Source: an uncultured Tateyamaria sp.
GTDB taxonomy: Bacteria; Pseudomonadota; Alphaproteobacteria; Rhodobacterales; Rhodobacteraceae
Reading direction: 5' to 3'
NCBI RefSeq assembly: GCF_947488715.1
Contig: NZ_CANLAG010000005.1
Coordinates: 325,950-357,949, forward strand
Length of the DNA: 32,000 nucleotides
Shown: in pieces, positions 1 to 32,000 of the stretch
How positions within the stretch are numbered: the stretch's first letter is position 1
Layout: every line of letters begins with the position of its first letter
Program-made: the position numbers and the translations under genes
The notes under the pieces: generated by a model
The model's input: the letters and a program-made list of their open reading frames with translations, nothing else
Databases searched by the model: none
Told to the model about the DNA's origin: nothing

Positions 1-996
1 ATGACCAAGAAACAGCACTCTCCCTTTGTCAGAGCGGTTCGAAGGCTCAGCCTGTCGCTGAGTTTCGTCATACTTGTCGTGCTCTTTTTGCTGGTCGTTC
101 TATGGCAGTCCATCGTCTACACCACGCCGGTTGGTCATCAGAGTGTCCTTTGGCATCGACTGGCCACGTCCGATGGCAGCAATTCGGTTGGCCCTCTGGG
201 CGAGGGGCTGCACCTGATCTGGCCATGGGACGAATTCTATACCTATGACCTGCGGCTACAGACGCATCACAACAATTATCAGGTGGTGTCCAATGACGGG
301 CTGCACTTCGATATTTCGCTGACATTCCGGTGGCGCCTGATCGGCGAAAACATCGTGTCACTGAACGACAACATCGGTCCCGAATACGTTGAAAAGGTTC
401 TGGTGCCTGAAATCGGATCGGTCACACGCGCCGTGATCGCACAATTCAATGCTGAAGCCTTGGTCACCGAGGGGCGGTCCGATGTGCAGTCCAAGATCTA
501 CGCGGGCGTCACGTCACCTGATCTGCCCAACGGTATTCTGGGGCGTCGGACGCCAGAGCCCGATGAACTGGGTCTGATCCTGTTGACGGATGTTCTGATC
601 CGCCGCGTGGCGCTGCCGACGCAGATCAAGCAGGCCATCGAGAACAAGCTGGAGCAGGCACAAGTTGTCGAGGAATACGCATTCCGGGTCCAGCGCGAAG
701 GGTTGGAAAAACAGCGCAAGGAGATTGAAGCCGAGGGCATCAGGAATTTCCAGAACACGATCGCGCCTGCAATTTCAGAGAGTTATCTGAAGTGGCGCGG
801 CATCGAAGCAACGCTGCGACTGGCCGAATCCGAGAACGCCAAGATTGTCATTTTCGGCAACAGCGATGATGGGCTGCCCGTCATTCTCGACATGGAAACC
901 CCGGATGATCCGCGGATGTTTGCACCGATTGAACCTCGTCCCGAACAGCCTGTGGATGAGGCCGCAACTGAGACGGAACCGAGCGACAAACCATAG
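1..996 (+). CDS. SPFH/band-7 (prohibitin/HflC-like) membrane protein
   Basis: 331-aa ORF with ATG at window base 1, so the upstream context is not visible. It has an N-terminal hydrophobic anchor (LSLSLSFVILVVLFLLVVLW), then an SPFH core and a prohibitin-type coiled-coil segment (ALPTQIKQAIENKLEQAQVVEEYAFRVQREGLEKQRKEIEAEGIRNFQ), and an acidic, Pro-rich tail. Confidence 0.8.
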   Translation: MTKKQHSPFVRAVRRLSLSLSFVILVVLFLLVVLWQSIVYTTPVGHQSVLWHRLATSDGSNSVGPLGEGLHLIWPWDEFYTYDLRLQTHHNNYQVVSNDGLHFDISLTFRWRLIGENIVSLNDNIGPEYVEKVLVPEIGSVTRAVIAQFNAEALVTEGRSDVQSKIYAGVTSPDLPNGILGRRTPEPDELGLILLTDVLIRRVALPTQIKQAIENKLEQAQVVEEYAFRVQREGLEKQRKEIEAEGIRNFQNTIAPAISESYLKWRGIEATLRLAESENAKIVIFGNSDDGLPVILDMETPDDPRMFAPIEPRPEQPVDEAATETEPSDKP

Positions 997-1011
997 AACC
1001 AGATTGGACGT

Positions 1012-4000
1012 GTGATGGGTGGGCACAAATCGTCAATTGCGAACGGATCAACGGATGCCGTGGTGTCGCGCGTGTTTGGCATTGCGGGCATTGTCGACTG
1101 TGATGTGACGGATGTGCCTGTGTCTGCGGGGGCGCTGCGCGTTCTGCGCGTTATGGGGCCAGGCGCGGTTGCGTTGGCCAAGTCGCCGCCTGAGGGTTTG
1201 TTGCGCCGGGATGGCGGAGAGGTTGACCTTATCTTGCCAGTCACGGATGTGCGCGATCCTTTGCCCGAGGATATGGCTCTGTGGACGGATGCGGCGCAAA
1301 ATGATGCTCTGCGCGATTTGCAAACGGCGACAGGTGCGCGGGATGTCGCGCTGACGCTGGACTGGGATGCGGCACCTGTTGCGCGCATGCGCGTTGGGGT
1401 GGCTTCTAAACCCGATGCGCCACAACCGCCGTCGGACCGCGCCGCATTCGGGCGTAAGTTGTCTGATGTGCCTGCGCTCATCGAAGGTGCGCCTTACATC
1501 GCGCCAGATGATCATCCTCGGACTTTGGCGGATGCTGTGCATCGCCTTACCGCGTCGACCAAAGAGATTGTCGCATACCGGCCTGACGGTCGGGTCCATC
1601 GGGTCACCTACGCCACGCTTGTGGATCAGGCGCGCCGGGTTCAGGCGGGATTGGCGGCTGCGGGGCTGGGCAAGGGCGACATCGTTCTGTGTGACGTCAC
1701 GGACGCCATTCAAAGCACGGCAATCGTCTGGGGCGCGACCCTCGGCGGCGTTGTGCCTGCGCTGATTTCAGTCCCTGAGGATCATGGTGACGGGCAGGCA
1801 GAAGCCTTTGGACGTATCGAAGCGGCCGCGCAGGTTTTGGGGCATCCGCCGATCATCCTTGACCAGGCGCAGATGTGCGATGAGCTGCGCGGGTTTAAGG
1901 TGCTCGATGCCACAGGCTTGGTGCAACATCCTACCGCCGCTGACCAACCCGTCGAAATTGACCCGGAAGACGACGCCGTCGTGTTGTTGACGTCGGGCAG
2001 CACGGGCGTGCCCAAAGGCGTGGTGCAATCCCATCGCGCCACCTTGGCAATGGTCGGGGCCGCCTTGCACCGTGGCGCGGGGATCGAAGCATCGCATACC
2101 GTGTTCAACTGGATGCCACGCGACCACGTGGGATCATATATGATTGCCACCATGGGTGCCTGCGTCCTGGGCGCTTCGCAGGTGCACGCCGATACCGGTT
2201 GGATCCTCGCCGATCCGACCCGTTGGCTTGATGCAATGTCTGAACACCACGCCGGGCTGACGTGGTCGCCGAATTTCTCCTTTGCCTTGATCACGCGTGC
2301 GGCGCTGGAACACCCCAAAGGCTGGGATCTTTCGGGATTGAAGGCCATTTTCAATGGCGGGGAAACCGTCACTGAGGACGTGCTGGACGCGTTCATAGAC
2401 GCCATGAAACCCTTTGGTGTGTCAGGCTCCGGGGTCATGATCCCGTCGCTCGGCATGTCCGAGACGTGCTCTGCCGTGACACTGGGACGACTGGGGCGGG
2501 CCCATGGCCCATTCACGAGCCTTGGTGGTGCTGTGCCTGGCACGCAGTTGCGCGCGGTTGATCCTGAGGATGGCGTTTTGCGCGAGGGCGAGATTGGGCG
2601 CGTCCAAGTCGCAGGCCCCCAACTGATGAGCCGTTATCACGGGCTGGATACGGCCGCGATTTCGCCGGACGGGTGGTATGACACGGGCGATCTGGGCTTT
2701 ATCGCCGACGGTGGGCTGTATCTCACCGGACGTCTCAAGGACACGGTCAACGTCAACGGAGCGACGTATTTCGCGCATGAAATAGAACAGGCTTTGGGTG
2801 ATATTCCCGGTGTCGACGATGCGGCAACCGTTGTAACAGCGGTGGACCGGGCGAATGACGGCGAAGCATTGGCTGTGTTCTTTGCCCCTGCGGATGCCAG
2901 TGGGCGAGACAATGCAACAGTTCTGGCGCAATTGGCGGCCGTGCTGCGCGACAGGCTGGCGGCACGGTTGGCCCTGACCCCAGATCTTTTGATCCCCATA
3001 GACCCGGTGGACATCCCACGCACCAGCATCGGCAAGGTGGTGCGCCGTACCCTTCAGGACCGGGTCCGCGCCGGTGACTTTGATCGCCGTATCGCGCTGT
3101 TGGAACACGCGGCAGGCGCTACAGGCGTTGTGCCTTGCGCCGTCCACCGCAAAGTCTGGGTGCCATTCGCTTCTACTCCGTCATGCACCGCACCAAACTA
3201 CCCAGCCTTAGTGTTCTGCGATGACCCGGCCGAAGCGGGTTTTCTGAGTGACATGCCAACGTCTTACATCGCGCCGCCGGACGGCGTGTGGCCCCAGCAA
3301 GATGTGCGCGGGGGTATGGTCATGTTCATTGCGCCGCGGCGCAATGCCCACGCTGCGTTAGTGCGGATTGCTGACCAGATTGCGAACCTGTCGCCAAATC
3401 ATCGGCCCGCGCATGTTTTGGTCGTGACGCAGGGCGCGGTTTGTGTGGACCCGTCGGATGCCACCCAGCCGGAACACGCTCTATTACCGGGTCTTGTGCA
3501 ATCGCTCGGCGTTCTTGCGCCCGACGTGCATTGGTCCTTGGCAGACATAAACAGGACGGACCGCGCTGGTCAGTCGACCGCCATTTCTGCGTCACGCGTG
3601 TGTCTGTCTGCCTTTCGGAACGGCTCTTGGGTCACGCCAAAATGGCAACGCGAGAGCCTAGGCACACAACCACCGAAACCGGGCCCGTGGTTGGTCACGG
3701 GTGGTTTGGGCGGTATTGGCCGTCAGGTCTGCGCAGACCTACAAAGCTGCGGTGCCGAACTGATCATCGTCGGACGTACGCCGGAAATCGGGCTGGACGA
3801 GACGCGATCGCAAGCATTGGCGAATTTCCGGGCATCAGGCCGGGTGCAATACGTGTCCTGCGATCTGGCAAAGGGGACCTTGGCCGACGTCTTGCCAAAG
3901 ATCGAAGCCATTTTGGACCGCACTATCGCGGGTGTCATCCACTTGGCGGCATGTGTGCCGGATGAACAGGCGCCTCACGCCGTGGCTGGTGACTGGGACG

Positions 4001-4881
4001 CAGCCCAAGCCGCCTTGTCGGCTGTGTTTGCGTTGGGCATAGATCGACCAGACCTTCGGGTCGTGACGGTTGGGTCGATTGTCGGCCAGGTGGGCGGTCG
4101 GCTGCAGGCCTATGCGGCCCTGAATGCTGCGCTTGCAGAGGCATCCTTGGCCGCAGGCGGCGTGCACCACGTCCGGCTGGACCTTTCGTGTTGGGAAAAT
4201 CGCGGCATGAGTGCGGGTCGGACCAGCGCGTCGTTGCTTCACGCGGATGGTTTGCTGCCGTTGCGTGATGCGACTGGCGTTGCGCTGATGCGGCATGCCA
4301 TGTGCGCGCCCAGTGGCCATTTGATCGGCGGAATGGATGTGCGCCACCCTCGGCACGGTTGGCTGGAAGAAGCGGAAACCGCGCGGCCCGTTCTGGCACC
4401 GACCGCGTGGGTCGGCGGCAATACGTCCGCAGGTGCCGTGTCTTTGCGTGATGCACGCGGGGCGGATCATCTTGTTCCCCTGCATGTCCGCGAGACGCTG
4501 CCAAAAACCGCAAGCGGCGCGGTTGATCAGGCACAGCTGTTAGCCGGGTCGGCTGAACTGGACGACGCGGCGGATGACCCCGTGGCGCAGGTGGTGGCAC
4601 TGGCCATGGCCGACACGCTCGACTTGGATCAAGCCTCTGTTTCGGCGGACTTCTTTGCCCTTGGTGGCACATCATTGTTGGCCGCACGTCTTGCGCAACA
4701 GTTGGCCGAACTGTTCTTTGTTGATCTGAGCATCGCGCATGTGTTCCGCGCGCCGCGCCCAGCACAACTGGCCAAAACCTTGCGCCGTCGTGAGGCAGAG
4801 CCGGGGCTCGTTGACGCCGCTGCCGGTGAAATTCTCAATGCCGTAAGCGCACCGGAAACCCAGACCGAGCCCGCGGAATGA
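1012..4881 (+). CDS. Assembly-line loading protein: FAAL-like acyl-AMP ligase - PKS-type ketoreductase - carrier protein (1289 aa)
   Basis: The ORF begins at GTG 1012 or ATG 1015, and the true start is uncertain. ANL-superfamily motifs: LLTSGSTGVPKG (nt 1984-2019), NWMPRDHVGS, SPNFSFAL, GMSET, YDTGDLG, and GRLKDTVNVNGATYFAHEIE, which is the KD..NG type seen in FAAL/acyl-CoA ligases rather than the NRPS GRxDxQVKIRGxRIE. The A10 motif is IPRTSIGKVVRR (3016-3048). The KR shows Rossmann VTGGLGGIG (3694-3720) and the catalytic Tyr motif QAYAALNAAL (Tyr codon 4111-4113). The carrier motif is FFALGGTSLLAARL (Ser codon 4672-4674). The stop codon overlaps the next start (ATGA). Confidence 0.85.
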   Translation: MMGGHKSSIANGSTDAVVSRVFGIAGIVDCDVTDVPVSAGALRVLRVMGPGAVALAKSPPEGLLRRDGGEVDLILPVTDVRDPLPEDMALWTDAAQNDALRDLQTATGARDVALTLDWDAAPVARMRVGVASKPDAPQPPSDRAAFGRKLSDVPALIEGAPYIAPDDHPRTLADAVHRLTASTKEIVAYRPDGRVHRVTYATLVDQARRVQAGLAAAGLGKGDIVLCDVTDAIQSTAIVWGATLGGVVPALISVPEDHGDGQAEAFGRIEAAAQVLGHPPIILDQAQMCDELRGFKVLDATGLVQHPTAADQPVEIDPEDDAVVLLTSGSTGVPKGVVQSHRATLAMVGAALHRGAGIEASHTVFNWMPRDHVGSYMIATMGACVLGASQVHADTGWILADPTRWLDAMSEHHAGLTWSPNFSFALITRAALEHPKGWDLSGLKAIFNGGETVTEDVLDAFIDAMKPFGVSGSGVMIPSLGMSETCSAVTLGRLGRAHGPFTSLGGAVPGTQLRAVDPEDGVLREGEIGRVQVAGPQLMSRYHGLDTAAISPDGWYDTGDLGFIADGGLYLTGRLKDTVNVNGATYFAHEIEQALGDIPGVDDAATVVTAVDRANDGEALAVFFAPADASGRDNATVLAQLAAVLRDRLAARLALTPDLLIPIDPVDIPRTSIGKVVRRTLQDRVRAGDFDRRIALLEHAAGATGVVPCAVHRKVWVPFASTPSCTAPNYPALVFCDDPAEAGFLSDMPTSYIAPPDGVWPQQDVRGGMVMFIAPRRNAHAALVRIADQIANLSPNHRPAHVLVVTQGAVCVDPSDATQPEHALLPGLVQSLGVLAPDVHWSLADINRTDRAGQSTAISASRVCLSAFRNGSWVTPKWQRESLGTQPPKPGPWLVTGGLGGIGRQVCADLQSCGAELIIVGRTPEIGLDETRSQALANFRASGRVQYVSCDLAKGTLADVLPKIEAILDRTIAGVIHLAACVPDEQAPHAVAGDWDAAQAALSAVFALGIDRPDLRVVTVGSIVGQVGGRLQAYAALNAALAEASLAAGGVHHVRLDLSCWENRGMSAGRTSASLLHADGLLPLRDATGVALMRHAMCAPSGHLIGGMDVRHPRHGWLEEAETARPVLAPTAWVGGNTSAGAVSLRDARGADHLVPLHVRETLPKTASGAVDQAQLLAGSAELDDAADDPVAQVVALAMADTLDLDQASVSADFFALGGTSLLAARLAQQLAELFFVDLSIAHVFRAPRPAQLAKTLRRREAEPGLVDAAAGEILNAVSAPETQTEPAE

Positions 4882-7800
4882 GCAAGCTGGGGATCATAGA
4901 CCGCACCGCATTGGCAAAGCGTTTGACACAACGCGGCTTTGGTTCAGCCCAAGACGAACCGCGTGAGCCGAGCGTTCCGCAAGACGCCACACCAACTGCC
5001 AACATGGCAGAGAAACGGTTCTGGACGCAGGAGCAGATGGACCCGACCCCGGGCTTGAACGCCTTGGGTGTTTGGCTGGATTTGAAGGTCCCGGTGACCC
5101 GGGCGGCGTTTGTTGCGGCATTGACCAAGGTGGTGCAGCGTCACGACGCCTTGCGTACCAAGTACACGGACCGCGATGGCGCGTTGCACCTTGATGTGGT
5201 GGACGATCTGCCACTGCCGCTCGGTGCGCCTTTGGGCGACACCGCGCCTGATGCCGTCCGTCAGGCTCTGTTCGACATGGGTTTGATCATGGCCCAGGAC
5301 ACGCCGTGGCAGGTTCGGCTGGCGGTGACGGGCCGGAATGGCACAGATGAAGTCGTCAATGGCGTCTTGATCGGCGTGCATCACGCCATCATGGACTGGG
5401 GCGGTTTGGCCGTCTTTGTGCAAGAACTCGATCAGGCGCTGGATGGTGCGGAAACACCGGCGTCGCCTGTGCATCCTCAGGGATTTGAACATAAATTTCA
5501 AAGGTCTCGAGCCGCCCATCGTGCCGAAGCCGAGGCCTACTGGCAGGCGCGCCTAGATGGGTGCCCCGCCGTTTTGTCCATCCCCGCAGCGCAAAGCGGG
5601 TCCGAACCGGCCCCCGGCTATCACACAAGAACCTTAACACTGGGCGCCGAACAGTCGCAGCGTCTGCGTGCACGGGCTGCGGCACTTGGTGCGACACCGT
5701 TTTCTCTTTTGCTGTCCGCCTATGGCTTGGTGCTGACCGGACTGTCCAGCACGCCAGAGGTGGTTTTCGGCACTGCCGTGTCGCATCGTGACCAACAAGG
5801 CGGAGAGTGCATCATCGCATGCCTGTCAGACCTCGTGCCGTTGCGGCTGGCCCTGGACAGTTCCGACACGGTGGACAGCACACTGCGCGGCGTTCACGGC
5901 CAGATGGCGCAGGATATCGAGCACGCGCATCTAGGCTTTGCCGACATTGTTGCCGCATCGGGTGTGGCGCGTCACCGGGACAAGGCCCCGCTGGTACAGG
6001 CGATATTCAATCTCTTGGAGCCTATGCCCGAGGGCCAGCACCTGACGGCGCAACCGGTTTACAGTCAGGTTGCCCGCGCGGACATCGCTTTGGACGCCCA
6101 AGATCACGGTGACCTTTCGCTGCGCCTTGAGTTGCGCGCCGCAATGTTCACGCCTGCGCTGGCGGACCAAATTGCGCGGTGTTTGGACAGTGCGGTTGCG
6201 CATGTTCTGGCGGATGGGTCGCAGCCGCTTGGTGCCGTTGCTTGGCCTGTGGCCCCACCTGACATACAGCCATCTCTGGCCCCGCCAAAGACCCATTTGG
6301 GGGAATGGTTGTTTGACCGCATGGCGGCGCAGCCGGGGCAAACCGTAAAGGACGGTGACCAAGTCACAACATTTGCGGAGATCTGCAAAAGTGCGGAGGC
6401 TTTGGCGGCGGCGCTGATCGATGCAGGCGTCGCACCGGGCGACGCAGTTGCCGTGCATCTGCCGCGCGGGATTGCCCAAGTGACAGCCACGCTTGCCTGT
6501 TTGCGTGCGGGTGGGGTCTTGGTGCTGATTGACCCCGATCACCCGGTTCAACGACGTGCAGATGTTGTCGCTCAGTCGCAGGCCCGTGTGATGATTGGCG
6601 AAGGCATCGATGCTGATCTGACATCGCTGGTCGATGTGATGGTTGCGCCCACTGCCAAGGGGGCAGGCGCATGTCCAACTGTGTGGCCGCACCGGGACCC
6701 GCAAGACATCGCGTACATCGTGTTCACCTCCGGTTCGACCGGGCGACCCAAGGGGGCATGCGGGACCCATCAGGGCCTGTTGAACCGTCTGATCTGGATG
6801 GAGGGCGCGTATCCCTGGGCATCGGACGACGTGGCGTGCCTCAAAACCTCTGCGGCTTTTGTCGATGCGCTGACCGAGATGCTCGGACCGTTGGCGGCGG
6901 GTGTCGCCAGTGTTGTTGCGGGGGCGGATGTGGCAAAGGATCCGCATGCCCTGGCGCAGTTCATTGGCACAAATCACGTGACGCGGATTGTTGCAGTGCC
7001 AAGCCTGATTTCGGTTTGGACAGATCATGTGCCGGGTATTGCGACCTTTTTGTCCCCATTGCGGTTGTGTGTGTCGAGCGGAGAGCCGTTGACCGCGCGG
7101 GTTCTGCGCAAAATGGCAGAGATCGCGCCGAAATGCCGGGTGCTGAACCTCTATGGCGCATCCGAGATGTCGGGGGATGTGACGCATCACTTGCCCACAG
7201 GGACAAGTGACGTGATCCCCATTGGACGCGCGATGCCGGGCAATCGTCTGGCTGTTGTCGACCCGAATGGACATACTTTGCCCACTGGGTTCCCCGGCGA
7301 ATTGGTCGTGTCGGGCGTTGCTTTGGCGGACGGGTATCGTGGCGCGACCGCGGCGGACCAGGCACGGTTTGCTCCCATGGCCGTCTTTGATGGCGCTGTG
7401 GGCTATTCCACTGGGGACCGCGCTTATCTGGATGGGTCGGGTGACGTGGTCTTGCTGGGCCGCAAGGATGATCAGGTCAAGATTGACGGCGTCCGGGTTG
7501 AATTGGCAGAGGTGGCACGGGTGATCGAACATGCGCCCGGTGTGGCGCAATGCGTGGTGCTGGCCGCTGGAGCCGAGGGCGGCTCACCCCACTTGACCGC
7601 CTTTGTGACTTTGGCGGATGCAGCAACAGACACGCCTAACGAGGGTGCGCTGCGTCAGTTTGCACGGGCACGTTTGCTTGGGTCGGTTGTTCCTGGGCGT
7701 ATCCTTGTCCTCGAAACGATGCCGACGGGTCCTACGGGCAAAATCGACCGCCGGGCACTTGAGGCCAATGCAGCGCAGCGCGGTGCAGAAATTGCGTCAG

Positions 7801-10800
7801 AACCGTCCGAGCATACCGCGCAATCACAGCAGATTGCTGAGATATGGGCGGATGTTCTGGATGTCGCTTTGCCCACACCTGAGGCGGATTTTTTCGCATT
7901 GGGTGGCACGTCCTTGCGCGCGGTTGTCGTCATGTCGCGCCTGAGTGCGGCCATTGGTCGATATCTTGAGCCGGGCTTGATCTTTGATCACCCGACCCCT
8001 GCGGCGCTGGCCGATGCCGTGATACAGGGCGAGACGGCGCAAGGTGACGGACCGCCTTTGCCGGCGGTGACAGTCCGCGCCCCTGCGGAACGCAGTCCTA
8101 TGACGGCCAATCAGGCGTGGTTGTGGCGCCTGCATCGGGATGCACCGCAAAGCACAGCTTACAATCTGGCTGCCGGATATCGGCTGGGTGCTCATGTGGA
8201 TTTGGACGCATTGGCTGATGCTGTGGCCGCTGTGTTTGAGCGGCACACCAGCCTGCGCACCCGTGTCCACACAGAAGGAGCGGAGGCCTGGACGCAGTGC
8301 GCATCTTCCCCCGAACCCGACTGCGCTTTGATCCGCGAAAGCGATGACGAGACGCCGGATGAGGCGCTGATACAGCGCGCGGCCACACGGCCCTTTGACC
8401 TGCAACAAGAGAACCCGGCCCGGTTTGCGATCTATCCACGGAAGGCGGGGTATCTGCTGGTCATCTCGGTGCATCACATGGCAAGCGATGGGTGGTCCGC
8501 ACAGGTGATCGTGGATGATCTGTCCCGATGCTACGCACAAAAGGTCGCGGGCCGCGACATCGCAGACGCGCCGGTCCCGCAGTCGTCGGATGTCGCGCAT
8601 TGGCAAAACGAAGCACGCCCCGCCCTGCGCGACACACTTGATGCGTATGTTGCAGGCTTGGCAGAGGCCGCGGGACCGACGCTGGCCCCGGCGAACCCAA
8701 TGGCACCACGCGGAGGACTCGCCGAACGCGTGACCGTGAAACTGGATGCCGCAACGCTTGGCGATTTGGTGGCACAAGGTCCAATTGGAACAACCACCCT
8801 TGGCGTTTTGTGTGCAGCGTGGGCGCTCGTCTTACGTGGCTTTGGTACGGATACCCCTTTGCTGATGGGCATTCCACGGGCCGGGCGCAGCGCACCTGGG
8901 CTGGAAAAGGCCGTGGGCTTTTTCGCAAACACGGTTCTGATGCCGCTTGACCCTGATCCGGCTGAGCCTTGGTCATCTGTATTGCAACAAACTCAGGACA
9001 AGCTGCGGGCGACCGCCCCCTGCGACATGATCCCCTTGGCGTGGGTGCAGGATGCCGGTGCAGGCTGGCGTGCTGATACGTCTGAGATCCGCACATTGGT
9101 GGTGCCCGAAGACGGATTTGATTGGAAATTGGATCTGCCTGGTGCCGACGTGCAATGGGCCGGACAGTCGCGCCCGACAGAAGCACGAGCAGACGTCGCG
9201 GTGGTGCTGACCCGTGCGGGTGCTGGACTGAGCGTCGAAATCGAATATGACACCGGACGCATTTCGGCGATGTTTGGGCAGAGCTTGGCGAATGCGCTGG
9301 CCTGCATTCTGAAGGGTGCGGCGCGCAATCCGCGAGCCGGTGGCGCACCTTTGACCGAGGACGAGACCACACCCGCGACGCTCCAGAATGACACTGAAAG
9401 TTCCGCTTTCACGGGGCAACGCATAGATGCACAGCTGGCGGATTGGGCGCATGCCGCACCTGATGCAGTGGCTGCCGTGGGTCCAGAGGGAGCCATCACC
9501 GCCGCTGAATTGGAAGCGCGTGTTGCGACTTATGCGACACGGCTGTCTGCGGCGGGTCTCAGTTGTGACATGGCCGCCGCAGTTGATTGCCAACGCGGGC
9601 TGTCGTGGTTGGTCGCCATTCTGTCGATCTGGCGCGTTGGCGCACGGGTCGTCATTCTGGACCCCGCATGGCCGCATGCGCAACGCGCAGACATTTGCGA
9701 CGATGCCAACGTCGCCATGGTTCTGGACGCAGGCACAGTGTCCTTCACAGCCCCATTTCCAACTGCAAAGGGCCAAGCCCTGCGAGGATTGGCGGACATC
9801 GCGGCGCTGACGTACACGTCTGGCACAACCGGGCGACCCAAGGGCGTTGCCTTGGCCCATGACGCATTATTGCGCTTGGGTGATGCACTGCGAACTGCGC
9901 TGGATGTACGACCGGGCGACCGTATCTTGCAGGCCGCAGCCCCTGCATTTGACGTCGCATTGTCGGATATCGCGATGGCGTTGACAGCCCGCGCGGCTTT
10001 GGTTGTTTTGCCGCAGGACGATGTATTGGCCGGACGAAACCTGACCAATGCGCTCGAACGCGAGCAGATCACGCATATGCAGGTGGCAGCCACTGTGCTG
10101 AGCAACACCGCTGCACAACCCTTGCCGCACCTCCGGGCGGTTGCCGTCGGGGGAGAGCCTTGTCCACCTGCCACACTCGATGCGTGGTCCAAAGGGCGGG
10201 CGCTCTTTGTTGCCTATGGACCCGCCGAAGCAACGGTAACGGCGACGGTTATCCGGTATGATGCACAGATGCCTCAGGCTGCCTTGGGTTTCCCCATTGC
10301 GGGCAACAACCTCGCCGTTCTGGACCGCTTTGATCAACCGCTGCCGCCCGGTGCGGTTGGTGATATTGTGATCGGCGGGCGCCAGATCGCGCGCTATCTG
10401 GGCCATGCTGCAGCTGGCGCGAATGGGTTCGGCACCACGGATGTATTTGGAGAAACGCAGCCCGCGCTGCGCACGGGTGATCGCGGGTGGATGACGGCGG
10501 ACGGTTGCCTGGTGTTTGCAGGCCGCACCGACCGTCAGCTCAAGATACGGGGCACGCGCGTAGAACCACGCGCTATCGAAGTTGCGCTGGATGCCCACCC
10601 GGAAGTGCAACGCGCTTTGGTCGGCCATACCGGCGATGGGCCAGAGCGGATGTTGGTCGCTTGGGTTACGCTGCGCAGCGGGATCATTGACGCCAAATCC
10701 GAGGCGGTGCTGCGCGACTGGCTGTCTGCGCGTTTGCCCAAGGCGTCGGTGCCGTCGCGGATTGCCGTGTTGGAGGCCTGGCCGCTGACGCCAAACGGCA

Positions 10801-11138
10801 AGGTTGATATGGCGGCGCTGCCTGCACCTTGGGACGCTCCGGTTGACGCGGCCGTCGACGCAACCGCCATAGCGCCCGAAACCTTGGCCGAGGTCGAACG
10901 CCTCGTTGCCGCCCTTTGGCGCGACATCCTCAAGCGTCAGGACATCCCATCCGGGCGCAGTTTCTATGACTGCGGCGGGGACTCGTTGTCCATCGTGGCG
11001 TTGCAGGCCCGGCTTGAGGCCGCACTGGGCGTCGACATTCCGGTGGGTGAAATGTTTGCGCATCCAACCCTGTCCGACATGTCCGAAATGATTTTTTCCA
11101 AACGATTTCAAAAGAAACTTGTGGAGTTCGAAATATGA
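4878..11138 (+). CDS. Non-ribosomal peptide synthetase, two modules: C-A-PCP-C-A-PCP (2086 aa)
   Basis: C1 His motif HHAIMDWGG (5379-5405). A1 motifs: FTSGSTGRPKG (6723-6755), NLYGASE, YSTGDRAY, GRKDDQVKIDGVRVELAEV and PTGKIDRRAL (Lys codon 7740). PCP1 FFALGGTS (Ser codon 7911-7913). C2 HHMASDGWS (8472-8498). A2 motifs: YTSGTTGRPKG (9813-9845), AYGPAE, LRTGDRG, GRTDRQLKIRGTRVEP and TPNGKVDMAAL (Lys codon 10800). PCP2 FYDCGGDSLS (Ser codon 10983-10985). ATGA overlaps at both ends. Confidence 0.95.
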   Translation: MSKLGIIDRTALAKRLTQRGFGSAQDEPREPSVPQDATPTANMAEKRFWTQEQMDPTPGLNALGVWLDLKVPVTRAAFVAALTKVVQRHDALRTKYTDRDGALHLDVVDDLPLPLGAPLGDTAPDAVRQALFDMGLIMAQDTPWQVRLAVTGRNGTDEVVNGVLIGVHHAIMDWGGLAVFVQELDQALDGAETPASPVHPQGFEHKFQRSRAAHRAEAEAYWQARLDGCPAVLSIPAAQSGSEPAPGYHTRTLTLGAEQSQRLRARAAALGATPFSLLLSAYGLVLTGLSSTPEVVFGTAVSHRDQQGGECIIACLSDLVPLRLALDSSDTVDSTLRGVHGQMAQDIEHAHLGFADIVAASGVARHRDKAPLVQAIFNLLEPMPEGQHLTAQPVYSQVARADIALDAQDHGDLSLRLELRAAMFTPALADQIARCLDSAVAHVLADGSQPLGAVAWPVAPPDIQPSLAPPKTHLGEWLFDRMAAQPGQTVKDGDQVTTFAEICKSAEALAAALIDAGVAPGDAVAVHLPRGIAQVTATLACLRAGGVLVLIDPDHPVQRRADVVAQSQARVMIGEGIDADLTSLVDVMVAPTAKGAGACPTVWPHRDPQDIAYIVFTSGSTGRPKGACGTHQGLLNRLIWMEGAYPWASDDVACLKTSAAFVDALTEMLGPLAAGVASVVAGADVAKDPHALAQFIGTNHVTRIVAVPSLISVWTDHVPGIATFLSPLRLCVSSGEPLTARVLRKMAEIAPKCRVLNLYGASEMSGDVTHHLPTGTSDVIPIGRAMPGNRLAVVDPNGHTLPTGFPGELVVSGVALADGYRGATAADQARFAPMAVFDGAVGYSTGDRAYLDGSGDVVLLGRKDDQVKIDGVRVELAEVARVIEHAPGVAQCVVLAAGAEGGSPHLTAFVTLADAATDTPNEGALRQFARARLLGSVVPGRILVLETMPTGPTGKIDRRALEANAAQRGAEIASEPSEHTAQSQQIAEIWADVLDVALPTPEADFFALGGTSLRAVVVMSRLSAAIGRYLEPGLIFDHPTPAALADAVIQGETAQGDGPPLPAVTVRAPAERSPMTANQAWLWRLHRDAPQSTAYNLAAGYRLGAHVDLDALADAVAAVFERHTSLRTRVHTEGAEAWTQCASSPEPDCALIRESDDETPDEALIQRAATRPFDLQQENPARFAIYPRKAGYLLVISVHHMASDGWSAQVIVDDLSRCYAQKVAGRDIADAPVPQSSDVAHWQNEARPALRDTLDAYVAGLAEAAGPTLAPANPMAPRGGLAERVTVKLDAATLGDLVAQGPIGTTTLGVLCAAWALVLRGFGTDTPLLMGIPRAGRSAPGLEKAVGFFANTVLMPLDPDPAEPWSSVLQQTQDKLRATAPCDMIPLAWVQDAGAGWRADTSEIRTLVVPEDGFDWKLDLPGADVQWAGQSRPTEARADVAVVLTRAGAGLSVEIEYDTGRISAMFGQSLANALACILKGAARNPRAGGAPLTEDETTPATLQNDTESSAFTGQRIDAQLADWAHAAPDAVAAVGPEGAITAAELEARVATYATRLSAAGLSCDMAAAVDCQRGLSWLVAILSIWRVGARVVILDPAWPHAQRADICDDANVAMVLDAGTVSFTAPFPTAKGQALRGLADIAALTYTSGTTGRPKGVALAHDALLRLGDALRTALDVRPGDRILQAAAPAFDVALSDIAMALTARAALVVLPQDDVLAGRNLTNALEREQITHMQVAATVLSNTAAQPLPHLRAVAVGGEPCPPATLDAWSKGRALFVAYGPAEATVTATVIRYDAQMPQAALGFPIAGNNLAVLDRFDQPLPPGAVGDIVIGGRQIARYLGHAAAGANGFGTTDVFGETQPALRTGDRGWMTADGCLVFAGRTDRQLKIRGTRVEPRAIEVALDAHPEVQRALVGHTGDGPERMLVAWVTLRSGIIDAKSEAVLRDWLSARLPKASVPSRIAVLEAWPLTPNGKVDMAALPAPWDAPVDAAVDATAIAPETLAEVERLVAALWRDILKRQDIPSGRSFYDCGGDSLSIVALQARLEAALGVDIPVGEMFAHPTLSDMSEMIFSKRFQKKLVEFEI

Positions 11139-14100
11139 GACCCTTGTCAGACATGCTCCACGAACTTGCCGGTCTGGGTATCGAACTCGAGGCCAACGCG
11201 GACAAGCTGCGCATTCGTGGACCGGCCAGCGCGCTTGGCCCCGCTTTGCGGGAGGAGCTAAAAGCGCGCAAGGCGGAACTTCTTGCACATCTGACGGCAC
11301 CTGCCAGTCCGGTGTCTGTCCCACTTTTGCCAAACCAGCGGCGGTTGTGGTTCATCGACAAACTGACGGATGCGGCCACGGGTTTTGCGTTGCAAGCGGC
11401 ATTTGTTTTGCCGCGCCAATACACAGTAGCGGAGTGGCAAGACGCGCTGGACCAACTGTGCGCGCATCACCCCGTTCTTGACACACAGCTGATCGAAGAG
11501 GGCGACGCGCCGTTTTTGCAGGTCAGGCCACAAGGTCCGCGCGCAGAGGTCCACGTTGATCGATTGCCGGACGATGCTCCGGACTTCGATGCACTCCGCC
11601 CGACGAATGCCGGACTGTTCCGATGCGCGGTCTGGCCAAGAGAAACGGGTCAAAGCCTAGTTGTTCTGTCCTTGCATCACATGATCTCGGATCGGCAATC
11701 CATGTCGACGGTCATGCAGGATTTGTTGCACCTGCTGGATGGACAACCCCTGACTAAGGCCGGGCGCGACTTTCTTGACATAATGGCACAGGACGGGAGC
11801 GCAGCCAGGCCGCACGCGGCAGAGGGTCTGGCGTACTGGACCCAGACACTGTCCGATGCGCCTGCGGACCTGACTTTGCCCTACGATCACGCCCGACCGG
11901 ACCGCCGGGGTGTCCAAGGTGCCGTGCACCGCTTTGTCCTGTCTGACGCCGCCAATCTGGGGCCGCTTGCCCAGCGCAACAACGCGACAGCTTTTGCAAC
12001 ATATCTGGCCGTTTATGCACAGTTATTGTCCCAATGGAGCGGCCAGACCGATCTGGTCATCGGATGCCCTGTGTCCGGTCGGTATATGCCGGGCACCGAG
12101 ACCTCTGTTGGGTATTTTGTGAACACCGTTGCGTTGCGTCTGAACCTCGATGCGACGGATATCGCTTCGGTCATCGAACGTGCGCGAACAGTGGTCATGG
12201 GAGCCATGGAACATCAGGACGTGCCATTTGACCATGTGGTCAGCGCGCTGTCCCCCGACCGTCATTTGAACCGGAACCCGTTGTTTCAGGCGATGTTCGT
12301 GTTGCAGCCTCCGAGCGGCAATGCGCCGGTGTTTGCAGGTGAGCCAGTCGATATTTTGCCGGCACCTCCGCTGGCCCCAGATGTCGACATCAGCCTGATG
12401 CTGGAAGAAACCGCGCAGGGCTATGCTGGATACTTGGAATACGACCCGGACCTGTTCGACCCTGAAACCATCGCCCTGTTCGCCCAGCAGTTCGAGGCGT
12501 TGTGCCAGACCTATGCAGGCAACAGCCAGACCGCCGAACAAAGGCTGGCGCATTGGCAAGGGCCAGATGCGCCGCGTCCCCGCGGGGACATGTGGTCCGT
12601 TCTCGGTTCTGCGTTGAAGGAATTGCCCGCTGATCATTTGGTTTTGGAAGACCCCGACGGTGCCGTCACGAAAAGCGAGGTTTTGGCACAGGCCAATGCT
12701 GTGGCGGCGGGCTTGATGGCGCAAGGGGTCGGGTCTGCGGCTCCCGTGGGCATCAGCCTGGCGCGGACGCGCGATCGGGCTGCCGCCATGTTGGGTGTTT
12801 GGAAGGCGGGCGCGACGGTCGTGTTCCTGCCTGTGATCGGTCAGGACAAGAGCGCGCAACAGGTGTTTGCGGACCGCGTTTCCAAAGGTGCCATTGGTCA
12901 TGTGATCTGTGACACCGCGAGTTCGGATGACGCGGGCACCACGGCGACCCTCTTGCCGTTCTCCTCGTTTTCCTCTGTTGAGGAAATATCCCGCGAGGGG
13001 CTCGCAGATGGCCCTGCCTATCTGTGTTTCACATCCGGCACGACCGGAACGGCCAAGGCGGTTGCGGTTGGGCATGACAGTCTGATCAACCACATGATGG
13101 GTATTGCCGAGCAGTTCGCTCTGACACCCGCAGACCGGGTGTTGCAGTTCGCGCCAACCTCTTTCGACATGGTGTTCGAGGACATGTTGCCTGCGCTCAT
13201 GTTGGGCGCGTCGCTGATCGTGCCCGAAGCAGATGCGTTGGCGGATATGGACCGGTTTCAAGCCATGATCTCGGACGCGGGTATCACGGTGGCCAACCTG
13301 CCTGCGCCTTTCTGGCATGCGTGGGTGCATGAGCTGGACGCGACGCAGACGACTGCCCCAGCTGCACTCCGGCTGGTCATCACAGGCAGCGATGTTGTCC
13401 ATGGAGAGGCCGCGTGGGTGTGGCGTTCGCGCTGCCCGGAAACGAGCCTGATGAGCGGGTACGGCCTGACGGAATCCACGATTACGGCAATGCTGCACAC
13501 ACCAGCGGCGGATCCATCAGACATCGGTCTTGGTGCCTTGCCGCTTGGCGTGCCGCTGCCCAACGTTGCTGTGTCGGTGGTTGGCCCGGATGGAGAGCCG
13601 GTGCCCACGATGGTTGTCGGAGAGATTGCTATTTCCGGCGCTGCTGTTGCGATGGGTTATGTGGGCGCACAGTCTGATCACCGGTTTCGGCAGGTCGGGG
13701 ACGAGCCGCAGTTTATGACGGGCGATTTGGGGCGTATGCGCCGCGACGGCCATCTGGAATTCCTCGGTCGGCGCGACCAACAGATCAAGATACGGGGTGT
13801 CCGGGTCGAACCCAGCGCGGTCGAGGCTGTTGTGATGCGTCTCGCCACAGTATCTGAGGCCGCGGTGGTCCCGCGCCCCTCACCCACAGGGCAATGGGGC
13901 CTGGCCGCATATATCGTGGGCGACCAAACCGCTGATCACTATACCGAAGAACTGCGCCACGCCCTGCCAGGGGCCATGGTGCCGCAGACCGTTGTGACTG
14001 TTCCTGCGTTGCCGCGCACGGATGCGGGCAAGATTGATCGCCGCGCATTGGCACGTGCGCCGATCGAGATCACCGCGACCCCGACCCGCGCGCCAACTGC

Positions 14101-17100
14101 GCAAGAGGCCCGCCTCGCCGCCATTTTTGCCGACGTGTTGGGGCAAAAACGAGTGGGTCCGGATGACAATTTCTTTGCCCTTGGTGGTGATTCCATCACC
14201 AGCCTGCAAATCGTCGCCCGTGCACGGCGCGCTGGGTTTGCCCTGACCGCAGCACAAGTGTTCGAGCATCAGACCGTGGCGGCATTGGCGGCACATGTGA
14301 ATGATCTGCCGACACAGGATGTGGGCGAAACATCGGGGCCGATCCCTGCAACACCAATCATGGCGTGGTTCGCCACCCAGTTCGATCAGCCATGGAAGCA
14401 CTTCAATCAGTCCGTCATGCTTGCCATGCCAGCCGATCTCAACACGGATGCGTTGCGCGCCGCGCTGCAATCGGTCGCTGACGCGCACCCGATCTTTGCG
14501 CTGCGGGTCGACCCGGACGCTGCACAGCCGTTTTCCATATCTGAAACCGCCGAAGCGCCCGCGTTTTTCACGCACACCACCGAAGACGGGCAGGCAGATG
14601 CACTGGACAGGGTGCAGGCCAGTTTAGACCCCACCGAAGGCCGCAACATCGCGGCGCTGTGGTTGCCGCACCAAAACCGGTTGATGGTCACCATCCACCA
14701 TCTGTGCATCGACGTGTTGTCATGGGATGTTTTGTTGCGCGACCTCGAAACGGCCTATGACGCCGCCTGCGCGGAGACCCATACTCAGATCACGCCTGCG
14801 GGCGCCTCATTCCGAACATGGGCAGAGCGATTGAACACCTTTGCTAAGGACAGTGGCGTGTCCGGCACGGTTGCGCATTTCATGCAGAGCCTTGGCGGCG
14901 CGACCGACCCAATCCTTGGTGCGCCCGTTGCGGCAGGACAGGACCGTGACATCACATCCTTCCGACTGACACTGCCAGCGGGCGTTACATCCGACATCCT
15001 GCGGCACGCGGCGGTGGCCTATGAAACGCGGGCGGACGAGGCGCTGTTGGTTGCGCTGCTTATGGCTTTGGACAAACGTGGATCGAGCGGCGTGCGCGTT
15101 GACCTTGAGCGCAATGGCCGCACGTCGCCTTTTGCGGACCTCGACCTCGCTGATACAATTGGTTGGTTCACGAGCGTCATGCCGCTGCGCCTTATGCCTG
15201 GCGACGATGTCGCGGCGCTGGCCCAACAAGTGCGCCGCGCGACGCAGGACAGCCCTCATGACGGTCTGGGTTTTGGCCTTGCGCGCTATTGCGGTACGTC
15301 CGCCACCCGCACGGCGTTGGCCAGTCTGCCGGAGGCGGATGTCCTGTTGAACTACGTGGGCGTCCTGACAGGTTGGGAAGATGCCCCATTTCGACCCGTC
15401 GATGCCCCGTGCGGGACAACCATCGCGCTGGACACAGAACGCAGCCATGTCGTCGAAATCAACGCGGGCGTTGTTGCGGGGCAGATGCGGATCGAAATGA
15501 TTGCACCATCCTCTGCAGGCGCTGAGGCCGAAGGTTTGGCACAGGCTCTGGAAACAGCGATTAGCGATCTGGCGTCTCAGGCGCGGCAGGCGCGGTTTGG
15601 CGCGGACATGGGTGACAACGTCGAGGACGTGGCACCCGCCACCCCATTGCAGCACCGTATCCTGCTGCATTCGATGCGCCGTCCGGACACTTACTTTGAC
15701 CAGTTGCGGTTCACGCTGGACGGCCCCCTCGACGTGGATGCGATGCAGCGATCCTGGGACATGTTGGTGCACAGACATAAATCTTTGCGCACTAATTTCG
15801 GCTTTGCCGGTGATGACAGCCCGCTTCAGATCGTGCGGCAGTCCCTGGATATGCAGTGGCATCATCTGGACTGGCGTGACGTGGCACCAGGCACCATCGC
15901 GCGCCTGTTGACGGATGTCATGCAGGTGGACCGCGCGGTCGGGTTCGACATTGAAAACGGCCCATTGATGCGCATGCATCTGATCCGCCGATCCGACACC
16001 CAGTACGATTGGATTTGGAGCGCGCACCATCTGGTGTTGGACGGATGGTCCGTGTCCGTGGTGATTGAGGAATGGCAGAGCATCTATGCAGCACTGGTGC
16101 GTGGTGACACGCCACAGCTGGCCCCGGCGGCAGACCCTTCGGATTATGCGGCGTGGCTTGGCCAGACGGATAGCGGTGCGGCACGTGCGTTCTGGGCAGA
16201 GCATCTGGCAGGTGCCGAAGCAACCCTGATCGCTAAAGAACAAGACCGAGCCACCGCCGCTGCGACCCAAGCGCCCGGAACAGACCGTATTGACCTGTCG
16301 CCCGAGGTGGAACAGCAGCTTGGCGCGCTGGCCCGTGATCTGGGCACAACCGTTGGCGTAATTGCTCAAGCCGCCTGGGCGCTGGTGCTCCGCCGGTATG
16401 GCCACAGCGGCGCGGTACTGTTTGGTCTGACCGTATCGAACCGGCCGCCTGACATTGCCGGCGCGGATCGCATGGTGGGCATGATGATCAACACGCTGCC
16501 TGTGCGTGTGGATCTGAGTGGTGCGGACACTCCACGGGGGGTGATGGCACGCATGAGCGCACAAGCCCGCGCCCGTGCGCCCTGGTCCGCGCTGTCGCTT
16601 GATAACATTTTGAGCGCGGGCGGGTTTGGCGACACGCTGCCGTTCGACACGATGATGTTGGTTCAAAACTATCCGCAGCCAGAGACCCTGTCCGCCGGGG
16701 ACGTGACCGTTGGGCTGTCAGAAGTCGCAGAACGGACCGATCTGCCGCTGACACTGGTGGTGCAATCAGGTGACGATCCTTGCCTGATGGCCGTGTGGGA
16801 TCGCGACCGGTTGGGCGATGCGCAAGTACAGTCGATGCTGGGTCATTGGCACCGCGTGATGACGGCTTTTCTCGCGGATGCCGATCAAACGCTGGATGGC
16901 ATTTCGATCTACTCAGATGCCGAACTGGCCGCGCGCGTTGAACTGGCACAAGGTTCAAGTGGCGACGCCGAAACGCCACGCGCCGTCGAGGCTGTAGCGC
17001 ATTGGGCGCGCATCCTGCCGGATCAGACCGCGCTGGTTGCCGATGATGGCGTACTGAGTTACCGCGCCCTTGATGCAGCCGTTGCGGCGTTGGCGGCGCG

Positions 17101-20100
17101 ATTGACGGCTCAGGAGGGCTTGCAGCCCGGTGCGTCTGTCGCCGTTCTGCTGCCGCGCTCCACTCGCGCTATTGTCGCGCTGCTCGCTGTGATGCGGGCG
17201 GGCGGTGTGGCCGTTCCGGTCGACGCGGCATATCCGGCGGACCGCATTGCCTATATCTTAGCTGACTGTGGCGCTGAACTGGTGGTCACCCAGACGGGCA
17301 TGGCGCAACCGCTGGACAGCGTGACGGTTGTCCTCTGCGATACGTTGGAGGTGGCCGAGACACCAACTGGCACGGGTGAGCTGCCTGCACCCGACAGCCC
17401 GGCCTATATGATCTACACCTCTGGATCGACGGGCCAGCCCAAGGGCACGTTGACCCACCATGGCGGCGTCGACAACATGATCGCAGCCCAGGCTCTTGCC
17501 TTCAATTTGGGTCCAGCGGACCGCGTGCTCCAGTTTGCTTCGCTGTCGTTTGATGCGTCCGTTTGGGAAATGTTCATGGCATTGGCCGCAGGCGCGGCCC
17601 TCTATGTTCCCACGCGCGAACAGGCGCTGGGTGGCAGGGAATTGGCCGATTACATCGCTGATCATCGCATCACCGCAGCGACATTGCCGCCAACCGTGAT
17701 CGACGGTGTTTCGCCCGAACAGGTGCCGGACCTGTCGCTGCTGGTGGCTGCGGGCGAGGCGTGCCCCCGACACCTGGGGCAGACGTGGGCAAAAGATCGG
17801 CGCTTTTACAACGCTTACGGACCAAGCGAGGCATCGGTTTGTGCCACGCTGCATCAGGTTGAAACGGCAGAGCACACCGTGCCGATCGGTACCGCGATTG
17901 CCGGGGCCGTGGCCTATGCGGTTGATCAGGATGGGCATCTTGTCCCGATGGGCGGCACGGGTGAGTTGGTGATTGGCGGCGCTGGCGTCGGGCTTGGTTA
18001 TCATGGTCGGCCCGAGCTGACGGCCCGCGCCTTTGTGCCGGACAAGTGGCGACAGGATGCGCGCGCCCGTGCGTACCGGACCGGCGACCGTGTTGAGGTC
18101 GGTGCAAATGGCGCGCTTGTGTTCCGTGGGCGGCTTGATCGCCAGATCAAGCTGCGCGGGTTCCGTGTGGAACCGGGCGAGGTTGAGAACGCGTTGATGC
18201 AAGACCCCGCAGTCCACCGAGCGCTGGTCGGGGTGCGGTCTTCTGACGGTATGTCGCGCCTTTTGGCATGGGTCGTGCCTGTGGCCGGTGCGGTGGTGTC
18301 CCCAGATGGCCTGCGCGAGATGCTCGCCCAGCAGCTTCCGGGGCATATGGTCCCGGCATCTGTCGTGGTTGTGGATGACGTTCCATTGACGCCCAATGGC
18401 AAGGTCGATTGGGCCGCGTTGCCGGATGCCTCCGACGATGCGCCCGCTGAACCGGCACCAGTTGTCGAAACCAAGGTTGCCGTAGCACCGCCTGCGGCGG
18501 CTCTTACGACCGAGGAACGCGTGATCCTCAAGCTGACCGAGATCTGGTCAGAGTTGCTGGACGGTCGGTCCGTTGCACCGGACCAGAATTTCTTTGATGC
18601 GGGTGGGCATTCCTTGCTGTTGGTACGTATGCAGCCCATGCTGAAGGAGGCGTTTGGCGTTCAGGTCCGCACGCGGACCTTGTTTGACAACCTTACCATC
18701 TCGGCCCTTGCCACCGTTCTGTGCGACACCGGTGCGCAGGTGCCGGACGATGTGGCCGTCGCAGAACCGGTGCCTGCTGCCGATGAGGGTGTGAAAGCGC
18801 CCGCGATTGGCACCGCGCGGACCGCAGAACCGATTGCCGTTATCGGCATGGCCTGTCGGTTTCCCGGCGCGTCAGACCTCGCTGCCTATTGGGATATGCT
18901 CCGTCGGGGTGACGAAGGGCTGTGTGACTTGACCCGCGCCGACCTTCTTGCCGCAGGTGTCAGCGCGTCTGACGCGGAAAACCCGGCCTATGTCGCGCGA
19001 CGCGGCATCATTGATCACGCGGACAGTTTCGATGCTGCCGCCTTCGGGATTGGACCAAGAGAAGCAGAGTTGATGGACCCTCAACAACGCCTGTTCCTTG
19101 AATGTGTCTGGCACGCGCTTGAGGATGCAGGTCAGCCCCCGCGCAGGGGCCAAAACACGGGCGTGTTTGCCGGGGCAGGCTACAACACCTGGATGAACGA
19201 AGTGCTGCGACCTGCCGGGCATTCCATGGAAGGCTCAGCCGGGTATCATGCCGTAACGGCCAATGAAAAAGACTTCTTGGCCACGCAGACCGCGTTCCGT
19301 CTGGATCTGCGGGGACCGGCAGTGTCGGTTCAAACCGCGTGCTCTACGTCGCTGGTGGCCGTGGTGCAGGCCGTGCAGGCGTTGCGATCAGGCCAGTGCG
19401 AAACCGCTGTCGCCGGAGGGGTGTCCGTCGCCTTTCCGACCCATCGCGGCTATATGTACGAACCGGATATGATCTTGTCGCCGGACGGTCATTGTCGGCC
19501 CTTTGGCGCAGAGGCGGCGGGTACGGTGCCGTCCTCCGGGGTTGGTGCGGTCATCTTGAAACCGTTGGACAAGGCGCAACAGGACGGCGACCGGGTTTAT
19601 GCGGTGATCCGCGGCACCGGGCTGGGCAATGATGGCGCGCGCAAGATGAGCTTTGCCGCGCCGGGCGTCGATGGGCAGGCTGATGCCATGCGCGCGGCTC
19701 TGGACGACGCAGGTCTATTGCCCAGCGATGTGGACGCTATCGAGGCGCACGGCACAGGCACGGCATTGGGTGATCCGGTCGAAATGACGGCCATTGCCCG
19801 CGTTTATGCTGATCGCTCCACGCCGCTGTCCATTGGATCGGTCAAAGGCAACATCGGGCATGCGGATGCCGCTGCGGGCATTGCTGGTTTCATCAAGTCC
19901 GTGCTGGGGCTCTGGCATGGTGAAATGCCGGCCAGTTTGCATGCAGACACTGTGAACGCGCGCCTGGACCTTGCGGATGGTGCGCTGCGGATCGCCAGTG
20001 ACCGTGTCACCTTGGGCCCGCGTGCACGTGCCGGAGTCAGTTCCTTTGGCATCGGTGGCACCAATGCACATGTGGTGTTGGAGCGGGCTGAAACACAACA

Positions 20101-23056
20101 GGATGACGCGATCTGCGGGCCGGAGGAATGGCAAGTGCTGCCGCTCTCTGGGCACTCGAATGATGCGGTCGTAGACGGGGCAAGCGCTCTGTCCGAGCAT
20201 CTCGGGACCAGTGAAGCACCACTTGCGCAGGTGGCTGCGACGCTTCAATCCGGTCGTGCGGCGCTGCATTACAGGACAGCTGTTCTGGCTCAAGACACGC
20301 ACCGAGCTGACGCAGCTCGTGCGTTGGGTGACGTAGCACCCGGCAAGGCCTCACAGGTCGACGCCGCATTTCTGTTTGCAGGGCAGGGCAGCCAACATCT
20401 GGCGATGGGCCGCGCGCTGTACGAACGCTATAAGGCGTACCGCGATGCCATGGATGACATCGACGCGCGGATCACACCGCTGTTGGGGCAATCGCTGCAT
20501 GGGTTGATCATGTCGGGCGATGCGTCGGCGGAACAGACCCTGCGTGACACCCGATACGCGCAACCTGCCGTTTTTGCCGTGTCACTCGCCACCGCGCGTC
20601 TGTGGCAAGCGGTGGGCCTTCAGCCACGTGCCGTACTTGGGCATTCTGTTGGTGAATTTGCAGCGGCGCACATTGCTGGCGTCATGGACCTGGACGAAGC
20701 CCTTCGGCTGATCGTCGCGCGCAGTGCGCTTGTGGCTGAGCAACCCGTGGGCGGCATGCTGGCGACAACGATGTCCGCAGAAGCCGCACAGGCCCACGTC
20801 GGGGATGGCATAGAGATCGCGGCCTACAATGGCCCGCAACAGGTTGTTTTTGCAGGGCCATCCGACCCATTGGATACGCTGCGCGCGACCCTTGATGCGC
20901 AAGGCACGCCTTGCCATCCTCTTGCAACGTCCCATGCGTTTCACTCTGCAATGCTTGCACCCGCCCGCGACGCGTTTCGATCCTGCATCGACACATCCAA
21001 ACTGTCGCCACCGACCGTACCCTTTGCTTCGACGGTCACTGGCGGCTGGGTCGAGGCTCAGGATCTGTTGAGCAGCGACTATTGGGCGGATCACATCTGC
21101 AAACCGGTGCGGTGCGCGCAGGCCATGGCCGCATTGGCGGACAACACAGCGATGGTTGGTCTGGACATGGGGCCGGGCACAACGATGACATCACTGGCCG
21201 CGGCGAACGGGATTGAGTGTCTGCCCAGCCATGATGTGCCAGGCGTTCGCACGGACGACGCGCAACAGCCGCCTGCTGTCCTGTCGACGCTCGCCACACT
21301 CTGGCGCAGAGGTGCCAATGTGAACTGGGACGCCATGCGCAAGGGGCAACCCCGCAAGACGTCGCTGCCCCTGACCCCGTTTGCGCGGACACGGCACACA
21401 CCAACTGTCGCGCCGACCTCGGACTGGCCCGCCAAGCGTGCGGATATGGGTACATGGTTTTATCGTCCCGCGCTGTCCGCCGTGGCAAAGCCAACTGGCG
21501 TCGATTGGGGTGGCAAGGTGCTCGTGGTCACGGATGCGCCCGACGGTGCGGCCGAGACACGTCAGGCGATCCTGTCGCCCGGCACGGACACACAGGTCGT
21601 GGACATCGCACTGACCGCGCCCGATCAAGTTTTGAGCGGGCAGATCGCAGGGTGTCGCCATCTCGTCTTTGTCCTGACCGCTGATTACGGGTCTGACTGG
21701 ACCGTTTTGCAAAGCGTTCTGGCTTGGGTGCGCAGATTTGTGGGCGAGCAGGGTGCGCTGGCGCGGGGTTTGCATTTGGTAACGCATGGCGGCGCGCCCG
21801 TCGGTGACATCGGACCTGTGATCCCGATGCAGTCCGCCATACGCAGTGCATTTGAGGTGTTGGCCGTGGAACATCCGGAGCTTGAGGTGTCCGGAGTGGA
21901 TATTGGCGGCGCTGTGCCAGCATCGCTGGATGTGCCAGCCGCAGGGTTCCTGGTCTGGCATGACGGAGCATATCACGACATCCAACCGACGGCAGCCCAG
22001 ATGCCAACGCCGTCACGAAAGATTCTGCCCAAAGCGCCGCGCATCTTAATCACTGGCGGGTTTGGCGGCGTTGGCCGCGCGCTGGCCTTGGAGTTTGCAG
22101 ACAGCCACCCCGGCGCGACGTTTGTGTTGACCAGCCGCGACGATCAAAGCGAAGCGCCGCTTTTGACCCAACTCCGGGCCAAAGGTGCAACCGCAACGGC
22201 ACTTCAATGCGACCTGAGCGTGTCGGGCGTGCACTTGCCGGTACCTCAAACACCGTTTGATCTGGTGATCCACGCGGCAGGCTGCGCCGACGATGGTGGG
22301 GTCGTTGCGCGCCGCGACGGGCCATCTGTTGCACAGGTTCTGGCCCCGAAAATCGCGGGGCTCGATGCGCTGCAACCTGTTCTGTCGGATCAGACACAGC
22401 TTGTGCTGTGTTCGACGCTGGGATCGTGGATGCCGGACGCAAAATTTGGGCAGGCCGCTTATGCAGCCGCAAACGGTTATCTGGATGGTGCCGCCTTGGC
22501 GCAGTCGCTCGCCGGACGGCGCGTGATTGCGATCAATTGGGACGACTGGGTTGGCGCAGGCATGACCGAAGACACGCGCGCGGCCATGGGACAACCCGCA
22601 ATGACGCCCGATGACGGACTGACGGCCCAAGAGGGGGCGAGTGCGCTGGCCGCCATCGTGTCGGCGCAATGGCCACGCGTGTCCGTGTCGGTGCGCGACT
22701 TGCCGGGTTTGATGCAGGCGGCCAAAGCGCGTTTTGCAAAGGCACCTGATCCGACAGCCGCCGACCCGGCGCAGGTCGTGTCGCCGACGCAGCGCGCCAT
22801 CCCTTCACCCGACGCCATCAGCGTAATTGTACTGGACCTCTTTCGTACCGTGTTGGGGCGCACCGATTTTCAGGACACCGACAACTTTTTTGAACAGGGC
22901 GGCCACTCGCTGATGGCCATGCAAATTCTGATCCGACTGCGCGATGACGTCGGCCTGCCATGCGCCCTTGTCGACATCTTCGAAGCACCAAGCCCCGCAG
23001 AGCTCACGCAAAGACTGATTGCCAAAGCGGGCACGCACACAAAGGACATATCATGA
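11135..23056 (+). CDS. Hybrid NRPS-PKS: TubC-type docking-C-A-PCP-E-C-A-PCP-KS-AT-KR-ACP (3973 aa)
   Basis: N-terminal docking-like segment MRPLSDMLHELAGLGIELEANADKLRIRGPASALGPALREELKARKAELLAHL (11135-11290). C domain HHMISDRQS (11675-11701). A domain CFTSGTTGTAKAV (13025-13060) with A10 LPRTDAGKIDRRAL (14009-). PCP FFALGGDSI (Ser 14192-14194). E domain with PATPIMAWF, HFNQS and HHLCIDVLSW (His-His at 14696-14701). C domain with PLQHRILLHS and HHLVLDGWS (16025-16051). A domain YTSGSTGQPKG (17414-17446) with A10 LTPNGKVDWAAL (18386-). PCP FFDAGGHS (Ser 18611-18613). KS with IAVIGMACRFPGA, TACSTS (Cys 19340-19342), EAHGTGT and GNIGHADAAAG. AT with FAGQGSQ, GHSVGE (Ser 20645-20647) and HAFH (20933-20944). 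KR with TGGFGGVG (22052-22075) and AAYAAANGYLD (Tyr 22460-22462). ACP FFEQGGHS (Ser 22907-22909). Confidence 0.95.
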   Translation: MRPLSDMLHELAGLGIELEANADKLRIRGPASALGPALREELKARKAELLAHLTAPASPVSVPLLPNQRRLWFIDKLTDAATGFALQAAFVLPRQYTVAEWQDALDQLCAHHPVLDTQLIEEGDAPFLQVRPQGPRAEVHVDRLPDDAPDFDALRPTNAGLFRCAVWPRETGQSLVVLSLHHMISDRQSMSTVMQDLLHLLDGQPLTKAGRDFLDIMAQDGSAARPHAAEGLAYWTQTLSDAPADLTLPYDHARPDRRGVQGAVHRFVLSDAANLGPLAQRNNATAFATYLAVYAQLLSQWSGQTDLVIGCPVSGRYMPGTETSVGYFVNTVALRLNLDATDIASVIERARTVVMGAMEHQDVPFDHVVSALSPDRHLNRNPLFQAMFVLQPPSGNAPVFAGEPVDILPAPPLAPDVDISLMLEETAQGYAGYLEYDPDLFDPETIALFAQQFEALCQTYAGNSQTAEQRLAHWQGPDAPRPRGDMWSVLGSALKELPADHLVLEDPDGAVTKSEVLAQANAVAAGLMAQGVGSAAPVGISLARTRDRAAAMLGVWKAGATVVFLPVIGQDKSAQQVFADRVSKGAIGHVICDTASSDDAGTTATLLPFSSFSSVEEISREGLADGPAYLCFTSGTTGTAKAVAVGHDSLINHMMGIAEQFALTPADRVLQFAPTSFDMVFEDMLPALMLGASLIVPEADALADMDRFQAMISDAGITVANLPAPFWHAWVHELDATQTTAPAALRLVITGSDVVHGEAAWVWRSRCPETSLMSGYGLTESTITAMLHTPAADPSDIGLGALPLGVPLPNVAVSVVGPDGEPVPTMVVGEIAISGAAVAMGYVGAQSDHRFRQVGDEPQFMTGDLGRMRRDGHLEFLGRRDQQIKIRGVRVEPSAVEAVVMRLATVSEAAVVPRPSPTGQWGLAAYIVGDQTADHYTEELRHALPGAMVPQTVVTVPALPRTDAGKIDRRALARAPIEITATPTRAPTAQEARLAAIFADVLGQKRVGPDDNFFALGGDSITSLQIVARARRAGFALTAAQVFEHQTVAALAAHVNDLPTQDVGETSGPIPATPIMAWFATQFDQPWKHFNQSVMLAMPADLNTDALRAALQSVADAHPIFALRVDPDAAQPFSISETAEAPAFFTHTTEDGQADALDRVQASLDPTEGRNIAALWLPHQNRLMVTIHHLCIDVLSWDVLLRDLETAYDAACAETHTQITPAGASFRTWAERLNTFAKDSGVSGTVAHFMQSLGGATDPILGAPVAAGQDRDITSFRLTLPAGVTSDILRHAAVAYETRADEALLVALLMALDKRGSSGVRVDLERNGRTSPFADLDLADTIGWFTSVMPLRLMPGDDVAALAQQVRRATQDSPHDGLGFGLARYCGTSATRTALASLPEADVLLNYVGVLTGWEDAPFRPVDAPCGTTIALDTERSHVVEINAGVVAGQMRIEMIAPSSAGAEAEGLAQALETAISDLASQARQARFGADMGDNVEDVAPATPLQHRILLHSMRRPDTYFDQLRFTLDGPLDVDAMQRSWDMLVHRHKSLRTNFGFAGDDSPLQIVRQSLDMQWHHLDWRDVAPGTIARLLTDVMQVDRAVGFDIENGPLMRMHLIRRSDTQYDWIWSAHHLVLDGWSVSVVIEEWQSIYAALVRGDTPQLAPAADPSDYAAWLGQTDSGAARAFWAEHLAGAEATLIAKEQDRATAAATQAPGTDRIDLSPEVEQQLGALARDLGTTVGVIAQAAWALVLRRYGHSGAVLFGLTVSNRPPDIAGADRMVGMMINTLPVRVDLSGADTPRGVMARMSAQARARAPWSALSLDNILSAGGFGDTLPFDTMMLVQNYPQPETLSAGDVTVGLSEVAERTDLPLTLVVQSGDDPCLMAVWDRDRLGDAQVQSMLGHWHRVMTAFLADADQTLDGISIYSDAELAARVELAQGSSGDAETPRAVEAVAHWARILPDQTALVADDGVLSYRALDAAVAALAARLTAQEGLQPGASVAVLLPRSTRAIVALLAVMRAGGVAVPVDAAYPADRIAYILADCGAELVVTQTGMAQPLDSVTVVLCDTLEVAETPTGTGELPAPDSPAYMIYTSGSTGQPKGTLTHHGGVDNMIAAQALAFNLGPADRVLQFASLSFDASVWEMFMALAAGAALYVPTREQALGGRELADYIADHRITAATLPPTVIDGVSPEQVPDLSLLVAAGEACPRHLGQTWAKDRRFYNAYGPSEASVCATLHQVETAEHTVPIGTAIAGAVAYAVDQDGHLVPMGGTGELVIGGAGVGLGYHGRPELTARAFVPDKWRQDARARAYRTGDRVEVGANGALVFRGRLDRQIKLRGFRVEPGEVENALMQDPAVHRALVGVRSSDGMSRLLAWVVPVAGAVVSPDGLREMLAQQLPGHMVPASVVVVDDVPLTPNGKVDWAALPDASDDAPAEPAPVVETKVAVAPPAAALTTEERVILKLTEIWSELLDGRSVAPDQNFFDAGGHSLLLVRMQPMLKEAFGVQVRTRTLFDNLTISALATVLCDTGAQVPDDVAVAEPVPAADEGVKAPAIGTARTAEPIAVIGMACRFPGASDLAAYWDMLRRGDEGLCDLTRADLLAAGVSASDAENPAYVARRGIIDHADSFDAAAFGIGPREAELMDPQQRLFLECVWHALEDAGQPPRRGQNTGVFAGAGYNTWMNEVLRPAGHSMEGSAGYHAVTANEKDFLATQTAFRLDLRGPAVSVQTACSTSLVAVVQAVQALRSGQCETAVAGGVSVAFPTHRGYMYEPDMILSPDGHCRPFGAEAAGTVPSSGVGAVILKPLDKAQQDGDRVYAVIRGTGLGNDGARKMSFAAPGVDGQADAMRAALDDAGLLPSDVDAIEAHGTGTALGDPVEMTAIARVYADRSTPLSIGSVKGNIGHADAAAGIAGFIKSVLGLWHGEMPASLHADTVNARLDLADGALRIASDRVTLGPRARAGVSSFGIGGTNAHVVLERAETQQDDAICGPEEWQVLPLSGHSNDAVVDGASALSEHLGTSEAPLAQVAATLQSGRAALHYRTAVLAQDTHRADAARALGDVAPGKASQVDAAFLFAGQGSQHLAMGRALYERYKAYRDAMDDIDARITPLLGQSLHGLIMSGDASAEQTLRDTRYAQPAVFAVSLATARLWQAVGLQPRAVLGHSVGEFAAAHIAGVMDLDEALRLIVARSALVAEQPVGGMLATTMSAEAAQAHVGDGIEIAAYNGPQQVVFAGPSDPLDTLRATLDAQGTPCHPLATSHAFHSAMLAPARDAFRSCIDTSKLSPPTVPFASTVTGGWVEAQDLLSSDYWADHICKPVRCAQAMAALADNTAMVGLDMGPGTTMTSLAAANGIECLPSHDVPGVRTDDAQQPPAVLSTLATLWRRGANVNWDAMRKGQPRKTSLPLTPFARTRHTPTVAPTSDWPAKRADMGTWFYRPALSAVAKPTGVDWGGKVLVVTDAPDGAAETRQAILSPGTDTQVVDIALTAPDQVLSGQIAGCRHLVFVLTADYGSDWTVLQSVLAWVRRFVGEQGALARGLHLVTHGGAPVGDIGPVIPMQSAIRSAFEVLAVEHPELEVSGVDIGGAVPASLDVPAAGFLVWHDGAYHDIQPTAAQMPTPSRKILPKAPRILITGGFGGVGRALALEFADSHPGATFVLTSRDDQSEAPLLTQLRAKGATATALQCDLSVSGVHLPVPQTPFDLVIHAAGCADDGGVVARRDGPSVAQVLAPKIAGLDALQPVLSDQTQLVLCSTLGSWMPDAKFGQAAYAAANGYLDGAALAQSLAGRRVIAINWDDWVGAGMTEDTRAAMGQPAMTPDDGLTAQEGASALAAIVSAQWPRVSVSVRDLPGLMQAAKARFAKAPDPTAADPAQVVSPTQRAIPSPDAISVIVLDLFRTVLGRTDFQDTDNFFEQGGHSLMAMQILIRLRDDVGLPCALVDIFEAPSPAELTQRLIAKAGTHTKDIS

Positions 23057-24669
23057 CCGACACCACAGAACTGTTTTGCCTGCGCCCGGATGTGGTTGTC
23101 GAACCCGTTGTGGCGGGGTGGTATGCGACCACGCAACTGGTGTCGCCACTGGCACATGCCATGAACACCGCCTTTCGCCATCTGCCCATCATGCAGAGCT
23201 ATATCCAAAGCCCGCAAATGCATGCCGCGGCGGTGCAAGACCCCGACTTGTTGGGCGGGCCTTTCATCGACCACCCTGCGGAGCGTGCCTCTGACGTGGT
23301 TGATCTGTTGGAAAGCACCCGAGGCGCGCAGCAGGACCATCTGAAACTGGCCGATGCCGTGCGGACAGCGTGGGAAACTCTGCAAAACCGTGCGGCTGGC
23401 GGCAGCATGGCGGATATCTACGCTGCCATGCCGGACGACCTGCGCGGGTTTCTAGAGCTGGTGTACACGCCCGGAGGCACGCCGGATTTGCGGGTGTTCG
23501 AGGCGCTGTTGTACCGAAGCGCGCATTACACGCCGCATTTGCAGGGTGCCTTGATCCACCGGATTTCTGGTGACGAACGTCCGTTTTCCATGTCCACGCC
23601 GCGCTTTCCCAGCCCGGACAAATTCGCGCTGAACCGACCATTTTCGGACAAGGCCTATGATGTGCTGGGACGTTTACGCCGCGAACCGATGTCACGTGCG
23701 GATATCGCCAGCGCGCTGCAACTGAACGATGCGGAGGCGGCGGCGTTTGACGCATTCCTCACACCGGCCTCACCGCGTGCGCCGGTTGAGGTCGCGACAC
23801 AAAGCAGATGGCGGTATTTCGGGCACGCCTGCGTTCTGGTCGAGTCGGCAGGTGGGCGGTCGGTCTTGGTCGATCCCGTGATTGCCTACGAATCCGGTGA
23901 CGCCCCGGAACGCTACACCATCGACGATCTGCCTGATTTCATTGATGTGGTGTTGATCACGCACAATCACCCTGATCACGTGCTGATCGAAACGCTTTTG
24001 GCGTTGCGGTGGAAGATCGGCACCATTCTGGTCGCGCGCAGCGGCGGCAGCATGGTGGACCCATCGCTCAAATCTGCCCTGACGGCGATCGGGTTCGCAG
24101 ATGTCCGCGAGGTCGACTATCTTGAGGCGGTCCAGGTGGGCGACGTGTCTATTCAGGCGCTGCCCTTTCTCGGGGAACACGCAGACCTCGACATCAGTTG
24201 CAAGGCGGCTTGGTTGGTTGATGCAGGCATGCGCATGGTGTTTGCGGCGGATTCCAACAATCTGGACCCAGTGCTGTACGACCGCCTGGCCACCTCGATT
24301 GGCCGCCTGGACGCGCTGTTTCTGGGCATGGAATGTGAAGGTGCACCGATGTCCTGGCTATACGGCGCGATGTTGCCCTTTGCGGTGGACCGGGCCGACG
24401 ATCAGGAACGGCGGCTTGATGGATCCAACGCAACTCGTGCGCGCGCACTGATCGAAAGCCTCGATGTGGATCAGGTCTATATCTACGCGATGGGGCTGGA
24501 GCCGTGGCTCAAGTTCATCACCGGCATGGCCCCCGAGGACGACAGCACACCGATGCAACAGTCCGAAGAGCTGCTTGCTCAGTGCAGACAGGTCGGAATG
24601 CAGGCGCAGCGCCTCTATGGGCGTGCCACCAGCGAGGATGCTGTCGAAACGGTCGAGTTCGACCTTTAG
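23053..24669 (+). CDS. Two-domain metallo-beta-lactamase-fold protein; candidate CmlA-like non-heme diiron beta-hydroxylase (alternative: hydrolytic off-loading enzyme)
   Basis: ATG 23053 overlaps the ORF3 stop (ATGA). The longer ORF from 22960 would overlap the ACP in another frame. The 538-aa protein has an N-terminal domain of about 250 aa with no motif I recognise. The C-terminal MBL fold has RYFGHACVLVE..VLVDP and HxHxDH = THNHPDH (23962-23979), plus downstream candidate metal ligands GEHAD, FAAD and GMECEG. The size and domain order match the CmlA type, and the gene sits directly against an NRPS. The CDS call is solid and the function is inferred. Confidence 0.7.
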   Translation: MTDTTELFCLRPDVVVEPVVAGWYATTQLVSPLAHAMNTAFRHLPIMQSYIQSPQMHAAAVQDPDLLGGPFIDHPAERASDVVDLLESTRGAQQDHLKLADAVRTAWETLQNRAAGGSMADIYAAMPDDLRGFLELVYTPGGTPDLRVFEALLYRSAHYTPHLQGALIHRISGDERPFSMSTPRFPSPDKFALNRPFSDKAYDVLGRLRREPMSRADIASALQLNDAEAAAFDAFLTPASPRAPVEVATQSRWRYFGHACVLVESAGGRSVLVDPVIAYESGDAPERYTIDDLPDFIDVVLITHNHPDHVLIETLLALRWKIGTILVARSGGSMVDPSLKSALTAIGFADVREVDYLEAVQVGDVSIQALPFLGEHADLDISCKAAWLVDAGMRMVFAADSNNLDPVLYDRLATSIGRLDALFLGMECEGAPMSWLYGAMLPFAVDRADDQERRLDGSNATRARALIESLDVDQVYIYAMGLEPWLKFITGMAPEDDSTPMQQSEELLAQCRQVGMQAQRLYGRATSEDAVETVEFDL

Positions 24670-24807
24670 GCCCTGCGCCTGACGGGGACTTGATGCAAAC
24701 GTGATTGGGACGTGAGCCACTGGCTGTGCAAGGTGCTGGCTATATGTCTGCGCCTGGCCTTGGGCTTTGCGGTGGCATCTGACAACACGCTGCCGAAAGG
24801 GTCCGTC

Positions 24808-26187
24808 ATGGCACTCGCCAACTCCATCAAAACCCGACTGCTTGCGCCACTTCTGGCGGTTTCGCTTGTGTGCGCCTGCGCGCTGCACGCGCAGAGCACC
24901 GAACCGTTGCCCGACTACGTGATCGAGGAGTTTGGACAACCCCCGGCAGTGCCAACCGGGCCGCTTGCCCCCGAGATGCAATTTGCGGTGCGCGTGGCCT
25001 TTGTGGACAGTGTGGCGCTGTCGACGTGGGACGAAAATCAGACCCTCGCGCTGGCCGAGATTGCAAAGTCCGAAGACCCGCGATTGGTGTGGTTGATCAG
25101 TGATATGATGCGCTTTGTCCCCTCGCGTCAGTTGCACGATGCGCTGTCAAATGCCGCCGCGGAGCTTTTGGGCAAACCCTTTGAAACCGGCAACAGCTGG
25201 GGCGTCGTGACCGACCACCTCTTGGCCTGGGACATTCCGGCGCCGCCCGACTACCTCAAGGTCAAGCGCACGATTTTCACAGGCATTGTCCCCGGATGGG
25301 AGCAGATATTCGTAGAAGGGGACATCGACTGGCGGTTGGTGTCCTGGGGTGGGGTTCTCATTGATGACCGGCCCTATGACACCACGGACAACGGGTGCAA
25401 TTGCATCCCCGCCGCCGATAACCCGGATGTGACCAGCGCCGAGGACGCCGCGTGGCTCAAGGACGATGACATCGTGTTCGGCATCGAGGTCAACGGCGAA
25501 TACCGCGCCTATCCCCGCCGCATCATGGAAGTGCGTGAAATGGTGAATGACACGCTGGGCGGGCGTGATCTGGGCATCCCGTACTGTACGCTTTGTGGTG
25601 CGGCGCAGGCCTATTTCACCGATGAACTGCCCGTTGGTATCGAGCGCCCGATCCTGCGCACCTCGGGCCTGCTGAGCCGTTCGAACAAGGTGATGTACGA
25701 CATCAACACCTATTCGGTCTTTGACACATTTCTGGGCCATGCAGTCACCGGGCCGCTTGCGGAAAAGAACCTGCAACTCAAGCAAGCGACTGTGATCACG
25801 ACCGATTGGGGCACGTGGAAACGCGAACACCCCGAGACCACCGTTTTGCTGGAACGCTATGCGCTGGGCCGTGACCCCGATTTCCGCAATGGCCGTGATG
25901 CCGATGGCCCGATCTTTCCCGTTGGGGATGTCGACCCGCGGCTTTCGGTCCATGAGGACATCATAGGGGCCATCACAGCGTCAGGCACACCTGTGGCCTT
26001 TCCCCGCTCGGCTGCGTTTGTGGCCCTGAAACGCGGGGACGACGTGACGTTCGAGAACGTGCGCCTCGAACTGGACGCAGGTGGCATACGCGCGGTCGAT
26101 GCGGATGGCAGCGACCTTGGCAGCCACCAGGCTTTCTGGTTCGCCTGGTCGCAGTTCCATCCGCAAACCGCATTGTGGATGCGGTAA
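24808..26187 (+). CDS. Secreted DUF3179-family protein
   Basis: ATG 24808 is preferred over GTG 24712. It follows AAAGGG by about 8 nt and yields a signal peptide, MALANSIKTRLLAPLLAVSLVCACALHA/QS. The C-terminal half matches the DUF3179 pattern: IPAADNP...VFGIEVNGEYRAYPRRIM..VNDTLGGRDLGIPYCTLCGAAQAYF...TSGLLSRSNKVMYD..T.S.F....G.AVTGPL....L......TDWGTWKREHPETTVL. Confidence 0.75.
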   Translation: MALANSIKTRLLAPLLAVSLVCACALHAQSTEPLPDYVIEEFGQPPAVPTGPLAPEMQFAVRVAFVDSVALSTWDENQTLALAEIAKSEDPRLVWLISDMMRFVPSRQLHDALSNAAAELLGKPFETGNSWGVVTDHLLAWDIPAPPDYLKVKRTIFTGIVPGWEQIFVEGDIDWRLVSWGGVLIDDRPYDTTDNGCNCIPAADNPDVTSAEDAAWLKDDDIVFGIEVNGEYRAYPRRIMEVREMVNDTLGGRDLGIPYCTLCGAAQAYFTDELPVGIERPILRTSGLLSRSNKVMYDINTYSVFDTFLGHAVTGPLAEKNLQLKQATVITTDWGTWKREHPETTVLLERYALGRDPDFRNGRDADGPIFPVGDVDPRLSVHEDIIGAITASGTPVAFPRSAAFVALKRGDDVTFENVRLELDAGGIRAVDADGSDLGSHQAFWFAWSQFHPQTALWMR

Positions 26188-26199
26188 GACGCAAGCCGC

Positions 26200-29037
26200 T
26201 CAATCGTCGGCATAGTCCTCCATCGGTGGGCAGGTGCAGGACAGGTTCCTGTCGCCCCATACATTGTCCACGCGGTTCACGGGTGGCCAGTATTTGTCCA
26301 CGCGGAACGAGCCGGGGGGAAAGCATCCACTTTCCCGGCTGTAGGGCCGGTCCCAGTCGCGGACGAGATCTTCCATCGTGTGCGGTGCGTTTCTAAGCGG
26401 GTTGTTTTCCGCATCCATGTCGCCGTCTTCGATGGCCTTGATCTCGGCGCGGATGCCCAGCATCGCGTCGCAGAAGCGGTCCAGCTCGGCCTTGGTTTCG
26501 GATTCGGTGGGCTCAATCATCAATGTGCCCGCCACGGGCCACGACATGGTAGGCGCGTGAAACCCGCAATCGGCCAACCGTTTGGCGATGTCGTCCACCG
26601 AGATGTGGGCGCTCTCCATGAACGGGCGGGTGTCGATGATACACTCGTGCGCCACGCGGCCCGTGGGTCCTTTGTAGAGCACATCAAACGCACCTTCGAG
26701 GCGTTTGGCGATGTAGTTCGCATTCAGGATCGCCACACGTGTGGCCTGGGTCAGGCCTTCGCCGCCCATCATCAGGCAATAGGCCCAAGAGATCGGAAGC
26801 AGCGAGGGTGAGCCAAAGGCCGCAGCACTGACCGCACCCTCACCGCCATTTGGATCGCCCGGCAGGTGCGGCGTCAGATGCGCCTTGACCCCAATCGGCC
26901 CCATGCCCGGACCACCGCCGCCGTGGGGGATGCAAAAGGTCTTGTGCAGGTTGAGGTGACTGACATCGCCGCCCAAGTCGCCAGGACGGCTCAGGCCAAC
27001 CATGGCATTCATGTTGGCACCGTCGATGTAGACTTGGCCGCCTGCCTCATGGGTCATGCGGCACACGTCGATCACTGTTTCCTCGAACACGCCGTGGGTC
27101 GAGGGATAGGTGATCATGCACCCGGCCAGATTGTCCCCGTGTTCGGCGACCTTGGCCTTGAAGTCGTCCAGATCAATGTCGCCGTTGTCGGCGGATTTCA
27201 CCGGGACAACCTTCCATCCAACCATTTGCGCAGAGGCCGGGTTGGTGCCATGCGCGCTCATCGGGATCAGGCAGATGTTGCGGTGTCCTTGACCATTGGC
27301 ACGGTGAAACGACGCGATGGTCAGCAACCCGGCATATTCCCCCTGCGCACCCGAATTGGGCTGCATGGAAATGGCGTCATATCCCGTCACATCGCAAAGC
27401 TTAGATGACAGATCGTCAATCATCTCTGCATAGCCCGCGGCCTGATCGGTCGGGCAATAGGGGTGCAGCAGCGAAAACTCGCGCCAACTGACCGGCATCA
27501 TTTCAGCCGCTGAATTCAGCTTCATCGTGCAGGAGCCAAGCGGGATCATCGCCCGGTCCAACGCCAGGTCACGATCCGCCAAACGCCGCATGTACCGCAT
27601 CATTTCCGTTTCGGCGCGATTCATGTGGAAAATCGGATGCGTCATGAAATCCGAGGTGCGGATCAGCTTGTCCGGGATGTTGTAATGCGGGGTATAGTCC
27701 TTGTCCTGCCGTTCGATGCCAAAGGCACGCCACACACATTCGATGGTCGCGGGCCGCGTGCGTTCATCCAGAGTAATGCCGATGGCGGTGGTGCCCACAG
27801 CGCGCAGGTTGATGCCCTCGTCCACGGCAGATTTGATCACAGCCGATTGCAGGGGGCCTACGTCGACGGTGATCGTATCGAAAAAGGTCGCAGGCCGTAC
27901 ATCGAAACCCGCCTGCCGCAATCCTTCGGCCAGACGCGCGGTCTTGCGGTGAATGCGTTGTGCGATGGCCCGCAAGCCGTCTGGACCGTGAAACACACCG
28001 TAAAAGCCCGCCATGACAGCCAAGAGGGCCTGTGCGGTGCAGACGTTCGATGTCGCCTTTTCCCTCCGAATGTGTTGTTCGCGGGTTTGCAGGGAAAGGC
28101 GGTAGGCGCGGTTGCCATGGCTGTCGATGGACACGCCGACAATGCGCCCCGGCATGTTGCGGGCATAGTTTGCCTTGGTCGCCATGTAGGCCGCATGCGG
28201 GCCGCCATACCCAATCGGCACACCAAAACGCTGTGTGCTGCCGACGGCAATGTCCGCACCCATCGCGCCCGGCTCTTTGAGCAGGGTCAACGACAGCGGA
28301 TCGGCAGAGATTACGCCAATGGCCTTGTGTTCATGCAGTTTCGCGATGTCGTCGGTGAAATCCCGGATGTGCCCGTAGGTGCCGGGATACTGGAAAATAG
28401 CGCCAAACACCGCCGCCGGGTCCAAATCGTCGGGCGCGCCGACGATGATCTCGATGCCCAAAGGCTGCGCGCGGGTCTTGATGACCGCAATGTTCTGCGG
28501 GTGGCAGTTTTCGTCGACAAAAAAACCGGTGGCTTTGGATTTGCTGATCCGCTGCGCCATGGTCATCGCCTCCGCGCAGGCGGTGGCCTCGTCCAGAAGG
28601 GATGCGTTGGCGATGTCCAGACCGGTCAGGTCCGACACCATGGTCTGAAAGTTCAGCAATGCCTCAAGCCTGCCCTGGCTGATCTCGGGCTGGTATGGCG
28701 TGTAGGCCGTATACCAGGCCGGATTTTCCAGGATGTTGCGCTGGATCGCGGGGGGCGTGACGGTGCCGTGATACCCTTGCCCGATCAGCGATGTCAGCAC
28801 CTGGTTCTTGGACGCGGTCACCCGCATGTGGTGCAACAGTTCGCGTTCCGACATGGCCTTGCCAAAATCCAGCGGCTCTTTCTGCCGGATGTTGGCCGGG
28901 ATCGTGTCGTCGATCAGTGCATCAAGGTCGTTCGCACCCACCACTTGCAACATCTCGTCCATCTCGGCCGGAGACGGCCCGATATGCCGACGGTTTGCAA
29001 AATCATAGGGGAGATAGTCGGTGGGTTTGAATGTCAC
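26200..29037 (-). CDS. gcvP: Glycine dehydrogenase (decarboxylating), glycine cleavage system P protein
   Basis: 945-aa ORF with a GTG start at 29037, preceded by AGGACCAGGACC. The sequence is full-length GcvP-like ([22 protein letters not shown]..., [27 protein letters not shown], the PLP-Lys region [18 protein letters not shown]) and lies in the gcvTHP gene order. Confidence 0.97.
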
Positions 29038-29049
29038 GGTCCTGGTCCT

Positions 29050-29409
29050 TTAGCCGATCAATGCGGTGTAAGCGGTTTCGTCCAGCAACGCGTCGAGCTG
29101 CGATGGGTCGGACGGCTTGATCTTGAAAAACCAGCCCTCGTCCAAGGGCGCGCTGTTGGCCAGGCTGGGGTCGTCAGCGAGGGCGGTGTTGACCTCTGTG
29201 ATCTCGCCATCAACCGGAGCCATGATGTCGGATGCGGCCTTGACGCTTTCGATGACGACGATCTCGTCGTTTTTGCTGACTTCGGTGCCAACCTCTGGCA
29301 ATTCGACAAAAACCAGGTCACCCAGCTGCGTCGTCGCATGTTCGGTGATGCCCACAACATAGACATCGCCCTCGGCGCGCAGCCATTCGTGTTCTTCGGT
29401 GTATTTCAT
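29050..29409 (-). CDS. gcvH: Glycine cleavage system H protein (lipoyl carrier)
   Basis: Start ATG 29409 ([25 protein letters not shown]) is preceded by AGAGAGGA, and the 29430 start would overlap gcvT. The lipoyl-lysine motif is [10 protein letters not shown]. The product is 119 aa. Confidence 0.95.
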
Positions 29410-29426
29410 CTGTGGTCCTCTCTGTG

Positions 29427-30551
29427 TCATCTCTTGAAGTTGGCGGGGGTAAAGGGTGTTTTGGCGACGGTCAGTGGTTGGCGTTTTCCGCGCAGTTCCC
29501 CAAAAACGACGGTGTCGGGTGTGGCATAGCGCGTTTCGACGTAGCCCATGGCAACGGGGCCGCCGACGGTTGGGCCGAACCCGCCGGATGTGATTGCGCC
29601 AATGGGTTCGCTGGCTGTTTCATCGGCGAACAGAACAACGCCCTCGCGCATGGGGGCGCGGCCTTGGGGCAGCAGCCCCACACGTTTGCGTGCTGCGCCG
29701 CTGTCTAGTTCTTCAAGGATGGTGGCCGCACCCGGAAATCCCCCGGCACGTGCGCCACCGGTGCGCCGCACTTTTTGAATCGCCCAGCTCAATGCCGCTT
29801 CGGTAGGGGACGTTCCGGCATCGATGTCATGCCCATACAGGCACAACCCAGCCTCAAGGCGCAGCGAGTCCCGCGCCCCAAGACCAATCGCCTCGACCTG
29901 TGGCAGCGCGAGCAATGCACGCGCCAGATCCTCCGCCACTTCCGAAGGGACCGAAATTTCGTAACCGTCTTCGCCGGTGTAGCCCGACCGCGAGATCCAT
30001 GCCTCTGCCCCGTTCAGGTCCACTGTGGCCACATCCATAAATGACATCCTCGCCACATCCGGGTTCAGCGTGGCAAGGGCCTCTTCCGCAGCCGGGCCTT
30101 GCAAGGCCAGCAATGCGCGGTCTGTCACCTCGGCCACAGTCAGGCCCGGTTCCAGCGCAGCCTTCAGCTTGGCGATATCCGTATGTTTGCACGCGGCATT
30201 TACCCCGAGGAACACGTGGTCGCCGCGGTTTGCCAGCATCAGATCATCCTCGATGCCTCCGGCGGCGTTTGTCAGAAAGCCATACCGCTGTCGGTTCTGC
30301 CCGAGGCTCAGAATGTCGACCGGGATCAGCGTTTCCAACCCCGCAGCGATATCCGCATAGCCGGGCCCGCGCACAACAACCTGGCCCATGTGGCTGACGT
30401 CGAACAATCCAGCATACGTACGTGTATGTTGATGTTCCTTCATCACGCCCAATGGGTACTGCACGGGCATCTCGTACCCGGCAAAGGGCACCATCTTGGC
30501 ACCCAATGACAGGTGCAGTGCATGCAAGGGGGTCTGTTTCAGGTCGGTCAT
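29427..30551 (-). CDS. gcvT: Aminomethyltransferase, glycine cleavage system T protein
   Basis: Start ATG 30551 ([32 protein letters not shown]) matches typical GcvT N-termini. The TTG 30596 extension runs into the riboswitch expression platform. The product is 374 aa, and the gene is followed by gcvH and gcvP. Confidence 0.95.
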
Positions 30552-30644
30552 GCCGTGCGCGCCTTTTGCAAGCCGACATGATTCCTGGCAAATCAATCGG
30601 CACCATCACATGCGCAGGACGGGTCCCGCGCGTTGGTGCCTCCT

Positions 30645-30790
30645 CTGTCCTATGTGCCTGAGATCATTATCCCTTCGGCGGGTGCATCTGCACCACTCTC
30701 CAGAGTATTGGTGGCGTGCCATTGGTCCTTGGGCCTGAGAGTTTCCGAGGCAGTTGCTCCTTCGGCACCAGCGAACTGGTTCTCCCAACG
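30645..30790 (-). promoter_or_regulatory. Tandem glycine riboswitch (two aptamers) in the gcvT leader
   Basis: The minus-strand RNA reads as follows. Aptamer 1 (30788->30724): GGGAGAaccaguucgcugguGCCGAAGGAGCAAcugccucggaaaCUCUCAGGCccaaGGACC. Aptamer 2 (30706->30645): CUCUGGAGAGuggugcagaugCACCCGCCGAAGGGAUAAugaucuCAGGCacauaGGACAG. Both carry the conserved GGAGA / CCGAAGG / CUCAGGC / GGAC cores of the glycine aptamer, and the element sits upstream of gcvT as expected. Confidence 0.9.
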
Positions 30791-30871
30791 TCACGCATGT
30801 CTGTTTCGTATCGGAAACGCGCGGCGCGTGGCAAGACATTTGTGACGACGCCTGATCACAAGTTTCAAAGG

Positions 30872-30917
30872 CCGCAAAACAGAACCACCACCAGATGCCT
30901 TTGCATGTGGTGGTGGT
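30872..30917 (-). terminator. Putative rho-independent terminator downstream of the peroxiredoxin-like gene
   Basis: A perfect 10-bp stem, ACCACCACCA (30884-30893) pairing with TGGTGGTGGT (30908-30917), encloses a 14-nt loop. On the minus strand the hairpin is followed by UCUGUUUUG. It lies 40 nt after the stop at 30958 and before the gcvT promoter and riboswitch. Confidence 0.45.
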
Positions 30918-30957
30918 CCAATTTTCATGCGTCAGCCCTATTGGGCGCGTTCTGAAG

Positions 30958-31494
30958 TCAGACAGCGCCCTCGTACTCGCCGCGCGCCGGGTATTCGTTG
31001 GCAATCGCGAAATCGAGCGCGCCAACCAGTTCCGAGAAATGCGGGCGCACAAACGGCATCGTCTGGACGGATCCATAGTAAAGCGTCTGCTGTGGTGTCA
31101 CCATGAACAGGCCCGGTTCCGAAAACAGCGCCGGTTCTTCGATCCCGATCGACGTCTTGCCGCGTGACGTCGAGATATAGAGACCCCACTCACGTGCCAC
31201 ATCCAGCGGCAGATCATAGGCAAAGCGCAGCTTGGTGGCGCTGATCTTATCGGCCATCGCGCGGGTGCGCTCTTCGCCGTCGGAACTGACGGCGATGGTT
31301 TTGACACCGCGTTCGGCAAAATCGTCCACGCGTTTTTCCAACTCGGTCAGGTAGGTGGCGCAGATCGGGCAGTGCAGACCACGATAGAAACAGATGACAG
31401 TGCCGCGTTCGGAACCGTCCGCGCTCAGGTCGAACGACCCGTGGTCCAGCGTCGGTAGGGTCAGGTTGGGGGTCTTTTGGCGGGGCATCAGCAT
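30958..31494 (-). CDS. AhpC/TSA-family (PRX-like, thioredoxin-fold) thiol peroxidase/redoxin
   Basis: Start ATG 31494 (MLMPRQKTPNLTLPTLDHG) has GGAGA 7 nt upstream. The redox-active motif is in the thioredoxin-fold context: VICFYRGLHCPICATYLTELEKRVDDFAERGVKTIAVSSD. The product is 178 aa. Confidence 0.8.
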   Translation of the reverse strand: MLMPRQKTPNLTLPTLDHGSFDLSADGSERGTVICFYRGLHCPICATYLTELEKRVDDFAERGVKTIAVSSDGEERTRAMADKISATKLRFAYDLPLDVAREWGLYISTSRGKTSIGIEEPALFSEPGLFMVTPQQTLYYGSVQTMPFVRPHFSELVGALDFAIANEYPARGEYEGAV

Positions 31495-31583
31495 TGCGTG
31501 TCTCCATGTATGAATGCGCTTCCCAATCGTCGTAGCACGAGCTACCATCAGGTAATCCCGAAAAAGATGATGCAAACCACGAA

Positions 31584-32000
31584 ATGCCCAAAATTGATCG
31601 TCTGTCCGCCCTGATGTCGCGCTTTGAACTGTCGGTCACGCTATGTGATCCGCGCAGTGCGAATTTTCAGATTGTCGGACAAGCAGGGTCGGACGATCCC
31701 ACATGCCTGATCCTGGCCGGTCAGGGGGGCGGGATCGCGCAGATCTCAGGTGGCGGCAAGGTCTTGCTCAGCGCCCATGTCACCTGGGGCGGGGCGCAGA
31801 ACCCGTTGTTTGCGGCCCTGCCACGCATCGTGCGTCACAGCTTGGAAGAGGACGACGACATGCGTGCAATTGTTACGCTGTTGCTGTCAGAACAGCGCGC
31901 AACGCGGTGCGGGTCTGCGTCAGTGTTGAACCGTCTTGCCGAAGTGTTGGTTGTGCGTTTGATGCGCGGCCAGATCGAGGCGGCGCATGTCGAGACCGGG
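31584..32000 (+). CDS. AraC-family transcriptional regulator, N-terminal cupin-type sensor domain (3' end outside window)
   Basis: The frame stays open from ATG 31584 to the window end (139 codons) and is absent from the ORF track because it has no stop. The sequence MPKIDRLSALMSRFELSV...CGSASVLNRLAEVLVVRLMR matches the pattern of cupin_6-type AraC N-domains (D.LS.L...; G...L.RL.E.L.V..LR). It is divergent from the redoxin gene. The HTH domain is not visible, so the family call is provisional. Confidence 0.6.
   Translation, partial: MPKIDRLSALMSRFELSVTLCDPRSANFQIVGQAGSDDPTCLILAGQGGGIAQISGGGKVLLSAHVTWGGAQNPLFAALPRIVRHSLEEDDDMRAIVTLLLSEQRATRCGSASVLNRLAEVLVVRLMRGQIEAAHVETG

Follow-up and report, generated by a model that had tools for sequence, protein, structure and literature searches.

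Kasumigamide (C40H50N8O9) is an antialgal peptide. The kas/makas family (Nakashima 2016, PMC5061366) comprises clusters with an A-KR-PCP protein (KasA), a CmlA-like protein (KasD) and a transporter for cyclic peptides (KasE). One of them, makasA-D (LC160291), comes from Microcystis aeruginosa NIES-87, for which production of authentic kasumigamide is reported, its C2 unit being carried by Trp (Ahipa, residue 3). In makasA-D the PKS is shifted behind module 5, one E domain lies between modules 4 and 5, and both the terminal C domain and the TE are absent; the missing release domain was already reported in that study, where release was termed 'unclear', and the substrates assayed were phenylpyruvate, beta-Ala, Trp, Arg and phenylserine (PMC5061366).

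Here we describe an assembly line from an uncultured Tateyamaria sp., contained in a window (the whole stretch of DNA analysed) of 32,000 nucleotides, and consider it likely from sequence comparison that this locus belongs to the kasumigamide (kas/makas) family, as a cluster of its makas subtype, and so to a known kind of pathway. A sequence-only reading had called the line an orphan that resembles no characterised pathway, a claim not supported, given the match of both its domain string and its A-domain codes to kas/makas (PMC5061366). The makas match is based on the text of that paper, on Delftia loci fitting its description and on L100, a metagenome contig that looks cyanobacterial; in the sequence comparison the Delftia loci L043 and L068, together with L099 and L100, served as stand-ins for the deposited LC160290 and LC160291. 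The features are as follows.

L003 8319-10004, just upstream of the window: SyrD/PvdE-type ABC exporter (KasE-like, cyclic-peptide type; TIGR01194)
1-996, plus strand: SPFH/Band-7 gene (PF01145, 6e-21), last gene of the accessory cassette
1015-4881, plus: ORF1, KasA-like loading module, ATG start (a GTG is present at 1012)
1015-1494, plus: ORF1 N-terminal extension, ~160 aa, family-specific
1495-3114, plus: ORF1 A domain (Pfam)
3232-4344, plus: ORF1 KR with structural subdomain (Pfam)
4582-4794, plus: ORF1 PCP (Pfam), Ser1220 at 4672
4878-11138, plus: ORF2, MakasB-like
4995-6287, plus: ORF2 C1 (Pfam)
6318-7832, plus: ORF2 A1, code VDTVVSLGDK, beta-Ala type
7830-8042, plus: ORF2 PCP1 (Pfam)
8094-9338, plus: ORF2 C2 (Pfam)
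9375-10847, plus: ORF2 A2, code DVSQAGAVTK, Trp position
10902-11093, plus: ORF2 PCP2 (Pfam), followed by the C-terminal docking tail ...LVEFEI
11135-23056, plus: ORF3, MakasC-like
11150-11293, plus: ORF3 TubC_N dock (Pfam)
11318-12634, plus: ORF3 C (Pfam)
12647-14089, plus: ORF3 A, code DMENIGGITK, Arg position
14111-14299, plus: ORF3 PCP (Pfam)
14342-15604, plus: ORF3 E (Pfam, motifs)
15623-16924, plus: ORF3 second C (Pfam)
17000-18403, plus: ORF3 second A, code DAWTVAAVCK, Phe/phenylserine
18527-18724, plus: ORF3 second PCP (Pfam)
18827-19945, plus: ORF3 KS (Pfam, motifs)
20369-21193, plus: ORF3 AT, predicted malonyl (Pfam, motifs)
21422-22624, plus: ORF3 KR (Pfam, motifs)
22817-23014, plus: ORF3 ACP (Pfam), Ser3925
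23053-24669, plus: ORF4, assigned to the KasD/CmlA-family non-haem diiron beta-hydroxylases
24772-26187, plus: DUF3179 gene (PF11376), outside the cluster, marking its 3' boundary

The four plus-strand genes occupy 1015-24669 and are joined, as had been read from the letters, by 4-bp ATGA overlaps at every junction, giving the string A-KR-PCP / C-A-PCP-C-A-PCP / dock-C-A-PCP-E-C-A-PCP-KS-AT-KR-ACP / ORF4. Pfam places AMP-binding, KR and PP-binding domains in ORF1, two each of Condensation, AMP-binding and PP-binding in ORF2 and, in ORF3, a TubC_N dock, three Condensation-type domains (C, E, C), two AMP-binding, three PP-binding, KS, AT and KR; E-values of 1e-8 to 1e-158 exclude chance matches. 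Every catalytic motif earlier listed as intact was found again on re-inspection: six carrier serines (ORF1 S1220; ORF2 S1012 and S2036; ORF3 S1020, S2493 and S3925), HHAIMDW, HHMASDG, HHMISDR and HHLVLDG in the C domains, HHLCIDVLSW and TIGWFT in the E domain, TACS (C2736), HGTGT and NIGH in the KS, GHSVG and HAFH in the AT, and a Rossmann motif and Tyr in each of the two KR domains (ORF1, ORF3). The two AT motifs indicate malonyl specificity, and the PKS part is a single cis-AT, malonyl-type KS-AT-KR-ACP module.

That the line ends without a TE, a reductase or a terminal C domain, as had been noted, is borne out. ORF3 stops 48 aa past the ACP serine, neither Pfam nor motif inspection revealed PF00975, PF07993/reductase or a terminal C domain after its last carrier, the megasynthases contain no thioesterase domain, and the sole GxSxG of ORF3 is in the AT. 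A release domain is likewise missing in 11 related loci, the 10 kb upstream and the 7 kb downstream contain no thioesterase either here or in locus L097, and the TEII search returned no Tateyamaria orthologue. Standalone PF00975 thioesterases do occur in the cassette of several relatives; because the cassette TEII also accompanies NRPS lines with their own TE, it may be only an editing enzyme. The reading that we favour is that a type II thioesterase acting in trans, or some other hydrolase, frees the chain; this would yield a linear acid, as kasumigamide is.

The family features are all present: a KasA loader, beta-Ala and then Trp modules, an Arg module with E followed by a Phe/phenylserine module, KS-AT-KR-ACP, KasD, KasE and no TE. 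So is the arrangement that marks the makas subtype when the Pfam order is set beside the text of PMC5061366, with the PKS behind the final NRPS module, just one E (modules 4/5) and no terminal C. The ORF2 A2 code is identical to that of the KasB-like A2 in the kas-type locus L099, where the beta-Ala code reads VDWVVSLADK against VDTVVSLGDK here; the phenylserine-position code is identical in kas-type L028 and makas-type L100, and the Arg-position code equals their DVENVGGITK at 8 of 10 positions, the Delftia dakas codes at these two positions being DAWTVAAVAK and DVENVTGISK, respectively. ORF2 is 36% identical to the KasB-like NRPS part of L099 over 2142 aa, and ORF3 is collinear throughout with the MakasC-like protein of L100 (41%, 4154 aa). 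The beta-amino-acid module and single D-residue proposed earlier are supported. One might still argue for a truly orphan pathway unrelated to characterised ones, or for a decaying, non-functional cluster, given that a product has been shown for no proteobacterial member, that identity to kas-type proteins is just 34-62%, that Tateyamaria SN3-11 has a 1-nt deletion before the ACP serine codon and that the Neopusillimonas copy is fragmented. We regard this as very improbable, since the modules correspond one by one to kas/makas with A-domain codes identical or nearly so, the motifs in the window are all intact and dN/dS of the locus genes is 0.06-0.22. As first suggested, the line looks functional and is intact, and its genes are under purifying selection.

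Among PDB entries ORF1 matches StsA best (6ULW, 2e-93), an A-KR-pseudoAsub module that activates keto acids. The hydroxy-acyl starter that had been thought possible is supported. Rossmann, Tyr and Ser residues are invariant in the ORF1 alignment. ORF1 is the most divergent gene of the cluster: its identity to the L099 KasA-like protein is 34% (1198 aa) and its pocket residues are different, so the starter acid may differ.

ORF4, earlier taken for a generic MBL-fold protein, has a CmlA_N domain (PF18456, 1e-70) in addition to MBL domains, shows end-to-end homology to CmlA (4JO0, 1e-106) and PDB 8A90 (5e-117), and retains the HNHPDH metal motif (HxHxDH ligands, residues 304-309). It shares 52% identity with the Delftia homologue and 57% with that of L100, its dN/dS is 0.07-0.14, and by homology we assign it to the KasD/CmlA-family diiron beta-hydroxylases. 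Its MBL fold with an HxHxDH motif and its translational coupling to the last carrier domain would also suit a thioesterase that hydrolyses the chain from the ACP or PCP, as in some fungal polyketide pathways. Such a role is most improbable: the match to two diiron monooxygenase structures is full length and includes CmlA_N, the KasD counterpart is assigned to Phe beta-hydroxylation and kasumigamide contains 3-phenylserine (PMC5061366), and kas-type clusters carry the same gene plus a terminal C domain.

From these assignments we infer the substrates and the course of assembly. ORF1 would adenylate and load an alpha-keto acid (phenylpyruvate by analogy) and reduce it in cis to the alpha-hydroxy acid; ORF2 would add beta-alanine followed by an aromatic residue, taken as Trp because the code is identical to that of KasB-A2; ORF3 would add Arg, which its lone E domain would turn into D-Arg, and then Phe/3-phenylserine, the beta-OH coming from the CmlA-type ORF4. 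The KS-AT would add one malonate unit, reduced by the KR, and the ABC exporter would secrete the product, which likely resembles kasumigamide and consists of hydroxyacyl-beta-Ala-Trp-D-Arg-phenylserine with one reduced C2 unit added.

The C2 unit could enter after Trp, by non-collinear use of the C-terminal PKS, or after phenylserine. Non-collinear use needs several non-canonical transfers and accounts for neither the D-configuration of phenylserine nor the release step, and the conserved docking pair formed by the ORF2 tail and the ORF3 N-terminus fits collinear order more naturally. We lean modestly towards insertion after Trp because Microcystis makasA-D makes kasumigamide, and give insertion after phenylserine appreciable but lesser weight. 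The collinear scaffold with C2 at the C-terminus drawn in the sequence-only reading is uncertain, the sole characterised cluster of this layout being reported to place it on Trp (PMC5061366). A collinear line would give a constitutional isomer of kasumigamide, hydroxyacyl-beta-Ala-Trp-D-Arg-[phenylserine + C2], in which the beta-OH installed on Phe by ORF4 becomes a 5-OH after C2 extension and attacks the ACP thioester; closure to the delta-lactone would release the chain without a TE or terminal C domain. This proposal, which we hold unlikely, follows canonical assembly-line logic. The ORF2 tail motif, ...VE(F/Y)E(I/L), co-varies with the ORF3 docking domain, the tail co-occurring with TubC_N and Pusillimonas having neither, which makes the first ORF3 C domain the partner of ORF2-PCP2; the cyanobacterial-looking L100 has the same pair, however, so that docking does not discriminate between the orders. 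Loss of the second E and the terminal C sets the makas type apart from the kas type, and neither domain is needed on the collinear route; the TE-less end is kept in ~12 lineages, and two Tateyamaria-lineage clusters are also without the cassette TEII. Against this, in kas-type Delftia, too, the CmlA gene comes after the final NRPS gene, its adjacency thus not being specific to a PKS terminus, and lactone release is this analysis's own proposal. That the PKS-last layout makes a new kasumigamide isomer, self-released as a delta-lactone from the terminal ACP through the hydroxylase and with no release enzyme, is a doubtful proposition; if true, it would explain the loss of the second epimerase and terminal condensation domain in the makas subtype.

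The window start cuts through an accessory cassette with the order Sfp-type PPTase, DUF697, ~55-aa ORF, ABC exporter, SPFH, of which the genes before SPFH sit upstream of position 1, within 3.4 kb; the full biosynthetic unit is ~28 kb and starts ~3.3 kb before the window. The statement that neither a PPTase nor an exporter is present thus applies to the window and fails for the cluster. The exporter scores 286.7 bits with TIGR01194 against a cutoff of 286.2. Of the flanks described as housekeeping, the gcv side stands (gcvP, gcvH, gcvT downstream) and the SPFH side does not: the SPFH start overlaps the exporter gene by 4 bp (translational coupling), and SPFH keeps synteny with the NRPS genes of L097, L009 and L010 and, in L099, with a kas-type cluster; its dN/dS is 0.06 relative to L097. 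On this synteny, and with the cassette recurring in relatives, we assign SPFH to the cluster. The DUF3179 gene is absent 3' of the CmlA gene in six loci (L006, L013, L014, L016, L017 and L018).

With the same TE-less layout, under purifying selection, in those ~12 lineages, the kasumigamide family extends to the marine Roseobacter group, Rhodospirillales and Alcaligenaceae, and the shifted-PKS, release-domain-free layout is a conserved arrangement under selection and not one Microcystis strain's oddity or a misassembly. Module order and release, left open in the 2016 paper, become accessible to experiment in proteobacteria that can be cultured, among them Tateyamaria sp. SN3-11 and Oceanibaculum pacificum. 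As a natural-product lead the cluster is ordinary, its product probably being a congener of a known antialgal peptide.

Among known systems, StsA/CesA-type A-KR-PCP modules (6ULW) and AerA of aeruginosin share with ORF1 the logic of keto acid activation followed by cis reduction, and ORF1 aligns with StsA across A core, Asub, KR and PCP (2e-93); it differs from these modules as an initiation module with the family-specific ~160-aa N-terminal extension and a substrate that is a prediction. ORF4 shares full-length homology, CmlA_N and HxHxDH with CmlA of chloramphenicol biosynthesis and related diiron beta-hydroxylases (4JO0, 8A90). Its substrate is presumably Phe, and hydroxylation may be timed differently from that by CmlA, which works in a PCP-tethered mode, because the Microcystis partner A domain preferred free phenylserine (PMC5061366). 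The clusters kasA-I ('Entotheonella'), dakasA-J (Delftia acidovorans) and hkasA-H (Herbaspirillum) have the same building blocks, KasA-type loader, CmlA-type hydroxylase and cyclic-peptide ABC exporter, again without a TE; relative to this kas type the Trp-position code is identical, the KS and AT are 62% and 46% identical, and the KasC-type modules of ORF3 are 37% identical to the Delftia DakasC-like NRPS over 2384 aa. Kas-type lines carry the PKS behind the Trp module, as the last part of KasB, and their KasC ends in E-C, a second epimerase and a terminal C proposed to release the chain, whereas here the PKS is terminal, in place of the KasC E-C. Compared with makasA-D, the host here is a marine alphaproteobacterium, GC is 62% vs 52.9%, sequence identity as gauged through the likely relative L100 is 41-57%, a PPTase/DUF697/ABC/SPFH cassette is also present, the starter pocket is divergent and the product is a prediction. 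The gene and domain string of makasA-D, as given in the text of PMC5061366, equals that of ORF1-4, with one E and without terminal C or TE, and its assayed substrates are consistent with the A-domain codes found here.

In ORF1 to ORF4 the window encodes an NRPS-PKS gene set, the architecture of which was established from Pfam domains, supplemented for ORF3 by motifs:

1015 to 24669, + strand: ORF1 to ORF4, four genes with a 4-bp ATGA overlap at every junction
ORF1: AMP-binding, KR and PP-binding domains
ORF2: C-A-PCP-C-A-PCP
ORF3: TubC_N docking domain, C-A-PCP, a Condensation-type domain with E signatures, C-A-PCP, KS-AT-KR-ACP

The catalytic motifs of ORF1 to ORF3 are intact, comprising all six carrier serines, HHxxxD, Cys/His/His of the KS and the Rossmann and Tyr motifs of both KR domains, and the AT motifs of ORF3 (GHSVG, HAFH) indicate malonyl. 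Only 48 residues separate the ACP serine from the ORF3 stop, and neither Pfam nor a motif check located a thioesterase (TE), a reductase or a terminal C domain in ORF3 after the ACP. The sequence-only reading had described a TE-less NRPS-PKS line with intact motifs, and because the domains, motifs and overlaps are confirmed and a release domain is absent, that observation is correct. The same locus was found in several MAGs. The first ∼160 residues of ORF1 (residues 1-160, window 1015-1494) form a conserved N-terminal extension of this KasA-like loader without a Pfam match, with the motifs PGI...RVL..GPGA...SPP.W...ILPVT...PLW and 34-60% identity to relatives.

ORF4 had been taken for a generic MBL-fold protein; instead it contains a CmlA_N domain (1e-70), matches CmlA (4JO0, 1e-106) and another diiron monooxygenase (8A90, 5e-117) from end to end and retains the HNHPDH metal motif. 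On the strength of the full-length CmlA homology, a role of ORF4 as a hydrolytic release enzyme was rejected. A search of a plasmid collection returned only distant CmlA homologues, on Ralstonia megaplasmids. Many CmlA homologues of 44-47% identity occur in Acidobacteriota MAGs (L046, L047, L060, L063, L067 and similar loci), followed on the same strand by an A domain and KS-AT, which points to another widespread family coupling beta-hydroxylation to PKS extension.

Neither a PPTase nor an exporter lies inside the window, as noted before, but both are found just upstream. The 10 kb preceding the window start encode an EntD/Npt-like Sfp-type PPTase, a DUF697 protein, a 56-aa ORF and, last, a permease/ATPase fusion. 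The fusion protein scores 286.7 bits on TIGR01194 'cyclic peptide export' (cutoff 286.2), and the stop codon of its gene overlaps the start codon of SPFH, which opens the window at position 1. These genes form a cassette consisting of a PPTase in some cases, DUF697, a 53-60-aa ORF, a SyrD/PvdE-type ABC exporter and SPFH/Band-7, with a 4-bp overlap of the ABC and SPFH genes and sometimes a type II thioesterase (TEII) thereafter. It was located as follows:

L003 (the window's own locus) 6663-10996: cassette, with SPFH (window 1-996) as last gene
L097 (second Tateyamaria-like contig) 2482-6873: cassette
L009 (marine Rhodobacteraceae contig) 3652-7901: cassette
L010 (Pusillimonas sp. T2) 6312-9983: cassette
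L094/L095/L096 ∼5446-10720: cassette
L043 (Delftia) ∼12443-16530: cassette
L099 (kas-type locus) 2253-4387: cassette

In L097, L009 and L010 the DUF697, small ORF, ABC and SPFH genes, in some cases accompanied by the PPTase and a free-standing thioesterase (PF00975), precede homologous NRPS genes, and in Sulfitobacter, Puniceibacterium and Delftia the cassette lies beside other NRPS lines as well, so that it recurs at different NRPS or NRPS-PKS lines across alpha- and betaproteobacteria. Because of this recurrence before homologous NRPS genes, SPFH is assigned to the cluster, coupled to the exporter, rather than to a housekeeping flank as initially proposed. We place the 5′ boundary at the PPTase gene, since further upstream L003 and L097 have different neighbors, and the 3′ boundary at ORF4, since the DUF3179 gene that follows (24772-26187, + strand), which has a long N-terminal extension, is not conserved beside related clusters. 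Upstream of the PPTase, an egtB/egtD-like pair (L003 3283-5479; DinB_2 plus FGE-sulfatase, Methyltransf_33) suggests ergothioneine synthesis and is probably unrelated to the cluster. Downstream, gcvP, gcvH and gcvT were recovered as originally annotated, and a glycine riboswitch aptamer (RF00504, 55 bits; 30713-30797, - strand) upstream of gcvT-gcvH-gcvP represents ordinary housekeeping regulation.

The PKS-last layout without a TE occurs in ∼12 lineages, namely Tateyamaria SN3-11, two lineages of Tateyamaria MAGs, the marine Rhodobacteraceae contig, a Sulfitobacter MAG, Pusillimonas T2, Neopusillimonas, Rhodospirillaceae Z3-40, an alphaproteobacterial MAG, Oceanibaculum pacificum, a Rhodospirillum MAG and L100, a metagenome contig. 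Values of dN/dS among members are 0.06-0.22, with dS saturated. The assembly line is under selection, and the lack of a release domain characterizes the family and does not reflect decay. Tateyamaria sp. SN3-11 (NZ_CP180422.1, L014 ∼9850-9880) lacks one nucleotide of the G-run immediately ahead of the terminal ACP serine codon, which shifts the frame (GGIRCWRCKS followed by a stop vs GGHSLLAMQ); this is either a sequencing error in the homopolymer or a mutation that is inactivating or phase-variable. The megasynthase homologue of Neopusillimonas aromaticivorans (CP128233.1, L012 196-10004) is split into many short gene calls, from which it is a pseudogene or else misassembled; on the opposite strand, just past its CmlA gene, lie a PPTase-like gene, a 63-aa ORF and a TEII. 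In the Sulfitobacter MAG (JBPOFD010000010.1; L011 1-8806, L094) the makas-type line and another NRPS-PKS, of lipopeptide type, stand back-to-back; the latter comprises an acyl ligase, KS-AT-ACP, an aminotransferase and further parts as well as C-A-PCP-TE, and the contig has one cassette copy.

ORF1 is closest to StsA (6ULW, 2e-93), a keto-acid-activating A-KR-pseudoAsub module, and fits a predicted role in loading an alpha-keto acid and reducing it to the alpha-hydroxy acid. Stachelhaus codes were read against the GrsA sequence, for which the numbering used gives DAWTIAAICK:

ORF2-A1: VDTVVSLGDK, beta-Ala type
ORF2-A2: DVSQAGAVTK
ORF3-A1: DMENIGGITK
ORF3-A2: DAWTVAAVCK, Phe type

The codes are nearly invariant among Rhodobacteraceae, Rhodospirillales and Alcaligenaceae relatives. 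Orn was first suggested for ORF3-A1 by the Orn code DMENLGLINK and was replaced by Arg because the domain is position-equivalent to the assayed MakasC-A1 of Microcystis. ORF1, the loading module, diverges far more quickly than the rest (49% identity for ORF1 and 74% for ORF4 with the L006/L009 relative), and since the A-pocket residues of ORF1 also differ, members of the family may use different starter acids.

As far as the pentapeptidyl stage, the steps of the line can be deduced from homology. Following the Microcystis precedent, we lean towards insertion of the malonate-derived C2 unit after Trp, the C-terminal PKS module then taking its turn after ORF2 and before the first ORF3 module. 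Canonical collinear logic would place the unit after phenylserine, which we regard as the less probable order. An ORF2 tail, ...VE(F/Y)E(I/L), is found together with the TubC_N domain of ORF3, and Pusillimonas lacks the two; such a docking pair fits the direct ORF2-to-ORF3 hand-over of the collinear order, but the makas-type L100 has the same pair and docking therefore cannot decide the C2 position. A collinear line could, with the phenylserine hydroxyl 1,5 to the thioester, free its chain as a delta-lactone. Kasumigamide is a linear acid, and hydrolysis in trans is therefore the simplest answer. TEIIs are present in the cassettes of several relatives, also beside lines possessing their own TE. 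No thioesterase lies within the flanks examined of the Tateyamaria clusters, an orthologue search recovered TEIIs in Puniceibacterium and Sulfitobacter (57-66% identity) with none surfacing in Tateyamaria, and none occurs downstream of the cluster in five relatives, where the genes are unrelated.

A literature search on Tateyamaria or Roseobacter NRPS-PKS lines and TE-less release returned nothing specific. Oceanibaculum is a known thalassospiramide producer, but that pathway has trans-AT PKS modules and a TE and was rejected. The closest precedents are the kasumigamide clusters, to which a literature search on CmlA-type hydroxylases led. In kas of 'Entotheonella', KasA is A-KR-PCP, KasB C-A-PCP-C-A-PCP-KS-AT-KR-ACP, KasC C-A-PCP-E-C-A-PCP-E-C, KasD CmlA-like and KasE a cyclic-peptide transporter (PMC5061366). 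In makasA-D (GC content 52.9%), from the proven producer Microcystis aeruginosa NIES-87, the PKS module has moved to a place after module 5, the sole E domain separates module 4 from module 5, there is no terminal C and release 'remains unclear' (PMC5061366); compared by description, this domain string equals that of the window. Nakashima et al. 2016 (PMC5061366) assayed the Makas A domains, which accept phenylpyruvate, beta-Ala, Trp, Arg and threo-phenylserine.

A metagenome scan with the A-PCP-KS junction gave mostly generic NRPS-PKS junctions, only L100 being relevant (GC 54%, AT-rich flank). Its 4114-aa MakasC-like protein is collinear with ORF3 from docking domain to ACP (41% over 4154 aa) and is followed by a CmlA gene (57% identical); the codes of L100 are DVSQSGAV-K, DVENVGGITK and DAWTVAAVCK. 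L099 encodes DUF697, the small ORF, SPFH, a KasA-like protein of 1364 aa and a KasB-like protein of 3600 aa ending in PKS, with the codes VDWVVSLADK and DVSQAGAVTK, the second exactly that of ORF2-A2, and a KS 62% identical to that of the window. Delftibactin was rejected for the Delftia loci L043/L068, the last 10 kb being without PKS; the D. acidovorans cluster dakas fits instead, with an NRPS tail (five Condensation-type, two A and two PCP domains; codes DVENVTGISK and DAWTVAAVAK; 37% identity to ORF3 over 2384 aa) and then CmlA-like, TEII, ABC and SPFH genes. Judged from sequence, the window cluster is a new member of the known kasumigamide family, and its odd features had been described by 2016; the novelty lies in the host range, the evidence for a widespread, conserved PKS-last layout, the ORF2/ORF3 docking pair and the accessory cassette.

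What the first reader, a model, noticed from the sequence alone, without database searches (positions are those of the whole stretch)
1504..4881. Unusual loading protein: a complete FAAL-like ligase, then a PKS-type KR, then a degenerate second A10-like motif, then the carrier
The ligase is complete, including its own A10 with lysine (IPRTSIGKVVRR, 3016-3048), before the KR begins. After the KR C-terminal region, and just before the carrier, comes HLVPLHVRETLPKTASGAVDQAQLL (4468-4542). This reads like the A9/A10 region of an adenylation C-terminal subdomain (..YMVP....LP.T.SGKVDR..L), but the catalytic Lys is replaced by Ala and the Arg by Gln. In known keto-acid-loading A-KR-PCP modules (cereulide/valinomycin type), the KR is inserted inside the A-domain C-terminal subdomain, so an A10 follows the KR. 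One explanation is a chimera: a FAAL-type ligase grafted onto the KR, A-sub remnant and PCP of such a module. The biochemistry of an AL-KR-CP starter is not obvious. Options include reduction of a keto-acyl starter to a hydroxy-acyl starter, or an inactive or trans-acting KR. I do not know a characterised FAAL-KR-ACP loading protein.
Basis: partly seen in the sequence, partly recalled or inferred. Interest (0 to 1): 0.65.

Follow-up and report, generated by a model that had tools for sequence, protein, structure and literature searches.

The report
Keto-acid loading module with split pseudo-Asub
This gene encodes the starter module of a peptide-polyketide assembly line whose odd-looking layout (complete ligase, ketoreductase, leftover ligase fragment, carrier) is the already solved, standard layout of modules that load a keto acid and reduce it to a hydroxy acid, so it is an ordinary new member of a known kind.

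Summary
ORF 1015-4881 (+), 1288 aa, has a complete ANL ligase with its own A10 lysine, a PKS-type KR, a degenerate A10-like stretch and a PCP-type carrier. The stretch is real Asub homology (hhalign 95.9%, E 5e-9), not a plain linker.

It is not unusual. The best sequence and fold match is PDB 6ULW, the "adenylation, ketoreductase and pseudo Asub" structure of the keto-acid-selecting NRPS module StsA (phmmer 2e-93; Foldseek 4e-74 over about 1,220 columns).

These hold a vestigial Asub-like fold and the N-terminal half of the split pseudo-Asub. Spliced to the post-KR piece, that half matches a whole canonical Asub (97.2%, E 4e-11).

The ligase belongs to the keto-acid-ligase/McyG clade, not the classical FAALs.

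Most likely function: load an alpha-keto acid, reduce it to an alpha-hydroxyacyl starter, and pass it to the downstream NRPS-PKS.

One caveat: the KR lacks the canonical catalytic Lys (Ala997). An 18-member clade shares this loss, mostly together with Arg1029 and Arg1069.

Closest relative: Tateyamaria (94%). Verdict: new member of a known kind, low interest.

The parts
1015..4881 (+). Whole gene: stand-alone initiation module, 1288 aa from ATG 1015 (a GTG lies at 1012). The stop overlaps the ORF2 start (ATGA at 4878-4881).
   Evidence: The 94%-identical database protein P0001 starts MGGHKSS, matching ATG 1015.
1048..1269 (+). N1, residues 12-85: a small vestigial Asub-like fold (alpha-beta-beta-alpha-beta). 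It is probably the remnant of a lost upstream A domain ('Ax').
   Evidence: AF2 pLDDT 72-93 with H12-21, E28-36, E39-47, H51-56, E72-76. hhalign against canonical Asub gives 84%, E 7e-6, Asub columns 4-42. Homologues keep an LP.t.dG.vD A10-like motif here. There are weak Pfam AMP-binding_C hits on the homologues' N-termini.
1270..1398 (+). N2, residues 86-128: N-terminal half of the split pseudo-Asub (helix 92-106 plus strand 111-117).
   Evidence: AF2 pLDDT about 88-93. The spliced N2 + post-KR profile matches the whole canonical Asub (hhalign 97.2%, E 3.7e-11, 81 columns) and the Asub of solved A domains such as PA1221 433-510 (E 3.5e-7).
1510..3084 (+). Keto-acid-type ANL ligase (KAL; antiSMASH 'CAL'), residues 166-690: Acore 166-585 and its own Asub 586-690. 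Key features: A3 TSGSTGVPK, Val372 at the Asp235-equivalent position, Gly480-Met481, A10 Lys674.
   Evidence: Pfam and NCBIfam. PDB StsA 6ULW/6ULX and McyG are the top hits. Motif comparison. T670, G673 and K674 are invariant.
3112..4344 (+). PKS-type ketoreductase, residues 700-1110: structural subdomain about 700-885 and catalytic subdomain 886-1110. TGGLGGIG, Ser1021, Tyr1033 and Asn1037 are present. The canonical catalytic Lys is Ala997 (nt 4003-4005).
   Evidence: Pfam KR. Alignment to StsA. Column analysis.
4372..4554 (+). C1, residues 1120-1180: C-terminal half of the split pseudo-Asub. It includes the degenerate A9/A10 stretch HLVPLHVRETLPKTASGAVDQAQLL, with Lys replaced by Ala and Arg by Gln.
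   Evidence: hhalign 95.9%, E 5.3e-9 against Asub columns 31-88. It aligns to StsA 1194-1306 and to A10-PCP regions of solved NRPSs. AF2 strands 1127-1134, 1140-1145, 1151-1159, pLDDT 87-93.
4582..4794 (+). Thiolation (PCP-type) carrier domain, residues about 1190-1260. The phosphopantetheine Ser1220 lies in FFALGGTSL.
   Evidence: Pfam PP-binding. PCP structures are the top hits for this segment.
4795..4878 (+). C-terminal tail, residues 1261-1288 (PGLVDAAAGEILNAV...). It is conserved in near homologues and may be a docking element towards ORF2.
   Evidence: Alignment. The docking role is an inference only.
4878..23056 (+). Downstream assembly line that would receive the starter. ORF2 (4878-11138) is C-A-T-C-A-T. 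ORF3 (11135-23056) has a TubC_N dock, then three Condensation-family stretches with two A and two T (order inferred as C-A-T-C/E-C-A-T), then KS-AT-KR-ACP.
   Evidence: Pfam. Motif positions.

Best explanation
ORF1 is the stand-alone initiation module of a hybrid NRPS-PKS assembly line in a Tateyamaria-like roseobacter. It belongs to the keto-acid-selecting module family typified by StsA, CesA, Vlm1 and AerA.

Its layout is: a vestigial Asub (N1), the N-half of the pseudo-Asub (N2), a keto-acid ligase with an intact Acore and Asub, a PKS-type KR, the C-half of the pseudo-Asub (C1), and a T domain. The 'second degenerate A10' is the C-terminal half of a non-catalytic split pseudo-Asub. That domain packs against the KR and links it to the carrier. 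Its other half lies upstream of the ligase.

Proposed mechanism:
1. The ligase adenylates an alpha-keto acid. This is inferred from Val at the Asp235 position, the Gly-Met motif, and pocket residues resembling those of the ketoisocaproate enzyme StsA, which point to a mid-sized aliphatic keto acid.
2. The ligase thioesterifies the keto acid onto Ser1220 of the T domain.
3. The KR reduces the 2-keto group with NADPH to give a 2-hydroxyacyl-S-T.
4. The first C domain of ORF2 condenses it with an amino acid, giving an N-terminal 2-hydroxyacyl cap.

Shown here: domain homology, the full-length fold match, and the split pseudo-Asub homology. Inferred: substrate class, KR activity and hand-off.
For: - PDB phmmer: 6ULW_A (StsA A-KR-pseudoAsub) is the top hit, E 2.2e-93, with stretches covering residues 162-721 and 879-1258.
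- AF2 model of residues 1-1200: pLDDT 84.9, pTM 0.71.
- Foldseek: all four 6ULW chains come first, E 3.7e-74, TM 0.60-0.64, 1213-1238 aligned columns. The next hits (McyG, FAALs) cover only the ligase.
- Post-KR profile versus Asub: 95.9%, E 5.3e-9.
- Spliced N2+C1 profile versus the whole Asub: 97.2%, E 3.7e-11. It also hits the Asub of solved A domains.
- Ligase motifs: Val at the Asp235-equivalent position and GM at the YGPTE-equivalent position, as in StsA (criteria from PMC13643306 and PMC10143770).
- The 21 best ligase-only BLAST hits all come from KR-linked proteins: motif scan, Pfam for P0009.
- The KR has the NADPH motif, Ser, Tyr and Asn.
- ORF2 starts with a C domain and is translationally coupled to ORF1.
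- Literature: an intact A, then a KR, then a pseudo-A subdomain (PMC8341866). The pseudo-Asub is completed by N-terminal elements, and KALs are annotated as 'CAL' (PMC13643306). AerA is an A-KR-carrier starter protein that loads phenylpyruvate (PMC10143770).
Against: - The canonical catalytic Lys of the KR is Ala997, and no Lys lies within about 25 residues. Reduction is therefore not assured.
- The ligase scores about as well against McyG, which activates non-keto aryl acids, as against the StsA ligase. McyG-type ligases also carry the GM motif. Keto-acid selectivity therefore rests mainly on the KR/pseudo-Asub context.
- No biochemical data and no known product exist.
Confidence: 0.7

Rival explanations
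1. The architecture is the known one, but the KR is catalytically dead. It and the pseudo-Asub would then be purely structural, and the module would deliver an unreduced 2-ketoacyl starter, or a non-keto acyl starter as in McyG.
For: - The catalytic Lys is replaced by Ala997. The loss is shared by 18 KR domains of one clade, while 301 Tyr-bearing KR domains keep Lys and 15 have Arg.
- Within that clade the YxxxN Asn is also variable (N, H, Q or S).
- The ligase is equally close to McyG.
Against: - The NADPH-binding motif TGGLGGIG, the following GR, Ser1021 and Tyr1033 are conserved throughout the Lys-less clade, across distant taxa.
- The KR catalytic subdomain is conserved at a level (58% to P0002) between that of the ligase (69-71%) and the KR structural subdomain (38%).
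- The clade carries two clade-specific arginines, R1029 (14 of 18) and R1069 (13 of 18), which may compensate for the missing Lys.
Confidence: 0.2
2. One reading: an unusual, unprecedented chimera in which a FAAL was recently grafted onto the KR, A-sub remnant and PCP of a cereulide-type module, producing a new kind of FAAL-KR-ACP loader with unclear chemistry.
For: - The Asub remnant is real.
- NCBIfam's best, sub-threshold hits are fatty-acid ligase/FAAL families.
- Family-wide recombination of a KAL into a C-Ax...KR-T frame has been proposed (PMC13643306).
Against: - The same layout is found in StsA itself and in dozens of homologues from Proteobacteria, Actinobacteria, Firmicutes and Cyanobacteria.
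- The ligase motifs are of KAL/McyG type, not FAAL type.
- The nearest ligase relatives are all already KR-linked. Any graft is therefore ancient and family-wide, not specific to this gene.
Confidence: 0.05
3. The post-KR stretch is an ordinary KR-carrier linker with a chance resemblance to A10. Alternatively, the module is a classical interrupted A domain whose first ligase lacks a working C-terminal subdomain.
For: Single-sequence Pfam scans of the query's post-KR and N-terminal pieces find nothing.
Against: - Profile-profile and profile-PDB matches to Asub.
- Single-sequence alignment into the A10-PCP regions of solved NRPSs.
- The ligase has its own AMP-binding_C domain with an invariant A10 Lys.
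Confidence: 0.02

Closest known systems
StsA initiation module of Bacillus stratosphericus (PDB 6ULW, 6ULX, 6ULY; Alonzo et al. 2020), and its homologues, the first modules of cereulide synthetase (CesA1, CesB1) and valinomycin synthetase (Vlm1)
   Same: - Same order of parts: an N-terminal element, an intact keto-acid ligase with its own Asub, a PKS-type KR, a pseudo-Asub remnant and a T domain.
- Full-length fold match (TM about 0.63 over about 1,220 columns).
- A hydrophobic residue at the Asp235 position and the GM motif.
- Similar size: CesA1 is residues 1-1323 and CesB1 residues 1-1354 (PMC4455996).
   Different: - Only 23% identity.
- This protein is a stand-alone polypeptide in a proteobacterial NRPS-PKS hybrid, not the first module of an iterative depsipeptide synthetase.
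- Its N-terminus is about 70 residues longer and carries an extra vestigial Asub-like fold (N1).
- The KR lacks the catalytic Lys that StsA has (EAKVYG).
AerA, the aeruginosin loading protein (A-KR-carrier)
   Same: It is a stand-alone starter protein that loads an aryl-pyruvate, reduces it to the 2-hydroxy acid, and passes it to a C-A-T protein (PMC10143770). This is the same role proposed here.
   Different: It is cyanobacterial and uses an aromatic keto acid.
Dol15D-M2 and CrpD-M2 elongation modules (C-Ax-KAL-KR-T and C-KAL-KR-T; PMC13643306)
   Same: The KAL is embedded between an older A-domain remnant and KR-T. Partial Ax-like regions are retained upstream of the KAL, which matches N1 here. 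The pseudo-Asub is completed by an upstream helical element, which matches N2 here.
   Different: Those are elongation modules with a C domain and use the hydroxyl for ester bonds. Here there is no C domain, and only the Asub part of Ax survives.
McyG loading A-PCP (PDB 4R0M)
   Same: The ligase clade is nearly equidistant (286 bits). It shares the NWMxxxHV and GMSET motifs.
   Different: McyG has no KR and no pseudo-Asub. It activates phenylpropanoid-type acids and feeds a KS.
Fatty acyl-AMP ligases (FadD32, E. coli/Legionella FAAL 3PBK, olefin synthase FAAL 7R7E)
   Same: ANL fold, loading of a carrier protein without CoA, and the next-best structural hits for the ligase part.
   Different: Much weaker sequence match (about 105-108 bits against 252-317). 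Their diagnostic motifs (WLPLYHDMGL, YGLAE) are absent from this protein.

Membership tests
Keto-acid-selecting NRPS module (KAL-KR-split pseudoAsub-T; StsA/Ces/Vlm/AerA type) | An intact ANL ligase (Acore plus its own Asub with the A10 Lys) placed before the KR | tested here: met
   Pfam AMP-binding 187-543 and AMP-binding_C 590-675. K674 is invariant in 40 homologues. It aligns to StsA 90-682.
Keto-acid-selecting NRPS module (KAL-KR-split pseudoAsub-T; StsA/Ces/Vlm/AerA type) | A hydrophobic residue in place of the amino-group-binding Asp235 of amino-acid A domains | tested here: met
   Val372 (DHVGS) aligns with the D of FDxS in canonical A domains and with Ile in StsA. The criterion comes from PMC13643306 and PMC10143770.
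Keto-acid-selecting NRPS module (KAL-KR-split pseudoAsub-T; StsA/Ces/Vlm/AerA type) | [quoted passage not shown] | tested here: met
   LGMSET at residues 479-484 (numbered from the ATG at 1015) matches FGMSE in StsA. The motif is not exclusive: McyG-type ligases also carry it.
Keto-acid-selecting NRPS module (KAL-KR-split pseudoAsub-T; StsA/Ces/Vlm/AerA type) | A PKS-type KR (structural plus catalytic subdomains) with an NADPH-binding motif, placed directly after the ligase | tested here: met
   Pfam KR 893-1061. TGGLGGIG is present, and G896 and G899 are invariant. It aligns to StsA 895-1190. AF2 models a Rossmann-like alternating strand-helix pattern.
Keto-acid-selecting NRPS module (KAL-KR-split pseudoAsub-T; StsA/Ces/Vlm/AerA type) | A split, non-catalytic pseudo-Asub formed by a segment upstream of the ligase and a segment between the KR and the T domain | tested here: met
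   C1 versus Asub: 95.9%. Spliced N2+C1 versus the whole Asub: 97.2%, E 3.7e-11, with PDB Asub hits. The full-length Foldseek match to 6ULW includes both ends. Physical contact between N2 and C1 was not measured because no coordinates were available.
Keto-acid-selecting NRPS module (KAL-KR-split pseudoAsub-T; StsA/Ces/Vlm/AerA type) | A carrier (T) domain with the phosphopantetheine Ser immediately after the pseudo-Asub | tested here: met
   Pfam PP-binding 1197-1256 with FFALGGTSL.
Keto-acid-selecting NRPS module (KAL-KR-split pseudoAsub-T; StsA/Ces/Vlm/AerA type) | Selective adenylation of a 2-keto acid and its NADPH-dependent reduction on the carrier | not testable with these tools
   This needs adenylation and loading assays and intact-protein mass spectrometry.
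Catalytically canonical PKS-type KR (Lys-Ser-Tyr-Asn) | Catalytic Lys on helix alpha4 (the AKxxG motif) | tested here: not met
   The position is Ala997. 305 of 340 aligned KR domains have Lys and 15 have Arg. The query's clade has A, T, L or S.
Catalytically canonical PKS-type KR (Lys-Ser-Tyr-Asn) | Catalytic Ser, Tyr and the YxxxN Asn | tested here: met
   Ser1021, Tyr1033 and Asn1037 are present.
Classical fatty acyl-AMP ligase (FAAL) | FAAL-type core motifs (WLPLYHDMGL and YGLAE) and best similarity to FAALs | tested here: not met
   The query has NWMPRDHVG and LGMSET. FAAL structures score about 105-108 bits, against 252-317 bits for StsA and McyG. All NCBIfam FAAL hits fall far below their cut-offs.
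Interrupted A domain (auxiliary domain inserted inside one catalytic A domain, as with M domains) | A single A domain whose only A9/A10 follows the inserted domain | tested here: not met
   The ligase has its own complete Asub with the A10 Lys before the KR. The literature says the same for this family (PMC8341866).

The most novel reading that the evidence does not exclude
The query belongs to a proteobacterial clade of stand-alone KAL-KR-T starter modules. At 50% clustering the clade has 18 representatives, including Tateyamaria, Sulfitobacter, Pusillimonas and Pollutimonas.

In this clade the KR has lost the canonical catalytic Lys, which is Ala, Thr, Leu or Ser instead. At the same time the clade has gained two clade-specific arginines: Arg1029, four residues before the catalytic Tyr, and Arg1069.

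There are two possible readings. Either the catalytic base-assisting residue has migrated, as in the known Lys/Asn swap between classical SDRs and PKS KRs. Or the KR is a non-reducing scaffold and these lines start with a 2-ketoacyl cap.
Probability: 0.3. Interest if true: 0.45.

Novelty: new member of a known kind. Interest (0 to 1): 0.2.

Why it matters
The 'second A10' is not an anomaly.

In practice this flags an uncharacterised roseobacter (Tateyamaria-like) NRPS-PKS cluster. It probably makes a peptide-polyketide capped with a 2-hydroxyacyl group and containing a beta-hydroxy amino acid.

The only feature with some wider interest is the Lys-less KR clade. If it is active, it would show another way of arranging the SDR catalytic residues. 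If it is inactive, it would show that the KR/pseudo-Asub unit can be kept purely as scaffolding.

Tried and rejected
- phmmer of the N-terminal 170 residues against PDB found nothing.
- Single-sequence Pfam scans of the query's N-terminal, post-KR and spliced pieces found no AMP-binding_C domain. Only some homologues gave weak hits. Profile-profile comparison was needed.
- The primary paper (Alonzo et al. 2020) is not in the held library. Its content is therefore cited through PMC8341866, PMC13643306, PMC10143770 and the PDB entry titles.
- A literature search for Tateyamaria NRPS/PKS gave nothing useful.
- A review of NRPS flexibility (PMC8150014) added nothing on the pseudo-Asub.
- AF2 coordinates are not exposed, so I could not measure contacts between N2 and C1 or locate Arg1029 and Arg1069 relative to the nicotinamide pocket.
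- Per-domain identity could not discriminate an active KR from a structural one.
- A Stachelhaus-like pocket code was derived by hand from the alignments: query V-G-M-F-I-N-S-S-A-K against StsA I-G-V-F-M-N-A-S-A-K. It is only a rough hint of an aliphatic keto acid, not a prediction.
- Rejected: a classical FAAL, an ordinary linker, and a true interrupted A domain (see the membership tests).

Full report
**What is there.** The finding lies in one ORF, 1012 (GTG) / 1015 (ATG) to 4881 on the + strand. I number residues from the ATG, which gives 1288 aa. The 94%-identical database protein also starts there. Pfam finds AMP-binding 187-543, AMP-binding_C 590-675, KR 893-1061 and PP-binding 1197-1256.

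**Is the post-KR 'A10-like' stretch real?** Yes.
- As a single sequence, residues about 1151-1260 align with the A9/A10-linker-PCP region of many solved NRPSs (5U89, LgrA, PvdL, EntF, SrfA-C, PA1221) and with StsA 1194-1306.
- A profile of this region from 24 homologues matches a profile of 18 canonical Asub domains, from the LVAYV strand to the GKxDR motif, at 95.9% probability and E 5.3e-9.
- The second criterion, a first ligase lacking a C-terminal subdomain, also fails. The ligase has its own AMP-binding_C domain, and T670, G673 and K674 are invariant in 40 homologues.

**What it is.**
- The best PDB sequence hit for the whole protein is 6ULW_A (E 2.2e-93). Three stretches cover the ligase and the KR-to-carrier region.
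- An AlphaFold2 model of residues 1-1200, built on a 40-sequence alignment, has pLDDT 84.9 and pTM 0.71.
- Foldseek against the PDB returns all four chains of 6ULW first. That entry is titled 'Adenylation, ketoreductase, and pseudo Asub multidomain structure of a keto acid-selecting NRPS module'. The scores are E 3.7e-74, TM 0.60-0.64 and 1213-1238 aligned columns, which is the whole length. McyG and the FAALs follow but cover only the ligase.
- The literature states the point directly. [quoted passage not shown] 2020).

**The missing half.** The N-terminal 128 residues are confidently folded (pLDDT 72-93). The elements are H12-21, E28-36, E39-47, H51-56 and E72-76, then H92-106 and E111-117.
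- Residues 12-85 (N1) match the first part of a canonical Asub (hhalign 84%, E 7e-6). In many homologues the equivalent region is still a recognisable complete Asub, with an LP.t.dG.vD A10-like motif and weak Pfam AMP-binding_C hits. I read N1 as the vestige of an upstream 'Ax' domain. This agrees with the continuum of Ax reduction described in PMC13643306.
- Residues 86-128 (N2: a helix plus a strand) supply exactly the elements that the post-KR piece (C1) lacks.
- Splicing N2 to C1 in 20 homologues gives a profile that matches the whole canonical Asub (columns 3-88 of 90) at 97.2%, E 3.7e-11, over 81 columns. The same profile hits the Asub of solved A domains such as PA1221 433-510, CmnG, CytC1 and LgrA.
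- In Streptomyces homologues with short N-termini the split is plain to the eye: IAxAVRAVPGVxEAAVV upstream, and LVAY...PVPVRL..V..IPrdxdGxvD downstream.

**The ligase.** NCBIfam's best hits are fatty-acid ligase/FAAL families, all far below their cut-offs. In the PDB, StsA (317 bits for the module, 252 for the ligase alone) and McyG (286 bits) far exceed the FAALs (about 105-108 bits).
- The diagnostic motifs are NWMPRDHVG and LGMSET, as in KR-linked and McyG-type ligases. Classical FAAL-type sequences have WLPLYHDMGL and YGLAE.
- Val372 aligns with Asp235 of amino-acid A domains and with Ile in StsA. Gly480-Met481 aligns with the Gly-Pro of YGPTE. Both are the published keto-acid features (PMC13643306, PMC10143770).
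- The GM motif is shared by McyG-type ligases, so on its own it does not prove keto-acid selectivity.
- With the ligase domain alone as query, the 21 best hits all come from KR-linked proteins: motif scan, Pfam for P0009.

**The KR.** TGGLGGIG, the following GR, Ser1021, Tyr1033 and Asn1037 (YxxxN) are present. The canonical PKS-type catalytic Lys (AKxxG on helix alpha4; EAKVYG in StsA) is Ala997, and there is no Lys within about 25 residues.
- Among 340 KR domains aligned to a family HMM, 305 have Lys, 15 have Arg, and one clade (the query, P0001-P0010, P0121-P0124, P0129, P0130) has Ala, Thr, Leu or Ser.
- Among the 18 Lys-less, Tyr-bearing domains, 14 have Arg at position 1029 (four residues before the Tyr) and 13 have Arg at 1069. 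Among the 301 Lys-bearing domains these positions are mostly A/P/V and E/A/Y respectively.
- This is one clade, so the counts are not independent events.
- The conserved cofactor motif argues for an active KR, but that is an inference.

**Context.**
- ORF1, ORF2 and ORF3 are joined by ATGA start/stop overlaps.
- ORF2 is C-A-T-C-A-T.
- ORF3 starts with a TubC_N docking domain. It has three Condensation-family stretches with two A and two T, which I order as C-A-T-C/E-C-A-T, followed by KS-AT-KR-ACP.
- A CmlA-like di-iron beta-hydroxylase gene follows, with its true start probably at ATG 23053, and then a DUF3179 gene.
- No thioesterase is seen in the window.
- The closest protein is from an uncultured Tateyamaria (94%). 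Tateyamaria sp. SN3-11 has a 59% orthologue followed by a 2094-aa ORF.
- The same AMP-binding + KR + PP-binding layout recurs in Sulfitobacter, Pusillimonas, Pollutimonas, Paenibacillus and Streptomyces (stand-alone proteins) and in Streptomyces C-(Ax)-KAL-KR-T proteins.

**Mechanism.** The most likely course is:
1. adenylation of a 2-keto acid;
2. loading onto Ser1220;
3. NADPH-dependent reduction to a 2-hydroxyacyl thioester;
4. condensation by the first C domain of ORF2, giving an N-terminal 2-hydroxyacyl cap, as with AerA in aeruginosin synthesis (PMC10143770).

A hand-derived pocket code resembles that of the ketoisocaproate enzyme StsA, which hints at an aliphatic keto acid. That hint is weak. 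My confidence in the architecture and family assignment is about 0.95. My confidence in the full mechanism, including reduction, is about 0.7, because of Ala997.

**Verdict.** This is a new, uncharacterised member of a known and structurally solved module type, so interest is low. The Lys-less KR clade is the only lead worth a bench test.

Noticed in passing
window 4003-4005 (Ala997); also 4099-4101 (Arg1029) and 4219-4221 (Arg1069): The KR lacks the canonical catalytic Lys (the AKxxG motif), which is Ala here. The loss is shared by an 18-member clade of stand-alone homologues, most of which carry Arg at positions 1029 and 1069. In contrast, 301 other Tyr-bearing KR domains keep the Lys.
   Followed up: partly
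window 1048-1269: This extra N-terminal Asub-like mini-domain (N1) lies upstream of the split pseudo-Asub half. It looks like the last remnant of a lost upstream A domain, even though this initiation module has no C domain.
   Followed up: partly
window 30713-30797 (-): A glycine riboswitch aptamer (Rfam RF00504, 55.4 bits, E 5e-9) lies upstream of gcvT (29427-30596, -) and gcvP (26200-29037, -). The 156-aa ORF at 30606-31076 (-), which overlaps it and has no Pfam hit, is probably not a gene.
   Followed up: partly
window 4878-4881, 11135-11138, 23053-23056: ATGA stop/start overlaps link ORF1 to ORF2, ORF2 to ORF3, and ORF3 to the CmlA-like hydroxylase. The listed start of the hydroxylase at 22960 is probably wrong, with ATG 23053 the likely true start. 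The overlaps suggest one translationally coupled operon.
   Followed up: no
window about 5380-5400 (ORF2 residue about 168); ORF3 11135-23056: The first C domain of ORF2, which would accept the hydroxyacyl starter, has HHAIMDW instead of HHxxxDG. ORF3 has three Condensation-family stretches but only one canonical HHxxxDG, at residue 1631.
   Followed up: no
window 22000-26187: ORF3 ends with KR-ACP, and no thioesterase or reductase release domain is visible in the window. A CmlA-like di-iron beta-hydroxylase gene and a DUF3179 gene follow. The release step is unexplained.
   Followed up: no
window 4795-4878; ORF3 N-terminus 11135-11300: ORF1 has a conserved C-terminal tail (PGLxDAAAxEIL...) and ORF3 has a TubC_N docking domain. 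These may be inter-protein docking elements, and their pairing with ORF2 was not examined.
   Followed up: no
homologue P0003 (49% identity): This close homologue has LGTSE where the query and StsA have the Gly-Met 'keto-recognition' motif. The motif is therefore not strictly conserved even within the near clade.
   Followed up: no

Follow-up and report, generated by a model that had tools for sequence, protein, structure and literature searches.

A CmlA/FrsH-family diiron monooxygenase gene coupled to a thioesterase-less NRPS-PKS in an uncultured Tateyamaria, with carrier-bound phenylalanine as likely substrate

The 32,000-nucleotide stretch of DNA analysed here (the window) comes from an uncultured marine Tateyamaria sp. 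of the Roseobacteraceae, in keeping with the alphaproteobacterial cluster described in the earlier note, and carries on its plus strand an NRPS-PKS assembly line followed by the gene of interest. Domain search and homologues identify ORF1 (1012..4881) as an A-KR-PCP loading module, which probably reduces an alpha-keto acid to an alpha-hydroxy acid starter. ORF2 (4878..11138) is organised, by domain search and A-domain codes, as C-A(VDTVVSLGDK)-PCP-C-A(DVSQAGAVTK)-PCP. ORF3 (11135..23056) encodes a 3973-aa NRPS-PKS in which domain search, A-domain codes and motifs gave the order TubC_N dock-C-A(DMENIGGITK)-PCP-E-C-A(Phe)-PCP-KS-AT-KR-ACP; the AT is of the malonyl type (motifs GHSVG/HAFH), and the KR (YAAAN) and ACP (GGHSL) look active. 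The A domain of the last NRPS module (A4; ORF3 aa 1956-2423; 17000..18403) has the code DAWTVAAVCK, the canonical Stachelhaus code for Phe, and is followed by the PCP of the same module (aa 2466-2528; 18530..18718; Ser2493 in GGHSL). Two aromatic-type codes had been claimed; that of A4 held up, and the second was not confirmed in the cluster. The terminal ACP (aa 3899-3961; 22829..23017; Ser3925 in GGHSL) lies only 12 aa from the end of ORF3, leaving no room for a TE, and domain search found none at the megasynthase end, as had been read earlier from the sequence.

The gene that follows (23053..24669, plus strand, stop codon included) translates to 538 aa with zero internal stops, and the product is identical over 538 aa to an NCBI record, 'MBL fold metallo-hydrolase [uncultured Tateyamaria sp.]', confirming the protein as first described. 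Its ATG (23053-23055) overlaps the TGA of ORF3 (23054-23056) to form ATGA, and a Shine-Dalgarno-like AAGGA (23042-23046) is found 6 nt before the start, a junction (23042..23056, plus strand) that bears out the proposed translational coupling to the megasynthase end. Seven related loci (L002-L005, L015, L030, L055) show the same overlap between the start codon and the stop of the upstream synthetase gene, and in four (L001, L002, L004, L083) the conserved part of the operon ends with the hydroxylase gene. An alternative in-frame ATG at 22960 (569 aa) was rejected; start 23053 is supported because homologues, CmlA and FrsH align from about residue 8 of the 538-aa form.

The N-terminal 250 or so residues, previously left unassigned, are in fact a CmlA_N domain (Pfam PF18456, aa 10-237, 23080..23763; E=1.1e-70; score 238 bits, cutoff 25), which can be aligned with its counterparts in CmlA and FrsH. 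The C-terminal metallo-beta-lactamase (MBL) fold was recovered by Pfam as Lactamase_B_2/_3/_B over aa 254-424, and the CmlA/FrsH alignment extends this catalytic domain to aa 526, so that it spans aa 254 to about 526 (23812..24630). Homology covers both domains, with end-to-end phmmer matches to FrsH (PDB 8a90; E=5.5e-117, 39% identity) and CmlA (PDB 4jo0; E=1.1e-106, 39% identity). An AlphaFold2 model of the 538-aa protein (pLDDT 90.7, pTM 0.92) gave FrsH as best Foldseek match (TM 0.92-0.94, rmsd 1.9 A) and CmlA with TM 0.89-0.92; these two head the list, followed by unrelated MBLs at TMq of about 0.3. The protein thus clearly belongs to the CmlA/FrsH family, of which it is an ordinary representative.

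Alignment of the metal site agrees with this assignment. The diiron ligands of CmlA, which we take to be H305, H307, D309, H310, E377, D403 and E430, presumably as given by Makris et al. 2013, all fall on H/H/D/H/E/D/E in the 4jo0 chain at a constant +2 offset, and the title of PDB 5kil, 'CmlA E377D mutant', agrees with the numbering of E377. All seven are kept in FrsH and in the Tateyamaria protein and are invariant across 52 homologues of 44-90% identity. Four lie in the HxHxDH motif (H304-N-H306-P-D308-H309; 23962..23979); the motif THNHPDH had been correctly recognised but occupies aa 303-309, residues 304-309 being HNHPDH. The other three, E375 (24175..24177), D400 (24250..24252; MBL motif 4) and E427 (24331..24333), correspond to CmlA E377, D403 and E430, and belong to the motifs GEHAD (374-378), FAAD (397-400) and GMECEG (425-430), each found where it had been placed, so that the additional carboxylates suspected there are conserved ligands. 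E375 and E427 occupy MBL motifs 3 and 5, where hydrolases have His. By sequence comparison this is the predicted 3-His/4-carboxylate diiron type of CmlA; with Glu for His at two metal motifs, the site lacks the ligand set of a Zn-hydrolase and would be expected to hold iron rather than zinc.

The substrate can be approached from the A-domain code and from comparative association, by which the PCP target was assigned. Family membership alone does not guarantee a PCP-tethered substrate, because a sister clade of the hydroxylase family has no adjacent NRPS. In an NJ tree the clade containing FrsH pairs with aliphatic A-domain codes, whereas the Tateyamaria enzyme falls in a separate proteobacterial clade with Phe codes: in all ten closest-clade loci (L001-L007, L015, L030, L055) the nearest A domain is of the Phe code class DAWT[VAF]AAV[CA]. 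Since A4 itself carries a Phe code, Phe-S-PCP is the likely substrate and beta-hydroxy-Phe the likely product, and the PCP of the Phe module would be both docking site and substrate carrier.

Taken together, the gene most probably encodes a CmlA/FrsH-family non-heme diiron monooxygenase (NHDM) that beta-hydroxylates Phe on the last PCP of ORF3, with the product then extended by the PKS. The earlier note predicted such an enzyme, CmlA-like with a diiron site and beta-hydroxylating an aromatic residue held on a carrier; the residue is here narrowed to Phe. Each computational check suggested there favours the prediction, and neither half of the combined counter-case, an N-terminal domain unrelated to CmlA plus Zn-hydrolase ligands, was observed. 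By analogy with CmlA, FrsH and HynC, the two domains would build a carboxylate-rich two-iron site from the seven ligands, the reduced cluster would activate O2 only once an aminoacyl-S-PCP had docked, and the tethered amino acid, here L-Phe, would be hydroxylated at the beta-carbon before being acylated by the upstream C domain. No reductase or ferredoxin partner gene was found within the window. The beta-hydroxy-Phe would be joined to a peptide made of an alpha-hydroxyacyl starter and beta-Ala-like, unassigned and D-configured basic-type residues, after which the terminal KS-AT-KR-ACP would add malonate and reduce it, so that the chain would carry a 4-amino-3,5-dihydroxy-5-phenylpentanoyl unit at its C-terminus. 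The hydroxylase would be kept co-expressed with its partner NRPS-PKS by the ATGA overlap. The overall product would be a peptide-polyketide, and the cluster belongs to an orphan family.

The same hydroxylation might also serve release indirectly, if the beta-OH, as the C5 hydroxyl after extension, attacked the ACP thioester to give a delta-lactone without a TE. 5-Hydroxy thioesters readily close to six-membered lactones, the KR and ACP appear active as noted, and the TE-less KS-AT-KR-ACP end followed by the hydroxylase gene is kept in L001-L005 and L083 as well as in the window. Against this, the L081/L083 cluster has the same PKS end and also encodes a type II thioesterase, and a trans-acting hydrolase may lie elsewhere in the genome. 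Moreover, the betaproteobacterial relatives have a terminal C domain, to which Delftia adds a type II thioesterase, which shows that the conserved role of the enzyme does not depend on how the chain is released. A part in lactone release is unlikely.

Somewhat less probable still is a true diiron beta-hydroxylase with another target, be it a different ORF2 or ORF3 residue, several modules, or the extended chain on the ACP. PAPA, Tyr and Leu are all accepted within the family (PMC7794379, PMC8252469), and HynC serves two modules, Tyr and Leu (PMC8252469); the codes of A2 (DVSQAGAVTK) and A3 (DMENIGGITK) are without confident assignment, and the gene abuts the ACP end rather than the Phe PCP. 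However, the Phe-code A domain is the sole feature that co-varies with the subclade across Alpha- and Betaproteobacteria, whatever comes next, and the enzyme is kept in L006, L007, L015 and L030, where the PKS module is missing.

Another earlier proposal made the protein a thioesterase or hydrolase of the MBL type that frees the ACP-bound chain, like those of fungal non-reducing PKSs. The TE-less ACP end of ORF3, the coupling of the gene to it, and the NCBI name would suit this, as would the lack of any PF00975 or alpha/beta-hydrolase gene in the window or, in the source genome, up to 10 kb upstream. As a premise, the lack of any other release function thus holds for the window, but it is weakened by the stand-alone PF00975 thioesterase of related clusters (L081, L030), because of which release need not involve the hydroxylase. 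The two Glu substitutions leave hydrolytic release unsupported, the protein matches CmlA and FrsH in its two-domain layout and fold, and the enzyme adjoins the Phe module even in the four loci without a PKS/ACP end. Hydrolase activity of the family is also unreported in the FrsH (PMC7794379) and HynC (PMC8252469) papers, and this role is highly improbable.

Diiron enzymes are chemically versatile and the characterised family members all lie outside the Phe-associated subclade, which would leave room for a different oxidation of the tethered residue, such as N-oxygenation or desaturation to dehydro-Phe. This is equally improbable, as the protein shares its ligand set and fold with CmlA and FrsH, and every characterised member of the two-domain family is a beta-hydroxylase (PMC7794379, PMC8252469).

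Comparison with known systems places the predicted Phe beta-hydroxylase as follows. FrsH (FR900359, Chromobacterium vaccinii), the best sequence and structure match, shares the CmlA_N plus MBL architecture and all seven metal ligands, but hydroxylates Leu and belongs to the aliphatic-code clade, and the Tateyamaria assembly line ends in an ACP where the frs NRPSs have terminal TE domains. The founding member, CmlA (chloramphenicol, Streptomyces venezuelae; PDB 4jo0, 5kik, 5kil), likewise acts on a PCP-bound aromatic amino acid, in its case L-p-aminophenylalanine on the single-module NRPS CmlP of an actinomycete, against what is likely plain Phe on a six-module NRPS-PKS in the Roseobacteraceae, with the hydroxylated residue extended by a PKS module. 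The fungal MBL thioesterases (ACTE/AptB-type) consist of a single domain, about 300 aa in all, with a His-rich ligand set of the Zn/Mn hydrolase kind. They share the MBL fold, HxHxDH and a place beside a TE-less synthase, but the Tateyamaria protein has CmlA_N in addition and carries Glu at both motif 3 and motif 5, and its structural similarity to hydrolytic MBLs is no closer than the TMq given above. HynC, the teicoplanin-cluster hydroxylase (presumably Tcp25) and the chitinopeptin enzyme, set beside it by description, differ in that their products are TE-released cyclic (lipo)depsipeptides or glycopeptides. FrsH works in trans on T-domain-bound Leu, prior to N-acylation (PMC7794379). HynC, of hypeptin biosynthesis, hydroxylates Tyr and Leu on their T domains, and the NHDMs that have been characterised yield syn products (PMC8252469). 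In the chitinopeptin cluster (2S,3R)-3-OH-Phe is paired with an MBL-fold gene, and the proposed substrate of this putative hydroxylase is Phe (PMC9248904), as for the Tateyamaria enzyme.

The hydroxylase gene is an uninterrupted 538-codon ORF at window 23053-24669 (+), and an identical 538-aa protein is present in the database as 'MBL fold metallo-hydrolase [uncultured Tateyamaria sp.]'. The 3973-aa ORF at 11135-23056 ends in a TGA (23054-23056) that overlaps the hydroxylase ATG (23053) as ATGA, and an AAGGA motif lies 6 nt 5' of this ATG. A longer in-frame ORF begins at 22960, and is less favoured because the alignments of CmlA, FrsH and all homologues begin at approximately residue 8 of the 538-aa form. 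The ORF, the MBL fold and the motifs GEHAD (374-378), FAAD (397-400) and GMECEG (425-430) described in the earlier note are real, as is THNHPDH, although that motif occupies aa 303-309 and its numbering had slipped by one residue. The N-terminal domain had been described as unassigned, but is in fact the Pfam domain PF18456, CmlA_N (aa 10-237, E=1.1e-70), a 'diiron non-heme beta-hydroxylase N-terminal domain'; the MBL-fold models Lactamase_B_2/_3 of Pfam follow at aa 254-424. The protein has the two-domain architecture of the non-heme diiron monooxygenases (NHDMs), CmlA_N then MBL, in a family of ~530-aa members. Searching PDB sequences matched query residues 9-526 to FrsH (8a90, the FrsH crystal structure according to its Foldseek title; E=5.5e-117, 39% identity) and residues 8-526 to CmlA (4jo0, 5kik and 5kil; E≈1e-106, 1.1e-106 for 4jo0; 39% identity), homology that extends over both domains, and the next matches were unrelated MBLs with E>1e-3. 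In public records the gene is named "MBL fold metallo-hydrolase" or "UlaG" and is under-annotated; it can nevertheless be placed confidently in the CmlA/FrsH family, which is recognisable at once by an InterPro or Pfam scan.

An AlphaFold2 model built with an input of 52 homologues (mean pLDDT 90.7, pTM 0.92) was compared with known structures by Foldseek and superimposed on FrsH 8a90 with TM 0.92-0.94 and rmsd 1.9 A, and on CmlA 4jo0/5kik with TM 0.89-0.92, against TMq ~0.3 and 12-16% identity for the best hydrolytic MBLs. The NCBIfam hydrolase models scored far too low on the query, at 26.5 bits for a cutoff of 144. The diiron ligands of CmlA, reportedly H305, H307, D309, H310, E377, D403 and E430 (Makris et al. 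2013), each coincide with the expected residue type in 4jo0 (H, H, D, H, E, D and E) at one and the same offset of +2, and the title of PDB 5kil, "CmlA E377D mutant", agrees with E377. The corresponding positions in the query are H304, H306, D308, H309, E375, D400 and E427, with which the FrsH equivalents also align. HxHxDH together with the Glu of motif 3, the Asp of motif 4 and the Glu of motif 5 completes the 3-His/4-carboxylate set, conserving the extra carboxylate ligands of CmlA, and none of the seven residues varies in an alignment of 52 homologues of 44-90% identity. In Zn hydrolases, motifs 3 and 5 of the MBL fold each contribute a His to a His/Asp-rich Zn (or Mn) site, whereas Glu occupies both motifs in the query (E375, E427) and throughout its family, and the hydrolase His is absent; a carboxylate-rich, oxygenase-type site therefore follows. 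Of the two findings that together would have refuted the proposal of the earlier note, an N-terminal domain unrelated to CmlA-type proteins and the ligands of a Zn hydrolase, neither was observed. The protein is predicted from these alignments to bind two Fe in a diiron site and to carry out O2-dependent hydroxylation at the β-carbon of an aminoacyl-S-PCP. All of the CmlA/FrsH NHDM characteristics that can be tested computationally are present: architecture, full-length homology, ligand set, fold and NRPS adjacency.

Upstream of the hydroxylase, Pfam scans defined an assembly line of three synthetase genes, comprising ORF1 (1012-4881), an A-KR-PCP loader whose protein is present on contig CANMYF010000044.1 of GCA_947502035.1; ORF2 (4878-11138), C-A-PCP-C-A-PCP; and ORF3 (11135-23056), with a TubC_N dock followed by C-A-PCP-E-C-A-PCP-KS-AT-KR-ACP. 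HHxxxD occurs in every C and E domain, the KS retains its Cys and both His residues, the KR shows YAAAN along with a Rossmann motif, and the carrier Ser is found in all six carrier domains. The AT motifs GHSVG and HAFH indicate malonyl specificity. ORF3 ends 12 residues beyond its ACP and so is without a TE, bearing out the description of a TE-less megasynthase end. An additional condensation-like domain in ORF3 (aa 1056-1500) was considered as an interface for recruiting the hydroxylase and rejected, being an ordinary E domain with HHLCID, GWFTS, GLGFG and LNYVG motifs of the E-domain type and a preceding PCP with GGDSI. Stachelhaus codes were extracted against a GrsA reference sequence, which was accepted because its canonical positions yield DAWTIAAICK. 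The first A domain of ORF2, A1 (VDTVVSLGDK), is beta-Ala-like, its Asp having moved to position 236, as seen in domains that activate beta-amino acids (beta-Ala), and the second, A2 (DVSQAGAVTK), matches no assignable code. In ORF3, A3 (DMENIGGITK) has an acidic pocket residue, appears basic-amino-acid-like and precedes the E domain, and A4 (DAWTVAAVCK) is canonical for Phe. Two aromatic codes had been reported earlier; A4 alone is clearly aromatic. The A domain of the ORF1 loader aligns poorly with GrsA around position 235 and has no Asp235, which, with the A-KR-PCP organization, suggests a putative alpha-hydroxy acid starter formed from an alpha-keto acid. Approximately 190 N-terminal residues of this loader have no domain assignment.

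Comparative genomics points to Phe as the residue modified. Eighty genome loci with relatives were fetched, A, C, KS and AT domains were located and A codes extracted for each, and a neighbour-joining tree of the relatives was built with CmlA and FrsH included. The query's own clade is proteobacterial and also contains Tateyamaria sp. SN3-11 (locus L001, 87% identity to the query, its nearest relative in culture), Rhodospirillaceae, Oceanibaculum and Rhodospirillum (L002-L005, 58-59%), Oxalobacteraceae and Delftia (L015, L030, L055), and two further loci (L006, L007). The A domain nearest to the hydroxylase has the code DAWT[V/A/F]AAV[C/A] in 10 of these 10 closest-clade loci, and in the window the Phe-code A-PCP lies 4.6 kb upstream of the hydroxylase, within the ATGA-coupled ORF3. 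FrsH, which acts on Leu, is placed in the other large clade, with neighbours whose codes are aliphatic (DALWLGGTF and DAFFFGVTF, for example). After the Phe module, L001-L005 continue with KS-AT-KR-ACP and L015 and L030 end in a C domain; since the Phe code is constant while the following domains vary, it is the Phe module, and not the PKS end, that travels with the query subclade. From these codes and gene arrangements we infer that the substrate is likely Phe-S-PCP of ORF3 module 5 (PCP Ser2493), so that the proposal of a CmlA-like β-hydroxylase acting on a carrier-bound aromatic residue gains support and is narrowed, as a prediction, to Phe. Once β-hydroxylated, Phe-S-PCP would be extended by KS-AT-KR to 4-amino-3,5-dihydroxy-5-phenylpentanoyl-S-ACP, the presumed C-terminal unit.

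Other arrangements were seen among the relatives. Five loci of the query's clade, from Rhodospirillaceae, Polaromonas, Oxalobacteraceae and Delftia (L006, L007, L015, L030, L055), have an Orn-like A domain and, further on, the Phe A-PCP and the hydroxylase, without the terminal KS-AT-KR-ACP, and the terminal condensation domain was confirmed in L015 and L030; this looks like a swap of the release-end module between assembly lines that are related in other respects. Freshwater Burkholderiaceae and Alcaligenaceae (Zwartia and MAGs; L008, L014, L017, L019, L021, L023, L024, which is OZ248472.1, a 1.35-Mb chromosome, L026-L028 and L036) harbour a sister clade of CmlA_N+MBL proteins with 46-51% identity to the query. 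No NRPS A or C domain is directly adjacent in these loci, where the conserved order is an OmpR-type response regulator, the CmlA-like gene, and convergent Cupin_8/JmjC-like and PhyH dioxygenase genes; some have a Gly-code A domain 4-5 kb away on the opposite strand. For the sister clade, the usual tethering of the substrate to a PCP may not apply.

The hydroxylase start overlaps the stop of the upstream synthetase gene as ATGA in L002-L005 and as ATGnnTGA in L015, L030 and L055, and a 122-nt gap without overlap separates the NRPS-PKS stop from the hydroxylase start in SN3-11 (L001 9877-10001). FA_hydroxylase, LysR and MFS genes lie downstream of the SN3-11 cluster, a neighbourhood different from that in the window, which suggests that the cluster is mobile within Tateyamaria, a genus of Roseobacteraceae (Alphaproteobacteria). 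In the window, a gene for a 491-aa DUF3179 protein (24712-26187, +; domain aa 230-464, E=1.8e-57) begins 43 nt past the hydroxylase stop on the same strand, with no convincing terminator between the two genes. It was considered as a cluster member or release factor and rejected, and is probably a flanking gene, because it is absent from 80 of 80 related loci, that of SN3-11 included (tblastn E<1e-10). As the genes 3' of the hydroxylase also differ in every relative, the hydroxylase is the last conserved gene of the operon. The glycine cleavage operon at 26200-30596 (-), with gcvT (29427-30596, -), gcvH (29050-29430, -) and gcvP (26200-29037, -), is core metabolism and delimits the cluster on the downstream side. 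Neither Pfam nor NCBIfam gave a match for the 156-aa ORF at 30606-31076 (-).

The cluster begins upstream of the window, since a Band_7 gene whose 3' part occupies window 1-996 (+) ends 16 nt ahead of ORF1. In the source genome this gene is accompanied upstream by an Sfp-type PPTase gene, DUF697, a 56-aa ORF and an ABC ATPase gene. The same set is found in L085, L086 and L088, and Oxalobacteraceae and Delftia have it in rearranged order on the downstream side of the hydroxylase; it therefore belongs to the cluster family (window 1-996, +; source-genome region L087 5649-9982; L081 3652-7901; L015 12112-16001; L030 11736-16800). DUF697, the ABC ATPase/transporter and Band_7/SPFH accompany the NRPS family in Alpha- and Betaproteobacteria; the PPTase is an addition in Tateyamaria-type clusters, and a PF00975 type II thioesterase in L081 and Delftia. 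EgtB-like (DinB_2 + FGE-sulfatase), EgtD-like (Methyltransf_33) and second FGE-sulfatase proteins are encoded immediately before the PPTase, upstream of it (L087 2269-5494); these ergothioneine-type genes are probably unrelated to the cluster.

Pfam scans found no thioesterase in the inter-domain gaps of ORF1-3 or in other ORFs of the window, and none was found within 10 kb upstream in the source genome. The PKS terminus lacking a cis-TE is kept in L001-L005 and L083. A stand-alone PF00975 thioesterase lies between Band_7 and the ORF1 homologue in L081, whose cluster has the same PKS end as the window and encodes a hydroxylase sharing 74% identity with the query, and another is present in the Delftia cluster (L030); Sulfitobacter-type relatives adjoin a second synthetase with C-A-PCP-TE. 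Evidently the cluster family has separate release or editing functions where these are visible, and in the Tateyamaria version the release function may be encoded elsewhere, or release may be non-enzymatic. In two Sulfitobacter-type MAG contigs (L089 1-8806, L090 1-5682) the ORF1-ORF2-ORF3 operon is divergent to the second large synthetase, which has A, KS, AT, carrier and aminotransferase domains, among others, ahead of C-A-PCP-TE, and which may represent a combined or neighbouring lipopeptide cluster.

It is also conceivable, though unlikely, that the hydroxylase governs release: the β-OH placed on Phe, which becomes a δ-OH after KS-AT-KR extension, would attack the ACP thioester and off-load the chain without a thioesterase as a 4-acylamino-3-hydroxy-5-phenyl-delta-lactone, which would explain why, in at least five genomes of Alphaproteobacteria, the hydroxylase gene is joined by ATGA overlap to the end that encodes the ACP. 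Direct hydrolysis of the ACP-bound product by the query itself, the thioesterase alternative of the earlier note, is highly improbable given its ligand set and family, since Glu replaces His at motifs 3 and 5, the hydrolytic MBLs and hydrolase models compare as poorly as noted, and an MBL-type thioesterase is a single MBL domain of ~300 aa whereas the query has 538 aa in two domains, including an extra 240-aa CmlA_N domain.

Hydroxylation of carrier-bound Phe is thus the preferred reading, and none of these findings overturns current understanding. What is mildly new is the Phe-associated subclade, as yet uncharacterised, the Roseobacteraceae host of an orphan but widespread cluster family, and the predicted passage of a hydroxylated residue into a terminal TE-less PKS module. 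The query gene marks an orphan NRPS(-PKS) cluster family common to Roseobacteraceae, Rhodospirillales and Burkholderiales, with a conserved accessory set that also includes the A-KR-PCP loader and, in some members, the type II TE. No described product that could be linked to this family was found in the literature, that on Tateyamaria NRPS included, and the predicted statine-like terminus derived from beta-hydroxy-Phe would be a guide for product discovery. The enzyme is a candidate Phe β-hydroxylase for biocatalysis, and the cluster a natural test case for product release from TE-less PKS termini.

The paper on the hydroxylamine oxidase DnfA reportedly mentions CmlA a single time. The CmlA/FrsH diiron β-hydroxylase family is small and little studied; biochemical descriptions exist only for CmlA, a teicoplanin-cluster enzyme, FrsH and HynC (PMC7794379, PMC8252469), and no assayed Phe-acting member was found in the literature. 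The carrier-bound mode of action is supported by published work in which FrsH hydroxylates T-bound Leu ahead of N-acylation (PMC7794379), HynC hydroxylates T-bound Tyr and Leu, the characterised NHDMs giving syn products (PMC8252469), and (2S,3R)-3-OH-Phe is paired with an MBL-fold gene in the chitinopeptin cluster (PMC9248904). Like FrsH and HynC, which take a T-domain-bound amino acid as substrate, the Tateyamaria protein would act on a tethered residue, its predicted substrate being Phe-S-PCP.
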